Assembly (NCBI GenBank): GCA_030527235.1
Contig: JAUNBL010000002.1
Coordinates: 12,124-76,123, forward strand
Direction: 5' to 3'
Origin: Clostridia bacterium
Lineage (GTDB): Bacteria > Bacillota > Clostridia > UMGS1883
DNA length: 64,000 nucleotides
The notes under the pieces are model-generated. The model ran no database searches, was not told the origin of the DNA, and worked only from the letters and a program-made list of their open reading frames with translations. Both the position numbers and the translations under genes were made by a program. This document shows positions 1 through 64,000 of this stretch, piece after piece. Positions within the stretch are counted from its first letter, which is position 1; the number at the start of each line of letters is the position of its first letter.

Positions 1-1
1 T

Positions 2-604
2 GGCATTGAGCGCAGCAGTCAGATTGCCATTGGTCTTGACAACGGCAATCCGCAGCTTTTACACGGTACACGGCGGACAAGCGCCTCCGCCTGGGGCGCA
101 AATGTGATGCGCGGCTATGATCCGCTTTTCTTTACAATAACAGTAAAAAGTAGCGGCTATCACGATATTATAGTATATAAGGTGGATGCTTCCGTGTGCT
201 TTGACAGAATAGTGATTGCTACCGGCAGCGAAGCGGCGGATGAATCGCTTATAGGACCTCCCGAGAGTCCGCATAATATTGCACGGGTATATCCACCGGC
301 AATCGGGCATCTGCCTGATAAAATCACAACTGCTTATGCAGAGGGAAAACCGATGTACAACGTCTCGTTCAACAAAAATAAGGCTGTGATTACAGTAACA
401 GCCGATACAGAAGCTTGTCTGATATTTACTCAGTATGACGAGGATGGCTCACTAATTAACACAAGGCTACACAATCAGCTTTTTACAGCGGGTGAAACTG
501 AAATAGAAATCGAGTTGGACGGCAAGGTATGCACAATGCTGTGGAACGGCGTTAAAGAAATGATACCGCTTACCGATAAAATCTTTATATACATAGGTCA
601 ATAG
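2..604 (+). CDS. 3' part of a larger secreted-protein gene (5' end lies upstream of the window); carries the recurrent C-terminal module
   Basis: The frame of listed ORF 104..604 stays open back to base 2; stop TAG at 602-604. The tail ...CLIFTQYDEDGSL...CTMLWNGVKEMIPL resembles the tails of four other large proteins in this window. A hairpin terminator follows. Confidence 0.6.
   Translation, partial: GIERSSQIAIGLDNGNPQLLHGTRRTSASAWGANVMRGYDPLFFTITVKSSGYHDIIVYKVDASVCFDRIVIATGSEAADESLIGPPESPHNIARVYPPAIGHLPDKITTAYAEGKPMYNVSFNKNKAVITVTADTEACLIFTQYDEDGSLINTRLHNQLFTAGETEIEIELDGKVCTMLWNGVKEMIPLTDKIFIYIGQ
356..601 (+). other. Recurrent C-terminal module, copy A
   Basis: YNVSFNKNKAVITVTADTEACLIFTQYDEDGSL...GETEIEIELDGKVCTMLWNGVKEMIPL; see finding 1. 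Confidence 0.5.
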
Positions 605-616
605 GTTTTCTGAAAG

Positions 617-660
617 AAACAACAGAGCTGCCTGCTTAGCGCCTGCTCTGTTGTTTTGTT
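617..660 (+). terminator. Intrinsic terminator after the partial + strand gene
   Basis: Perfect 12-bp stem aaacaacagagc (617-628) / gctctgttgttt (645-656) running into a T-rich tail. Confidence 0.5.
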
Positions 661-671
661 ATCAGCAGAAA

Positions 672-710
672 ACCGAGGCGGCACAGCCTTTTAAGCAATG
701 CCGCCTCGGT
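672..710 (-). terminator. Intrinsic terminator after the GH16 gene
   Basis: Perfect 12-bp stem accgaggcggca (672-683) / tgccgcctcggt (699-710). On the minus strand it is followed by TTTTCT and lies 30 nt past the stop at 742. Confidence 0.55.
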
Positions 711-741
711 AACATGTTTACTCCTGCGCGCATGGCGGCAT

Positions 742-2079
742 TTATTCATTTGCCTGCCATACGCGAACCCAATCGCACTCAAAATACGCGGGCCAGGGGG
801 TTGTAGTATCGGGCGCCCCGTCCCAGCCGTCTATCGCGAGGTTAATTATGATATACATACCGTCACTTTCGGATATGCGTGACTTATCGGTATACGTTTT
901 CCCAAGCTGTTTACCATCAAAATACCAAGACATTGAAGTAGGCGTCCACTTGTAGCCGTATGTATGGAAGTCTTCAGTCAAATCAACCCCCACGTCGCCA
1001 TGCGCCTGGTAGAACGACCCGGTATTGTCCCATGAGGGACCGTAGTGATAATTTGTGAGAACTTGACGTGGCTTGGAGCAGAGTATCTCGAACATGTCTA
1101 TCTCCGGAGGCCAGCCGTCCTTAAGCATCCAAAACGCAGGCCAAAGCCCTTTTCCCTTGGGCATCTTAAAGCTTCCCTCAAAATAACCGTAATTAAAATT
1201 CCATTTATGGTGAGTGTTAACAGCGCCGGTCGTGTAGTTTACGGGAATTGACTGTCCGCTAAACTGCGCCACTTTGCCCTCGGATTCCGGCTGTTTTATG
1301 TTTTCGCCCTTAAGTTTCAGAATTCCGTTCTCAACAATTACGTTCTCAGGCACACAATAACCCCCATGGTTATGTGTGGGACCCCACGAATAATTGTAGC
1401 TCCATTTGGTGGTATCAAGCTCGGTACCTTCAAAATCATCATTAAACACAAGGCTGTATTCCTCACCTATCGCCTCCGGCCTTGTCACACCGTTCGGGAT
1501 TTCAAGCGCGGGGAACTCTCTGCGCATAATTCCGCTGCCGGGGGTAACCGGAAGCGTTTTGTAAAGCTCTGTCATTTTTTCAATCAATGCCGCTCCCTCC
1601 TGCGCATCAATACTGTCCTTTGCACCGAATACACCGTTCGAGCCGATAAGACCGTTTGAAACGGCCACCTCGACAAAACTCAGTGCCCACGGTGAAATAG
1701 TGTCCGCATCCGTAAATGCAAGGTCACTGCCAACCGAAAGTTCGTTTTTTAGCTTGCGAAGGCCGCGGATAACCATTGTCACCGCTTCTTCTCTTGTTAC
1801 CGGCGCCGTCGGGTTTAAGCTTTTATTTTCCAGCATTGAGTAATCGATAATACCCGCAGCGAGCGCCCCTTGAGCAATATCCGAAAACTCATCCTCCACA
1901 TTAACATCGGAAAAAGAGTTTTCATAGATAAGCGAATTTACTTTCGCGACAGAGCACACATCCCTCAAAAAAACTATTTTTGTAAGCGAACCTTCCGCCG
2001 CGCCAATCGTGCCTATTCCAGTCACGGCAAGCACGATGCACAGAGCAGCTGTCAAAAGTATACCGAAGCTCTTTCTCAT
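742..2079 (-). CDS. Secreted GH16 beta-glucanase (laminarinase/lichenase-like) with N-terminal SLH repeats
   Basis: Start moved to the ATG at 2079 (MRKSFGILLTAALCIVLAV signal peptide, GGGGGG RBS). Two SLH-like repeats (FSDV...VTREEAVTMVIRGL; FTDADTISPWALSFVEVAVSNGLI). GH16 catalytic motif EIDMFE and WPAFWML. Confidence 0.85.
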   Translation of the reverse strand: MRKSFGILLTAALCIVLAVTGIGTIGAAEGSLTKIVFLRDVCSVAKVNSLIYENSFSDVNVEDEFSDIAQGALAAGIIDYSMLENKSLNPTAPVTREEAVTMVIRGLRKLKNELSVGSDLAFTDADTISPWALSFVEVAVSNGLIGSNGVFGAKDSIDAQEGAALIEKMTELYKTLPVTPGSGIMRREFPALEIPNGVTRPEAIGEEYSLVFNDDFEGTELDTTKWSYNYSWGPTHNHGGYCVPENVIVENGILKLKGENIKQPESEGKVAQFSGQSIPVNYTTGAVNTHHKWNFNYGYFEGSFKMPKGKGLWPAFWMLKDGWPPEIDMFEILCSKPRQVLTNYHYGPSWDNTGSFYQAHGDVGVDLTEDFHTYGYKWTPTSMSWYFDGKQLGKTYTDKSRISESDGMYIIINLAIDGWDGAPDTTTPWPAYFECDWVRVWQANE

Positions 2080-2092
2080 GATATCCCCCCTA

Positions 2093-5278
<3,186 letters not shown>

Positions 5279-5554
5279 TTAATTCTTTTTACGATATTCC
5301 TGCGCCTTGCCGAGCGGCATGGCACGCGTTATTCCGCTCCATAGCATAACTTTCACATAGCTGTTTTCAGGAACTGTAATATCGCGGATGAAGTCAAACG
5401 ACTGCTCTTTCGTTATCGAAACGGTCTTCATCGCCACATCCACAAGACTGCCATCCTCGTCGTACACGCCCACAAAAAGCTGCGCGTCGATAAATTCAAC
5501 GTCATCGTTTGGCACAACCGTAACAATATAATCGTCATACTCAATAACGGAATA
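5279..5554 (-). other. Recurrent C-terminal module, copy B
   Basis: YSVIEYDDYIVTVVPNDDVEFIDAQLFVGVYDEDGSLVDV...YVKVMLWSGITRAMPLGKAQEYRKKN. Confidence 0.5.
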
Positions 5555-8314
5555 GCTTGCATTGCTCATCTTCACGTTGAAAACCTTATGCTCGTCCCAA
5601 TCTGAAATGGTGTAAAAATATTTTGTTACCCCATCTTCCTCATCTGTTTGCAGCATCTCTCCGTCCACGCCCAAAACACTTTCGATTGTATACCCGACCG
5701 GCAGCTGTTCATCTGTAAAATAGCCTGCGGCGCCGTTTTCATCTGCCTCTATACAAGTAAAAATGTTCACATCGGAACGATTTGTTTTAATCGAATAATA
5801 CGGCGCCATACTTTCGTCTTTTTTACCTCCTATAATTGTGCCGGCATTATTCTTAGACTCGCTGCCTACAAAAGCCTCTATTTTTCCGCTAAAACTCAAA
5901 TCGCCTGCAAACTCCGTCTCCTCACTGACATAGCCCAAAACGCCGCCTACAGCGTCCACACCGCTTATATAGCTGCTCGCAACCGCACAATTTTCTACCC
6001 GAGAGTTTTTGGGAATATCTTCTATGTCGAAAAACAGGCTTGTAACACTTCCCGCTAAACCGCCGGTGCATCTCGAATATGTATCGGCTCCGACAACAAC
6101 GATATTCTCACCGAAGCATTCTGAGAGTTCTCCGCCGTATCCAACTACTCCTGCAACTGCTCCTATGTAACTTGTACCGATTATGCAGCTGTCTTTTATT
6201 GTAAGATTCTTTACAGTACCCGTCAGATTTGCAATTAATCCCTGAAATTCGTCCCCGCTTATAAACAAGTTTGAGATGGTATGCTTTTGACCGTCAAACA
6301 CTCCCGTAAACGGGTGTTCCCATGTTCCAATCGCAGTAAAGCCTTCAGTGTCTGCTCCTTCAGCAATACTGTCATAGAGTCCGTCATTGTCCGTGTCTTC
6401 CATAAACGGCTCGCCCATTGTAATATCATTTTTCAGCACTACCTTTTGTATGGAGCCTACAACATACTTGTTAAAACCTTCCGAAAAACGATGTAAGTCC
6501 TCAGCCGTATAAATCTCGTAAACGGTGTCCTTTTCCAGCATGGCGAGAAGCGCGTTTATGTTGCGCTGTGCATTGTCAATTTCATACTGTTCCGCACTAT
6601 CATCCGCAAAAACATCCTTTGCACGGTTTAGATTGTCAACAAATACCTCCCAAACAAACTCCGCTTCCTCACCGGGTTTTTCAAGCGGGTTTTCACCATA
6701 CCGCGCGGACGCGTCCGCAATCGCGGCAGAAAGCGCGCTCTTATCTGAGGCGTCTTCCGAGGAGACTGTCATTGCCTTAATAGCGATATTCCCAAAGCCA
6801 CCCTTGATTTTTTTTGTATCCATCCATTTTTTTGTCTGTGAAACCTTGTCGATGTCGTAAATATAGCTCTGCTCCGTCCGGCTTCCATAGCTAACCGCTG
6901 TTCCTGCATAATAATCAAACCCGCTTCTCTCCACTTGTATCTCCGACGGCTCGCCGTCCTCTGTAATCGTAAAAACCACCGAAAACTTGTCTCCCAAAGA
7001 AAGAGAAACCTGCTGCGCCAGCTCAATGCTCATATATCCGGGGGTCTCAAAGCTGCCTGACTGCACCGTGCAAAGCTCGCCCGACTCAGGATTATCGTCG
7101 GTTGGATTTTTATATACAGCCACAGTGTAGTCCACACACGAAGAAGATATCATGACAGAAAGCATATTAAGAGTCTCGTCTCTTTTGGCGGTAAAAAGAT
7201 TGGCCGCTTTTTCGCAGGTCACCATAGAATTGCAAACGGTGCCATCGTATTGATATATATGTTCATATGCGTTGCCGGGCATCATTTCAAAGAAGCCTAT
7301 TTCAACGATGCTGTTATCGTAGTAGGAAAGCCAGAAATAACCGTCATCGCCTCTTTGATTCTTATATGTGTCTTTAATAAGCCACGCGCCGCTCTTTTGC
7401 GGCATGTTTCGAGGGTCAAAGGAATTGAAATTATCATCCCAGCCGACAATAACAGAAGCATGAGAGGCCTGACCTTCCATGTCATTTTGGTAGCAAGAAC
7501 TGACATTGTTTTCATCAACGTACAAATCTCCGGGATAATACGCTACCGTGCACGCGCCGTAATCATAGATTCCCTTTTTGACCATTGCCACTTTGGCAGC
7601 GTTTTTGTCTGAATAAACGTCTTTATAATTCATGCTGATTTTTTTCATATTTTTCAGTCTGTAGTATGAAACAAATCGCTGCTCGTCCTCCAGACCGTAT
7701 GCGCTAAATTCGAAGGGCGTATCCTTATAAAGTTGCACACCCATCCCTGTGGCAAGCGCGGCGGCAGCGACAGAAGCATTTCCGCCCATCAGAGAGCCGT
7801 AATATCCCGTCGCCATGTGATCTCCCTCAATTCCGTCAACATCTACAGCCTCTTCATAAGCAAACGCGCCCAGGTGTACTGGAGAAAACGCTAATTCAGC
7901 GCTCCCGTATATTTCCGACAGCCACTCATCCTTTATCGGCAGTCCTTGCTTTAACACGCTGGATTCTGCGGATGCCATCGCCGCAAACGCCCAGCAATAT
8001 GCGGAAAACTCCTGGTGCTTTGAAACTGTCGAAAACCCATAATCACGCAAATCGTACGCCTCAGGATATGTCTCGGCAAGAACCATAAGCGAGGAGTTTG
8101 CTGACTTCTCCACTTCAACGCCGCGGCTGTCAACCACCTTTGTACGCAAGTATCCGCCGCCGTCCGAAGGCTCTTCAAATGCTATGTACTGCACGCTTTC
8201 CATTATATCGTCGGCAAGCTCATATTCCCAGTCCTTTTTCCCCGACACTCCCGGCGAGTTCACACTGAAAAAAAACGCTGCAATCAACATGCAAGACATC
8301 GCTCTTTGAAACAT
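5279..8314 (-). CDS. Secreted papain-like (C1 family) cysteine peptidase with a FIVAR-like helical region, GLUG repeats and the recurrent C-terminal module
   Basis: Signal peptide MFQRAMSCMLIAAFFFSV. Catalytic Cys context SAYCWAFAAMASAE, His context ASHASVIVGWDDN, and DDGYFWLSYYD. GLUG-like repeats (GAVAGVVGYGG, TGGLAGSV, VGGVLGYV). Tail VGVYDEDGSL...VMLWSGITRAMPL. Confidence 0.8.
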   Translation of the reverse strand: MFQRAMSCMLIAAFFFSVNSPGVSGKKDWEYELADDIMESVQYIAFEEPSDGGGYLRTKVVDSRGVEVEKSANSSLMVLAETYPEAYDLRDYGFSTVSKHQEFSAYCWAFAAMASAESSVLKQGLPIKDEWLSEIYGSAELAFSPVHLGAFAYEEAVDVDGIEGDHMATGYYGSLMGGNASVAAAALATGMGVQLYKDTPFEFSAYGLEDEQRFVSYYRLKNMKKISMNYKDVYSDKNAAKVAMVKKGIYDYGACTVAYYPGDLYVDENNVSSCYQNDMEGQASHASVIVGWDDNFNSFDPRNMPQKSGAWLIKDTYKNQRGDDGYFWLSYYDNSIVEIGFFEMMPGNAYEHIYQYDGTVCNSMVTCEKAANLFTAKRDETLNMLSVMISSSCVDYTVAVYKNPTDDNPESGELCTVQSGSFETPGYMSIELAQQVSLSLGDKFSVVFTITEDGEPSEIQVERSGFDYYAGTAVSYGSRTEQSYIYDIDKVSQTKKWMDTKKIKGGFGNIAIKAMTVSSEDASDKSALSAAIADASARYGENPLEKPGEEAEFVWEVFVDNLNRAKDVFADDSAEQYEIDNAQRNINALLAMLEKDTVYEIYTAEDLHRFSEGFNKYVVGSIQKVVLKNDITMGEPFMEDTDNDGLYDSIAEGADTEGFTAIGTWEHPFTGVFDGQKHTISNLFISGDEFQGLIANLTGTVKNLTIKDSCIIGTSYIGAVAGVVGYGGELSECFGENIVVVGADTYSRCTGGLAGSVTSLFFDIEDIPKNSRVENCAVASSYISGVDAVGGVLGYVSEETEFAGDLSFSGKIEAFVGSESKNNAGTIIGGKKDESMAPYYSIKTNRSDVNIFTCIEADENGAAGYFTDEQLPVGYTIESVLGVDGEMLQTDEEDGVTKYFYTISDWDEHKVFNVKMSNASYSVIEYDDYIVTVVPNDDVEFIDAQLFVGVYDEDGSLVDVAMKTVSITKEQSFDFIRDITVPENSYVKVMLWSGITRAMPLGKAQEYRKKN

Positions 8315-8356
8315 ATTCCCTCACTCACTCTCTCAAAAATTACCTTTAATGTTGAA

Positions 8357-8434
8357 AAGCTCTCACACTTTCAGGTGTAAGAGCTTCTCATTGTGCATTT
8401 GAGTACTCGAAATCTTGCATTTCTTCACCCTCCT
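8357..8434 (-). promoter_or_regulatory. Candidate leader-peptide plus hairpin attenuator in the 5' UTR of the peptidase gene
   Basis: RBS AGGAGGGTG (8434-8426), 5 nt, then ATG 8420. The uORF encodes MQDFEYSNAQ with stop TGA at 8390-8388. One nt later comes a 12-bp hairpin (8386-8357, one mismatch) followed by TTTTC. Confidence 0.3.
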
Positions 8435-8478
8435 GCAAATTAACGGCGCAAATCTTTTCCTTCGCACCTCGCACTATT

Positions 8479-8506
8479 ATTATAGCAGATTTTCAGAAGA
8501 ATGCAA
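8479..8506 (-). promoter_or_regulatory. Sigma-A-like promoter for the peptidase gene
   Basis: Minus strand reads TTGCAT, 16 nt, TATAAT. It would give a roughly 155-nt leader. Confidence 0.4.
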
Positions 8507-8515
8507 CACCTTTTT

Positions 8516-10747
8516 CTAAATTTTAGTGGCAGAAATTTTGGCAGGCACTATATTTTGTGCCTCCGCCAAAATATTTGCTGAATTTTTTTCAATTTTTATA
8601 TATGCAGCAAGTTTTCCACCGTTTGCAGCGCGGCAATTTTCTCGATACGGACGCAAATCGTCTATCTTGCCGTTTTCCAGTCCGAGCAGTTTTCCCCCTT
8701 CTACTGATACGGTTATAACAATTTCGGAGTTTGTAACGAGACGGCCTTCGCTGTCTTTTACAAAAATTTCAACATTCACACCGTCCTCACATACGGCTTC
8801 TATGTACGCTGCGGCGCCGCTCGTTTCTATGGCACAGCTTGCCGACCCCGCTATACATTCTATTTTTCCGCTTTCAAATGGAATTTCCCAATGCGCGGCG
8901 TAGTTTTCTACGGCGCATTTACCCATAGATTTGCCGTTCAGAAAAAGCTCTGCCTCACTCTGATTTGTAAAACACATAACATGTACTGTGTCTGTATTTT
9001 CATAGTTCCATGTCGGCGCGTCATTTCCGAAACGACGGCGGTCACGCCTCTCTTCGGCGCCGGCCTTGAATGTCGTAATATACGCACACGGCTCATCGCA
9101 CCACATCGCCCTGCGCATATAATAGCGCGGTTTTTCAAACCCCGCCGTGTTAAGCAAGCCCGCGCCTGAAATACGTATCGGCCATCCGTGCGCTTCTCCC
9201 AAATAGTCCACACCCGTCCAAAGGAACTGACCGCATATATAATCGTTGTCGCGCACCGCATACCACGCTTCGGGGCTGTGTGAATTCTCACTCCCGTATA
9301 TAACCCGTTTCGGATACTTCTCATGGTCCTTTGCGTACAGATGCTCCTTGTAATTATAGCCTGCAATGTCGGGAACGTCAGAATATCCTGTAATATTTGA
9401 AAGTTCCGGAAAAGCAAGCGCGGCTGTTACCGGGCGCGTCCTGTCGCACTCCCTGACATAGCTGCAAAGCCTTTGCGCAATCGTACGAAGGCGCTGCGCA
9501 TTGGGTTTGTTATAATCATACTCGCGCTCCGCAGCGGGTTTGTTCGCGTCATTATTTCCGGTCATTGAGGTAAAGGCAGGATGGCAGTACGGGTCATTCG
9601 GATAGTCCACCTCATTGCCTATGCTCCAGATGATTACCGAGGGATGGTTGCGGTCACGCTCAACCATTGCCTTAATATCCCGCTCTCCCCAGTCGTGAAA
9701 ATCCTCGAAATACCCGTTCTTTTTCGGAGGGTATACGTTATGCCCCTGCCACCATTTATTCTTCGGCCCCTCCCATTCGTCAAACGCCTCGTCCATAACG
9801 AGAAAGCCCATCTCATCACACAGTTCGAGCAGCGTTACATCAGGCGGGTTGTGGCTTGTCCGAATTGCGTTGCAGCCTGCCGCTCTCAGCTTGCACAGAC
9901 GGCGGCGCCACACCTCTTTGGGCACGGCAGCGCCAAGACAGCCTGCGTCATGGTGCAGACATACGCCCTTTATCTTCATCGGCTTTCCGTTCAGGAAAAA
10001 GCCCTTATCAGCATCAAACTCAAAGCTGCGTATGCCGAAAACAGTTTCTTCACAATCATCGCCCACGCTCGTTTTCAGCGTGTATAAATACGGCTGTTCC
10101 GGTGACCACAGATTCGGATTGGAAACCTCTAAAACACTTCCGCCTCTTGCAATCTCATTGCCCGAAGCATCGCAAATCACATTTGCGGCAGCTGCGCCGC
10201 CGGTTTTTGCTTCCACGTATACGCGCGCGGTTTGTCCATCGCAGTCCGTCGTCACAAATACTCCTCCCGGCAAGAGTGCGTCCGCCGCAGTTACGGTAAT
10301 GTATACGCGGCGGGTTATGCCGCTGCCGGTGTACCAGCGCGAATCAGCGCTATGAGCATGATTCACGCGCACAGCCAGGGTAATCGGCCGCTCAAAGTCC
10401 ACAAAGTCAGTTATCTCATATGTAAAGGTGCTGTAACCGTACGGACGCTTGCCCAGATAATTTGAGTTGCACCAGACCTGCGAATTGTTGTACACGCCTT
10501 CAAATGTAACGTACACCCGCTCACCCGCCTCAAAATCCACATCGGCACGAATTCTGTACCAGCCTTCACCCGCAGGCAGATACCCGGTACCGCTTGAATT
10601 GTCGGTCGAAAAATCCCCCTCTACCGCCCAGTCATGCGGAACTGACACTTCGCGCCATGTCGAATCGTCAAACCCGGCGTAATCCGCGCCGTTTTGCGCA
10701 CCCAAATGAAAACGCCACCCGTTTTCAAGAAAAATTTTCCGCCTCAT
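8516..10747 (-). CDS. GH2 family glycosidase (beta-galactosidase/beta-glucuronidase-like), cytoplasmic
   Basis: Start at ATG 10747 (MRRKIFLENGWRF, AAGGAGG RBS). GH2 sugar-binding N-terminus (WREVSVPHDW), IRTSHNPP and the acid/base motif IIWSIGNE. No signal peptide. Confidence 0.85.
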   Translation of the reverse strand: MRRKIFLENGWRFHLGAQNGADYAGFDDSTWREVSVPHDWAVEGDFSTDNSSGTGYLPAGEGWYRIRADVDFEAGERVYVTFEGVYNNSQVWCNSNYLGKRPYGYSTFTYEITDFVDFERPITLAVRVNHAHSADSRWYTGSGITRRVYITVTAADALLPGGVFVTTDCDGQTARVYVEAKTGGAAAANVICDASGNEIARGGSVLEVSNPNLWSPEQPYLYTLKTSVGDDCEETVFGIRSFEFDADKGFFLNGKPMKIKGVCLHHDAGCLGAAVPKEVWRRRLCKLRAAGCNAIRTSHNPPDVTLLELCDEMGFLVMDEAFDEWEGPKNKWWQGHNVYPPKKNGYFEDFHDWGERDIKAMVERDRNHPSVIIWSIGNEVDYPNDPYCHPAFTSMTGNNDANKPAAEREYDYNKPNAQRLRTIAQRLCSYVRECDRTRPVTAALAFPELSNITGYSDVPDIAGYNYKEHLYAKDHEKYPKRVIYGSENSHSPEAWYAVRDNDYICGQFLWTGVDYLGEAHGWPIRISGAGLLNTAGFEKPRYYMRRAMWCDEPCAYITTFKAGAEERRDRRRFGNDAPTWNYENTDTVHVMCFTNQSEAELFLNGKSMGKCAVENYAAHWEIPFESGKIECIAGSASCAIETSGAAAYIEAVCEDGVNVEIFVKDSEGRLVTNSEIVITVSVEGGKLLGLENGKIDDLRPYRENCRAANGGKLAAYIKIEKNSANILAEAQNIVPAKISATKI

Positions 10748-10790
10748 ATCAGGCACCTCCTTCAACTGCAAATTATTTTAGCATATTAAT

Positions 10791-10819
10791 TTGCAATTTG
10801 TAAACGGGTATGTTAAAAT
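10791..10819 (+). promoter_or_regulatory. Sigma-A-like promoter for the PII-like/antiporter pair
   Basis: TTGCAA, 17 nt, TAAAAT. Confidence 0.45.
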
Positions 10820-10851
10820 AAGTTCAAGAAATTTTTGAAAGGGTAATGATA

Positions 10852-11187
10852 ATGAAACTTGCTGTAATAGTACTCAACAAAACAGAGTGTCTTGACACCC
10901 TTCTCACTGAATTTGCCGGCAAGGGCATAAACGGAGCCACTATTCTTGAAAGCACCGGCATGGCTCATGCGCTTTCGGACGAAGGCGAGCTTAGGATAAT
11001 AGCCTCGCTCCGCGTACTGCTTGACCCGGAACGGCAGAAAAGCAAAACTATCTTCGCTGTTATCGAGAACGAGCAGCTTCCGCTGGTCTCATCCATAGTA
11101 AACGCCGTCACGGGCGGACTGGACAAACCGGACACGGGCATTTTGTTTGCCACGGATATTTCTTACGCGGAAGGACTTGAAAAATAG
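10852..11187 (+). CDS. PII-like (GlnB-fold) small signal-transduction protein
   Basis: The 111-113 aa sequence MKLAVIVLNKTECLDTLLTEFAGKGINGATILESTG follows the beta-alpha-beta PII pattern, with a T-loop-like insert and a second beta-alpha-beta unit. The ATG at 10852 has better RBS spacing than the one at 10846. The stop lies 3 nt before the antiporter ATG. Confidence 0.65.
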   Translation: MKLAVIVLNKTECLDTLLTEFAGKGINGATILESTGMAHALSDEGELRIIASLRVLLDPERQKSKTIFAVIENEQLPLVSSIVNAVTGGLDKPDTGILFATDISYAEGLEK

Positions 11188-11190
11188 ACC

Positions 11191-12357
11191 ATGTTCAATA
11201 CATTCATATATCTTGCTCTTATGATTTTTACGGCAATGGCATTTGGCAGGCTCGCCAAGCTGGCGCATCTGCCCAATGTGACAGGGTACATCGTGGCCGG
11301 CCTTATAATCGGTCCAAGCGTACTGGGTTTGATTCCCGAAAATGCCGTGGGCAGCTTTTCGATTATTTCCGAAATAGCTCTTGGGCTGATTGCGTTTTCC
11401 GTAGGCAGTGAATTTCGTATTTCCTACTTTCGCCGCGTCGGGGCCACGCCTATTATAATCGCCGCGTTTGAAGCGCTGCTTGCTTCTGTCTGCGTTACTG
11501 CGGCGCTTGTTCTGACCGGACACGATGTGGCGTTTTCGCTGCTTTTGGGTGCGATAGCTTCGGCAACCGCCCCCGCCGCAACTATTATGGTCATTAAACA
11601 GTATCGCGCCAAGGGTCCTGTTACCGAAACGCTTTTATCGGTTGTGGCGATTGACGATGCCGCCGCGCTGATGCTTTTCGGGATTGCCGTTTCCATAGCG
11701 CAGATGCTGCAATCTCCCCACGCGCGCTTTTCGGTCATGACTGTCGCAAAACCGCTATATGAGATAGCGTTATCGCTCCTTATAGGAGTTGCGCTCGGCT
11801 CGCTGCTGACGTTCTTTCTGCGTTTTTTCAAGAAAGACGGAAACCGAATCTCGCTAACCCTCGGTTTTGTGCTTTGCGGCGTAGGCGCTGCAGCCTATCT
11901 TAATTTATCATCTCTCTTGCTTTGCATGGCTCTCGGAATGGCTCTTTCCAACCTCTCCAAGGTCTCTACGGAAATCCTCCGTCTTACCGATTACGTAACA
12001 CCGCCTATATTTATGCTTTTTTTCGTGGACAGCGGCGCGGAGCTGAAGCTGAGTATTCTGCCCTCGATAGGCGTTATAGGTGTGCTGTACCTTATAAGCC
12101 GTGTAATAGGCAAATGTCTTGGCGCATACCTCGGCGCACGTATTGCCAAGGCGCCCGAAAATGTGCGCCGCTACCTTGGCGGAGCGCTTGTTCCGCAGGC
12201 CGGCGTTGCAATCGGTCTCTCACTTTTGGCAACACGTGTCGTTCCGATGTACGGCGACAGTATACGTGCCGTCATATTGTGCGGCACGCTTATCTACGAA
12301 TTGGTGGGTCCGGCGATAACAAAAATCTCGCTTAAGAAAGCCGGCGAAATACAGTAG
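11191..12357 (+). CDS. Cation:proton antiporter (CPA/Na_H_exchanger family), membrane domain only
   Basis: Polytopic membrane protein of 388 aa. The N-terminus LPNVTGYIVAGLIIGPSVLG is typical of KefB/NapA-like CPA2 proteins. No fused RCK/KTN domain. Confidence 0.85.
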   Translation: MFNTFIYLALMIFTAMAFGRLAKLAHLPNVTGYIVAGLIIGPSVLGLIPENAVGSFSIISEIALGLIAFSVGSEFRISYFRRVGATPIIIAAFEALLASVCVTAALVLTGHDVAFSLLLGAIASATAPAATIMVIKQYRAKGPVTETLLSVVAIDDAAALMLFGIAVSIAQMLQSPHARFSVMTVAKPLYEIALSLLIGVALGSLLTFFLRFFKKDGNRISLTLGFVLCGVGAAAYLNLSSLLLCMALGMALSNLSKVSTEILRLTDYVTPPIFMLFFVDSGAELKLSILPSIGVIGVLYLISRVIGKCLGAYLGARIAKAPENVRRYLGGALVPQAGVAIGLSLLATRVVPMYGDSIRAVILCGTLIYELVGPAITKISLKKAGEIQ

Positions 12358-12394
12358 ATTAGTAGATTAGCAGATTAAAGGAGGCGAACCCCTC

Positions 12395-13312
12395 ATGTCA
12401 AATTTACCTCTGTTCTGGGAAAACTTAATTAATTCGGAAAGCGGTCTCCCTGTGGTCTTTCACTCTGTCCAGCGCATGATGGACGGGCGTTATCAGGTGG
12501 AGACAGACAGCGTACACAATGAATTTGAACTGGTGTACGTTCAGAAGGCTACCCGCGCGCACTTTGAAATCATGGGGGAACACGTACCCGTACACCGCCA
12601 CGATTTGCTTCTTATAAAGCCCAACACTCCGCACAAGCTTGATGTGGCGACCGATAAGGTGTGCCAATTCCTTGTGCTGAAGTTCGGCTTTACAAAAAAA
12701 GACGGCACAAATGTCTCCGGAGTCTCGATGGACGAATTCCTGAACTTTATCAGCGATACCGAAGCGGGCGGTTTTTTCCGGCTTACAAGCATATATCGCA
12801 CCGGTATCGTTAACGCTATGACGCAAATCATGGCGGAAACTCGTGAGGGTGATGAGGCAAGTGAATTTATGAGCGGGCTGTTGGCAATGGAGCTTTTCGT
12901 ATGGCTCTCGCGCTCACTCAGGCTGCAATGGGAAAGCGACATTGCCGGCAGAACGGATAAAATGCGTCAGGTACTCGAAACTGCGAGAAACTACATCATA
13001 GAAAACTATAATCAGGATATTTCCCTGAGCGATGTGGCAAATTATGTATATATTTCTACGAGCCACTTTGCCCGCGCGTTCAAAAAAGCGTATGATGTGA
13101 GCCCGATTCAGTTTCTCCTTCGCGTACGCATCCAAAAAGCGCAGACAATGCTTGAGCAGACTGATAAAAAAGTGGGTGAAATTGCGCTTGAGGTAGGTTT
13201 CAGCGCACAGCAGAGGTTTAACGACATTTTCCGCAAGCAGATAGGCGTTTCACCGGGAGAATATCGTTCGCGCTACAAGGCATCAATTATGAACGTAGAC
13301 CCAATGCAATAG
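12395..13312 (+). CDS. AraC/XylS family transcriptional regulator
   Basis: Cupin-like N-terminal half and a C-terminal double HTH (ISLSDVANYVYISTSHFARAFKK...IALEVGFSAQQRFNDIFRKQIGVSPGEYR). Confidence 0.85.
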   Translation: MSNLPLFWENLINSESGLPVVFHSVQRMMDGRYQVETDSVHNEFELVYVQKATRAHFEIMGEHVPVHRHDLLLIKPNTPHKLDVATDKVCQFLVLKFGFTKKDGTNVSGVSMDEFLNFISDTEAGGFFRLTSIYRTGIVNAMTQIMAETREGDEASEFMSGLLAMELFVWLSRSLRLQWESDIAGRTDKMRQVLETARNYIIENYNQDISLSDVANYVYISTSHFARAFKKAYDVSPIQFLLRVRIQKAQTMLEQTDKKVGEIALEVGFSAQQRFNDIFRKQIGVSPGEYRSRYKASIMNVDPMQ

Positions 13313-13398
13313 CATAACGCAGCGCCGCCCAATCACGTATATAATGCTTTTTTCAAAAAAGCGGGGCGCGCATGCAAAATGTTTGTATGTTTTTTTTA

Positions 13399-13428
13399 TT
13401 GACGAAGCGGCAAAAATGGGCGTATAAT
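13399..13428 (+). promoter_or_regulatory. Sigma-A-like promoter for purC-purF
   Basis: TTGACG, 18 nt, TATAAT, about 27 nt upstream of the purC ATG. Confidence 0.5.
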
Positions 13429-13454
13429 TTAGATATATTTTGAGTACGGGGGTT

Positions 13455-14165
13455 ATGGAAATGAAAAAGCTCGACATGCTCTACGAGGGCAAGGCTAAGA
13501 AAGTGTTTCTGACCGAGGACAGCGACGTGCTTATTGTGGACTATAAGGATGATGCCACGGCATTTAACGGTCTTAAAAAAGGGAGCATAGAAAATAAAGG
13601 CGTTGTTAACAATCGGATGAGCAACCTGCTCTTCAAAATGCTCGAAAAGGGCGGCATAGAGACTCATCTCATCGAGGAAATTTCAGACCGCGAGACGCTT
13701 GTAAAGAAGGTTTCCATTGTCCCGCTCGAGGTTATTGTGCGAAATGTTGCGGCAGGCAGTTTTTCAAAGCGGTTCGGCGTAGAGGAAGGCACTCTTTTAG
13801 CTTCGCCTACGCTTGAGTTTTGCTATAAGAATGACAATCTCGGCGACCCTATGATAAATGAATACCAAATCCTTGCGCTTGACTTAGCGACAAAAGAGGA
13901 GCTTGAGCAAATAAGCGAGATGACGTTCAAAATCAACGATATGCTCGTTGCGTTTTTCAAAGAAATCGGTATAAAGCTTATTGATTTTAAGATTGAGTTC
14001 GGAAGATACCACGACAGAATTATTCTCGCCGATGAGATTTCACCCGACACATGCCGCCTTTGGGACGCAAATACTAACGAAAAGCTTGACAAAGATCGCT
14101 TCCGCCGTGATTTGGGCAATGTTGAAGGCGCCTACGAGGAAGTTTTCAAAAGGTTGGGGCTGTAA
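13455..14165 (+). CDS. purC: Phosphoribosylaminoimidazole-succinocarboxamide (SAICAR) synthase
   Basis: [10 protein letters not shown]...DDATAFNG...KG is the classic PurC N-terminus, and the protein is about 236 aa. The start is ATG 13455 or 13461; the listed TTG at 13440 is unlikely. Confidence 0.9.
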
Positions 14166-15560
14166 ATGTATTATACGAAGCCTAAAGAAGAATGCGGAGT
14201 GTTCGGGATTAAAGCTTCGAGCGACTGCGCCGAAAGTGTTTATTACGGTCTTTTTGCGCTTCAGCACCGCGGCCAGGAGAGCTGCGGCATAGCCGTTGAC
14301 AACGGCAGTAATATTCAAAGTTACAAAAACATGGGGCTTGTGCATGAAGTGTTCACGCCCGATGTTTTGTCGCTTTTGTCGGGGAAAACGGCAATCGGAC
14401 ACGTGCGCTACTCCACCACGGGCGCGAGCTTGCGCGAAAACGCGCAGCCGCTCGTGACAAAGTATACCGGAGGCGTTATGGCAATTGCGCATAACGGTAA
14501 TCTTACCAATGGAGCTCAGCTGCGCAGTTCTCTCGAAGAACAGGGTATGATGTTCCAAACTACAATAGATTCCGAATCAATAGCATATGTTATCGCGAAA
14601 GAATGCCGACGCCATAAAGATGTTGAGCACGCTGTACTCGCCGCAATGCGGCAGATACACGGCGCGTATTCGCTGCTTGTCATGATTCAGGGCAAGCTTA
14701 TTGCGCTGCGCGACGAATTTGGCTTCCGTCCCCTTGTTGTAGGCACACTTGACGATGGCTACGTTGTGGCCAGTGAAACGTGCGCGCTTGACGCTGTCGG
14801 CGCAAAACCCCTGCGTGAGGTCGAGAGCGGGGAAATGATAGTTATTGATGATGACGGACTTCACTCTTACCGCGACAACTGCTCCGGCAAATCGCATATG
14901 TGCATTTTTGAATACCTTTATTTTGCTCGCTCAGACAGCGTAATCGCCGGAAAAAGCATCTACGAAGCACGGCGCGAAGCCGGCAGACTGCTTGCCAGGC
15001 AAAGCGGCACAGAAGCGGACTTGGTAATTGGCGTACCGGATAGTGGGATAGATGCTGCAATAGGCTATGCCGAGGAATCTGGCATACCTTACGGAGTAGG
15101 ACTTATAAAGAACCGATATATAGGCAGAACATTCATACAGCCTTCTCAAGAGATGCGCGAACACAGCGTAAAGCTGAAGCTCAACGTGGTTGCCGACAGT
15201 GTGCGCGGTAAAAGGGTTGTCATGATAGACGACTCCATTGTACGCGGAACCACCTGCCGGCGCATAGTCAAAATGCTCAAAGACGCCGGCGCTAAGGAAG
15301 TGCACATGCGTTCGAGCGCGCCGCCGTTTTTGTACCCATGCTACTTTGGGACAGATATTCCTTCGCAGGACATGCTTGTTTCATGGAATAACACTACAGA
15401 GCAGGTACGCCGCCTTATCGGGGCGGATTCGCTTGCTTTTTTAGACCCTGACTCATTGGGCGAGATAATAACAGGCTCCGTTTCAGGCTACTGCGATGCC
15501 TGCTTCAGCGCAAACTATCCGACAGCCGTTCCGTACCGCGGAGAAGTGCGAAAGAGATGA
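14166..15560 (+). CDS. purF: Amidophosphoribosyltransferase
   Basis: Propeptide followed by EECGVFGI (N-terminal nucleophile Cys), a PRTase motif (VVMIDDSIVRGTT) and C-terminal Fe-S cysteines (CDACF). Confidence 0.92.
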   Translation: MYYTKPKEECGVFGIKASSDCAESVYYGLFALQHRGQESCGIAVDNGSNIQSYKNMGLVHEVFTPDVLSLLSGKTAIGHVRYSTTGASLRENAQPLVTKYTGGVMAIAHNGNLTNGAQLRSSLEEQGMMFQTTIDSESIAYVIAKECRRHKDVEHAVLAAMRQIHGAYSLLVMIQGKLIALRDEFGFRPLVVGTLDDGYVVASETCALDAVGAKPLREVESGEMIVIDDDGLHSYRDNCSGKSHMCIFEYLYFARSDSVIAGKSIYEARREAGRLLARQSGTEADLVIGVPDSGIDAAIGYAEESGIPYGVGLIKNRYIGRTFIQPSQEMREHSVKLKLNVVADSVRGKRVVMIDDSIVRGTTCRRIVKMLKDAGAKEVHMRSSAPPFLYPCYFGTDIPSQDMLVSWNNTTEQVRRLIGADSLAFLDPDSLGEIITGSVSGYCDACFSANYPTAVPYRGEVRKR

Positions 15561-15609
15561 CCGCAAACTGCTGTTGGCAAATCAACAAGTTTTGAAAGGG
15601 TGTCCCGTT

Positions 15610-17091
15610 ATGAAAATAGCTTTCATCGGCGCCGGAAGTATCGGTTTTACTCGTACGCTGCTTACAGATATACTCAGTGTGCAAGAATTTAAGACATCGC
15701 AGATTTCGTTTACAGACATAAATTCCGATAACTTAAACATGGTCACTACTCTTTGCCAGCGAGACATTGACTCGAACGGCCTTAATATTAAAATTGCCGC
15801 CACGCTTGACCGTCGTGAAGCGCTTTGCGACGCTAATTATGTGATAAACTGCGCCCGTGTAGGTATGTTGGAGGCCTTTGAAACAGATGTCAACATCCCG
15901 CTTAAATACGGTGTAGACCAATGCGTAGGCGACACTCTTTGTGCCGGAGGAATTATGTACGCTCAGCGCGGCATTCCCATGATATTGGATGTTTGCAAAG
16001 ATATCAGGGATACGGCGGCAAAGGACTGTATACTGCTGAACTACGCCAACCCAAACGCTATGCTGACTTGGGCGGGCAACAAGTATGGCGGAGTTCATAC
16101 CATCGGTCTTTGCCATGGCGTTCAGGGCGGGCACAGCCAGATTGCCGAAGTACTTGGGTTGAAAAGAGAAGAAGTTGACATAATTTGCGCCGGTATTAAC
16201 CACCAAACATGGTATATCAGCGTAAAACACAACGGCGAAGATTGCCTCGACAAGCTTCTGGACGCTTTCCGAGCGCATGAGGTATACTCTAAAACCGAAA
16301 AAGTACGTATCGATATGCTGGAACGATTCGGATATTACAGCACCGAATCCAACGGTCATCTGTCCGAATACGTGCCGTGGTATCGCAAACGTCCTAAGGA
16401 GATTAAAGACTGGATTGACCTTTCCAGTTGGATTCACGGGGAAACGGGCGGATACCTCCGCGTATGCCAAGAAAGCCGCAACTGGTTTGAGGTAGATTTT
16501 CCTAATTGGATGAAGGAAAATCCGAAAAAATACTGTCCCGAATCACGCAGTCAAGAACACGCCTCGTATATTATAGAAGGATTGGAGACCAACCGAATCT
16601 ACCGCGGACACTTCAATGTAGTAAATCAAGGCTGCATAACCAACCTGCCGTCTGATGCAGTTGTCGAAGTTCCCGGATATGTGGACGCAAATGGGATTAA
16701 CATCCCGCGCGTAGGTGATTTACCGCTTGGCTGCGCCGCCGTATGCAACGCAAGCATCAGCGTACAACGCATGGCTGTAGAGGCAGCTTACAATGGCGAT
16801 GTTATGCTTTTGAAGCAGTCTATGATGATGGACCCGCTCGTTGGAGCAGTATGCAGTCCGCCGGAAATTTGGCAAATGACGGATGAAATGCTGATTGCTC
16901 AGGAAAAATGGCTGCCTCAATACGGTGCGGCAATAGCACAGGCGAAGGCACGCTTTGCACAGGGCGGTCTCATACCTACCAAAAACTACGGCGGAGCGGC
17001 AAGGCTGCATGTTAAAACAGTTGAAGAGATGGCACAAGATAAGGAACACTCCCGCAATCTGGCGTCCGCAGCCGAAAAGGCTGGTTTGTAA
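15610..17091 (+). CDS. GH4 family NAD-dependent alpha-galactosidase/alpha-glucosidase
   Basis: Start at ATG 15610. MKIAFIGAGSIGF Rossmann motif, GLCHGV and the INHQTW motifs typical of GH4. 493 aa. Confidence 0.85.
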   Translation: MKIAFIGAGSIGFTRTLLTDILSVQEFKTSQISFTDINSDNLNMVTTLCQRDIDSNGLNIKIAATLDRREALCDANYVINCARVGMLEAFETDVNIPLKYGVDQCVGDTLCAGGIMYAQRGIPMILDVCKDIRDTAAKDCILLNYANPNAMLTWAGNKYGGVHTIGLCHGVQGGHSQIAEVLGLKREEVDIICAGINHQTWYISVKHNGEDCLDKLLDAFRAHEVYSKTEKVRIDMLERFGYYSTESNGHLSEYVPWYRKRPKEIKDWIDLSSWIHGETGGYLRVCQESRNWFEVDFPNWMKENPKKYCPESRSQEHASYIIEGLETNRIYRGHFNVVNQGCITNLPSDAVVEVPGYVDANGINIPRVGDLPLGCAAVCNASISVQRMAVEAAYNGDVMLLKQSMMMDPLVGAVCSPPEIWQMTDEMLIAQEKWLPQYGAAIAQAKARFAQGGLIPTKNYGGAARLHVKTVEEMAQDKEHSRNLASAAEKAGL

Positions 17092-17108
17092 AACATTCGT
17101 TACATAGC

Positions 17109-17142
17109 AATCCCCCGTTTTGACAAATCAAAACGGGGGATT
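17109..17142. terminator. Bidirectional intrinsic terminator between convergent genes
   Basis: A 15-bp perfect stem aatcccccgttttga / tcaaaacgggggatt with a 4-nt loop, between the stops at 17091 (+) and 17155 (-). Confidence 0.75.
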
Positions 17143-17154
17143 GTTTAATTCACG

Positions 17155-19092
17155 TTATTTTCTGTACACTTCAACTACGCATACGCTGGTCCATCCGCTT
17201 GTCGTATTACCATGGCACTGAAGCCGTACATAGCGCGCCTGAATATCGCACGGGAAGTAAAAGGTATCATTATTTCTCGCAATCGTAGAACCCTGCCATA
17301 TGCGAGTCCATGTGTTCCCGTCCGCAGAAAGCTCTACCTCGTAAGGAATTGTGCGGTCATCATCATACAGACGCATCGCCACACCCACGCAAGAGACATT
17401 CGTTGCAGCGCCGAGGTCAACAGCTATAATCTGGTCGCCCTGAGCCGCCCAATAAGTGTTTTTGTCACCGTCAAGAATGTTATCGGCATCGTTTTCAGCT
17501 TCAGGTTCATCAGAAGCGTAAACCGTTGTAAGAGTAAGCTTGGTGCCTGTAGGTGTACTCTGCTCCTCAACCAACGATTCGGTTATCGTTCCCTGCATGG
17601 TTGTAAGCATCTCCCAAAGGTTGCCGCCTGCAGTCGTGGTCGTTGTGGTAGTAGTCGTTGTTGTCGTTGTACCTGTACCGTTATAAGCAGCCAACTCAAG
17701 TGTGCTGGCCCATTCTCCCGCCGTCGTACCGTTCACCGCAAGGCGGACATAGCGAATGTTCGCATTGACATCGCGTTTTTCGGTTGTCTGTGTGGTAGAT
17801 GTCCCGCTGAAGATTTGGTTGTAGCTGCTGCCGTCCGCCGAAACAGAGAGCGTATAATTTGTCTGCCGCTCTGTCGGCTTCCAGAACGAAAGCTCAATAT
17901 GCGTTACCTGCTGCGCACTGCCAAGGTCCGCCGTAAGAGTTCCTGAACCCTGAGCTGCCCAGCGTGTACTCATATCGCCGTCAATCGCATTAATTCCGGG
18001 ATTTTCGCCCTCGGGTTCATTGTCTGCAGTCGCACTCACGAATGAGAGTCTGCCGCCTCCGCCTGAAGTTGTGGTCGTGCCGCCGGTCGAAGTACCGTTG
18101 TAAGCCGCTAATTCAAGCGTGCTGACCCAGTCGCCCACAGTTGTATTATGTACGTTAAGTTTCACGTAGCGGATACTCGCGTTGACGTCTATCTTATCTG
18201 TTGTGTTTGAAGTGGATGTTCCGTCAAACACATCTTTATAATTGCTTCCGTCAGAAGAAACGGAAAGCGTGTAGTTTGTCTGTCTCTCGTTCGGTTTCCA
18301 GAAAGAGGTTTCCAAATGCGTAACGGGTTTTACAGCGCCCAGGTCGGCTATAAGAGTGCCCTCGCCCTGCGATGCCCAGCGCGTGCTCATACTGCCGTCA
18401 ATTGCATTAACGCCGGGATTTTCGCCCTCGGGTTCATTATCCGCCGTTGCGCTTGCAAAGGTAAGTTTGCCGGTCTCTACATTGACACCGCCGCCAACCG
18501 ACGGTGTGATTCCGCCTGTTGTGGTAGATGCCACTATGGTTATTTCAGGAAGAACTCCTGAGGTAATAGCGCCGGAAATCTGAGCAATAACCGAAGTATC
18601 TCGCTCAGTCAGGACCTTGCGCGAGGATATTACCGCCATGCGGCTGCCTTCGTCCCAGTAAATCGTTTTCCCAATTATAGTTTCCGCAAGCACGCGGAGC
18701 GGGACAAGCGTGGTACCGTCACCATAAATGGTGGGCGCTACGTCCGTTTCAATCACCTTGCCGTTAACGATAATGCTTTTGCTTCCTATAACCATTTGCA
18801 CGGTCTTTTCCGTTCCAAAATTAATGGTGATAAGCTGCGATGACTCGTCCCAGGAAACAGTTCCGTTAAACGCTTCCGAAACAAACCGCACCGGAATAAG
18901 CATCCTTCCGTCTGTAATCTGAGGCGCAGTGGTGAGCTGCACAATCGAGTTGTTCGCTATAGCGGTTGTGGAATCCGCCATAAGAACGACGCTTCCGTTT
19001 ACTGCCATCGAATAATCCGCAGCAGAAACTGTAACGGATGCCAGTGACAGCGCCATCGTAAATGCGACTAATAAACAAAGAGCTTTTTTCAT
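17155..19092 (-). CDS. Secreted protein: copper-amine-oxidase-N-like stalk repeats plus three F5/8 type C (discoidin/CBM32-like) domains
   Basis: Signal peptide MKKALCLLVAFTMALSLASVTVSA. Two CuAO-N-like repeats (VNG...MLIPVRFVSEAFNGTVSWD; VNGKV...LVPLRVLAETIIGKTIYWD). Three discoidin-like units (NAIDG..STRWA...IRYV.L...ELAAYNG). A 13-Thr linker. Confidence 0.8.
   Translation of the reverse strand: MKKALCLLVAFTMALSLASVTVSAADYSMAVNGSVVLMADSTTAIANNSIVQLTTAPQITDGRMLIPVRFVSEAFNGTVSWDESSQLITINFGTEKTVQMVIGSKSIIVNGKVIETDVAPTIYGDGTTLVPLRVLAETIIGKTIYWDEGSRMAVISSRKVLTERDTSVIAQISGAITSGVLPEITIVASTTTGGITPSVGGGVNVETGKLTFASATADNEPEGENPGVNAIDGSMSTRWASQGEGTLIADLGAVKPVTHLETSFWKPNERQTNYTLSVSSDGSNYKDVFDGTSTSNTTDKIDVNASIRYVKLNVHNTTVGDWVSTLELAAYNGTSTGGTTTTSGGGGRLSFVSATADNEPEGENPGINAIDGDMSTRWAAQGSGTLTADLGSAQQVTHIELSFWKPTERQTNYTLSVSADGSSYNQIFSGTSTTQTTEKRDVNANIRYVRLAVNGTTAGEWASTLELAAYNGTGTTTTTTTTTTTTTAGGNLWEMLTTMQGTITESLVEEQSTPTGTKLTLTTVYASDEPEAENDADNILDGDKNTYWAAQGDQIIAVDLGAATNVSCVGVAMRLYDDDRTIPYEVELSADGNTWTRIWQGSTIARNNDTFYFPCDIQARYVRLQCHGNTTSGWTSVCVVEVYRK
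17677..18468 (-). repeat. Diverged in-frame tandem duplication of a 125-aa discoidin unit (period 417 nt)
   Basis: Units at 18094..18468 and 17677..18051 encode KLTFASATADNEPEGENPGVNAIDGSMSTRWA... and RLSFVSATADNEPEGENPGINAIDGDMSTRWA..., roughly 70 percent identical by eye. Confidence 0.7.
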
Positions 19093-19122
19093 AGTAAAAA
19101 TTCCTCCCTTTCACTCATACTA

Positions 19123-19151
19123 ATTATATCTCATATTTTCACTCTTGTAAA
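19123..19151 (-). promoter_or_regulatory. Sigma-A-like promoter for the triple-discoidin gene
   Basis: Minus strand reads TTTACA, 17 nt, TATAAT, about 30 nt upstream of ATG 19092. Confidence 0.45.
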
Positions 19152-19170
19152 TATATTTTTTCAAACTATT

Positions 19171-19416
19171 TTATTCCGATATTATATCATACATTGCCGC
19201 CGCTTCCTCTTTGCGCACATGCTCCGCAACACTCGCCACTCTTACTCTCACGCTTTTTTCACCGAACCGTATTTCCAAAACATCGCCCACCTTGACATCT
19301 GCCGAGGGTTTTGCCTCGCGCCCGTTAATTGTTATCCGCTGCGCGCCGCAGGCTTCGTTGGCAACGGTGCGTCTTTTGATAAGGCGAGATACCTTAAGAT
19401 ACTTATCTATCCTCAT
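19171..19416 (-). CDS. rqcP: S4-domain RNA-binding protein, RqcP/YabO (ribosome quality control) type
   Basis: The 81-aa sequence MRIDKYLKVSRLIKRRTVANEACGAQRITINGREAKPSADVKVGD...KEEAAAMYDII closely parallels B. subtilis YabO as I recall it. The ATG at 19416 lies inside the last codons of the upstream gene. Confidence 0.75.
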   Translation of the reverse strand: MRIDKYLKVSRLIKRRTVANEACGAQRITINGREAKPSADVKVGDVLEIRFGEKSVRVRVASVAEHVRKEEAAAMYDIISE

Positions 19417-20797
19417 AAAGCACACCTTTTTTATAGAACGCCTCAAACGCGCGCAGTGTCATATAAGTATCAAACTTGGAAACTATTTCATAAGTGGCGT
19501 GCATACTCAGTACCGGCACTCCACAGTCCAGCGTTTCCACACCGTAATCTGCGACATACTGCGCTATCGTACCGCCTCCGCCGCAGTCCACTTTGCCCAT
19601 TTCGCCCGTTTGCCACGTTATCAAGTTATCCTCAAATAATTTCCTCATATTGGCAAGCATTTCGGCGCTTGCATCGTTTGTTCCGTACTTTCCGCCGCTT
19701 CCACCATATTTCATTACAGCAATTCCTCCGCCCAAAAGCGCAGTATTGTTCTTCTCAAAACAAGATGCGTAGCTCGGATCAAAAGCAACCACAACATCTG
19801 CAGAGAGGCACATGCTGCGGTCAAAGCACCCCAAAAGCGCGGCGCTTGTCGCATTCACAGCGCACTTTTCCATAACCATTGCCGTGGCATAGCGCATAAA
19901 CGCGCTCCTTGCCCCCGTTGTTCCGGCGCTGCCCGTTTCTTCTTTATCTACCAAAAGGCACATCGCAGTTCTGTTACATTTTTTAACATTTAGGATGGCT
20001 TTCAGCGCAGGGAAAGCGCAGGAACGGTCATCGTGCGCATAAGATGCTACCAGCGAACGGTCAAAGCCTAAATCGCGAGCCTTGTATGACGGAACGGCCT
20101 CTATCTCCGCGCTGATAAAATCTTCTTCTTCTATGCCGTATTTCTCGCGCAAAATATCAAGCACGCACGTTTTGAATCTATCCTTGGCGTCCACGGCGCC
20201 TGCCGGAGTGGAACCGACTAAGAGGTTTAGGCTCTCGCCCTCTATAAACCGGCTTGCCGTTTTATTCATTTGCTCGCTCCCAAGATGTGGCAGCAAATCT
20301 GTTATGACAAATGTAACATCGTCATCATTTTCGCCTATCACAATATTGACGGCGGCGCCGTCTTTTTTTACCACAACTCCATGTATGGCAAGCGGCGTGG
20401 AAGTCCACTGATATTTTTTTATTCCGCCGTAGTAGTGTGTTTTGAGATACGCCATGTTTGTATCTTCAAAAAGCGGGTGCTGCTTGAGGTCGAGCCGCGG
20501 CGCGTCTATATGGGCGCCGATAATGTTTATACCGTTTACAATAGGCTCGGAACCGATAACAAATAACGCCACCGCTTTATTCTTATTAACGACATACACT
20601 TTGTCGCCAGCCTTAAGGCTGGTTTTATTTGCAAGCGGCACAAACCCCGCTGACTCAGCAAGGCGCAAAGACTCACTCACGCACTCACGTTCGGTCTTAC
20701 CCGCGTTAAGAAACTTTTTATACTCTTCGTTATAGGCGAAAATCTTTTTTTTGTCCGCCTCAGTCACCGCGTCCCAGCCTTTTTTTTCTTCACTCAT
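19403..20797 (-). CDS. M18-family aminopeptidase
   Basis: Start at ATG 20797 (MSEEKK, GGGAG RBS). Metal-ligand contexts GAHIDAPRLDLK, HDDRSCAF, VDKEETGS and LSMHATYE. Confidence 0.8.
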   Translation of the reverse strand: MSEEKKGWDAVTEADKKKIFAYNEEYKKFLNAGKTERECVSESLRLAESAGFVPLANKTSLKAGDKVYVVNKNKAVALFVIGSEPIVNGINIIGAHIDAPRLDLKQHPLFEDTNMAYLKTHYYGGIKKYQWTSTPLAIHGVVVKKDGAAVNIVIGENDDDVTFVITDLLPHLGSEQMNKTASRFIEGESLNLLVGSTPAGAVDAKDRFKTCVLDILREKYGIEEEDFISAEIEAVPSYKARDLGFDRSLVASYAHDDRSCAFPALKAILNVKKCNRTAMCLLVDKEETGSAGTTGARSAFMRYATAMVMEKCAVNATSAALLGCFDRSMCLSADVVVAFDPSYASCFEKNNTALLGGGIAVMKYGGSGGKYGTNDASAEMLANMRKLFEDNLITWQTGEMGKVDCGGGGTIAQYVADYGVETLDCGVPVLSMHATYEIVSKFDTYMTLRAFEAFYKKGVLYEDR

Positions 20798-20908
20798 AAA
20801 AATCAACTCCCTCTTTCGTGATATGATAGCACAACCGGAGCAAAATTACAATATTAAAATTGACAAAAAGCTCTTAAAGTTATATACTTTATATGTGAGG
20901 TGGATGTA

Positions 20909-21505
20909 ATGGCAGGTAGATTTATCGTTTTCGAGGGATTGGACGGGAGCGGCAAGAGCACTCAAATTTTGCGGCTCGCGTCAAAACTCGGGCGTGAAAA
21001 GGTGTTTTTGACCGCCGAACCCACGGAAACGGCGATAGGCGGCACTATAAGAGAGGCTCTCTCCGGCAGTTTGAAAAAAACTCCGTTTGAAATGGCAGCT
21101 CTTTTTCTTGCAGACAGAATATCGCATAATATATTGATTGGCAAGCATCTGGAAAACGGGCGCGACGTTATTTGCGACCGCTACTATTATTCGTCGTTTG
21201 CATATCAGGGGCTTGAATGCGACTTGTCTTGGGTCATGCACATGAACCTTGGCTGCAGCGCTATAAGAAGACCGGACGTTTGTTTTTTTATGGATGTTTC
21301 GCCATCGTACTGCCGTCAGCGAATGTCACAGCGGGCGGAGCTTGAGATTTTTGAAAAAGACCTGGCGCTCATGCAGAAAACACGCGACAAATTTTTTGAA
21401 GTTTTTTCTCTGCTAAAGGACAGCGAGAACATAAAAATCATTGATGCCTCGCGGCACATTGAAACGATTTCCGAGGAGATTTTCTCTTTGGTTTCGGAAA
21501 TTTAA
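20909..21505 (+). CDS. tmk: Thymidylate kinase
   Basis: MAGRFIVFEGLDGSGKSTQ P-loop and a DRY motif (CDRYYYSS). 198 aa, GAGGTGG RBS. Confidence 0.88.
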   Translation: MAGRFIVFEGLDGSGKSTQILRLASKLGREKVFLTAEPTETAIGGTIREALSGSLKKTPFEMAALFLADRISHNILIGKHLENGRDVICDRYYYSSFAYQGLECDLSWVMHMNLGCSAIRRPDVCFFMDVSPSYCRQRMSQRAELEIFEKDLALMQKTRDKFFEVFSLLKDSENIKIIDASRHIETISEEIFSLVSEI

Positions 21506-21520
21506 GGGGGATGCATACAA

Positions 21521-24500
21521 ATGAAAAAACTGCTTTGCGCGCTGATTTCTCTTTCCATGCTCTGTTCGCTGCCGATGCTGCAGCTTGACGCATCGGCATA
21601 TGCCTTTACGGATGCGACATTTTTTTCACGTTTTAACTACGGCTCTTTCGCTGCACTTTCTTCAGTCCAAAGCTACGTTGACAGTTCAAACTATTCCGCA
21701 GCGAAACAAGCCCTGCTTGATTACTACAAGGCAAAAAAAGCAAGCGGCGCGCTCTCCGGTTTTGCCGTTACGCAGGAAGATGCCAACTTCGGCATGGCAG
21801 TTCTGGCGCTTGACAACATAATTACCGGTCCGTATGAGTTTGACGTTCAGATAGGCGCTTTTACTGTTTCGTCCACCGCTGCACAATACGTCACGGCAGA
21901 CATTACCGACAAGGTGAAGAGCGAAGTTGACAACGGCAATATTTCACTGATGCTTTTGGAGCGGCAAAAGCAGGAATACGCGGTCAACGTCTATTCACGC
22001 GAATCATCATATGCACCGCAGCTTATTGTCACAACAGACGATGGCGTGGTCACAATTACCGCAGATAAGGATACATATATCAATTCCGACGCAACGACTA
22101 CAAACTACGCGAGCGCGATGGTTTTGCCAGTCAATGAGCAGTCAAACGACACTACGGACGCGTTTTCGTCGCAAACACGCCGTCCTTATATAAATTTCCC
22201 GCTCACCGCGATATCGGGCAAGAATATTATAAGCGCGCAATTAAAGCTATATGCATATCTTGACACGGGCTGCACCGAAGCAAAAGATGTTCATGTACTG
22301 TTTTGCGGAGACTCCACATGGAATGAAGCTTCTCTTACCTGGGCGAAAATTAACGGCAGCGTCTATTCCTGGCAAAGCGCCGCAACTCCGCCATGGACAA
22401 GTCCCTCAGGCGCGGACGGGGAATACCTTAACGTAACATGCCGCTTTTGGTACGCAAGGCCCATGGTATGGGAATACAAAAAATTTCTTGCCGACCCGAC
22501 GGGTTATCCCGAAGGCGAGGCGTACGGTATAAAACTCTTGGAACTGATGAACGCTTTTGCGACCAATATGTCAGCCGGATATAACCGGACCCTTGAGACC
22601 GGCGAGCGTCTCAACCGCTGGGTAGACGTTATATATGAACTGGTGGATTCCGACATTATGACGGCGGATATTTTCTGCAACCTGCTGAACTATATGTGGG
22701 GAGACTGCAATTACTTAAACGGACTTTCCATAACAAACGGAAGCGTTTGGTGGAGTAATTGGCGCGTTGTGGCAAACGCGGGTTTTTTCAAAGCGACTGA
22801 GTTCCTTCCTGAGTTCTCGCTTTATTCAACTTGGCGCGCCAAAGCAGAGAGTAACCTTGACTGGACGTTTGACAACCTCTATAATTCCGACTATTCGTTT
22901 ACGGAGGCTGGCCCTGCATATGCTATCTGGTGTACTGAGCTTTATTCAGACGCAGCTATAATGGCCGACATGAACCAAAATCCTGTGAACGAGGAGTTTC
23001 TGAACAAGCTCAAATACACTGCGCGCTATGCGATGGAAACCATGTATCCCAACGGATATGACACAAATATTGGAGATTCAAACTACAAAGACCGTATGCG
23101 CGTATTTACGCGTCTTGTGAATTACTTTGACAACGATGAGCACCTAAAGGCCTATACCTCTGGCGGTACGAACGGAACACCGGAATACTATTCAAATTAT
23201 TACACAGACGCTAACAGTGCGTTTTTCCGCAACTCCTACGACCCTGCTAAAGCAGTGTACTTAAACTTTATGAACACGACATATGACGGGCACGCGCACC
23301 CGGACGCAAATCAGGTAGTGATGTACGCATACGGCAAGCCGCTTTTGGTAGACAGCGGCCGCTACGGTTACAGCGGAAGTGAAATATACAGCGCTCTCCG
23401 CGCTGCATATGCGCACAACACTATAGAGGTAGAGGGAGCGTCTCTCGCCGCCCATTCCTCAAGCGGCGCACCGCTTGAGTATACCGTTGCCAACGACATA
23501 TTTGATTATACGTCCTCAACACAAAGCGGCTATTCATCTTTGGGAATTTCGCATAACCGAAGCGTACTCTTTCTGCGCAAAGGCTTTGCGATTATTTCCG
23601 ACACTATGAATGGCGCGTCAGCCTCACAAACATACAGACAGAACTGGCATTTTCTGCCCTCAGCACATGCAAGCGCTGACATTGACACGAGCAGCGTTTC
23701 CACAGCCTTTGCTAATGAGGCTAATATTACTGTCGCCTCAACTGCACAGCCGAGCGTAAAGAGCGGTTATCACAGCTCCGACTACGGTCTGGCTGCACAA
23801 TCCGAATATGCGTCTTTCACAGTAAGCGGAACAAACGCCAAAATCGACACTATTCTCTATCCCTTCGATGGAGCTGCCGACAAGAGTGTTGCCGCAGTTG
23901 ACCTCGCCTCCGGAGACAACACAAAGAGCGCAGTAAAGTTCGTCGTAGGCGGCGTGGAGAGCTATTACTACTCTATGCACTCCGACTCGGCTAACGGCGT
24001 GTTCGGAAATTATTCGTTTAACGGTCAGACCGCCTACGTATCGCCCGAAGAAATCGCCGCAGTGGGCGGCTCGATTCTTTCGGGTCAGGAGGGTTCTCTA
24101 ATAGAAAGCTCTACACTTGTTCCCTCAATCGGAGTTTCCTTCTCCGGTACATCTGTTGCCATTTCAGGCGACTCGCTGGAGCCTTCGACCGAGCAAAGCG
24201 CGATAAAGATTTACGCGCCCAATGCTCAAAGCGTAACACTGAACGGCGTCTCAGTACCCTTCGTGCGTTCGGGCAATTATATCTATGCTGCGGCCGTAAC
24301 GAGCGTAACGGTGAATTTCGTGGACACAAGCGGCTCCCAAATAGCTCAAAGTCTTACCTTCACCGCTAAAGCGGGCGACACATACTCGTATACCCCTGAA
24401 GAATACATCGAAGCTGAAGGCACACTATATTTCTACAGAGCGCTTCTTTCAAAGTCAAGCACAACAGTAAAAAGCGGTACCAACACTCTCACACTTGTGT

Positions 24501-25885
24501 ACGCAACGGGCGATGAAAATATTTTGGCAGCGGAGGACATGAGCATACGTTTGGACGGTGCGACGACCGACAGCACAGAACGCATTATCGTCGCCGGAAC
24601 AAACAGCTATACGAGGCGGAACGGCTTTTTGAAGTTTAACATATCAGCCCTTGACACAACAACTCAGATAGCGTCTGCGTATGTAGTCCTAAAAACCGCC
24701 GCCGCATCCAACGGACAAACCACGGTGAGCGTGTACTCCACCTCGTCGTCGTGGAGCGAGTCAAATGTTCCTGCGTGGGCATCGATGCCCGCCGCAGAAT
24801 CTCTTATCTGCACCTATACGCAGCCTCTTGACTCTGTGGGTACCTATAGAGTTATAGATATTACCGATTACTATGACTCCCTTCTCGGAATTGAGGATTC
24901 CTTAAGTCTTCAACTCTTGTGCGATGCATCGAGCGGAAGCAATAACGTCTTACAGTATTATTCTAAAGAAGCTGCGGACGCCGATGCCTATGCGCCTACA
25001 CTTATTGTGACTTATTCCGGAGGAACACGACCGCAAAGCGTATCGTCCTCAATCAGCGTAACCGCAGCCCGCGGTGCTTCAATTTTAGCTTCTACAGGAA
25101 AAGACGAAGGCAGCGGTTATGTGAATCGTCTCATGACAGATACCAGATGGAATATACGCTTTGGAATTTGCGGATTTGACATTGATTATAACGGCACAGT
25201 TCCTTCCTCCGGCAGCGTTACGTTTTATACCGGGGCGGATAACAACGCCACAACCGCTTTGTCGTTCTCGCTTTACCCATATGATGCTCTGGGGTACACG
25301 TGGACAAGAGATACAATCTCGGGTGTGACTTCACTGCCATCCGGTGTTGAGGCAATTGCAACTCAAACCATCCCCAGCGCACTTAGTGCGGGAGAGCGCC
25401 AGGCAGTCACGTTTGATATCACAGACTACCTTCTTGCAAACCCCACACAAGAGAGTTTTAACTTTATTATCGGAATAAATACGGCTTCGGCGTATTCGAT
25501 ATTCTATTCCGAAAGCACACAATACGCTCCGACAATGAACATATCCACTGTTTCGGCACAATCGCCCTATATTTCAGTTTCAAACGGCAATGTTCCTTAT
25601 CGCTACGACGAAGATTCCAATGGCATATTCATCTTTGCCAAGCTGCTTAACGCTTCAAATGTGACAGTAATCGATGCCGGCTTTGAAATTTGGCAGACTA
25701 CGGACCCTTCAAGACAAAAAAAGTACGAACGGGTTTCGTCCGTAGTTCCCAATTCCGAAGGCACGTTCGGAGTTAGGCTGCCATCAATCGTTGAGCGGCG
25801 CACAATACTTCCGTATGTAACTTACACAAACTCCGACTCTCTGCAAACAACTATTTACGGAGCGGAAATCTGGGTTGACCCATAA
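21521..25885 (+). CDS. Large secreted heparinase II/III-like polysaccharide lyase with several DNRLRE/CBM96-like beta-sandwich modules
   Basis: Signal peptide MKKLLCALISLSMLCSLPML. Heparinase II/III signature GHAHPDANQVVMYAYGKPLLVDSGRYGYSG...AYAHNTIEVEG. Repeated modules of the type YINFPL...IISAQLKLYAY...STWNEASLTWA and FLKFNISALD...IASAYVVLK...SSWSESNVPAW. Confidence 0.72.
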   Translation: MKKLLCALISLSMLCSLPMLQLDASAYAFTDATFFSRFNYGSFAALSSVQSYVDSSNYSAAKQALLDYYKAKKASGALSGFAVTQEDANFGMAVLALDNIITGPYEFDVQIGAFTVSSTAAQYVTADITDKVKSEVDNGNISLMLLERQKQEYAVNVYSRESSYAPQLIVTTDDGVVTITADKDTYINSDATTTNYASAMVLPVNEQSNDTTDAFSSQTRRPYINFPLTAISGKNIISAQLKLYAYLDTGCTEAKDVHVLFCGDSTWNEASLTWAKINGSVYSWQSAATPPWTSPSGADGEYLNVTCRFWYARPMVWEYKKFLADPTGYPEGEAYGIKLLELMNAFATNMSAGYNRTLETGERLNRWVDVIYELVDSDIMTADIFCNLLNYMWGDCNYLNGLSITNGSVWWSNWRVVANAGFFKATEFLPEFSLYSTWRAKAESNLDWTFDNLYNSDYSFTEAGPAYAIWCTELYSDAAIMADMNQNPVNEEFLNKLKYTARYAMETMYPNGYDTNIGDSNYKDRMRVFTRLVNYFDNDEHLKAYTSGGTNGTPEYYSNYYTDANSAFFRNSYDPAKAVYLNFMNTTYDGHAHPDANQVVMYAYGKPLLVDSGRYGYSGSEIYSALRAAYAHNTIEVEGASLAAHSSSGAPLEYTVANDIFDYTSSTQSGYSSLGISHNRSVLFLRKGFAIISDTMNGASASQTYRQNWHFLPSAHASADIDTSSVSTAFANEANITVASTAQPSVKSGYHSSDYGLAAQSEYASFTVSGTNAKIDTILYPFDGAADKSVAAVDLASGDNTKSAVKFVVGGVESYYYSMHSDSANGVFGNYSFNGQTAYVSPEEIAAVGGSILSGQEGSLIESSTLVPSIGVSFSGTSVAISGDSLEPSTEQSAIKIYAPNAQSVTLNGVSVPFVRSGNYIYAAAVTSVTVNFVDTSGSQIAQSLTFTAKAGDTYSYTPEEYIEAEGTLYFYRALLSKSSTTVKSGTNTLTLVYATGDENILAAEDMSIRLDGATTDSTERIIVAGTNSYTRRNGFLKFNISALDTTTQIASAYVVLKTAAASNGQTTVSVYSTSSSWSESNVPAWASMPAAESLICTYTQPLDSVGTYRVIDITDYYDSLLGIEDSLSLQLLCDASSGSNNVLQYYSKEAADADAYAPTLIVTYSGGTRPQSVSSSISVTAARGASILASTGKDEGSGYVNRLMTDTRWNIRFGICGFDIDYNGTVPSSGSVTFYTGADNNATTALSFSLYPYDALGYTWTRDTISGVTSLPSGVEAIATQTIPSALSAGERQAVTFDITDYLLANPTQESFNFIIGINTASAYSIFYSESTQYAPTMNISTVSAQSPYISVSNGNVPYRYDEDSNGIFIFAKLLNASNVTVIDAGFEIWQTTDPSRQKKYERVSSVVPNSEGTFGVRLPSIVERRTILPYVTYTNSDSLQTTIYGAEIWVDP

Positions 25886-25900
25886 ACCGAATAAATATAT

Positions 25901-25931
25901 AGTATGCGCCCCGATTATCGGGGCGCATACT
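25901..25931. terminator. Bidirectional intrinsic terminator
   Basis: A 13-bp perfect stem agtatgcgccccg / cggggcgcatact between convergent stops. It overlaps the atpD stop at 25930. Confidence 0.75.
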
Positions 25932-26559
25932 ATATTCTTCCGTTTTTGTTCTTTTGCTTTTTAATTACCTTCAGCCGCGTAAAATCCTCGCGTTCCTTTT
26001 CCTCGAGCGCATTTGCAATATCGGAAGTCATTTTTTCGTACTGTGGAATTACAATATTTTGAAGCGCATTCGCCCGCTTTTGTGTCTTTTTAATATTCAC
26101 AGCCAAACGATACGCCGAGGTTTCCACCTGCGCGAGATGCAAGCTCAACTCCTTAACGCGGTTAAACTTTATATACGCTTCGTCAAGCGCTGCAGAGGAA
26201 TTCCAAAAGCCATACGGCGGGCGGTTCGGCTTTTTTTCGTAGGAAACAAGCGGGATAACAGCGCCCATTACGCTTCGGCTTTTTACAGCAATGCTGTTAT
26301 CTATCGGCATCGCCGAAAGAATTTCTTCTATACGGCTTATCCCCATTGAGGTGTTCGCACGCAGCAGAGCCGAGTAGGCTTCGCGAAACGTGATGTCTAT
26401 TTCGTTCTGCATACTGCGCACCTCTTCCAAAAGTCCCATCAGCTCGCGCACAAGAATGGCACGCTTTTTATCTAGCAGTGAATAGCCCGTTTTCGAGAGC
26501 GCAAGCGTGTTTTTTGCGATTATCAGATTGCCTTTTGTAGCAAGAAGCTTTTCCGCCAT
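25930..26559 (-). CDS. atpD: V-type ATPase subunit D
   Basis: The N-terminus LLATKGNLIIAKNTLALSKTGYSLLDKKRAILVRE is typical of subunit D. It is last in the operon. Confidence 0.88.
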   Translation of the reverse strand: MAEKLLATKGNLIIAKNTLALSKTGYSLLDKKRAILVRELMGLLEEVRSMQNEIDITFREAYSALLRANTSMGISRIEEILSAMPIDNSIAVKSRSVMGAVIPLVSYEKKPNRPPYGFWNSSAALDEAYIKFNRVKELSLHLAQVETSAYRLAVNIKKTQKRANALQNIVIPQYEKMTSDIANALEEKEREDFTRLKVIKKQKNKNGRI

Positions 26560-26561
26560 AA

Positions 26562-27944
26562 TTATCCCTTCTTCGGCAAATATTTGTCGAGCATCTTCTT
26601 GTCTATGCGGTCAAGTTCGCTCACATCAAGCATGGACAAGAGTTTCCAGCCCAAATCAAGCGACTCTTCTATAGAGCGGCTTTCATCGCGGCGCTGCGCC
26701 AAAAACTCCTTTTCAAAGCGCTCACCAAAGCTCATGTAGAGTTTGTCGGCTTCACCAAGCTCATCCTCCCCTATTACCGATGCAAGGGAGCGCACTTCTC
26801 CTACCTTCGCATATGACGCGAAAATCTGGTTTGCAATTTGCGGATGGTCTTCCCGCGTGTAGCCCTCCCCTATACCGTCCTTCATCAGACGAGAAAGTGA
26901 CGGCAGCACGCTGACGGGCGGGTATATTCCGCGGCTTGAAATCGAACGGTCGAGCACTATCTGTCCTTCGGTTATATAGCCTGTAAGGTCAGGTATTGGA
27001 TGCGTTATATCATCGTTAGGCATGGTAAGAATGGGAATTTGCGTAATGCTCCCCTTTTTGCCCTTAACAATTCCCGCTCTTTCATATATGCTTGCAAGGT
27101 CTGAATAAAGATATCCCGGAAATCCTTTTCGCGAAGGTATCTCACCCTTTGTGGACGAAATCTCGCGCACCGCCTCCGCATACGCAGTCATATCAGTCAA
27201 AATAACAAGGATATGCATTTCCTTTTCAAACGCAAGATATTCTGCAGCAGTAAGCGCGGCGCGAGGTGTAATAATTCGTTCTGCAACAGGGTCATCGGAA
27301 AGGTTCATAAACATGACGACTCTGCTTGAAGCTCCGCTCTCCTCAAATGATTTCCTGAAAAACAGCGCTTCGTCGTTTTTTACCCCCATTGCCGCAAAGA
27401 CTATCGCAAACGGCGTATCATCAGCGCCCGAAAGACTCGCGCGGCGTACAATTTGAGCTGCCAGCCGGTTATGAGGCATACCGCTGCCGGAAAATATGGG
27501 CAGTTTCTGCCCTATAATGAGTGTCGAAAGTACGTCTATTGAGGAAATACCCGTCTGAATAAAATTTCTTGGATATTCACGGCATATGGGGTTCATGGCG
27601 CTTCCGTTCACATCTCCCATTTTTTCGGGATATATAGCGCCCATGCCGTCTATCGGATTGCCTGTACCGCTAAGCACACGTCCCAGCAAATCCGGCGTAA
27701 GGGGGATTTGCATACTGTGTCCTGTAAGCCGCGTTCGCGTGTTTTCAAGAGAAAGTCCCGTTGAATCCTCATAAAGCTGCACCACAATCCGCTCGCCGAT
27801 AATTTGAATTATCTGTCCAATACGGCGCTTGCCGCCCGGAGAAACAATCTCCACGGTTTCCTCATATCCCGCACCACTGACTCCGTCAAGTACAACAAGC
27901 GGGCCGTTTATCTCTTCAAGTCCTATATACTCTATGCTTTTCAT
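26562..27944 (-). CDS. atpB: V-type ATPase subunit B
   Basis: 460 aa, [15 protein letters not shown]..., nucleotide-binding-fold homolog lacking a canonical P-loop, adjacent to subunit A. Confidence 0.92.
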
Positions 27945-27979
27945 AATTTTGAATGCAGCTTCCTTTCTTCGGGATTTTC

Positions 27980-29749
27980 CTACGCCTGCTCACTGTGAAT
28001 CTTATTGTAAAACTCGTCAACCGCCTTTTTATATTCTTCAAACTTGTCCAAACGATTATTTTCTACATCGTACTTCACATTTATAATTTTATCAAACACA
28101 TCACTCTCACGCAGGACAGACATCGGTATCCCCATATCGGTAAGGGTTTTCGCTTTGTCGTAGAGATAAAGTATAAGCTGCATCATGCGAAGCTGTTTTT
28201 CAAGCGGCACGTATGTGTCCGCTGCGTGGTAGGCATTTTGCTGTAAAAAGCCCACCCGTATTACGCGGCATATCTCCAGCACTATTTTTTGCGAATCGGG
28301 CAAAATATCGCTTCCGATAAGCTTTACAATATCCATAAGCTTGCTTTCTTCTTCAAGAAGCACCATGAAACGGTTTCGGCATTCCATGAACTCCTTGCCC
28401 GCCGTTTCGTCGTACCACAAAGTTAAGTCGTCTATATAATCTGAATAGCTCGTAAGCCAATCTATCGCCGGATAATGACGCGCATACGCCAAAGAACGGT
28501 CGAGCGCCCAGAAAGTCCTGACAAAGCGCCTTGTATTTTGCGTTACAGGCTCGGAAAAATCTCCGCCCTGAGGCGATACCGCACCTATAATCGTAACGCT
28601 GCCCAGCTGACCCGACAGAGTCTGAGCCATTGATGCGCGTTCGTAAAACTGCGAAAGACGGCTTGAAAGATATGCCGGAAATCCCTCATCGGCGGGCATT
28701 TCCTCCAAGCGTCCGGAAATTTCACGCAGCGCCTCAGCCCAACGCGAAGTGGAGTCCGCCATAATCGCAACATGGTATCCCATATCGCGGTAGTATTCCG
28801 CAATAGTAACGCCCGTATATATGCTCGCTTCACGCGCTGCCACCGGCATATTGGACGTATTCGCAATAAGCACGGTGCGCTCTAAAAGCGAACGCCCTGA
28901 TTTCGGGTCTATCAGGTCGGAGAATTCCTCTAATACCTGTGTCATCTCATTTCCGCGTTCGCCGCAGCCTATATACACTATGACGTCCGCGTCGGAAAAT
29001 TTTGCAATTTGGTGTTGAGTCATAGTCTTCCCCGTGCCGAAACCTCCCGGCACCGCAGCCGTTCCTCCTTTTGCAATCGGGAACATTGTATCTATAATGC
29101 GTTGCCCGGTTATAAGAGGCATTGTCGGCTCAAGACGCTTTTTTACGGGACGCGGCGCTCGCACTGCCCATTTCTGAGCAAGCGTAATTTCAACCTCGCC
29201 GCGCTCAGTCCTAACAGTGAGAAGCGGTTCGGTTACAGTATATTGTCCGCTATGCGCGGCAAATACCACCTCGCCAGAAACATCCGGAGGGAGCATCGAC
29301 TTGTGTATTACAGAGCTTGTCTCCGGGCATTCGGCAAAAATCATGCCTCCATGAACAACATCGCCCTTTTGAACAAGCACACTGACGTCCCATTTCTTCT
29401 GCTCGTCAATCGCGCTTACCTTAAGCCCTCTTGATATAAAATCTCCCGACTCCAGCGCCATTTTAGTAAGAGGACGCTCAATTCCGTCGAAAATATTTCC
29501 AACAATTCCCGGACCCAGCTCCAGCGAAAGCGGAGCGCCTGTCGCGACCACTGCCTCGTTCAGGCGAAGCCCCGCTGTGCTTTCGTAAACCTCCACAATA
29601 GTGTCGGCTCTATCTATCCCAATTACCTGACCGAGCAGTTTCTCCTCCCCAATCAGAACCATTTCCTGCATCAGGAAATCTCTGCTGCCTCTGACCCGTA
29701 TAACAGGCCCGTTTACGGAGTATATATAACCTTTAGTCACAACTATCAC
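27980..29749 (-). CDS. atpA: V-type ATPase catalytic subunit A
   Basis: [13 protein letters not shown], Walker A motif PGGFGTGKT and GERGNEM. 589 aa. Confidence 0.93.
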
Positions 29750-29758
29750 CCACTTAAA

Positions 29759-30334
29759 TCACAAAAACTTATTAAAGCTCTCCCTTTCATTGCCAAGGCG
29801 CGTGTCAAACGTCATATCAAGCGATATACGCTTATCGCGTATCACGAAACGCACGCCGCCAAAAATGTTTTCGCTTGAGACTAATGCGGCGCCGTTTCGA
29901 AGCATTGTTTGCGCATACTGTGCATTATCTTTTGGCGACAAATACGCGACAATATCCGAACCGATTTTTTGCGCCTCTCTGAGAGCATAGAGCAAATACG
30001 TCTCGTACTCGGGCGTTTTCATATACTCCTCTATCTTTTCGCGCACACTTTCAAAGAGCTCGTTCGTAAGCTTTTCACGTGTTTTCCAAAGAGCACGTTT
30101 ACATTCAAACGTCGTTTCGGAAATTAACACACCGGCCTTTGTCCGCGCCTCTTCCTCGGCGTGTTTTCGGGCGGCTTTACCCTCTTCCTTCGCTCTTTTC
30201 TCGTACTCACACAAAATCGCATCCTTGCGTTTTTGAAACGAAGCAATAATTGCGTCCCGCTCGTTTGCCGCATCCGCCATTACAACAGCTCCGAACTGTG
30301 CAAGTTTTTTTTCCATGGTGTCCTTTGTCTGCAT
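29759..30334 (-). CDS. atpE: V-type ATPase subunit E
   Basis: 191-aa protein with a charged coiled-coil N-terminus and a globular C-terminus, positioned between F and A. Confidence 0.75.
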   Translation of the reverse strand: MQTKDTMEKKLAQFGAVVMADAANERDAIIASFQKRKDAILCEYEKRAKEEGKAARKHAEEEARTKAGVLISETTFECKRALWKTREKLTNELFESVREKIEEYMKTPEYETYLLYALREAQKIGSDIVAYLSPKDNAQYAQTMLRNGAALVSSENIFGGVRFVIRDKRISLDMTFDTRLGNERESFNKFL

Positions 30335-30346
30335 ACAAAAAACCTC

Positions 30347-30658
30347 TTAATTCAATTTAACGCCTATCGCCTCAAGCACGTACTGAGTTATCGCAGAAGT
30401 GCTCTTAGACGGCTTGGAGCGCGTGGGGATTTCCACCAGAAGCGGCGTTTTGTGAGAAAGCTTAATCTGAGTAATCTTTTCGGGGACGGAAAGCGACAGT
30501 TTCTCTGTCACGAGCAGCACCGCCAGTTCCTTATCCTTAAGCGCTCTCTCAAGCGCTCTCTCAAGCGCTTCCTTTTCATGTACGACTTCCCCCTCCACTC
30601 CGCAAAGGCGCATTCCGAGCAGAGTGTCAAGATTGTCGCTTATTACGTACATTTTCAT
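30347..30658 (-). CDS. atpF: V-type ATPase subunit F
   Basis: 103 aa with the typical subunit F N-terminus MKMYVISDNLDTLLGMRLCGVEG. Confidence 0.8.
   Translation of the reverse strand: MKMYVISDNLDTLLGMRLCGVEGEVVHEKEALERALERALKDKELAVLLVTEKLSLSVPEKITQIKLSHKTPLLVEIPTRSKPSKSTSAITQYVLEAIGVKLN
30541..30569 (-). repeat. 12-nt tandem repeat (2.4 copies) inside atpF
   Basis: gcgctctctcaa gcgctctctcaa gcgct encodes EALERALERAL. Confidence 0.8.
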
Positions 30659-30659
30659 T

Positions 30660-31070
30660 TTACTGAAGAATAAGGAATGAAATCAAGAGTCCGTACAGAG
30701 CTATACCTTCGGCAAGAGCAACAAATATGAGCGCCTTACCCATGATTCCCTCATTTTCGCTCATGGCTCCGATTGCCGCGCTCGCGCTAGACGCAACAGC
30801 TATACCGGCGCCAATCGCCGCAAGTCCGGTTGAGAGCGCCGCAGCTATATAAGTCAGCGGGTCTTTCATTACGGTCGGAGCCTCAGGCGCGGCAAAAGCG
30901 CTGCCGCTGAAAAGCACCGCCGCACCCACAAACATTATTACGGCATATGAAATAATATTTGCCGCAAGAGCGCGTTTGCCGTTTTTTTTGCGTTCTGAGG
31001 AAAAGTAGAGCATCCCGAACGGTACAACCACCGAAAGCAACCACAAAACTGTAATTATTCCCATTAACAT
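30660..31070 (-). CDS. atpK: V-type ATPase proteolipid subunit K with an atypical N-terminal extension
   Basis: The C-terminal 69 aa form a canonical 2-TM hairpin (GLAAIGAGIAVASSASAAIGAM...ALAEGIALYGLLISFLIL). ATG 31070 has a strong AAGGGTGGA RBS. An alternative internal ATG at 30869 would give the hairpin alone. Confidence 0.8.
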   Translation of the reverse strand: MLMGIITVLWLLSVVVPFGMLYFSSERKKNGKRALAANIISYAVIMFVGAAVLFSGSAFAAPEAPTVMKDPLTYIAAALSTGLAAIGAGIAVASSASAAIGAMSENEGIMGKALIFVALAEGIALYGLLISFLILQ

Positions 31071-31085
31071 TTTTATTCCACCCTT

Positions 31086-32978
31086 CTATACATTCTTACT
31101 CTTGTACGGCCTAAATTCCCTGCCACCGCCCCGATAAAAGCGGCTGAACAGCTCGTAGAATTCCAGTCTCAAAACTTGTATTCCAACGATAAGTCCCTCA
31201 AGGCACATCACAAACAGATTGCCGAAAATGAGCCCCGCAATACTTCCCACACCGCTCGCCTTGGCCGAGAGCATGAGCACTACGCTCATCATACCGGCGT
31301 GTGAAAGCGCAAACGCGCCAACACGCACAAAGGACACGGAGTTTGTTACATAGCTAAGCACCACTTCAAAAAGTTCAAAAAATGTTTGCGTCATATACAT
31401 GCCCACACTCTCGCGAAGCACGGGCTTTTGCCTGTGAATCGCCGCCGCAATCGGCTCTCGCGCACCCATCAGGATAAGCGCCAGCAGTAATATCAGCTCT
31501 GCCGCGACTGCCGGAAGCGTTGATGTTCCGGTCAGTACACCGAGCAGCGTCAGGACGAGTGTCAAATAAAACAAGAGACCTGCGCCCCCGCTTGTACCGA
31601 GCAGTGCGTCCGCAATGCGGCGCTGCTTTATCGCGTTTATAATATTGATTACCATACACAGCACGATAACGCCAATACCGATTCCGACAGTAGTCATCAT
31701 AATGTCCATACTCGACTCAAGGGGGCGCAGCCACCGCGCGGGGAGCCACGACAGGTTTTCAAGACCAAAGCAGCTGCCGTACATTACTCCGAAGAAGCAC
31801 GAACACACTCCCGCCGCGCTGATAATTGCAGCAAGACGTATATGCTTCACTTTATAAATCAACAGACCCAGAATGGCAAGCAGCGCGCCCTGACCAAGGT
31901 CTCCGAACATCATTCCAAAAAACACACTGTACGTCACCGCAACCAACGGCGTGGGGTCAAATTCATTATATGACGGCATACCGTACATTTTCACAAACAT
32001 TTCAAACGGACGCAGCAGGCGGGGGTTTTTGAGCTTTACCGGAGGCTTGGCAATCACCGCCGAAGCGCTGTCCTCCACGATATGCATAACTTTTTTGTCT
32101 CCGTGCATGAGCAGTTCGAGCTTTCGCACGCCCTGCGGCGTCATCCATCCGACTATGACAAAGAACTTGCGCTTTGTTATCGCCGCGTATTTTCTTATTT
32201 CATAGCAGTCAGCGAGAGAAGTCAGCGCCGTGTATGCCGCAGCAATGACATCTTTATGCGTCAGCGCAAAATTCTTCTCCTCTTCCTCAAGTTCATGCAT
32301 TTCTCTTTCCAATTTGTCACATTGTTCACAAAGCTCCCCGTAGGCTACTCTGGACATTCCAGAGAGGTCATCATAGCTTACGGATTCAAAGTCAAGCGAG
32401 CGAAACATCACATCTACACCACCGACCATTGACGTCGGCGTGAAGTAAATAAGCCACACAAAGCTTGCGTTAATTTCCGTAGGTACATAGATTACGCACA
32501 TATCCTCGTTTATATATGTGCTCAGCTTGTCGTAATTGTCTCTCGGCATTCTGCCGAACCGCACTTTTGTATACTCGCAGTTTTTAAGCGCGTCAATATC
32601 CACATTCAAGCTGCACATCGGACCTATCCGCTCTGTAAGCGCGCGTTTCTTTTCCGCCTCGAGCGCTATCTTGGCACGGCGCGTCTCTATTTTTTTTGCC
32701 CGTTCGTCAAGCTCCTTGACTTTTTCTACGGCCTCTTGGGCAGTGAAAGTAATATCAGTCCGCGAATCTTCCAAATGCGCAAATAAATCCGCTGCGCGGG
32801 AAAGCGCTTCCTGGTAGGGGAATGTATCGGGAATGGGTGAAAGCGAGCTGCTGTCCCGCAATTCGGAGAGAGCGTTTTCAAGATGTATGTCTACTTTTTT
32901 TACATAGCTCTCAACAACTCTGTCAAAATCATCTAACGCGCCCATTATGCTGACCAGCCGCATTTTTTCTATCGCCAT
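31086..32978 (-). CDS. atpI: V-type ATPase subunit I (a-subunit homolog)
   Basis: 630 aa. N-terminal soluble domain beginning MAIEKMRLVSIMG and a C-terminal polytopic domain ending ...LRLEFYELFSRFY. Confidence 0.88.
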   Translation of the reverse strand: MAIEKMRLVSIMGALDDFDRVVESYVKKVDIHLENALSELRDSSSLSPIPDTFPYQEALSRAADLFAHLEDSRTDITFTAQEAVEKVKELDERAKKIETRRAKIALEAEKKRALTERIGPMCSLNVDIDALKNCEYTKVRFGRMPRDNYDKLSTYINEDMCVIYVPTEINASFVWLIYFTPTSMVGGVDVMFRSLDFESVSYDDLSGMSRVAYGELCEQCDKLEREMHELEEEEKNFALTHKDVIAAAYTALTSLADCYEIRKYAAITKRKFFVIVGWMTPQGVRKLELLMHGDKKVMHIVEDSASAVIAKPPVKLKNPRLLRPFEMFVKMYGMPSYNEFDPTPLVAVTYSVFFGMMFGDLGQGALLAILGLLIYKVKHIRLAAIISAAGVCSCFFGVMYGSCFGLENLSWLPARWLRPLESSMDIMMTTVGIGIGVIVLCMVINIINAIKQRRIADALLGTSGGAGLLFYLTLVLTLLGVLTGTSTLPAVAAELILLLALILMGAREPIAAAIHRQKPVLRESVGMYMTQTFFELFEVVLSYVTNSVSFVRVGAFALSHAGMMSVVLMLSAKASGVGSIAGLIFGNLFVMCLEGLIVGIQVLRLEFYELFSRFYRGGGREFRPYKSKNV

Positions 32979-34006
32979 TTCCTCCCACCTTCTTTCGTGC
33001 CTAAAGTAATTTTCGTCATAATGGCATCCTTGCCGACTTTATAATGTATACCTTCTATAACCGATATCAGATTTCTTACCTCAACCTCTTTGAAAAACAT
33101 GTACGACAACGCAGCCGATATTGAAAAATTATTGTATCGCGCGTTCTTAACATTTATATCATACATCGTATTCCAATATTTTGTAATTATCTCGTCCCCG
33201 CTGCGCAGGTCATCAAAAAAGCCTGCATATCGCGTTGTGTTTACGGCGTATATATAGCTTTCTTTGTCAGGCGCGTTCACAAGGGCGGCGATTTGCTCTT
33301 TTGAAAGCCTGTAGTACACAGGTATAATATACGAAAATGCCTCTTGCGCGCTCACCGAGAAAAAGCTCTTGGTACGGTAAAGCCAAATAAGGTTGAGCAT
33401 GTCAATCTGTCTGCCGTAGATTGCGCTTCCAAACTCACGCGTATTTTTCCAAAGCAACGTAAAGTAGCGCAAATCAAGCCGCAAATCTATGTCAAAAATC
33501 GTCATTTCAGCCGGCAATGCGTTTCTCAGGATATTTGCGTATCTTTCCGGCAGTACTCTTATTATATCATCCACTGATGAGCATGTGTTCAGCTTTTTCA
33601 AGTCAAGCTCAGTATGTTTATCAAAGAAGCGTTCAAATTCTCCCAAGTCAGCGGAGGGAGCTTCAGAATCCAAAAACGTTTTGAATATTGTTTTTATAAA
33701 CGTCAGTTCTATTTTCCTGAAAAACACACTCATAGTTTTCTTGTCGTCAGCGTCAAGAAAACTATATATCCGTTCATAATCGCCATACACGGCAAGATTA
33801 AGCAGCCTTTCCGCACTGTCACGAGCTATACGCGTTGAAAAAGCATTCGCAAGCGCCTTCTCAAACGCCGCATGCTTCATAAGCTCCTCTAACATCTGAG
33901 CAAGAGTGTCTTTTGAGGCGAGCCGTTCATAATCCATCCGAGTGAGCAGTCTTGCCCTCATAGCATGTATCTTTGCAGACAGGGCGCTGTATTTTGTAAC
34001 ACTCAT
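32969..34006 (-). CDS. atpC: V-type ATPase subunit C (d-subunit homolog)
   Basis: 345 aa, ALSAKIHAMRARLLTRMDYERL. It overlaps atpI by 10 nt. Confidence 0.8.
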   Translation of the reverse strand: MSVTKYSALSAKIHAMRARLLTRMDYERLASKDTLAQMLEELMKHAAFEKALANAFSTRIARDSAERLLNLAVYGDYERIYSFLDADDKKTMSVFFRKIELTFIKTIFKTFLDSEAPSADLGEFERFFDKHTELDLKKLNTCSSVDDIIRVLPERYANILRNALPAEMTIFDIDLRLDLRYFTLLWKNTREFGSAIYGRQIDMLNLIWLYRTKSFFSVSAQEAFSYIIPVYYRLSKEQIAALVNAPDKESYIYAVNTTRYAGFFDDLRSGDEIITKYWNTMYDINVKNARYNNFSISAALSYMFFKEVEVRNLISVIEGIHYKVGKDAIMTKITLGTKEGGRKWR

Positions 34007-34012
34007 AACGCC

Positions 34013-34327
34013 TCACCCAATACTGACAATAGACGCAAAAATTTTATCCGCGGCGGCGGCGGCGTTCTTTTTTGCTTCATCAAGCAGCTGCTTTGTCTTT
34101 TCGGCATACTGCTCTTTTATGTTTTCCGCATCGCGCTGCGCCTTTTCCATAATGGCGCAAGCGCAGACCTGAGCGTCGCGCTGCGTCTGTTCTCGTATTT
34201 TGGCGGCGAGAAGTTCTGCTTCTGCATTTACCGTCTGTTCAAAAGCGGCGCTTTTTTCCTTCGCTTCTCGGCTGATATCCTTTGCGCGCTGTTCTGTTTC
34301 CAAAACAGTATTAACGATGCTCTCCAC
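34013..34327 (-). CDS. V-type ATPase peripheral-stalk subunit (G/H-like coiled-coil protein)
   Basis: 104-aa charged helical protein (EQRAKDISREAKEKSAAFEQ...), first gene of the ATPase block. GTG start at 34327 preceded by a GGGGGGA RBS. Confidence 0.65.
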   Translation of the reverse strand: MESIVNTVLETEQRAKDISREAKEKSAAFEQTVNAEAELLAAKIREQTQRDAQVCACAIMEKAQRDAENIKEQYAEKTKQLLDEAKKNAAAAADKIFASIVSIG

Positions 34328-34339
34328 GCTGAATCCCCC

Positions 34340-35680
34340 CTAATTTTTAAGACTTTGAAGCGGAGCCGGAATCCTGCCGCCGCGGCGAATAAATTCCGCG
34401 CACGAAGCGGGATTTACGGCCATAACCGGAGCGGCGCCCAAAAGTCCGCCGAATTCCGCCACATCACCCACATTGGCGCCTTCAACCGGAATAATCCTCA
34501 CAGCAGTTGTCTTATTATTTGTCACACCTATGGCAATCTCGTCGGCAATTATTCCGGAAACGGTTTCCGCACTTACAGTCCCCGGCACTGCAATCATGTC
34601 AAGACCCACGCTGCAAACACATGTCATCGCCTCAAGCTTTTCAAGGGACAGAAATCCACTCTTTGCCGCCTGTATCATTCCCGCGTCTTCACTAACCGGA
34701 ATAAACGCGCCGCTGAGTCCTCCCACATAGCTCGATGCCATTACTCCACCCTTCTTAACCGCATCGTTTAGGAGAGCCAGTGTGGCCGTGGTTCCGGGAC
34801 CGCCGCAGCTTTCAAGCCCCATTTCCTCAAGGATATACGCCACACTGTCGCCTTTTGCCGGCGTGGGCGCAAGCGATAAATCCACAATTCCAAACGGCAC
34901 ATTAAGGCGCTTGGACGCCTCAGTTGCCACAAGCTGACCCATGCGCGTTATTTTGAACGCGGTTTTCTTTATCGTTTCAGCAACCACACCGAGATTTTCG
35001 CCCTTCACTTTTTCAAGCGCGCACTTTACAACACCGGGTCCTGAGACGCCCACATTTATAACGCACTCACCTTCGCCCACTCCGTGAAACGCTCCCGCCA
35101 TAAACGGGTTGTCCTCAACTGCGTTAGCAAATACCACCAGCTTCGCGCAGCCTATCATAGCGCGTCGCGATGTCTCTTTTATGATTCGCCCCATGTGTGC
35201 CACAGCATCCATATTTATCCCCGCACGCGTGGTCGCCACGTTCACTGATGAACACACAAGACTTGTAGTCGAAAGGGCTTCGGGAATTGAGTCTATGAAA
35301 TCTCGTTCGGAATCCGTATAGCCCTTTGCTACAAGCGCGCTGTAGCCTCCTATAAAATTCACTCCCACTGTCTGCGCCGCCGCATCCAAAGCCTTTGCAA
35401 AATCAACCGCATGTCCGCAGGATGCGCATATAAGTGAAATGGGAGTGACGCTTATTCTTTTGTTGACAATGGGAATCCCCATCTCTTTTTCAATATCCTC
35501 ACCGGTTTTAACAAGGCTGCCAGCAAGGCGCGTTATCTTGTCATACACCTTTTCGCACGCTCTTTTGTAGTCGCTGTCAACGCAATCGAGCAGCGAAATT
35601 CCCATTGTGATTGTCCGCACATCCAAATGTTCACCGCGTATCATGTTCAGAGTTTCGGTTATTTCAAAAGGATTAAGCAT
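34340..35680 (-). CDS. UPF0210/DUF711 (PFL-like fold) family protein
   Basis: [33 protein letters not shown] is the hallmark N-terminus of this family. Start at ATG 35680 (GGGGTG RBS). The stop TAG lies 12 nt before the ATPase GTG. Confidence 0.8.
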
Positions 35681-35707
35681 GTTGCACCCCGATTCATTCA
35701 AAATGTT

Positions 35708-35977
35708 TCAGATTCGATGCATTGAGTTGAAAATATCCTCAAGCTGTATTCGTATCTCCACGCCCAGCCTTTCTCCCAGTTTGTCAAGCGCGTCTTTTAA
35801 CTCCTCAAAAGGCATTGTTGCCTCGGAAATATCAGCCATCATTATCATTGTAAACAAATCCTGCATAATTGTCTGCGAGATATCTTCAATGTTCACACCG
35901 CCGCGATAAAGCAGCATGCTTACCTCAGCAATTATTCCGCTGCGGTCTTTTCCGACAACAGTTATTACGGCCTTCAT
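35708..35977 (-). CDS. ACT-domain protein (UPF0237 type)
   Basis: MKAVITVVGKDRSGIIAEVS. Start at ATG 35977 (GAAGGTG RBS); the listed GTG at 35986 is part of the RBS. Conserved partner of UPF0210. Confidence 0.8.
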   Translation of the reverse strand: MKAVITVVGKDRSGIIAEVSMLLYRGGVNIEDISQTIMQDLFTMIMMADISEATMPFEELKDALDKLGERLGVEIRIQLEDIFNSMHRI

Positions 35978-36093
35978 TTCAATCACCTTCCTATACCCTT
36001 ATATAATACTACTTGCGTCCGAATTATTCTACAATCATAACGATAAAGATAATCGGGACGCAAGAATTCTTTTTGTGCAATTTTACAGTCTCT

Positions 36094-36822
36094 TCAACGG
36101 CGCAGAGATGCCGCGTAGAGCATAAGCGCGGCCGCCACAGACGCGTTCAGCGAATTGACCTCGCCGCGCATCGGAATGGAGACCACGAAATCACATTTTT
36201 CAAGTACAAGTCGGCTAACGCCGCTGTCTTCGCCTCCCACGACAATGGCTAACGCCCCATCGAGCGGTGCGGACTCCAAACTCTCTCTACCGCTTGCTTC
36301 CGCCGCCGCTATCCAAAGCCCTGCGTTCTTTAAATCGTCAATAGTTTTTGATATATTAGTCACCCGAGCCACCCGTGTGTGTTCAGCGGCGCCCGCAGAT
36401 GCCTTTATCGCGCTTGCCGTAAGCGGCACACTCTCGTGCTTGCCGATTATAACGCCGTGTGCGCCAAAACAGTTGGCGCTGCGAATTACGCTTCCAAGAT
36501 TGTGCGGGTCGCTAACTCTATCCAGTATCACCAAAAACGGGGACTCGTTTTTTGAGCGGGCATACTCAAGAATATCCTCCACACTAAAGTAGTCTATGGG
36601 CGGAACTTGCGCGATAATTCCCTGATGAGCCTTGCTCTCGCTCATTGCATCCAGCTTTTCACGGCTCACCTCCACTACCAAGATGCCGCGTTTTTTCGCC
36701 TCACGGATAATGGGAATTATACTGCCCTGACGCTCACCTGACTTAACGTATATCTTGTCCACCGCGCGACCCGTTTTCAACAGCTCCGCAACGGCATTTC
36801 TTCCTTCCACTTTATCCTGCAT
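36094..36822 (-). CDS. rlmB: SpoU/TrmH-family 23S rRNA 2'-O-methyltransferase (RlmB-like)
   Basis: N-terminal substrate-binding region (VEGRNAVAELLKTGRAVDKIYV) and SpoU motifs (DRVSDPHNLGSVIRSA, GGEDSGVS, IPMRGEVNSLNASVAAA). Confidence 0.78.
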   Translation of the reverse strand: MQDKVEGRNAVAELLKTGRAVDKIYVKSGERQGSIIPIIREAKKRGILVVEVSREKLDAMSESKAHQGIIAQVPPIDYFSVEDILEYARSKNESPFLVILDRVSDPHNLGSVIRSANCFGAHGVIIGKHESVPLTASAIKASAGAAEHTRVARVTNISKTIDDLKNAGLWIAAAEASGRESLESAPLDGALAIVVGGEDSGVSRLVLEKCDFVVSIPMRGEVNSLNASVAAALMLYAASLRR

Positions 36823-39373
36823 TTTTCTTCACCGCCAGTTTCACAGCTTTTACTGCCTCACAAATGAGCATAGGCATGACGCTCAGAATGATTACAACGC
36901 CCCACTGTGAAGCGCCTATCGACGTAATGCCGAAAACGGCGGATAGCGGTGGCACCAATACAAGCATCATTTGAAGCAAAATCGAGATGCCCACAGCCCC
37001 TAAGAGATACGGGTTGGACAACATGGCGCTGCGCACAAAAAGATGCTCTGAGCGTATATCAAGCGTATGCATGAGCTGAGAAAAAGCAAGTACCAAAAAC
37101 GCCATCGTACGACCCTGAGGTCCACAGCCTCCTGCTATATACGCGCAAAGAGGCGCCGCGCCTATAAGAATACCCTGCCAGAGAATCTGCGTAAAAAGAC
37201 CATGCGCAAAAATACTCTCCCGCTTGTCCCGAGGCTTCTTCTCCATCACATCATCCTCGGTTTTCTCCATTCCGAGTGCAAGGGCTGGCAGACTGTCAGT
37301 AATGAGATTCACCCACAAGAGCTGAATAGCCTCAAGCGGCGAACCGATAGCCGCCACCGTCGCCGCAAGGATTGCAAAAATCTCGCCGATATTGCACGAA
37401 AGCAAAAACGCTATTGCTTTCCTTATATTGGTGTATATCCCGCGTCCTTCTTTTACTGCCTCTACAATCGTTGCAAAATTATCGTCTGTGAGCACCATAT
37501 CCGCCGCATTACGGCTGACCTCCGTGCCGCCCTTGCCCATTGCACAGCCGATATCAGCACAGCGCAGCGCAGGCGCATCGTTAACTCCATCTCCTGTCAT
37601 GGCGACAATTTTTCCGCGCTTTTGCCACGCCTGAACTATCCTCACCTTCGCCTCAGGTGTAACGCGTGCGTAAACAGAATACTTGTCTATACTGTATTCA
37701 AGCTCACCTTGCGTCATGTTGTCAATTCCTGTGCCTGAAATTGCCAAGTCCCCCTCCCGCCATATGCCAAGCTCCTTGGCAATGGCAACTGCCGTGTCCA
37801 TATGGTCTCCCGTAATCATAATCGGGCGAACGCCTGCTTTTTTGCACAGCGCAACTGCGCCGCGCACCTCTTCCCGCGGAGGATCTATCATGCCAATGAG
37901 CGCAATAAAAGTCAAATCTTTCTCCATGTCTTCCGGTGTCTGCAAAAGCTCATCTACGTCTTTATAAGCCACAGCAAGCACACGCAGCGCCCGCTGCGCC
38001 AACATGGAATTCGTCTCGTCTATTTTGTCCATAATGTGTCCTGTCATGTTTTCAACTGCGCCGTCTTTTTCAGCCTTTGAACAAAGCCGAAGCAGCACAT
38101 CGGGCGCGCCCTTTGTAATAACTCTGTAGCCGGTCTCCGTTTTATGCACCGTAGTCATAAGTTTTCTCACGCTGTCAAACGGGACCTCGGCAACGCGCGG
38201 ATAGTTTTCGTCTATAACGCTTTTAAGAAGTCCCTTTTCCCGCGCCGCTTCTACAATTGCTATTTCTGTAGCTTCGCCAACGCCGCCGTCATGATTTATC
38301 TGCGCATCGCAGCAAAGCGCAGCATAGAGGATGGCGTCGGGATTGTCGGAGAGAACCTCGACCACTTTCATCTTATTCTGCGTAAGCGTACCCGTTTTGT
38401 CACTGCAAATAATCGATGCGCCTCCCAGAGTCTCCACGGCGGGAAGCTTTTTGACAATGGCGCCGACCTTTGCCAGCCTCCCCACTCCCATTGCAAGCAC
38501 AATGGTGACGATGGCCGGCAATCCCTCCGGTACAGCCGCAACGGCAAGCGAAATCGCAAGCATAAACATCTGTGTGATTTCTTCGCCGCGCAGCACTCCG
38601 ATGAGGAAAATCAGAGCGCATATAGCCAATGCGATAAATCCGAGCAATTTGCCTATCTCCCTAAGTTTTTTCTGTATCGGGGTTTCGGCATCCTTAGTAT
38701 TGTTGAGCATATGCGCAATCTGACCCATCTGGGTTTTCATACCGATAGCCGTAACAATCGCCTTCGCTCTGCCGTATGTCACATTCGTGCCGGAATACAC
38801 CATGCACGCGCGCTCAGCAAGCGGCGTATCCGGTTTAACAGCTGATACGCTTTTGTCAACCGGAACGCTTTCTCCGGTCAGTGCGCTTTCATCCGTCTTT
38901 AGGTTTACGGCCTCCACCAGGCGGCAGTCCGCCCCGACTGCGTCTCCCGCTTCAAGAATTATCAAATCTCCCACAGCCAGCAAGGCTGCATCCATCTGCA
39001 AGGTTTTCCCTTCGCGGATAACCTTGACCTGCGTCTGCGTCATGCTCTCAAGCGCCTCAAGCGCCTTCTGCGCTTTGCCTTCCTGTATAACGCCTACCGT
39101 TGCGTTCACAAGTACAATCAACAAAATTACAGCGGCATCAATGTACTCTTTGCTGGCAACAACGCTGACAGCTGCGGCAATCAAAAGAATAATAATCATC
39201 GCGTCCTTGAACTGGTCAAAAAAACGCAGGAATATGCTCCGCTCCTTTTTCTTTTCCAACACATTGCTTCCGTCGCGCACAAATCTATCATGCGCCTCAA
39301 AAGCAGAAAGCCCGCTCTCAGTGCTTGTATTAAGCTCTACAGCAGCTTCCTTCGCCGTCATGGAATAGTACAT
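36812..39373 (-). CDS. P2-type cation-transporting ATPase (Ca2+-ATPase-like)
   Basis: CSDKTGTLTQNKM phosphorylation site, PEGLP in TM4, MITGDHMDTA, VAMTGDGVNDAPAL and LWVNLITDSLPALALG. Start at ATG 39373 (GAAGGTG RBS). Overlaps rlmB by 11 nt. Confidence 0.88.
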   Translation of the reverse strand: MYYSMTAKEAAVELNTSTESGLSAFEAHDRFVRDGSNVLEKKKERSIFLRFFDQFKDAMIIILLIAAAVSVVASKEYIDAAVILLIVLVNATVGVIQEGKAQKALEALESMTQTQVKVIREGKTLQMDAALLAVGDLIILEAGDAVGADCRLVEAVNLKTDESALTGESVPVDKSVSAVKPDTPLAERACMVYSGTNVTYGRAKAIVTAIGMKTQMGQIAHMLNNTKDAETPIQKKLREIGKLLGFIALAICALIFLIGVLRGEEITQMFMLAISLAVAAVPEGLPAIVTIVLAMGVGRLAKVGAIVKKLPAVETLGGASIICSDKTGTLTQNKMKVVEVLSDNPDAILYAALCCDAQINHDGGVGEATEIAIVEAAREKGLLKSVIDENYPRVAEVPFDSVRKLMTTVHKTETGYRVITKGAPDVLLRLCSKAEKDGAVENMTGHIMDKIDETNSMLAQRALRVLAVAYKDVDELLQTPEDMEKDLTFIALIGMIDPPREEVRGAVALCKKAGVRPIMITGDHMDTAVAIAKELGIWREGDLAISGTGIDNMTQGELEYSIDKYSVYARVTPEAKVRIVQAWQKRGKIVAMTGDGVNDAPALRCADIGCAMGKGGTEVSRNAADMVLTDDNFATIVEAVKEGRGIYTNIRKAIAFLLSCNIGEIFAILAATVAAIGSPLEAIQLLWVNLITDSLPALALGMEKTEDDVMEKKPRDKRESIFAHGLFTQILWQGILIGAAPLCAYIAGGCGPQGRTMAFLVLAFSQLMHTLDIRSEHLFVRSAMLSNPYLLGAVGISILLQMMLVLVPPLSAVFGITSIGASQWGVVIILSVMPMLICEAVKAVKLAVKKNAG

Positions 39374-39388
39374 CAAAACACCTTCTTG

Positions 39389-40051
39389 TCAGGAAATTTT
39401 ATCCAAAAATTTTTGTATCTTCTTTGTCTCGCCCATGGCTACAATAACATCATTTTCCTCAAACATCGTATCCGCAGTAAGCGTGGCGTCTATGTTATTA
39501 TTGCGCTTTATCGCGATAAGGTTAATGCCGTATTTGGCTCTTACTGCGAGTTGAGAAAGCGTATGCCCTTTCCATTCCACAGGCACCTCAAACTCGGCTA
39601 TTCCCAGGTCGTTTGAAAGCTCCATGAATTCATAAAAGTCGCCGTAAATAAGACTGTTAGCGATTCTCTCTCCCATCTCGCGGTCCGGGAAAACCACCCT
39701 GTCGGCGCCTATTTTTTCCAGAATCTTGCGCTGAGTCTCGTCCTTTGCCTTGACCACAACATGCTTAGCGCCCGCATCCTTTGCGACAAGCGTTGCCATA
39801 ACAGCAGTCTCAAGCGAGTCTCCTACGGTGACTATAACATAATCGAAATTTCCTATTCCAAGCGCGCGCAGTGCGCTCTCGTCGCCTGCATCGGCAATAA
39901 CCGCGTGTGTAACAAACTCCGATGCCGCCTGCACCTTGTCGGGGTTGTTGTCCGCAGCCAGCACATCAAACCCGTTTTTAGAAAGAGTATACGCAAGGCT
40001 CATGCCAAAGCTTCCCAGTCCCAAAACCGCAAACTGTTTGTCACGTGTCAT
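39389..40051 (-). CDS. ktrA: K+ uptake system peripheral RCK/KTN subunit (KtrA/TrkA)
   Basis: FAVLGLGSFGMSLAYTL Rossmann motif, N- and C-terminal RCK lobes, 220 aa, adjacent to ktrB. Confidence 0.85.
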   Translation of the reverse strand: MTRDKQFAVLGLGSFGMSLAYTLSKNGFDVLAADNNPDKVQAASEFVTHAVIADAGDESALRALGIGNFDYVIVTVGDSLETAVMATLVAKDAGAKHVVVKAKDETQRKILEKIGADRVVFPDREMGERIANSLIYGDFYEFMELSNDLGIAEFEVPVEWKGHTLSQLAVRAKYGINLIAIKRNNNIDATLTADTMFEENDVIVAMGETKKIQKFLDKIS

Positions 40052-40065
40052 AATTATTCTCCTCT

Positions 40066-41472
40066 CTAACCTACCATTACCGATTCTTCGGGGTATTCAA
40101 CAACCTCCGAGAAAGCCCTCTGCCGCCTCGAAAGCGCCGAGGCAATGGCAATGGGGCCTATTCTGCCGATATACATTTCAAGTGATATAATCAACTTACC
40201 CGCAGCTGAAAGCGCTGGAGTTATCCCGGTCGATAGACCGGTCGTGGTAAACGCCGACACATTTTCAAAAAGCAAATCTAAGAACTCGTGGCGGAAAGGG
40301 CTCCCCGCCTCTGTAAAGGTGAGCAGCATCGTAGACGCGCATATGACGCCCAGCGCAACGAGAAATATTGTTATCGCCTTCTGAAGTACAAAAAGAGGAA
40401 TATCCTTCCGGTAAATATGAGTGGTCCTGCGCCCCTGCGAAACGCTGATAAGCGTAATAAGCAGTACAGCCATAGTCACCGTCTTTATTCCGCCCGCCGT
40501 AGATGACGGGGACCCTCCCACAAACATTAAAATCATTGAAAGTAGCTGCGAGGCGTATGTCATTGAATTTTGATTTATTTCAGAAAATCCTGCGGTGCGG
40601 CATGTTACCGACTGAAAGAAGGATGCCGAAATCTTGTCACCCAGCGGCAAAACTCCGAATGTTGCAGGGTTTAGGCATTCAAATGCAAAAAACAGCGCTG
40701 CACCAGCAATAATCAGTCCGGCAGTCATTGTCAAAACTACCTTGGTATGGAGCGTCATTTGCCGCAATGCCACAGAGAACGAGTGGTTTCCCTTGCGCAC
40801 TTTTTGCAGCATATGAAACAAATCCGACCAGACAATAAAACCCAGCCCGCCTACCACAATTAGAGTGCACATGGTTATATTTAACGGCAAATCGGAAATA
40901 TACGGCGCAAGTGACGCGTTGCCTACTATATCGAATCCGGCGTTGCAAAACGCGGAAATCGAATGAAATATCCCCATAAAAATACTTCTGTCGAGCGGGT
41001 AATCCTTTAAGAAACGAAAAGTGAGGATGACTGCGCCGACAGCCTCAAACAAAAACGTTGCCAGCGCAACGCCGCGCACAAGCCTGACAAGTCCGCGCAG
41101 ATTATTCTGGTTGAGCGACTCTTGTATTATCATCCGCTCCCGCAGTGTAATCTTTTTGCCGAGGATTAAAAACACGCACGAAATCAACGTCATAAACCCC
41201 AGCCCGCCCGCTTGAATCAAGAGCATTATAACAACCTGGCCAAACGTGCTCCACTGATGAATTGTAGGTACAACGTTTAATCCGGTAACGCACACCGCGC
41301 TCGTGGAAGTAAAAAGACAGTCCACCCAAGACGCGCTGATACCGCCGACATTGGAAGCGGGAAGCCTCAAAAGGAGCGTTCCTAAAAGTATTAACGCCAA
41401 AAAGCCCACTGCCAAAACCTGTGTGGGCTTAAGATTCATTTTTGTTTTTGCAATTTCGCGCGTATCATCCAT
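40066..41472 (-). CDS. ktrB: K+ uptake system membrane subunit (KtrB/TrkH family)
   Basis: 468-aa polytopic protein with repeated pore-loop motifs (TSAVCVTGL, CNAGFD, CRTAGFS, FTTTGLSTG). Confidence 0.85.
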   Translation of the reverse strand: MDDTREIAKTKMNLKPTQVLAVGFLALILLGTLLLRLPASNVGGISASWVDCLFTSTSAVCVTGLNVVPTIHQWSTFGQVVIMLLIQAGGLGFMTLISCVFLILGKKITLRERMIIQESLNQNNLRGLVRLVRGVALATFLFEAVGAVILTFRFLKDYPLDRSIFMGIFHSISAFCNAGFDIVGNASLAPYISDLPLNITMCTLIVVGGLGFIVWSDLFHMLQKVRKGNHSFSVALRQMTLHTKVVLTMTAGLIIAGAALFFAFECLNPATFGVLPLGDKISASFFQSVTCRTAGFSEINQNSMTYASQLLSMILMFVGGSPSSTAGGIKTVTMAVLLITLISVSQGRRTTHIYRKDIPLFVLQKAITIFLVALGVICASTMLLTFTEAGSPFRHEFLDLLFENVSAFTTTGLSTGITPALSAAGKLIISLEMYIGRIGPIAIASALSRRQRAFSEVVEYPEESVMVG

Positions 41473-41506
41473 GCTGACTCACCCTACATGTGATGATACT
41501 ACAAAA

Positions 41507-42721
41507 TCACACGTTTGACAAGTGAAATTTATCATGTATTGCAACAACGGCCTTTTCCGCGTCCTTTTCTTCTATCAGAACGCTTATTTTTATCTCGCTC
41601 GTTGAAATCATCTGGATGTTAATTCCTGCGTCATAGAGCGCTTCAAACATGAGCGATGCAACCCCCGGATTGCTCTGCATTCCCGCGCCGACAATGGACA
41701 CCTTGGATATATTCTCCGTGTGGCGAATCTCGCTCGCCCCGATGGCGGCATTGTTTTCGTTCAAGGTATCAAGCGCCGACTGAAGATTATCTTCCGTTAC
41801 GGTAAAGCTTATATCCTTCATATCGTCGCGGCCGACGCTCTGCAGTATAACATCGACGTTAATCTTTTTCTTGGCGAGCAGCGAAAACACCTGGAACGCC
41901 TTCCCCGGTTCGTCCTTCACATTAACCAACGAAATTCTCGCCACGTTGTTATCCCTTGTCACACCTCTTACAAGCATCTTCTCCACGCTGTTTTCCTCCT
42001 TCACTATCGTACCGGGCACCTTCTCCATGCTCGAGAGCACTTCCATATTGACGTTATACTTTTTCGCCATTTCCACACTCCTGTTATGGAGCACATTTGC
42101 GCCCAGCGACGCAAGTTCAAGCATTTCATCATATGAGATATCGTCAAGCTTCACCGCATCCTTGACAATACGCGGGTCCGCCGTAAAAACACCTGTCACA
42201 TCGGTAAATATCTGGCACAGTTCCGCGCCCAGCGCCGCCGCTATCGCCACTGCGGAAGTGTCGCTTCCTCCGCGCCCGAGAGTTGTAATATCCCCTACGG
42301 CATTTATGCCTTGGAAGCCCGCAACTATGACAATGCGCTTTTTGTCTATTTCCGCCTCCATGCGCTCAGTCAACACACGCTTCATACGCGCCGCTCCGTA
42401 TGTGCCGTCCGTAGCCATGCCCGCCTGCCATCCTGTGAGTGAAATTACCGGGCGGCCAAGTTTCTCTATCGTCATCGCCAAAAGAGACATAGATATCTGC
42501 TCTCCCGCCGAAAGAAGCACATCCATTTCCCTCTTTGAAGGTTTAGAGTTTACCTCTCTTGCCTTTTCGATTAAATCGTCGGTCGTGTCTCCTTGTGCCG
42601 AAACAACAACAACAACGTCGTTTCCGTCATCATACGCCTCAATAACGCGGCGCGCCACATTTTCCAAGCGCTGAGCGTCCGCCACGGACGTACCGCCAAA
42701 TTTTTGCACTATTAAGCTCAT
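41507..42721 (-). CDS. lysC: Aspartate kinase
   Basis: IVQKFGGTSVA, GRGGSDTSA and two C-terminal ACT domains. ATGA overlap with the hom stop. Confidence 0.9.
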   Translation of the reverse strand: MSLIVQKFGGTSVADAQRLENVARRVIEAYDDGNDVVVVVSAQGDTTDDLIEKAREVNSKPSKREMDVLLSAGEQISMSLLAMTIEKLGRPVISLTGWQAGMATDGTYGAARMKRVLTERMEAEIDKKRIVIVAGFQGINAVGDITTLGRGGSDTSAVAIAAALGAELCQIFTDVTGVFTADPRIVKDAVKLDDISYDEMLELASLGANVLHNRSVEMAKKYNVNMEVLSSMEKVPGTIVKEENSVEKMLVRGVTRDNNVARISLVNVKDEPGKAFQVFSLLAKKKINVDVILQSVGRDDMKDISFTVTEDNLQSALDTLNENNAAIGASEIRHTENISKVSIVGAGMQSNPGVASLMFEALYDAGINIQMISTSEIKISVLIEEKDAEKAVVAIHDKFHLSNV

Positions 42722-43935
42722 ACCTGTTCCCCCTGTTCGGTATACATTTTGATTTTGGATATTACACTCTTCACCCCTGAGAGTCTCGCGTTAAAGTCCG
42801 TTTCCTTCATTACCGGAGTCACAAAGCCAATCTCCTGCCTGAGCGATGTTATCTCCACGTTCCCGAACGCAGCAATAGCGCTGGAAAGAGCGCTTTCATG
42901 CACGCGTACACAGTATGCTGTCTCCTCGTCCCCCAGGTCGGCGTAGGTGTTTTCCTTTTCTTCCTTCCAGAAATACGTACTGCTGTTGACAGGCGCTTTT
43001 ATAATTTCTATTACATCGGCAACAACCGCGCTTGCCGTAGGCAGCTTGCCTGCGCCGCGCCCATAAAACATAACGTCGCCTATCGCATTTCCATGCACGA
43101 GAATACCGTTAAAAACATCCTCCACAGTCGAAAGCGGATTTTTGCGCGGAATCATCATGGGACAAACACGTGCTGTTACTGCGCCGTTTTTCACACGGCT
43201 GTAGCCTATAAGTTTTATTGAGCAGCCCAGCTTGTCGGCAAAGGCAACATCATCTCCCGTAATATTTCTTATGCCTTCAGTCGGGATTTTGTCACACTTT
43301 ATCTGCGAGCCGTACACAAGCGATGTCAAAATCGCAATTTTCCTGCACGTATCGTGTCCGTCCACGTCCGCAGTAGGGTCCTTTTCAGCATATCCGAAAC
43401 GCTGCGCCTCGGAAAGCGCATCAGCATATGCAACGCCTTCGCGGAACATTTTAGTAAGAATATAGTTTGTGGTGCCATTCAGGATACCGTGTATAGCGCT
43501 TATAGCGTTTGCGGCAAGGCACTGGGACAAAGGATGCACAATCGGAATCCCCCCGCCTACCGACGCCTCAAAAAGATATCTGACGCCATTTTCCTTGGCA
43601 AGCACCATCAGCTGCGCACCGTATGTCGCCACCAGCTCCTTGTTGCTCGTCACCACGCTTTTCCCTGCGGCAAGCAGCTTCTTCGTAAACTCATATGCGA
43701 TGCCTGCGCCGCCCATCGTCTCAACAACTATCGAAATCCTGTCGTCGAGCAAATCGTCAAATTCTTTCGTGAAAAGTTCAGGCTCCTCATGCTCCGGAAA
43801 ATCGCGTATGTCAAGAATTTTGAGCACTCGCACTTCCTGACCCGCCTTGGAAGCAATTGATTCGGTATTGGTCTTTATAACCTCATACACTCCGCTGCCC
43901 ACAACGCCGTAGCCTATAATTCCTATATTAACCAT
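42718..43935 (-). CDS. hom: Homoserine dehydrogenase
   Basis: Start at ATG 43935 (MVNIGIIGYGVVGSGV NAD-binding motif, GGAG RBS), LNGTTNYILT and a C-terminal ACT region. Confidence 0.88.
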   Translation of the reverse strand: MVNIGIIGYGVVGSGVYEVIKTNTESIASKAGQEVRVLKILDIRDFPEHEEPELFTKEFDDLLDDRISIVVETMGGAGIAYEFTKKLLAAGKSVVTSNKELVATYGAQLMVLAKENGVRYLFEASVGGGIPIVHPLSQCLAANAISAIHGILNGTTNYILTKMFREGVAYADALSEAQRFGYAEKDPTADVDGHDTCRKIAILTSLVYGSQIKCDKIPTEGIRNITGDDVAFADKLGCSIKLIGYSRVKNGAVTARVCPMMIPRKNPLSTVEDVFNGILVHGNAIGDVMFYGRGAGKLPTASAVVADVIEIIKAPVNSSTYFWKEEKENTYADLGDEETAYCVRVHESALSSAIAAFGNVEITSLRQEIGFVTPVMKETDFNARLSGVKSVISKIKMYTEQGEQV

Positions 43936-43968
43936 TTTCACTCCGCCTTTCTCTGGTGTAAACAGCAC

Positions 43969-44406
43969 TTATTGTTTGGCAAGTATCTTCACACTCCGCA
44001 CTCCGCCTATACGTGTGAGATTCCCTATAAGACGGTCAAGCGGAACATTCATCGCGTCCGTACTCAACGTAATCGTTATGTTAGCAATACCGTTTATCGG
44101 GATTCCCTGGTTTATCGTAAGCACGCTGCACGCCGCGTCCGAAAGCTTTTGCAGTATTTCGCTCAGTATTCCCCGCATATCCACCACAACCGCAAGCAAA
44201 GTAAGCACTCCCTGTATATGTGTAAAGGGAAATACGCTGTCGCGGTATTTATAAAACGCGCTGCGGCTTATACCTACGCGCTTTACAGCGCTGAGCACCG
44301 TTTTTTCCTCACCTGTATCCGCCAGAAGTTTTGCCTCGAGCACTTTTGCAAATACCTCGGGAAGGACATTTGCGTCAACAAGCACAAACCGTTTTTGAGC
44401 GTCCAA
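43969..44406 (-). CDS. UPF0735-type ACT-domain protein (PheB-like)
   Basis: FVLVDANVLPEVFAKVLEAKLL...RSAFYKYRD followed by an ACT domain. Start reassigned to the TTG at 44406, 7 nt after AGGAGG; the listed start at 44490 lies upstream of the predicted promoter. Confidence 0.7.
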   Translation of the reverse strand: MDAQKRFVLVDANVLPEVFAKVLEAKLLADTGEEKTVLSAVKRVGISRSAFYKYRDSVFPFTHIQGVLTLLAVVVDMRGILSEILQKLSDAACSVLTINQGIPINGIANITITLSTDAMNVPLDRLIGNLTRIGGVRSVKILAKQ

Positions 44407-44449
44407 AGTGTCCGCCTCCTGTGTACATGTGTTTTTGAACTTTTCCTGT

Positions 44450-44478
44450 ATGATAGCATGGGGAGCAGGCTTTGTCAA
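44450..44478 (-). promoter_or_regulatory. Sigma-A-like promoter for ACT-hom-lysC
   Basis: Minus strand reads TTGACA, 17 nt, TATCAT, about 40 nt upstream of the reassigned start. Confidence 0.55.
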
Positions 44479-44497
44479 GAGAAATTTCAAAAAATGC

Positions 44498-44526
44498 TTT
44501 ACTATTTTTGTGTTCCGTGATATAGT
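44498..44526 (+). promoter_or_regulatory. Candidate promoter for small ORF-pncB-ilvBN
   Basis: TTTACT, 17 nt, TATAGT, with an extended -10 TG (gTGaTATAGT). Confidence 0.4.
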
Positions 44527-44601
44527 ATGTTAAATTATTTAATTACTAAATTACTATTTTATCATTTTGTAGTATTACATTTCGGAGAGGATTGATTTTT
44601 T

Positions 44602-44892
44602 ATGGCAAAATCGGCGAAGAAAGAATATTTGATTTACAAGGGAAAGCCGCTTGTACGCAAGGGGAATAAAATTCTCTACGGCGACCTTTCGGAGCGCTAT
44701 ATTATTATTTTCACAATTAATAAGACCGCGACCGTGAATGATATGGAGGTTGCAACAGACGTGACGATTGACCTTTGCACAAACAGCGGACGCGAAAAGG
44801 AGCGCAACATTAAAAAGGCCACGCGCGACGGCTTGTTTGCCGCGCTTGACCTGGCTGAGTTCTGGCTGCAAGACGCGCTTGAAAACGGCTAA
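44602..44892 (+). CDS. Hypothetical small protein (96 aa)
   Basis: GGAGAGG RBS 9 nt upstream, intergenic position, basic N-terminus (MAKSAKKEYLIYKGKPLVRKGNK). The stop lies 17 nt before pncB. I recognise no family. Confidence 0.55.
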   Translation: MAKSAKKEYLIYKGKPLVRKGNKILYGDLSERYIIIFTINKTATVNDMEVATDVTIDLCTNSGREKERNIKKATRDGLFAALDLAEFWLQDALENG

Positions 44893-44909
44893 GATGGGAG
44901 GACAATAAC

Positions 44910-46361
44910 ATGGCACACTGGGACAGAGAAGAAAACTTTACGATGCTCGCGGATTTTTATGAGCTCACCATGGCGAACGGCTATTTCGTTAACGACATGG
45001 GCGGGCAGATAGTTTATTTCGACATGTTTTTCCGTGACGTACCCGACGGCGGAGGTTATGCTGTTATGGCCGGTACGGAGTCGCTGATTGAGTATATTAA
45101 AGGTCTTCGCTTTACTCCGGAGGATATTGAATATTTAAGAAGCAAGGATATGTTCGACGAAAGCTTTCTTTCCTATCTCTCCGCGCTTCGTTTTGAATGC
45201 GATGTTTGGGCTGTACCTGAGGGAACGCCAGTCTTTCCACACGAACCGCTCGTTATAGTGCGCGGTCCTGCGATACAGGCTCAGTTTGTGGAAACAATGC
45301 TGTTACTTACAGTGAATCATCAGACGCTTATCGCCACCAAGGCCAACAGAATTGTCCGCGCCGCCCAAGGGCGCGCGGTTATGGAATTTGGCTCTCGTCG
45401 GGCGCATGGTTATCACAGTGCTATACTGGGTGCAAGAGCTGCGTATATCGGAGGCTGTGTAGGCACCGCGTGCACCATTGCAGACAAGCTGTACGGGATT
45501 CCGGCGCTCGGTACAATGGCTCACAGCTGGGTGCAGATGTTCCCCACTGAGTATGAGTCATTTTGCGCGTATGCGAACGCATATCCCGATAACTGCACGC
45601 TTCTGGTAGATACGTATAACGTGCTCAAAAGCGGTATGCCAAATGCCATCCGTGTTTTTAACGAAGTTGTAGTACCTAAAGGTTTTCGTCCCAAGGGCGT
45701 GCGGATAGACAGCGGCGATATAACGTATCTGACGCAGAAAATGCGTAAAATGCTTGACGATGCAGGTTTTAATGATTGTGCAATTATCGCCTCCAATGCT
45801 CTTGATGAGTTTATTATCCGCGACACGATTATGCAGGGCGCGCAGATAGACTCCTTCGGGGTAGGTGAAAGGCTGATTACTTCCATGTCGTCTCCCGTGT
45901 TCGGCGGCGTATATAAACTTGTTGCCATTGAACGGGACGGACAAATAGTACCCAAAATTAAAATAAGCGAAAACATTGCCAAAATTACAATTCCTGGCTT
46001 CAAGCAAGTCTACCGTCTGTACGAAAAAGAAAGCCAAAAGGCCATAGCGGATGTTTTAACGCTGCATGACGAAATCATAGATGAAAATAGACCGTACGAG
46101 ATATTTGACCCCGAACACACATGGAAGCGTAAAATTGTTGAAGACTTTACGGTCCGCCCGCTCTTGGTACAGATTTTTAAGCGCGGCGAGTGTGTTTACA
46201 AGTGCCCCACACTGAAAACCATACGCGAGTATTGCATGGAGCAGCTTAACACGCTCTGGGCTTCAGTGACTCGCTTTGAGAATCCGCATAATTACTATGT
46301 GGACTTGTCTCAGGCGCTTTGGGATGTGCGAAACGACCTTCTTACAAAACATTCAAAATGA
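44910..46361 (+). CDS. pncB: Nicotinate phosphoribosyltransferase
   Basis: MLADFYELTMANGYF, GTMAHSWVQ and the 483-aa length match the NAPRTase family. Confidence 0.88.
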   Translation: MAHWDREENFTMLADFYELTMANGYFVNDMGGQIVYFDMFFRDVPDGGGYAVMAGTESLIEYIKGLRFTPEDIEYLRSKDMFDESFLSYLSALRFECDVWAVPEGTPVFPHEPLVIVRGPAIQAQFVETMLLLTVNHQTLIATKANRIVRAAQGRAVMEFGSRRAHGYHSAILGARAAYIGGCVGTACTIADKLYGIPALGTMAHSWVQMFPTEYESFCAYANAYPDNCTLLVDTYNVLKSGMPNAIRVFNEVVVPKGFRPKGVRIDSGDITYLTQKMRKMLDDAGFNDCAIIASNALDEFIIRDTIMQGAQIDSFGVGERLITSMSSPVFGGVYKLVAIERDGQIVPKIKISENIAKITIPGFKQVYRLYEKESQKAIADVLTLHDEIIDENRPYEIFDPEHTWKRKIVEDFTVRPLLVQIFKRGECVYKCPTLKTIREYCMEQLNTLWASVTRFENPHNYYVDLSQALWDVRNDLLTKHSK

Positions 46362-46371
46362 CGGTGATGGT

Positions 46372-48036
46372 ATGATTCTTACCGGCGCACAGATTACTGT
46401 TGAAATTCTAAAGGAGCAGTCCGTTGACACAGTGTTTGGCTATCCCGGCGGAAGTGTGCTCAATATATTCGACGCTTTGTATAGTGAGCGGCGCGCCATT
46501 CGCTGCGTCTGCGCCTCCCATGAACAAGGCGCCTGCCACGCAGCGGACGGCTACGCCCGCGCAAGCGGGAAATGCGGTGTTGTTATAGCAACCTCCGGCC
46601 CCGGCGCAACAAATCTTGTGACAGCTCTTGCGGCTGCGTATCTGGACAGCTCCCCTATTGTCGCTATTACAGGGAACGTATCGACTGCATCAATAGGGAA
46701 AGACAGCTTCCAGGAGGTAGACATTTGCTCTATTACGATGCCCATAACAAAACACAACTACATTGTCAAAGACATACGCAGCCTTGCGCAGACACTGCGT
46801 AATGCATTTGCAATAGCACAAAGCGGGCGCTGCGGTCCGGTGCTTGTGGATATTCCCAAGGACGTGGCCGAAGGGGAAATCGAGTTTGACAGCAGCTCAC
46901 GCGCTGATTACAAATTCAATCTGCCGGACCCGCCGCAAAAGGATTTGCTATATGCCGCCTCAAAAATAAACACCGCCAAGCGCCCTGTTATATATGCCGG
47001 CGGAGGCGTTGTTGCGGCAGATGCATATGAAGAGCTTGAGCGTCTATCAGATGCATTGTGCGCGCCTGTAGCATGCAGTATGATGGGACTGACGGCGCTG
47101 AGCAGTGACAATCCTCGCTATTTAGGTCTTGTCGGGATGCACGGAATATTTTCGGCAACGGAAATCATACACAAATGCGATTTGCTGATTGCGCTCGGCG
47201 TCCGTTTCTCAGACCGCGCCATGATAAACCGTGGACTCATAGAAAAAGGCACCGAAATCATTCAAATTGATATTGACGCTGCGGAGATAGACAAAAACAT
47301 GCGGGCAAGCTGCCCCATTGTTGGAGATATAAAAAGAATAATCCCATTGCTCGCGGCACATATACGACCCACGCCTCGCAAAATGTGGCAAAAGGAACAT
47401 GAGGGCATACTTTCCCGGTCGAAAACACAGTTTGATATGGACTTTGCACGCCTCAACCCGCAGCTCATTTTGGAACGCTTGGCCGATGTGTTTCCGGACG
47501 CGTGTGTCGCAACGGATGTGGGTCAGCACCAGATGTGGACGGCGCAGTATTTTCGTTTTCGCAGTCCTCGTACATTCATAACGAGCGGCGGACTGGGCGC
47601 TATGGGCTTTGGCATGGGCGCGGCGATAGGCGCGTGTATTGCATGCGGCGGCAGGAAAACGCTCATGATAACAAGCGACGGAAGTTTCCATATGAGCATG
47701 GGCGAACTTGCAGCAGCAGTAACGGAAAATCTTCCGATTGTGATTGTGCTTATGAATAATCGTTCTCTCGGCATGGTGCGCCAACTTCAGCGTGTATTTT
47801 TTGATTCACGCTTTGCGTATACTTCTTTGAATAGGAAAACTGATTTTGCGGTCCTCGCTCAGGCCATGGGCGCACACGGGATACATGTTGAGCAAAAAGA
47901 CCAGCTTGACGCGGCATTGGAAGAGGCAAAGCGCGCATCTTCGCCGATTTTGCTTGACTGCACGATAGACCCCGACGAAATGGTTTTACCAATGATTCCG
48001 CCGGGCGGCGATATTTCAGAGATAATTCTAAGATAA
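46372..48036 (+). CDS. ilvB: Acetolactate synthase large (catalytic) subunit
   Basis: Start at ATG 46372 (MILTGAQITVEILKEQSVDTVFGYPGG). TSGPGATNLVT and the ThDP motif GLGAMGFG...DGSFHM...NN. Confidence 0.9.
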   Translation: MILTGAQITVEILKEQSVDTVFGYPGGSVLNIFDALYSERRAIRCVCASHEQGACHAADGYARASGKCGVVIATSGPGATNLVTALAAAYLDSSPIVAITGNVSTASIGKDSFQEVDICSITMPITKHNYIVKDIRSLAQTLRNAFAIAQSGRCGPVLVDIPKDVAEGEIEFDSSSRADYKFNLPDPPQKDLLYAASKINTAKRPVIYAGGGVVAADAYEELERLSDALCAPVACSMMGLTALSSDNPRYLGLVGMHGIFSATEIIHKCDLLIALGVRFSDRAMINRGLIEKGTEIIQIDIDAAEIDKNMRASCPIVGDIKRIIPLLAAHIRPTPRKMWQKEHEGILSRSKTQFDMDFARLNPQLILERLADVFPDACVATDVGQHQMWTAQYFRFRSPRTFITSGGLGAMGFGMGAAIGACIACGGRKTLMITSDGSFHMSMGELAAAVTENLPIVIVLMNNRSLGMVRQLQRVFFDSRFAYTSLNRKTDFAVLAQAMGAHGIHVEQKDQLDAALEEAKRASSPILLDCTIDPDEMVLPMIPPGGDISEIILR

Positions 48037-48051
48037 GCGAGGCTTGTTCCA

Positions 48052-48567
48052 ATGAAGGAAGACCAATTTTTAATTTCCATACTCGTGTCAAACCATTTTG
48101 GCGTTCTGGCACGGATTGCATCGCTTTTTTCAAAGCGCGGCTATAACATAGATTCTCTGACCGTTGGTGAAACGGCAGATTGCTCGCTTTCGAGAATGAC
48201 GATTGTTTCTACGGGCGATGAATATATCCGCACGCAGATGGCGCGTCAGCTGGAAAAACTTGTTGACGTGAAGTGTGTTCAGGTCATGAACAAGAGCGAT
48301 ACAATTGTCCGGGAGCTGCTGCTGCTCAAAGTTTTTGTGGACAAGGACAAGCGCAGCGAAATCATGCGCGCCTTTGATGTGTTCCGAGCGAAAATCGTGG
48401 ACCTCTCTCCCGAATCCGTATCCGTAGAACTTACAGGGGAGCCGGACAAGCTTAACGCTCTTATAGATTACATGCGCGATTATAATATCGTTGAGCTTTC
48501 CCGCACAGGCGTTACGGCTCTGGGACGAAACGGGTACTGCTTGTCCGAAAAGGACGGCTCTCTATAG
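48052..48567 (+). CDS. ilvN: Acetolactate synthase small (regulatory) subunit
   Basis: The ACT-type N-terminus ISILVSNHFGVLARIASLFSKRGYNIDSLTVGET is classic IlvH/IlvN. Confidence 0.88.
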   Translation: MKEDQFLISILVSNHFGVLARIASLFSKRGYNIDSLTVGETADCSLSRMTIVSTGDEYIRTQMARQLEKLVDVKCVQVMNKSDTIVRELLLLKVFVDKDKRSEIMRAFDVFRAKIVDLSPESVSVELTGEPDKLNALIDYMRDYNIVELSRTGVTALGRNGYCLSEKDGSL

Positions 48568-48589
48568 AAAAGCGTTTCATAATAAAAAA

Positions 48590-48632
48590 GGTGCATACCG
48601 CTTTGCCGCAGTATTGCACCCTTTTTTATTTT
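48590..48632. terminator. Bidirectional intrinsic terminator
   Basis: Stem ggtgcatac / gtattgcacc (one bulge) followed by CTTTTTTATTTTT on the + strand and TTTTTTATT on the - strand. It overlaps the stop of the minus-strand gene at 48626. Confidence 0.7.
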
Positions 48633-49987
48633 TCACAAATACCCTCAAAGCTCACGTTCTCCCGCCCGAAACCTTTAAGGAAGGCTATCAGTTTGTCACG
48701 CCTATCGTCGCTTATTAATCCGCTTGCGCACTGGGCAAGCTTCTCGCATACATCGGAAATGGTAAACGGGTTTTGCGGGTCTCCCTTTGGAATGAGTACG
48801 GTTTTACTAACTTTCTTTTTATCCGCAAGGCAAATCTCCACCATGCAGCCGCGGATGCCCTTGTCGCGGTTTTCCATTGTCTCATCGGCAATAAGTTCTG
48901 TTCTATCTATTATATCCCATACCGCCTGCGGCGCTTTGGTGTAATCCAAATCCTCAAGCGCAAATTTCCCCGCAGCCAGAATACACGCTGTGGCATAGTG
49001 TATCGAAAACTTTGAATCATCTATGCTTTTAGGCTTCTTAATCTGCCCTGCCAGGCGGATTGCGTTCGAGTATATATGTATTTTTACAGACTCTACCATA
49101 TCCGGTGTTATAGCGTTCTCCTCACGCAGCTCCAGCGCCGCCTGAATACCGCAGTGAGTATGCCGGCAAGCCGGATAAGGCTTTGCGTAGCATTCGTCTA
49201 TGCAAAACTTTTCTCCCAAACCATCGGTAATCATGCTTTCATCAACACTATCCGACATCGCATGAAACCAGCCATGCTGGCTGTCAAGCGGATAGACAGG
49301 CCCTTTTACCCCCTTTTGGGTGAGCATTGCGGCTATTATACCATTTTCCGCAGCTTTTGCAGGATTGAGCGGCTTTATGCTTTGTCCGCTGTCACCGACT
49401 ATAACAAGACCACTCGACAGCGTAACTGAAATCGCCATTGCATTATATATACCGTCCGCATCCATGTGCAAAAGTTTGGCAGCCGCGGCGGCACATGCAA
49501 CCGTGCCCGCAGTGCCGGTTGAATGAAAGCCGCGATGCACCAGATTCGGCTGCACGGCGGCGGCAATTCGGCAGTACACCTCATAGCCCACATTGATTGC
49601 AACAATAACATCTCGCTCGCTCGCCTTCAGCTTCTCCGCAAGCGCGAGAACGGCAGAGAATACATGTACACCAACGTGTCCCATGGCCTTACGGTTTCCG
49701 TCATCCATGTCAGCTCCATGCGCATAGCATGCGTTTAGAAACGCCGCTTTTTCACATGTCGTCTTTTCCTCACAAAACAATACGCTGCTCTCCTTTAACG
49801 TCCCTCCGCTTCGGAAAACAAGCTCCTCAACAGCGCGGTTAAACACCGTGTTGACTTTGTATCCCGCACACGCCGCGGCAATATAGTCAATAAAGAAAAG
49901 GCGTGTGTTCTCAATTGTCCGAGGCGTTAAATCCTCATATGTAAGCCTTGCTGAAAATTCGCTTAAAATTTTTGTGTTGTCGTTCAT
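48626..49987 (-). CDS. MmgE/PrpD family protein (2-methylcitrate dehydratase-like fold; substrate unknown)
   Basis: 453 aa. The N-terminus LSEFSARLTYEDLTPRTIENTRLFFIDYIAAACAG is typical of the family. GGAGG RBS. Confidence 0.82.
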   Translation of the reverse strand: MNDNTKILSEFSARLTYEDLTPRTIENTRLFFIDYIAAACAGYKVNTVFNRAVEELVFRSGGTLKESSVLFCEEKTTCEKAAFLNACYAHGADMDDGNRKAMGHVGVHVFSAVLALAEKLKASERDVIVAINVGYEVYCRIAAAVQPNLVHRGFHSTGTAGTVACAAAAAKLLHMDADGIYNAMAISVTLSSGLVIVGDSGQSIKPLNPAKAAENGIIAAMLTQKGVKGPVYPLDSQHGWFHAMSDSVDESMITDGLGEKFCIDECYAKPYPACRHTHCGIQAALELREENAITPDMVESVKIHIYSNAIRLAGQIKKPKSIDDSKFSIHYATACILAAGKFALEDLDYTKAPQAVWDIIDRTELIADETMENRDKGIRGCMVEICLADKKKVSKTVLIPKGDPQNPFTISDVCEKLAQCASGLISDDRRDKLIAFLKGFGRENVSFEGICEK

Positions 49988-50130
49988 AATGACCTCCGTA
50001 AGTGTAATAGCTAACTCGTGTTATTTTACACCCTTGTCCGAGTTCTGTCAAGACCCCTTCCAAGCGGTAATTACATAGCGGACGAAAAAATGGGTAAACT
50101 ATGCCCATCAAACTTCAAAGGAGACTGATT

Positions 50131-51429
50131 ATGGACAGAAATTTTAATGAGCGGATGCAGGAAAAGCTTGACCAACTAGAAGAAGCGCACCGTCCAGAAC
50201 CAATTAGAAGCGACGGCGCGGGCGCCCTTGATTTGGGTCCGAGAAACTTAAAGCGCGACAATGAATCACCCGACTTGCTCGTCCCTCCGGCAACGGATTT
50301 CGGACTGATACCGAATCTGAAATTCTCCATGTCCGACACACACATGGACCTGAAGCCGGGCGGCTGGTCACGTGAAATCACAAAACGCGAGCTTGCGATT
50401 TCTGACACTTTTGCCGTTGTGGATATGAACCTCTCCCCCGGCGTTCGTGAGATGCACTCTCACCAGCAGTCCGAGTTCGGCTTTGTATTGGTTGGCGGCG
50501 CACGCGTCAGTGCAGTTGATGAAATGGGACGCAACTTTATTGCCGACTGCAAAGTCGGAGAGGGCTGGATTTTCCCGAAAAATGTCCCGCACTCCATACA
50601 AGGCCTGGGCGAAGGCTGTGAGTTTTTGATGTTCTTTGACAAGGGCGAGTATTCCGAAAACAACACCTTTTCTATCAGCGAGCTGTTCTCGCATCTTCCC
50701 AAGGACGTTTTATCCGCGAACTTCGGCTGTACGGAATCGGAGTTCGATAATATACCTCTTCAAGAGGTATATATCACCGACGGCGGCGATTGCGGCACTC
50801 TTGAATCTCAAACAATTAAATCGCCTTATGGGAGCGTGCCTCACACATATAAACACGAACTTATAAATGTCGCTCCCATTTTAAGCGACGGAGGCTCTGT
50901 CCGCATTCTTGACAATAGGAATTTCCCTGCCTGCAATACCGTTGCAATCGCCATGGTTGAGATTGAGCCCGGTGCAATGCGCGAAATCCATTGGCATACC
51001 AATAACGACGAATTCCAGTATTATCTCCAAGGTCAGGGCCGCATGACAGTGTTTATGCCCGGTCCCAAAGCCAGAACGTTTAACTACCAAGCCGGCGACG
51101 TGGGCTATGTCCCGGTAGGCGGTTTTCATTATGTACAAAATACCGGCACCGATAAGCTTATTTACCTTGAAGTCTTTAACAGCAGCCATTATTCCGATAT
51201 TTCTCTTGCCCAATGGATGGCAAATACCCCTAAAGAGGTTATTAAGAGCGTGCTGAATCTCTCAGACGAGTTCATAGACAGCCTCAATCAAAAAAGCTGC
51301 CCCGTGGTGAAATATCCGGGGTTTGAGTTCCCGCCCGCAAAGGGAACACCGCAGAATGTAAAATACTTCAAAGATTTTGACTATACAAAAAAAGATTCTG
51401 CTATAGGCTCGGGCAACGTAATAAGCTAA
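50131..51429 (+). CDS. Bicupin, oxalate decarboxylase (OxdC/OxdD) family
   Basis: Start at ATG 50131 (AAGGAG RBS). It aligns along its whole length with B. subtilis OxdC as I recall it: PDLLVPPATD, REMHSHQQSEF...PHSIQGL, the lid YSENNT, a second cupin AMREIHWHTNNDEFQYY and FNYQAGDVGYVP. Confidence 0.85.
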   Translation: MDRNFNERMQEKLDQLEEAHRPEPIRSDGAGALDLGPRNLKRDNESPDLLVPPATDFGLIPNLKFSMSDTHMDLKPGGWSREITKRELAISDTFAVVDMNLSPGVREMHSHQQSEFGFVLVGGARVSAVDEMGRNFIADCKVGEGWIFPKNVPHSIQGLGEGCEFLMFFDKGEYSENNTFSISELFSHLPKDVLSANFGCTESEFDNIPLQEVYITDGGDCGTLESQTIKSPYGSVPHTYKHELINVAPILSDGGSVRILDNRNFPACNTVAIAMVEIEPGAMREIHWHTNNDEFQYYLQGQGRMTVFMPGPKARTFNYQAGDVGYVPVGGFHYVQNTGTDKLIYLEVFNSSHYSDISLAQWMANTPKEVIKSVLNLSDEFIDSLNQKSCPVVKYPGFEFPPAKGTPQNVKYFKDFDYTKKDSAIGSGNVIS

Positions 51430-51475
51430 AAGAAGCGCCCCACCCCAAAAGGGCAGGACGCAAGGAGAGGCTCTT

Positions 51476-52951
51476 TTACACGAGTTCTATAACATTGACC
51501 GAGTGCGGCGGCAAGGTAACTTTGCCGCCAAACTTGGTCCATTCTGATACGCTTATCCCAACTTCGGTTTTGCCTATATCATTGTATGAATTCTTGCTTT
51601 TGCCATTCAAGCAGTGGATTCTGCATTTGCTGATTTCTGCGTCCAAAAAGCGCAGCCCAATCTCACATTCATTCTCGGCATCTTTGTTTATTGCGCTGAC
51701 TGCATATCCTTCCTTGGTCCGCGTCACAACGACATCCGACATCTCCATATCGCCTGTGTCGCTCAAAGGTGTGTCTGCATTCCACACATCAAGCACATTC
51801 TCTCCAAGCAGATTGGCAAAAAGATAGAATACATAATATGTCGGACGCAAAACTATTCCTTCTTTGTGCGTACAGATGCAGCCGCGCGTGTTCACTACGG
51901 GAGAAAAACACGCCATTCCCACAATATCACAGTTGCGCAGACAGGTGTTCAGGAAACATGCGGAAAATACCGCATCTGCCATTGTATATACCTTGTTGTC
52001 ATCGTTCCTGTCGCGAGGCGCAAGGTATTCCTCTTTAGAGTAATATCCATCGCGGTGAACATTATTCATCACGTTCGGATGGTACCATCCGCGCAGATTC
52101 CACTCATCATAGGCTATTTTTATCTTATCGTGCAGTTCAAGAGCTGTCAGGTATGAGCGCACACGATCTATCGAGCGAGAAAGCCTTTTCCCTGTTTTTG
52201 CTATGACTTCCTCATAGCTTGCGTGCTGTACACCGTCCGGAGAAAAATCCCAGTAATCGTGAATAGACACCCAATCCAAGAGCTGCCCCGCGCTTCTGAG
52301 CAAGTTCAAATTCCAATCCAAATCGGCAATGGACGCCGCCGATAACTCAATAGATGGGTCCACACGATGCATCATCTTTGCCGCTTCCCTGACAAGCGCG
52401 CCCCACTGTTCAGACGTCTTAGCGCCCACCTCATGTCCGCCCCAGTTTTCGTTGCCGATACTCCAGTATTTCACACCGTAAGGCGCTTTGGAGGCATTCT
52501 TGGCTCGCCATTTTGCAAAAAAGCCTTCATTCGCTATGTTGCAATACTCCACCCAGTCGCTCATTTCTTCAGCTGTACCGGTACCGGCGTTTGTACAAAT
52601 GTAAGGCTCACAACCTATTTTACGGCAAAACTTAATGTACTCATCTGTTCCAAAAGTGTTTGGCTCCTCCACTCGCCACGCTTTATCAAAAGCAGTTCTG
52701 CGTTCCTTACCCACGCCGTACTTCCAATTGTACGCCGATACAAAGCACCCGCCGGGCCAGCGCAGCACCGGTACACGTATATCGCGCAAAGCCGCAATAA
52801 CGTCCGTGCGAAAACCGTCCTCGTCGGAAAGCGGAGAACCCACGTCAAACAGACCCCCGTAAATCTGGCGATGAAAGTGTTCAATAAAGTGACCGTAGAG
52901 CATTTTATCGGCTTTACCTATAATCTGATTATTATCAACTGTGATTTGCAT
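51476..52951 (-). CDS. abfA: GH51 alpha-L-arabinofuranosidase
   Basis: LYGHFIEHFHRQIYGG, LRWPGGCFVSAYNW, the acid/base motif YWSIGNENWG and YDEWN. 491 aa, cytoplasmic. Confidence 0.88.
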   Translation of the reverse strand: MQITVDNNQIIGKADKMLYGHFIEHFHRQIYGGLFDVGSPLSDEDGFRTDVIAALRDIRVPVLRWPGGCFVSAYNWKYGVGKERRTAFDKAWRVEEPNTFGTDEYIKFCRKIGCEPYICTNAGTGTAEEMSDWVEYCNIANEGFFAKWRAKNASKAPYGVKYWSIGNENWGGHEVGAKTSEQWGALVREAAKMMHRVDPSIELSAASIADLDWNLNLLRSAGQLLDWVSIHDYWDFSPDGVQHASYEEVIAKTGKRLSRSIDRVRSYLTALELHDKIKIAYDEWNLRGWYHPNVMNNVHRDGYYSKEEYLAPRDRNDDNKVYTMADAVFSACFLNTCLRNCDIVGMACFSPVVNTRGCICTHKEGIVLRPTYYVFYLFANLLGENVLDVWNADTPLSDTGDMEMSDVVVTRTKEGYAVSAINKDAENECEIGLRFLDAEISKCRIHCLNGKSKNSYNDIGKTEVGISVSEWTKFGGKVTLPPHSVNVIELV

Positions 52952-53106
52952 TTTTTCATCCCCGTCTCTTGAATTTGCAACGCTGATATGTTATATTAGT
53001 ATTATAGGTTCTCTGTTTCCTTTATTCAATAGCATAAGACACTTATTACTTTACATATACTACTATAAAACATATACAAATAGTATTATTTTTAAGGAGG
53101 GATAGC

Positions 53107-53895
53107 ATGTACATAAATCATTGCGGGATAGGCACAACACACAGCGGAGACTTCAGCATCGACCGTCCTCACGGTTCCGGTGATTATCTTTTCATTTTTA
53201 CCAAAACGCCTTTTATAATGGTTACGAACAATAAAATTAACCGTTGTCCCGAGCATACAACGGTTTTTTTCAAAAAGGGTGATGCACAGCATTTCATGGC
53301 GGCGGGCAGTCTCTATCAAAACGATTATATTCATTTTCAGGCTCAAAGTGAGGATGAAGCGTTTATAAACTCGCTTCCGCTGCGTTCCGGCAAGCCTTTT
53401 ATTAATATTGATTCTTCCGCCTATATAAATATTCACCGCTTGATTTGCATGGAATACATCTGCGACAATGATTTTCGAGACACGGCGATTGATTCACTTT
53501 TGCGCTATTTCCTGATAAAGCTCTCTCATTCAATGTGTGCGGCCGCACTGCCACCTGTCGCCGCTTCGCTAAGCGAGGAAATGGAAGCTCTCCGCGCCGA
53601 GATTTACAAAGATGTCCATAAAAACAGAACGATTGCACAGATGTCCAAACAGCTTAATATAAGCCCATCGTACTTTCAGGCATCTTACAAAAAAATGTTC
53701 AAGCGCTCTTGCATTTCAGATGTGATTTACGCAAAAATCGAGCACGCCAAGCTGCTCCTCACATCGACCGCTTACCCCATCGGGCGTGTCGCGCAGCTTT
53801 GCGGATATGAAAATGAGACTCATTTTGCAAGGCAGTTTAAGCGTATTTCCGGAATGACCGCAAGCGAATACAGAAAGAATTTTATGCGTCTCTGA
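53107..53895 (+). CDS. AraC/XylS family transcriptional regulator
   Basis: AAGGAGG RBS, cupin-like sensor half and C-terminal HTH pair (IAQMSKQLNISPSYFQASYKK...VAQLCGYENETHFARQFKRISGMTASEYR). Divergent from abfA. Confidence 0.85.
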   Translation: MYINHCGIGTTHSGDFSIDRPHGSGDYLFIFTKTPFIMVTNNKINRCPEHTTVFFKKGDAQHFMAAGSLYQNDYIHFQAQSEDEAFINSLPLRSGKPFINIDSSAYINIHRLICMEYICDNDFRDTAIDSLLRYFLIKLSHSMCAAALPPVAASLSEEMEALRAEIYKDVHKNRTIAQMSKQLNISPSYFQASYKKMFKRSCISDVIYAKIEHAKLLLTSTAYPIGRVAQLCGYENETHFARQFKRISGMTASEYRKNFMRL

Positions 53896-53953
53896 CTCAC
53901 GGTCGTATACGCATATACCTGCTCCGCTGCTTCACATTTTCCCATTAAACTCT

Positions 53954-53986
53954 ACCAGAGCCACAAATGAAATCTGTGGCTCTGGT
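53954..53986. terminator. Hairpin between convergent genes (probable terminator)
   Basis: A 12-bp perfect stem accagagccaca / tgtggctctggt with a 9-nt loop. The flanks are only weakly T-rich. Confidence 0.45.
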
Positions 53987-54008
53987 GTGTAGTGCAAAAT
54001 GTGAAATA

Positions 54009-54215
54009 TTAAGCTTGCTGTACTATCAAGTCTTCAACCACATCTTTGAAATGGATGTGCGAAACCTTGCAGGAATTGAGCTGTTCTAAGATGCGCAGCA
54101 CGGTTTCTTTTTCACTTGATACGTCTGTAATTTTGTCTTCCATGTGCTCTACACCGTAAATTGCCACTGTGCCATTGTCATCAATTTGCGTTTTGTTAAC
54201 TATTAGTGAATACAT
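54009..54215 (-). CDS. Hypothetical small protein (68 aa)
   Basis: Stand-alone ORF in a 590-nt gap with an AAGGGG RBS and an AT-rich upstream region containing TTTACA, 18 nt, TATTAT. I cannot name a family with confidence. Confidence 0.5.
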   Translation of the reverse strand: MYSLIVNKTQIDDNGTVAIYGVEHMEDKITDVSSEKETVLRILEQLNSCKVSHIHFKDVVEDLIVQQA

Positions 54216-54338
54216 CCCTAAAACCCCTTATTCTTTTTTTTGCACGCTCGGTAATAATATCATAAAAAGAGAGCATTTGTAAATTATCATAATGCGTAAA
54301 TTTTCCAACATTATTGTTAATATATTGTAAAATATACA

Positions 54339-54367
54339 CAAAGCCGCAGGAAAACTCCCCTGCGGCT
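54339..54367 (-). terminator. Intrinsic terminator after the beta-helix protein gene
   Basis: An 11-bp stem aaagccgcagg / cctgcggcttt. On the minus strand it is followed by GTGTATATTTT. Confidence 0.55.
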
Positions 54368-54481
54368 TTGCTTCAATTTCCCATCTTTTAGCAGCTCTCA
54401 TTTTTTAGAACAAACTCAGCATACAAAAAAGTTTTCTGCAAATTTGCTGTTTGAGCCAGCATTTTTTCACGCCGGCAAACC

Positions 54482-54688
54482 CTATATAGGGCGCATAGTG
54501 GATAACGATTTCCATAGAAACATCTTATCAAAAGGATTTCCCGCTTCTATTTTCACCAAGCCGTTTTCCGGCAGTAAAACATCCCGCGTTTCGGCTGATG
54601 TCAGCTTGTCACTGTCATATACGGCAAAAAATGCTTTCACTTGCTCTTCCTTCTGCCCATAAACAACGATATGCCCTTGGTCTTCAAA
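54482..54688 (-). other. Recurrent C-terminal module, copy C
   Basis: FEDQGHIVVYGQKEEQVKAFFAVYDSDKLT...ENGLVKIEAGNPFDKMFLWKSLSTMRPI. Confidence 0.5.
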
Positions 54689-57466
54689 AATTCTCTCGCC
54701 GTGGCGGATGTCTTTCATTGTGTAGTCCGATACCGCAAACTGACCTTCGGGATACCCGCTTCCGCCCCGCACAAGAATCTTTCCCACACTGTTCATACTT
54801 TTGGCGCTCTGACGAAAACTCGCCTCTTCACAAATTACAACAGACTCTCCGCCGTTTTCTGAGCAGTAAATACTGAATTTTTTCTTTTCTGCGTTTATGT
54901 ACATTTTTATATGATACCTTCCCCATGCCTTATATGAAACAGCTGATGTCTGATAGGCAGTTCCGTCGTAGTATTCAAATTTCCCGTTTGTGAAAAGTCT
55001 CATATCTACTCCGCAAGAACCCCACCCATTAACGGTGTTTTCTGCCGCCGTCTGCTTCACCACTCCATCAATGTTATCGAGAAAAGGGACAATATCAAAC
55101 TCCACCACCGTAACCGCTCCCCCTGTTCCAGATATAGGCCACGCGCTGAAATCCGCCGTTGAATAGAATATGTCATCCGAATCGTAGACATAGAGAGTTC
55201 TGATGTCCCACCATGCTTTCTTGGCCTTTGCTATTACTATTTTAATGTATCTTGCCTCAACCGGTTCAAACGTTACCTCTATCGTCTCTGCTGCATTATT
55301 TCTGACTGACGCAATATTCCCCCCCCAGTTCGTCCCATCGGAAGATACATATATGTCGCAGTCTGCCGGGTAATCCGGGTTGTCTCCAGTCCGTCCGGTA
55401 AAAGACAATTTATATATTTTGTGAACCATCTTCATGTCAACGGTGAAATAGTCTCCCACTGCTTGGTCTTTGCCCGACACCCATCTCGTATTGGCATTTC
55501 CATCCAATGCGTTTGCAGTAGAATATCCGCTGCACGTGCTGCTCGCCTGTGCGCTCCAGCCAAACATTGGAATTGCGCGTTCAGGCATTTGCGGAAGTTC
55601 ATGTGCAGGGAGAATGTGTCTGTACTCCTCGCTGACTCCGGCAGAAAGAATTATATCCGGGCTGTAGAGCCTGCCGTTGTTTGACAGCGAATTTGAGCCG
55701 GTGCGGTTTTGCCAAATCCCAGGACAATCAAACATTGCGTTGTTGCTGACATTATATCCTTCAGTTTTTTCGTCAAGATAAATTCCGGCGCATCCGTAGT
55801 CAAACCACGAACGGCTTTCAAAATCATGTATGTAATTATGTCTGATTTCGCTGCCAGGCTGTTTGGACAAAGTATATATAGCCGCTCCGTCGCAAACAAC
55901 CTTATTTACATCGTGAATGTGGTTCGCATTTATCTTGTTTGTGTTCATTGCGTTGTCTGCCGCCGTCCACCCGAAGCCAACACTGATTCCTGTATACGGC
56001 ATATGGCTCAGAGTATTGTGCTCTATCGTAATATTTCTCGGATATCCTCCCCCTATACCGACAGAGCCCTCATAATCGGTTCCAGCCCTTGTGAGGTAGT
56101 TATTTCGTATCACCTGCCCGTCACATATTTCCCTCTCGTCGGAAGGATTGTAAGGGTCATGATAGTCTTTTAAGTCGTCGCACATAAATTTGCCCACGCT
56201 TATCCCGTTTCCGGAAATGTCCGAAAACACATTGCCTTCCACAACTCCGCCTTTAATCGCATAGTGCAAATCAAGCCCCGTCGCCCCCAGACAGCAGAAG
56301 GTATTGTTCTTGAAGTCAATATTTTCCGCACATGCGCCATATACTGCTGCGGGAATCCGGTATATTCCAATCTCATTTGAAAGATTGCTGGTTAAAACGT
56401 ACTGCGAAGCCTGTCCGCCGACAAGACCCTCCTCATTAGGTCTTGTCCAGTTGGAATGCATAAACGTGATTCCGTCAAAGACGAGATTCTTTACGGGATT
56501 ATCAATAGTTCCTTTAATTGATATCAGTGTTTCCGTATACGGAGCAATCACCTCCGCCATGCTCATATCCTGATTTTCAAACGCCTTGAAGTAAAGCGTA
56601 TCTGTGCTTTTGTCCAGGTACCACTCACCTTGTTCGTCTATAAATTCGTATGCGTTTTCAAACCACATTACAAACCTTGTAACGTTCGCACTGCTGTACC
56701 CGGTAATATCGGGATGCGGCCTATTAAAAATCCGTTCCGAACATGGGCTTTGTATTTTAAGCGCTGCATTTCCTCCAATAAACTCCACCGATTCAATAGG
56801 AAGCAAATTATCAGTCCAGGCTGTAAATACTTTGAGCTTTACATCCTTGAAATTGTTCCACCGTTCAACGAGAGCCCCCTCAACGACAACGCTGTCTTTC
56901 GGATATACCACACCGTTTACGGAAGTTTCTTCCCTGTACGCCTTTACGATTCTTTGTGAATACAAATCATTTTGCGCCACATTTTTTGCCCTGACCGCCT
57001 TTTGTCCGTCAACATAGAGCTGGGCAAAATCAAAACCTACATTTTCAGCCTTGTATATGTTTTTTCTGGCATCGTGAAGCGTCCAAGCCTCAATTTTTCT
57101 GCCTCCGCTTATCACAGCGTTATTTCCCTTGTAAAAAACGCTGTGTCCGTTCATCCCGCCGTCTGCGGCAGCAAACGATATTGTTTCGCCAACGCTGTAC
57201 GTTCCCTCCCCGATGTGTACCATTACATCGCTATTTGCGTTAAACTGCCTGACTATTTCCTGCGCCCTATTAATCGTACGAACCGGATTTCCCGCTAAAC
57301 CCGAATTACCATCGTCTCCCAACACTGAAACATAAATTTCCACCACAGTGTCCCTTTCCGCTCCTATCGCTCCGATATTTCCGAATATCAACGCTATTGG
57401 CAGCATTATAAAAATAACTCTCTTTATTTTGCACCCCCCTCTCGCATTTTTGAAGTCCTGCTCCAC
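54482..57466 (-). CDS. Secreted right-handed parallel beta-helix (pectin-lyase-fold) protein with a discoidin domain, a 'VRGGSG' jelly-roll-like module and the recurrent C-terminal module
   Basis: Signal peptide KIKRVIFIMLPIALIFGNIGAIGA. PbH1-type repeats (NNTFCCLGATGLDLHYAIKGGVVEGNVFSDISGNGISVG; IEHNTLSHMPYTGISVG). Discoidin unit (NALDGNANTRWVSG...ARYIKIV). The start is uncertain: GTG 57466 as listed, or a non-canonical codon after the GGGGGGTG RBS at about 57437. Confidence 0.72.
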   Translation of the reverse strand: MEQDFKNARGGCKIKRVIFIMLPIALIFGNIGAIGAERDTVVEIYVSVLGDDGNSGLAGNPVRTINRAQEIVRQFNANSDVMVHIGEGTYSVGETISFAAADGGMNGHSVFYKGNNAVISGGRKIEAWTLHDARKNIYKAENVGFDFAQLYVDGQKAVRAKNVAQNDLYSQRIVKAYREETSVNGVVYPKDSVVVEGALVERWNNFKDVKLKVFTAWTDNLLPIESVEFIGGNAALKIQSPCSERIFNRPHPDITGYSSANVTRFVMWFENAYEFIDEQGEWYLDKSTDTLYFKAFENQDMSMAEVIAPYTETLISIKGTIDNPVKNLVFDGITFMHSNWTRPNEEGLVGGQASQYVLTSNLSNEIGIYRIPAAVYGACAENIDFKNNTFCCLGATGLDLHYAIKGGVVEGNVFSDISGNGISVGKFMCDDLKDYHDPYNPSDEREICDGQVIRNNYLTRAGTDYEGSVGIGGGYPRNITIEHNTLSHMPYTGISVGFGWTAADNAMNTNKINANHIHDVNKVVCDGAAIYTLSKQPGSEIRHNYIHDFESRSWFDYGCAGIYLDEKTEGYNVSNNAMFDCPGIWQNRTGSNSLSNNGRLYSPDIILSAGVSEEYRHILPAHELPQMPERAIPMFGWSAQASSTCSGYSTANALDGNANTRWVSGKDQAVGDYFTVDMKMVHKIYKLSFTGRTGDNPDYPADCDIYVSSDGTNWGGNIASVRNNAAETIEVTFEPVEARYIKIVIAKAKKAWWDIRTLYVYDSDDIFYSTADFSAWPISGTGGAVTVVEFDIVPFLDNIDGVVKQTAAENTVNGWGSCGVDMRLFTNGKFEYYDGTAYQTSAVSYKAWGRYHIKMYINAEKKKFSIYCSENGGESVVICEEASFRQSAKSMNSVGKILVRGGSGYPEGQFAVSDYTMKDIRHGERIFEDQGHIVVYGQKEEQVKAFFAVYDSDKLTSAETRDVLLPENGLVKIEAGNPFDKMFLWKSLSTMRPI

Positions 57467-57490
57467 GCGCCGCCTTTTTCTCGCAATCGC

Positions 57491-57709
57491 CTATATTTCC
57501 GTAGGTCTTGCCGCAGACTCCATTTCGCGCCAGATAAAAAGCTTTGTGGCGTCTTCTTTCTGAAGCTCCGCCTCTCCATTTTCCACCATTATGTCAATTT
57601 TTCTTACTTTTTCAACCACTCCGCTTGCATCATAAGTCGCAAAGTATGCGTCGTACTCTCCGTCTATACCGCGTATTGTCAAAACATCTCCGCTCTCTGA
57701 AACATCCAA
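57491..57709 (-). other. Recurrent C-terminal module, copy D
   Basis: LDVSESGDVLTIRGIDGEYDAYFATYDASGVV...ENGEAELQKEDATKLFIWREMESAARPTEI. Confidence 0.5.
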
Positions 57710-60700
57710 ATTGTAAGGGTTGTAGAAATATATTTCTATCTCCGCTAAGTTTAATCTGTTTCCGTTGTCGTCCCTGAACAACCATGCTCCGTAGGATGAC
57801 GAAGTCTTAATTTCCGTTCTGACATATCGGATATATTTGCAGACGACAGCTTCTTCCAATGCGAATATCTCCTCCGGCGAATTGTCCTTTCCATCGGGGC
57901 TCGGATTCATCCTTCCGATTGTTTCCCACGTTGTAGCGTCAAGGCTTCCTTGAACCTCGCAGCCCACTGCCAGCACCCAATCGGCCCAGTAATTATTGTA
58001 TGAAGTGCCGCCGGCGTTTTTTTGCTTCTTTATTATCACCTTTGTCACGGCGCGCGCTTCGTCAAGCTCAAATACGAATTCACCCTCGCTCGCGCTCTGG
58101 GCCGAATCTGTGTTTTGGTCTATGGCCAACGGCGCGTTATCCGAGTGAATCTCAGCCTTTTCCATTCTACCCATTAAAAAATCGCTGTAAAACTCTATTT
58201 CCGCTGCGGCCATGCTTATACTGGAGCCGTTGTTTACGCTGTCGAAGTAAATCATATAATATCTATACTGTTTCCCGTCAGTATCAATCCTAACCATCGC
58301 GGGAATGTATTCGCTTGTAGCCGTAACTCCTCCGACCTCACCCACAAGCGTTCCCGCCTCAGGATTACCGTTCATCGGCGAATTGGCCGCGTACACCTTC
58401 GCCCCGTTAATACGTATGGCGTAGTTTTCATCTGCCTCGGGACGACGGCCCACCACCGCCAACTTTGTCAGCGCAGTCAAATTGCAAAGCTCTGCCTCAA
58501 GGTATTTGACTTCGGCGTTATCCTTTGAAGCATAGGCAGTAGAGGCGTCACCATCAAAGGCGTTTGCCGCCGCCCAGATTTCGCTGTAGCCATCGGAACC
58601 GGAAACGGAGGCGACCTCCGCTTTGTATATTGAGTCTCCGCTGCCAAGTACATTTACCGCAATTTTCTTAGAGAGCGAGCCTATCGAAACGGTAATAACG
58701 GTACTTCCTTTGTTTTGCGCAACAATAACTCCGTTATTCACTCTTGCCACGGCCATGGCTTCACTATGCCAATCTGCAGCTTCGTAAGCATTTTTAAGTG
58801 TCTCGGCCGTAAGAACAACCCTCTCGTACTTGTCAAGGATAAGACTGCTTTCAACTTCTGCGTCGCCGCATTTAACAATGATATCGTTCAAAACCTCATC
58901 AAGGGTAAAACTTACTTTCACCGTATCTCCGGCGTTAAGAGAGAGGCTCACATATTTTCCGATGCTGTCGGAAAGGGCAGCCGTTTCTATCCCGTTCACT
59001 TTAGCAGCTGTCCAAAGCTCACCGCAGCGCAGCTTAATTGTATTGCCGTCTTTGTTAGAGGCTATTGTTACATCTGCAACTCTGTTTTCAAGGTTCCACT
59101 CAAGGCTGGTTATTTCCGCTCTGCTTCGGCTCATAATCCCTGTAACCTTACCTCCGTTCCAGTCGGAGGGAAGGGCGGGAATTATCTCGATTTCTCCGGT
59201 GTTGGAAAAGACCAAGGCCTCATTTACCGCACCGACGGCTCCGAAAGCCGTATCGGTGCAATAGGTATCGTTTCTCCTATTGGTATCATGGTCGGTCATA
59301 AGTGAAGAATAGTAGGCAGTGGCATTCATCATTTTGAGCAGTGATGCCATCATTCCGTCACCGCGTCTGAGTCTTGCTTCGACAAGCGCCTTATGCATCC
59401 ATCCGTGTCCGGCAGTCGCGTCCCCGGTATTATATCTATTGCGGTTATTGAGAGCGATGTTTGCCGCCTTTGCAATTTCAGTTGAGTTTCTGATGTCATA
59501 TGCAGGCCATGCCACATAAAGGTGGCTCAAATGGCGGTGATTGTTGTTTTCTGTGTACTCTTCCATAGCCCATTCACGGAGAGCGCCGTCAGAGTCGCTC
59601 TTGTAGTCGGAGATTCTGTCTTTCAGCTCCTGCCATTTTGAAACCGCCGCTTCATGCCCGACCCTTCCTACGGCCGCCTCTATGGCGCACACCATGTCCA
59701 GCCCGTCCTTTGCGGCAGAAATATCCATAGTCGCATTGGCTGTAAGGGTGCTTGTATAGCCCACGGGGTGGTTTTCCGGCGAATAACTCGGAATGATTAT
59801 GTACTTCTCACCCGCATTAATGACTGTTTTACTTTCGTCGTGACAGGCTCTACCGTCACTGTCGGTATAATAGCGTGGAGTAACTATCTGTTCCCAGAAA
59901 TTTGCCTGCTTTGTCAGCAGCGGTAAAAGAATGTCCTTTTCAAGGTCAAGAAACCCCTTGGCCTTAAGTGCGGCAAACTCTTCATTCGTAAGGCCGCCGT
60001 CGTTTACGCTTAGAACCCCTTGAAGGTTGTCTATCCTCATATAGTCGTTGATGGGTATCTGCACATTTCCAAAGCACTGCCAGTACTCGTATATGGGCAG
60101 CAAGCACCAGCTGGCGCCGGCATTCCAGTATTCAAACGGATAGGAACTGTCGTATTCCACATGCATGGCTCTGTCAGCATCAGCATTTACACTAAGTTGA
60201 ATCGCGTCGTGCATGCCATAGGCCTTTTCAGCGTTCAACATAAAATCAGGAGCATGGCGGAGAAAAAAGGTAATATAGCCAAGCTGAAATTCACGCAGAT
60301 TGCCTGTGTTCATTGCACTGACCTGCAAATTTACGTTTGCGTCCAGTGTGTATATGCTTCGCCATCCGGGGTTCCACTCTCCGCTCCACATGCCGTAAAG
60401 ACGTGGTGCAGTAGTGCCGCCGGCGCAGATTTGGGCATAACGCGCCTGGCTGTAGCTGCGCTCCATAAACTCGTGGTTTATGCGGTCGGTTGTTCCACGC
60501 TGCAGCGCGATAAGGGCATCGTTGTCGTAGCTTTGGTATTCCTCATCGCCATCGAGGTCAAATGTAAGGCGGTTGAATTCCTCTCCATGCTCCTTTGCTG
60601 AAGGCGCAAGAGCGGCCGCATAATTGAACTTTCCGTCGGCCGTGTACTTAGCGGCCACAGCGCTTGTCCGATTGGAAAGCTCGCCGACAAGCGCGTAAGC

Positions 60701-61675
60701 GTCCATGCTTGCAAATGCGCTCATAACGTCATTTACAGAGCCGGTCATACTAAAGCTTCTGTCCGTTGCGGTTATGAGATACACTGACTCTGCATTTGTG
60801 ACACTTATGGCGTTGTTTTCACCAAGCAGCATTTCATCGCCGCTCCCCATGGATACCACCTGTTTACCGGCGTTTTTACCCTCGGCAATAATTTTTGTAA
60901 CACCTGCATAGCCCCCGTCGTAAAGCTCACTGCCGCTATACGCAGGATAGTGGGCTGCGAGTGCAATATAGTCGGCGTTTGTGCCTATCAATTTTTTATA
61001 TCTTAAGTCGCGTACCTTGCTCGTCCCGTTCCACGACTTGCACATGTCGGCAATATTGTCGATGGAAATAACAGTATCAACAAGCTGCCCTTCGGAAGAT
61101 TTTTTAATCCTTGTTATTGTGACGTTATCCTCACGGGAAGTGAAGGTTGTTCTTGTCCACTCGCCGTATTTATCGCTGTAACGTACGCCTACCTCGGCGG
61201 TTTCGTAATTTGTCCAGCGCTCGTAACCGGAATATTCATCTGTATAGCTGCTTTCAATTCTCAGCTGCGCGCCGGGATGATAGGAATAATAAAATGTCCT
61301 GTTTCTCCTGCTGCCATCAGAGTTTGTTATTACCCAGCTGTCATTCAAATTGAACACATTCAGCCTTGCATCCTCAAGCTGCCCGGTAAGCTCCTGCGGA
61401 ATGCTTCTCGGATCCGCCGAAGGGAAATTAAAATACATATGCTGATATATTATGGTGTCAGAATAAGGCGAACCGCTGGTTACAAATCCCGTTTCTCCGT
61501 TGCCGCCCACCATGCCCTCTCTCCACGCACGGCTTTCGGGATTGTGCCCCACCTCTGAATAACTGTGTGAGAAATTGCCTTTTTGATACAAATGTTTCAC
61601 GTCCTTTTCCTGAGCTGATACGGCGCCGGGCATTGCCATAGCCGCCGTGAGAAGCAAAACCATAAATCTTTTCAT
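57491..61675 (-). CDS. Secreted GH95-like glycosidase (alpha-L-fucosidase/galactosidase family) with a Big_2-like Ig domain, two discoidin-like domains and the recurrent C-terminal module
   Basis: Signal peptide MKRFMVLLLTAAMAMPGAVSA. The N-terminal WREGMVGGNGETGF and the segment GALREWAMEEYTENNNHRHLSHLYVAWPAYDI match GH95 hallmarks (GNG; EW...HRHxSHLyxxxP). Big_2-like GVIVAQNKGSTVITVSIGS. Discoidin units (NAFDGDASTAY...; ...CKYIRYV). Confidence 0.75.
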   Translation of the reverse strand: MKRFMVLLLTAAMAMPGAVSAQEKDVKHLYQKGNFSHSYSEVGHNPESRAWREGMVGGNGETGFVTSGSPYSDTIIYQHMYFNFPSADPRSIPQELTGQLEDARLNVFNLNDSWVITNSDGSRRNRTFYYSYHPGAQLRIESSYTDEYSGYERWTNYETAEVGVRYSDKYGEWTRTTFTSREDNVTITRIKKSSEGQLVDTVISIDNIADMCKSWNGTSKVRDLRYKKLIGTNADYIALAAHYPAYSGSELYDGGYAGVTKIIAEGKNAGKQVVSMGSGDEMLLGENNAISVTNAESVYLITATDRSFSMTGSVNDVMSAFASMDAYALVGELSNRTSAVAAKYTADGKFNYAAALAPSAKEHGEEFNRLTFDLDGDEEYQSYDNDALIALQRGTTDRINHEFMERSYSQARYAQICAGGTTAPRLYGMWSGEWNPGWRSIYTLDANVNLQVSAMNTGNLREFQLGYITFFLRHAPDFMLNAEKAYGMHDAIQLSVNADADRAMHVEYDSSYPFEYWNAGASWCLLPIYEYWQCFGNVQIPINDYMRIDNLQGVLSVNDGGLTNEEFAALKAKGFLDLEKDILLPLLTKQANFWEQIVTPRYYTDSDGRACHDESKTVINAGEKYIIIPSYSPENHPVGYTSTLTANATMDISAAKDGLDMVCAIEAAVGRVGHEAAVSKWQELKDRISDYKSDSDGALREWAMEEYTENNNHRHLSHLYVAWPAYDIRNSTEIAKAANIALNNRNRYNTGDATAGHGWMHKALVEARLRRGDGMMASLLKMMNATAYYSSLMTDHDTNRRNDTYCTDTAFGAVGAVNEALVFSNTGEIEIIPALPSDWNGGKVTGIMSRSRAEITSLEWNLENRVADVTIASNKDGNTIKLRCGELWTAAKVNGIETAALSDSIGKYVSLSLNAGDTVKVSFTLDEVLNDIIVKCGDAEVESSLILDKYERVVLTAETLKNAYEAADWHSEAMAVARVNNGVIVAQNKGSTVITVSIGSLSKKIAVNVLGSGDSIYKAEVASVSGSDGYSEIWAAANAFDGDASTAYASKDNAEVKYLEAELCNLTALTKLAVVGRRPEADENYAIRINGAKVYAANSPMNGNPEAGTLVGEVGGVTATSEYIPAMVRIDTDGKQYRYYMIYFDSVNNGSSISMAAAEIEFYSDFLMGRMEKAEIHSDNAPLAIDQNTDSAQSASEGEFVFELDEARAVTKVIIKKQKNAGGTSYNNYWADWVLAVGCEVQGSLDATTWETIGRMNPSPDGKDNSPEEIFALEEAVVCKYIRYVRTEIKTSSSYGAWLFRDDNGNRLNLAEIEIYFYNPYNLDVSESGDVLTIRGIDGEYDAYFATYDASGVVEKVRKIDIMVENGEAELQKEDATKLFIWREMESAARPTEI

Positions 61676-61808
61676 GATTATCCCCCTTTCTAATAATATT
61701 ATAGCATCTAAAAAGATTCGATGGTAGACATAAACACGACATTTTTTTGATGCAGACTGTCACATTTGTGTTTCAAAAAAAGCCTCATATACAATTTCAA
61801 ATTCAGAC

Positions 61809-61828
61809 AAGCGCTTCTTCGAGCGCTT
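61809..61828. promoter_or_regulatory. Perfect inverted repeat (candidate operator) upstream of the AraC promoter
   Basis: aagcgct, 6 nt, agcgctt, ending 12 nt upstream of the -35 at 61841. Confidence 0.3.
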
Positions 61829-61840
61829 TCGTATTCAACC

Positions 61841-61869
61841 TTGCAATAAACCGTAATATAAAGTATAAT
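61841..61869 (+). promoter_or_regulatory. Sigma-A-like promoter for the third AraC gene
   Basis: TTGCAA, 17 nt, TATAAT, 20 nt upstream of ATG 61889. Confidence 0.55.
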
Positions 61870-61888
61870 GAATTCAGGAGGTGCGAAA

Positions 61889-62704
61889 ATGGGCAGAAGA
61901 ATTAATATGAATGATCTCCACATAAAGCTCCATTTTGACGAGCTTCACATAACCGTGGAGCAGTTGAACTACGGTATTTTCCATAGCTCCATAACCCGCC
62001 ACTGCCACGGAAAAAACTATTACGAGGCCCATCTTGTCTCTAACGGCAAGGGTACCCTGATTGCAGAAGGAAAAGAATATCCCCTTGAAAAAGGCTCTCT
62101 TTACATGACCGGGCCAAATATAACCCACGAACAGCTCACAGACAGAACAACGCTTATGGAGGAATACTGCCTGGGCTTTGATATAAAAAAGAAAAAAAAC
62201 AGCTGTGGCAGCGAAGCCTCGGAAGTCTTACGCGCCACAAGCTTTTGGATAGGTAAGGACAACGGCGAAGCGGAGAAAATGTTTGAAGCTCTTTCCGCCG
62301 AATCCCTTATCCGAAGTATAGGTTATCAGAACAATATGAAAAATACTGTTTCTTCCCTTTTAGTGCATCTTGTGCGTTCTTACACCGGCAATGCCGCCAG
62401 TATTGAAAAACACTCCGTCGCTCCAGACGATAGACGAGCCATTGTGACCGATGTGTCCTTTTTATACGACTATAAAACCATAACTCTCGGCGGGCTCGCT
62501 AAAACGCTTGGTCTGAGCGAACGCCAGCTTCAGAGATTTTTGGCGGCGCAATACGGCAAAACCTTTTCTCAGCTCAAAAGAGAAGCTCGCTTCAACAAGG
62601 CCACGGAGCTTTTAAACAGCGGTCTTTCCTGCGAAGAAGCTGCTGCTGGTGTGGGTTACGAGGACATGCGCAGCTTCAGGAAACTATTTGAAAAAGAAGA
62701 ATGA
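61889..62704 (+). CDS. AraC/XylS family transcriptional regulator
   Basis: Start at ATG 61889, 5 nt after AGGAGGTG. Cupin-like N-terminal half (HCHGKNYYEAHLV...GSLYMTGPNITHEQ) and C-terminal HTH pair (LGGLAKTLGLSERQLQRFL...AAGVGYEDMRSFRKLF). Confidence 0.85.
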   Translation: MGRRINMNDLHIKLHFDELHITVEQLNYGIFHSSITRHCHGKNYYEAHLVSNGKGTLIAEGKEYPLEKGSLYMTGPNITHEQLTDRTTLMEEYCLGFDIKKKKNSCGSEASEVLRATSFWIGKDNGEAEKMFEALSAESLIRSIGYQNNMKNTVSSLLVHLVRSYTGNAASIEKHSVAPDDRRAIVTDVSFLYDYKTITLGGLAKTLGLSERQLQRFLAAQYGKTFSQLKREARFNKATELLNSGLSCEEAAAGVGYEDMRSFRKLFEKEE

Positions 62705-62761
62705 ACCGCTGTGTTTCAAAATATGTTGTTTAGTATTTATTGTGCGTGTCGTATGTGTTTC

Positions 62762-63025
62762 CTAAATTTGGGCTGCAACTGTTTTTGAAAGAGCAATCGG
62801 CATTACGCTGTTTATACTCCAGACAAAAATCGAGTACGAACTGCAGCTGTCTATAAACTCCATCTCAATTTTCTCTGTTTCACCGCGCCCGAGCGAAGCA
62901 GTATACGGCTTAACCTTTATTAATTCTCCTCCGCTGCCGTAGCCTGCGATAAGGTGAGTATTGCTTAACGCAACGTCAGATGTATATAAATATGCTAACT
63001 TGTCACTGCTTACAGTCACGTTCAC
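62762..63025 (-). other. Recurrent C-terminal module, copy E
   Basis: VNVTVSSDKLAYLYTSDVALSNTHLIAGYGSGGELIKV...GETEKIEMEFIDSCSSYSIFVWSINSVMPIALSKTVAAQI. Confidence 0.45.
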
Positions 63026-64000
63026 AATTTCCCCGCGTGTCTGCCCTTCTGTTCTAAAGCTTGAAATGCTGAATTTGTTTGCTGCAACTCCGCTACCGCC
63101 TCTAACTGTGATTTTGGCGACACTGTCAATTACGGGCGCGCTTGCACGATAAGCAAAATTATCCGCAACAGTATATGTATTATCCTGTTCGTCCGTTACG
63201 TAAACCGAGAAGGTTTTCTTATCAGCATCTGTCACAATGCGCACGTGGTACGTTTTGCCAACCTCGTATTCAAGTCTCTGGGTGTACGCAAAGGACGAGC
63301 CGTTCATTGCGTCCATATACCCTTCGGGACGTATGCGGAATACTATGCTGTAATCGCCCCACTTTGAAGGCGTGATATTGCCGCACAGTCCGACAAATCC
63401 ATCAGAGAGTTCGTTTGCCGTGATATCAAACGTAACCGCGCCGTCCTTAATTGCCCCAAATGTGCGCAAGCTGTAATCTGCGGTTGATTTCCATATGCTT
63501 GCCGCACTCACCTTTGGAGCCACTTTGACGTTGAACTTTTTTTCTATCTTTGCAGAGCCGAATTCTACATTTGCCGTAAGCGTGAGCGAAACTGCGGCTT
63601 CGCCCTCTTCGGGCCGTTTAATCTTGCCGTTAGCATCCACCATCCCCGGAATATCCGCCTGCCACGAAATTCTGCTTCCGAGCTCGCCCGTGTATACAAG
63701 CGTGACGTCCTCTCTAACAATTTGCGGAATCTCAATCGCATCGGCGTCACTTTGAGCCGCAAGCGAATCGTCCCCAAGGAATGCAATAGAGTCACTGCAG
63801 TTTTTGATGGCCGCATTTATCATCTCACTTGAGACGTCCTCACTGTTCAAAATATCGTTCCTGACTTTTTTCAGCGCATCGTGTGCTGTCAAAAAGTTTT
63901 GCCAGCTCAATGGATTATACCCGCTCGCGCCTTTTTGTATTATGACATCACCTTGCACAATCGCCTTGTTTACATTTGCGGCAGATTTCTTAATCTCCAT
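62762..64000 (-). CDS. 3' part of a large secreted multidomain protein (5' end beyond the window): FIVAR-like, Ig-like, 'VRGGSG' jelly-roll-like and recurrent C-terminal modules
   Basis: The frame is open to base 64000, and the in-window Met has no signal peptide, so the gene is probably truncated by the window edge. Ig-like unit VTLVYTGELGSRISWQADIPGMVDANGKIKRP...VSLTLTANV. Module KTYHVRIVTDADKKTFSVYV...AKITVRGGSG. Tail IAGYGSGGEL...SIFVWSINSVMPIAL. Confidence 0.7.
   Translation of the reverse strand: MEIKKSAANVNKAIVQGDVIIQKGASGYNPLSWQNFLTAHDALKKVRNDILNSEDVSSEMINAAIKNCSDSIAFLGDDSLAAQSDADAIEIPQIVREDVTLVYTGELGSRISWQADIPGMVDANGKIKRPEEGEAAVSLTLTANVEFGSAKIEKKFNVKVAPKVSAASIWKSTADYSLRTFGAIKDGAVTFDITANELSDGFVGLCGNITPSKWGDYSIVFRIRPEGYMDAMNGSSFAYTQRLEYEVGKTYHVRIVTDADKKTFSVYVTDEQDNTYTVADNFAYRASAPVIDSVAKITVRGGSGVAANKFSISSFRTEGQTRGEIVNVTVSSDKLAYLYTSDVALSNTHLIAGYGSGGELIKVKPYTASLGRGETEKIEMEFIDSCSSYSIFVWSINSVMPIALSKTVAAQI

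Follow-up and report, generated by a model that had tools for sequence, protein, structure and literature searches.

An unnamed Ig/FN3-like module that ends unrelated secreted proteins of uncultured gut Clostridia, and its possible role in surface attachment

The genomes of uncultured Clostridia from gut and rumen code for numerous large secreted enzymes that degrade fibre and mucin; how these are retained at the cell surface is at issue. In scaffoldins, the C-terminal end is the usual place for an anchoring device (SLH or LPXTG). For individual secreted proteins, a close described parallel to the module considered here is CBM37 of Ruminococcus albus, which lies C-terminally on unrelated secreted enzymes and LRR proteins, and for which both substrate binding and surface attachment have been implicated (PMC4300822). 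Like our module, CBM37 is small (~90–100 residues), is found on signal-peptide proteins of gut or rumen Clostridia, and takes the place of a dockerin or SLH region (PMC4300822). A comparable layout is seen in the T9SS C-terminal domain (CTD) of Bacteroidota, another small beta-sandwich that closes a wide range of unrelated secreted proteins at their very C-terminus.

Here we consider a module of about 75–90 residues found in five copies in a window of 64,000 nucleotides (the whole stretch of DNA analysed) from a Clostridia bacterium. A sequence-only reading of this window had proposed that five large secreted proteins with different cores end in one old, divergent domain family, and the comparison with sequences from elsewhere agrees. 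When a profile of 143 modules, all from outside the window, was searched against the 788 six-frame ORFs, the five tails ranked 1–5 (E 1e-19 to 5e-9, with the next ORF at 0.16), such that each belongs to the family by a profile holding none of the window sequences (Table 1). An HMM built within the window by leave-one-out recovered P1 (2e-6), P2 (7e-6) and P5 (8e-3) and missed P3 and P4, which are linked by the external profile instead; profile searches of the window ORFs gave no sixth copy. The five tails are thus homologous copies of one domain family, with pairwise identities of 15–33%. Their proposed three-part pattern agrees with the consensus of the family: a hairpin I-x-A-x-Y-D-x-x-G-x-L, a turn with G-E and, last, the segment [MF]-L-W-x5-M-x-P-L, whose final position is L or I. 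Across the external set, W is conserved in 100% of modules, Y and P in 97%, G in 92% and A in 90%. Each of the five segments closes the ORF first named for it at the very C-terminus, the profile-defined coordinates differing by a few codons, and Pfam domains bear out the carrier identities as well as the lack of any SLH, dockerin or LPXTG anchor on the five carriers. By Pfam and sorting-motif searches, the tails themselves likewise hold no SLH, dockerin, LPXTG or WxL anchor.

Table 1. Module copies in the window; P1–P5 label the five tails and their carrier proteins, ORF by ORF.
Copy	Position	Strand	External-profile match	Carrier
1 (P1)	353..601	+	E 1e-19, aa 118-197 of ORF	C-terminus of GH115; ORF 2..604, partial in window (full length 1477 aa, NCBI MDO4562361.1)
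2 (P2)	5282..5560	-	E 4e-17, aa 921-1011	1011-aa C1 peptidase with Lectin_like domain (Pfam), 5279..8314
3 (P3)	54485..54703	-	E 3e-10	GH141-type beta-helix + F5/8C + LamG-like, 54482..57466
4 (P4)	57494..57715	-	E 5e-9	1394-aa GH95 enzyme with F5/8C (Pfam), 57491..61675
5 (P5)	62765..63028	-	E 2e-10	Pel9A-like beta-helix + LamG + aBig_2 (Pfam, full-length gene); ORF 62762..64000, partial in window (full-length gene L001 4181..8914, 1577 aa)

The family carries no name in the Pfam-A, NCBIfam, PDB-sequence or structure libraries that we compared. The five tails had been left without a named family, and indeed they found no match in Pfam-A (2025), NCBIfam or PDB sequences, while 31 family members searched against Pfam-A and NCBIfam gave scattered single weak matches, none above a curated threshold. 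Profile matches in the PDB (Rsa4) were spurious, WD40 proteins picked up through the L-W-D motif, and no others were returned; some 19 of the top 150 library matches with many short matches were false positives of the same kind. The Shr-like HID domain (PF07550) matched the P1 tail only (E 0.038; score 14.9 bits, curated cut-off 22.3), and FxLYD (NF038353) matched two of the 31 members at E values of at least 0.07, below its curated cut-off and not reproducibly; both share a weak likeness around the hydrophobic-Y-D hairpin that does not amount to membership. Matches to the T9SS CTD (PF18962, Por_Secre_tail, E 0.02; TIGR04183, E 0.05) were confined to one of the 31 members and included no window copy. 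Identity with CBM37 was rejected as well: the hhalign probability was 1.3%, and the family profile misses the CBM37 of Rumal_3757 and that of a BspA protein on pRUMAL02. CBM37 is marked by other motifs (YPTNIK...WDxVxGAxxYGIAVY...), and binding has been reported for it, whereas our module is known here from sequence and predicted structure. Literature searches on CBM37, on Monoglobus with SLH, and on DUF6273 likewise yielded no account of the module.

An AlphaFold2 model of copy 1 from 30 sequences (pLDDT 94.6, pTM 0.82), which replaced an earlier model from five sequences (pLDDT 74.7), predicts seven strands in an Ig/FN3-like beta-sandwich. Foldseek returned generic Ig, FN3 and GH2-domain matches only (E values of at least 3e-3, TM 0.5–0.65), the best of them, FN3, the Ig-like domains of GH2 and DUF3244, likewise being seven-stranded sandwiches of ~80 residues. 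The modelled resemblance is one of fold and not of family membership: the fn3, Big and E-set Pfam models had no significant match in the 31 members, and the module stands apart from generic Ig/FN3 (E-set) domains by motifs of its own and by its terminal bias. Nearly every conserved position is hydrophobic, Gly or Pro and so looks structural, which counts against attachment, and the conservation reveals no evident surface patch of polar or aromatic residues. With a median pI of 4.6 and a net charge of -4, the modules are acidic, whereas many wall-binding modules are basic; this speaks against attachment too.

An exhaustive HMM search recovered 204 protein clusters at 50% identity, with carriers from uncultured Clostridia and Monoglobus. 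Carriers range over glycoside hydrolases, polysaccharide lyases, peptidases, BspA-type LRR proteins, DUF6273 proteins and a three-cohesin scaffoldin, with the module joined to GH115, GH95, GH141-like, GH43, GH5, PL11 and PL9-like cores, to C1, S8 and M6-like peptidases, and to BspA LRR, DUF6273 and cohesin cores. They are Sec signal-peptide proteins, as the sequence-only reading expected. The module is a mobile unit of Sec-exported proteins, widespread in uncultured gut Clostridia, and its presence on unrelated cores argues against a substrate-specific role. It tends to stand where known anchors would, taking the same terminal positions as SLH, lipoprotein and LPXTG anchors, although it differs from SLH repeats in fold and sequence, in being usually single rather than a triplet, and in its acidity. 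LPXTG was found in none of 130 carriers searched. SLH was not among the Pfam families found in at least two of 44 carriers, so that at most one of the 44 has it; a crude regular expression for SLH lends weak support. Dockerin and module occur together in two of 44 carriers, so the presence of the module does not simply rule out another attachment device.

The terminal position had been described as strict, which holds for the five window copies and does not hold family-wide. Carriers usually have one copy, and 108 of 146 copies (about 74%) end no more than 30 residues from the protein end, with 6–12 aa following the conserved Pro in 87 copies and the distance from motif to stop ranging from 1 to 28 residues. 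Among 56 complete carriers, 45 have a C-terminal copy; in metagenome DNA, a verified stop lay 1–7 codons away in 13 of 14 distinct copies. The other 38 copies (26%) follow the signal peptide directly (13 copies), lead a tandem pair, or lie within the protein, as in a Monoglobus GH3 (aa 1535–1614 of 2021) and a GH95 fusion protein. Because copies also occur N-terminally, in tandem and internally, an obligatory C-terminal sorting signal is unlikely.

This raises the question of what the module does at these positions, and two architectures bear on it. In a three-cohesin scaffoldin that lacks a dockerin, two tandem modules form the C-terminal end, and the neighbouring gene encodes a protein with cohesin and SLH. 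Among 43 long GH95 homologues, 36 have the module at the C-end and one more internally (37 of 43 carriers); the three complete long homologues without it end exactly where it would begin and have lipoprotein signal peptides instead (Fisher p 0.002–0.006), a complementarity that probably rests on a single clade and gained no backing from a count of lipoboxes in other secreted proteins of the loci analysed (0 of 21). GH95 relatives of ~900 aa without a signal peptide also lack the module. The module itself evolves much faster than adjoining domains (for copy 4 and its orthologues, 31–41% identity, as against 72–77% for the catalytic core).

The best explanation, which we hold tentatively and at somewhat less than even confidence, is that this unnamed family of mobile Ig/FN3-like sandwiches serves non-covalent surface attachment. 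We infer both the function and the ligand. The module would be a non-catalytic unit, usually single, at a terminus of the protein (mostly the C-terminus, sometimes right after the signal peptide), and would hold the exported protein on the surface of its producer by binding either a glycopolymer of the envelope or a receptor protein on the surface, in a role parallel to that of SLH repeats, lipoprotein anchors, sortase signals or the CBM37 of R. albus. Attachment is supported because the module is terminal, usually single and promiscuous, because it occupies the anchor site of a scaffoldin, and because GH95 relatives without it are lipoproteins. The surface-retention or docking role first suggested for the five tails thus finds indirect backing in scaffoldin architecture and GH95 lipoprotein complementarity, while its obligatory sorting variant is unlikely.

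Much of the same evidence can be read differently. The module could be a passive structural domain, such as a cap at the C-terminus or a spacer, helping large exported proteins to fold, to stay stable or to resist proteases without having a specific ligand, an alternative that we consider unlikely even though the conserved residues are of core type (I, A, Y, G, L, W, M, P), the sandwich is a generic Ig/FN3 one, orthologous copies diverge fast, and some proteins carry internal or tandem copies. Ig domains that act as spacers usually lie inside proteins and in arrays, whereas this module is mostly single and terminal; it also counts against a cap or spacer that one motif has been preserved in dozens of architectures unrelated to each other, that GH95 relatives that drop the module gain a lipid anchor, and that the module ends a cohesin scaffoldin. 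Rapid divergence, the roughly one-quarter of copies that are not C-terminal and the dockerins on two of 44 carriers are nonetheless observations that count against attachment.

A new carbohydrate-binding module, bringing enzymes to glycans of the diet or the host as their substrate and not to the surface of the producer itself, seems to us less probable again. The beta-sandwich is the commonest fold among CBMs, many carriers are CAZymes in polysaccharide-utilisation contexts, and the invariant W and Y could make a binding platform. However, C1, S8 and M6-like peptidases, BspA LRR proteins, DUF6273 proteins and scaffoldins carry the module too and have no common glycan substrate, the conserved aromatics amount to one Trp and one Tyr, and the module has no CBM match in Pfam or PDB sequences and is unrelated to CBM37. 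One module could do both jobs, holding substrate and surface, for which CBM37 is a precedent (PMC4300822). The size, the beta-sandwich and the extreme C-terminal site also recall T9SS CTDs, one of which appears at Foldseek rank 43, and with the weak Por_Secre_tail match in a single member they might suggest a sorting signal that dedicated machinery removes. This T9SS-like reading is already disfavoured and is highly improbable: T9SS CTDs come from another phylum with a different type of envelope, the carriers (hosted by Clostridia or Monoglobus) show no T9SS context and have ordinary Sec signal peptides, the profile matches are isolated and below threshold, and N-terminal, internal and tandem copies, together with the varying motif-to-stop distance, do not fit an obligatory C-terminal signal.

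Returning to non-covalent attachment, a more far-reaching form of it, possible and yet on balance doubtful, is that the module is the attachment device of an unrecognised surface-display system found across Clostridia, docking to a specific envelope polymer or to a dedicated receptor. Its cargo would then comprise glycoside hydrolases, lyases, peptidases, LRR adhesins and cohesin scaffoldins, and a candidate receptor would be the cohesin-like protein with SLH that adjoins module-bearing scaffoldins. Genes for such proteins lie at L010 12453..13691 and L008 12670..13839. Such a system would parallel dockerin–cohesin pairs, CBM37 and the T9SS CTD in function while being unrelated to all of them. 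If anchoring is correct, SLH, sortase, lipoproteins, dockerins and CBM37 would be joined by a new principle of attachment, and the module might serve as a surface-display tag; if the module is a structural cap only, the gain is confined to annotation. Such tails are currently blank, so a searchable, named module would improve annotation, and it could help to predict which proteins of these Clostridia are exposed at the surface.

Some smaller observations concern searches and the window itself. A word-indexed protein search with the short module returned 0 matches for A2 and five for A4, none of them useful, and a genome scan for the P1/P2 pair found three loci only. The neighbouring GH16, described as using SLH repeats, does have an SLH region on its N-terminal side, in which a single repeat was detected. 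Among the window copies, copy 2 differs in five inserted residues that precede the Y-D-E-D-G turn and in a longer loop at G-E, and copy 3, which can be aligned to the P4 tail by blastp, has one residue between the conserved Pro and the protein end.

Five proteins encoded in the window, P1 to P5, had been proposed to end in a shared segment; all are present, with the segment (the module, roughly 80 residues) at the end of each. The sequence-only reading also found them without a conventional anchor, and we likewise obtained no SLH, dockerin or Gram-positive-anchor match to P1–P5 in Pfam. The window has a G+C content of 48% and derives from a 106,103 bp contig of an uncultured Clostridia metagenome-assembled genome; the full length of P5 was taken from a Logan contig. 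Where P3 begins is ambiguous: its database entry (P0004, 974 aa) opens with MLPIALIFGN and has no charged n-region, while a GTG further upstream adds KIKRVIFI, giving a more normal signal peptide.

Module carriers P1–P5 (domains from Pfam), the ATPase genes of the window and one scaffoldin-type locus outside it
Feature	Location (strand)	Module copy (strand)	Content	Size or source
P1		353..601 (+)	GH115 enzyme	partial in window; full length 1477 aa, NCBI MDO4562361.1, "MAG: Clostridia bacterium"
P2		5282..5560 (-)	C1 peptidase, Lectin_like domain	1011 aa
P3	54482..57466 (-)	54485..54703 (-)	GH141-type beta-helix, F5/8C domain	
P4	57491..61675	57494..57715 (-)	GH95 enzyme, F5/8C domains	1394 aa
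P5		62765..63028 (-)	Pel9A-like beta-helix, LamG, aBig_2	C-terminal 412 aa of 1577 in window
V/A-type ATPase operon	about 25930..35701 (-)		catalytic A subunit 27980..29749, subunit I 31086..32978	
P-type cation ATPase	36812..39376			
L010	10001..13691		three-cohesin gene and cohesin-like + SLH neighbour	NCBI GCA_029226975.1, JAQXZB010000030.1

Within the window, the evidence that these tails are homologous is mixed. Co-linear pairwise BLASTP links join P1–P2, P1–P4, P1–P5, P3–P4 and P2–P3, and in leave-one-out HMM searches of the 788 six-frame ORFs the tails of P1 (2e-6), P2 (7e-6) and P5 (8e-3) were each the best non-training match, those of P3 and P4 being missed. An exhaustive hmmsearch of 1.84 billion cluster representatives, using a five-tail profile, matched 204 proteins at E up to 1e-3. 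From the best 150 of these we extracted 146 full-length module matches; about 19 of the 150 are false positives, WD40-type, with many short stretches matching on an L-W-D motif. Removing three modules from the window's own proteins left 143 for an external profile, with which the window tails take the top five places among the 788 ORFs (E = 1e-19, 4e-17, 2e-10, 3e-10 and 5e-9; sixth-ranked ORF, 0.16), and thus all five are true members. By these profile searches the window has no sixth copy. The profile check suggested alongside the original observation therefore settles the homology of all five tails once the profile is made outside the window, and the module represents a real, ancient and widespread domain family.

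The sequence-only reading could not name this family, and it is absent from the libraries that we searched (Pfam-A, NCBIfam and PDB sequences). The five tails have no match in the 2025 copy of Pfam-A or in NCBIfam, and 31 diverse members gave only isolated sub-threshold matches that differ between members (HYDIN/VesB Ig 0.011, Por_Secre_tail 0.02, LacZ_4 0.085, FxLYD 0.07). The Shr-like HID domain (PF07550), the sole lead from scanning the full proteins, was rejected, as the P1 tail reaches 14.9 bits where the cut-off is 22.3 and no other member matches; a profile search of all PDB sequences returned WD40 false positives only. As a functional precedent, CBM37 of Ruminococcus albus is the most pertinent: it is found at the C-terminus of many enzymes and LRR proteins that are unrelated to one another (PMC4300822). 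Identity with CBM37 was also rejected: the family profile does not match the CBM37 segments of xylanase Rumal_3757 (GH11-CBM22-GH10-CBM37) or of the BspA protein from plasmid pRUMAL02, and the hhalign probability is 1.3%.

Conservation across the 143 external modules (P1-tail numbering) agrees with the three-part pattern first read from the translations: W66 (100%), Y30 and P74 (97% each), G34 (92%), M or F64 (91%), A28 (90%), L36 (86%), M72 (76%), D31 (74%), I26 (69%), G49 (64%), and L65 and L75 (61% each). Because nearly all conserved positions are hydrophobic, Gly or Pro, they look like core and turn residues. An AlphaFold2 model of the P1 copy (30-sequence alignment; pLDDT 94.6, pTM 0.82) is a beta-sandwich of seven strands, a predicted Ig/FN3-like fold for which Foldseek against the PDB returns generic matches only (Ig-like domains of GH2 enzymes, fibronectin type III, DUF3244; E ≥ 3e-3, TM 0.5–0.65). 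With a median pI of 4.6 and a median net charge of −4, the modules are acidic; pI values for the five window copies span 4.3–5.6. In 49 of the 143, the residue right after the conserved Pro-Leu is a Cys (W-x5-M-K-P-L-C), 4–8 residues before the stop, and it is the module's sole Cys in 28 of them (examples are library proteins P0010, P0011, P0015 and P0040 and loci L012–L014). This residue, missing from all five window copies, could be a free thiol or form a covalent link.

The module had been described as strictly terminal, which holds for the five window copies but not family-wide, where 38 of 146 copies lie more than 30 residues from the protein end. The other 108 (best 150 of 204 library proteins) end within 30 residues of it, 87 with just 6–12 residues after the conserved Pro. 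A C-terminal copy occurs in 45 of 56 complete carriers, and in metagenome DNA a verified stop lies 1–7 codons away for 13 of 14 distinct copies. Terminal position is thus a strong bias rather than a rule, since 13 copies directly follow the signal peptide, two or three copies (frequently a C-terminal tandem) occur in 20 of 132 proteins and about ten copies are truly internal, e.g. in a GH95-GH30 fusion and at aa 1535–1614 of a 2021-aa GH3 in cultured Monoglobus pectinilyticus (locus L007 1345..7410, from NZ_OY725741.1). That GH3 continues for about 400 residues and ends in a rhodanese-like domain, unusual for a secreted glycosidase; its contig is labelled 'plasmid 17' yet has leu and cimA housekeeping genes.

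As far as seen, the module is restricted to Sec-exported proteins of Clostridia, and it combines freely with catalytic and adhesin cores. Almost all carriers with a complete N-terminus have a typical Gram-positive Sec signal peptide, and LPXTG was found in no carrier examined. Among 44 long carriers, Pfam partners include DUF6273 (seven), BspA LRR_5 (six), LRR_8 (five), Listeria-Bacteroides repeats (three), cohesin and dockerin (two each), as well as various CBMs, GH115, GH43, PL11, S8 peptidase and others; SLH is not among the families occurring in at least two. Further carriers in genome and metagenome loci are an M6-like metalloprotease, a GLUG-repeat protein, a GH5 and the Monoglobus GH3 described above. 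Carriers of DUF6273, the commonest partner, include P0038, P0047, P0050, P0065, P0080, P0084 and P0099; because the literature mentions this domain with diversity-generating retroelement targets in phage and Faecalibacterium prophage proteins, some may be hypervariable surface proteins. One module-bearing gene (L015–L057) is near-identical in about 40 independent human-gut assemblies, with an upstream reading frame that varies from 187 to 946 codons, which suggests that the carrier exists in frameshifted or variable forms in a prevalent species.

Two sets of carriers bear on function. A scaffoldin-like protein (P0003, NCBI "cohesin domain-containing protein") has a signal peptide, three cohesin stretches (Pfam), no dockerin and two tandem modules at its C-terminal end; 2 nt downstream lies a gene for a cohesin-like domain with SLH repeats, followed by several further SLH and dockerin proteins. 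At L010 an S8-dockerin peptidase and a further three SLH proteins come after the cohesin-like + SLH gene; the layout resembles a cellulosome gene cluster that has the module in the place of an X-dockerin or anchor. At a second locus a small module protein adjoins dockerin proteins and a cohesin-like + SLH protein. The module also occurs in 37 of 43 long (>1000 aa) GH95 homologues of P4, C-terminally in 36, and in none of 77 shorter ones (about 900 aa; those named mostly Paenibacillus), 76 of which lack a signal peptide. Three complete long homologues without it (P0169, P0172, P0185) stop exactly after the F5/8C domain and have lipoprotein signal peptides (LLVAGC, LLTGC, LVSGC), whereas module-bearing relatives have ordinary ones (Fisher p 0.002–0.006, the three lipoproteins probably being one clade). 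A background count of lipoboxes among other secreted proteins of the loci gave 0 of 21 and does not bear on this contrast.

The original observation is thus confirmed, and its interpretation only in part. Non-covalent surface retention or docking is the most likely role, though we hold it tentatively, because the module sits at a terminus, mostly as one copy and whatever the core, closes a scaffoldin at the point expected for an anchor, and is found in one enzyme family as the alternative to a lipid anchor. That it is a structural cap seems rather unlikely; this would fit the purely core-type conservation and fast divergence (among P4 orthologues, identity is 31–41% in the module, 54–69% in F5/8C and 72–77% in the GH95 core). 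A substrate-directed CBM is improbable given the peptidase, LRR and scaffoldin carriers, and a T9SS-like sorting signal very unlikely; the T9SS CTD first appears at Foldseek rank 43 against the PDB. The sequence family is new but its kind is familiar: an accessory beta-sandwich, terminal and non-catalytic, carried by secreted Gram-positive proteins. It deserves a name and testing, though as the evidence now stands it is no new biological principle.

Elsewhere in the window, a secreted heparinase II/III-like lyase (21521..25885, +; 1454 aa) has three CBM96 stretches and a MucBP domain, with neither a module copy nor a recognised anchor and no domain assigned in its last roughly 250 residues. 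The GH16 ORF, as listed, opens at a TTG and so overlaps the upstream GH2 (LacZ-like) gene (742..2325 and 2093..5251, both −), and its true start is likely the internal Met of MRKSFGILLTAALC. The SLH repeats attributed to this GH16 reduce to an SLH-like region, N-terminal to the GH16 domain, in which one repeat was detected. The two ATPase regions are housekeeping genes separating two CAZyme blocks with the five carriers. In a secreted 645-aa protein (17155..19092, −), two Cu_amine_oxidN1 domains precede three F5/8C domains; this N-terminal domain is also found in L010, next to SLH and dockerin proteins.
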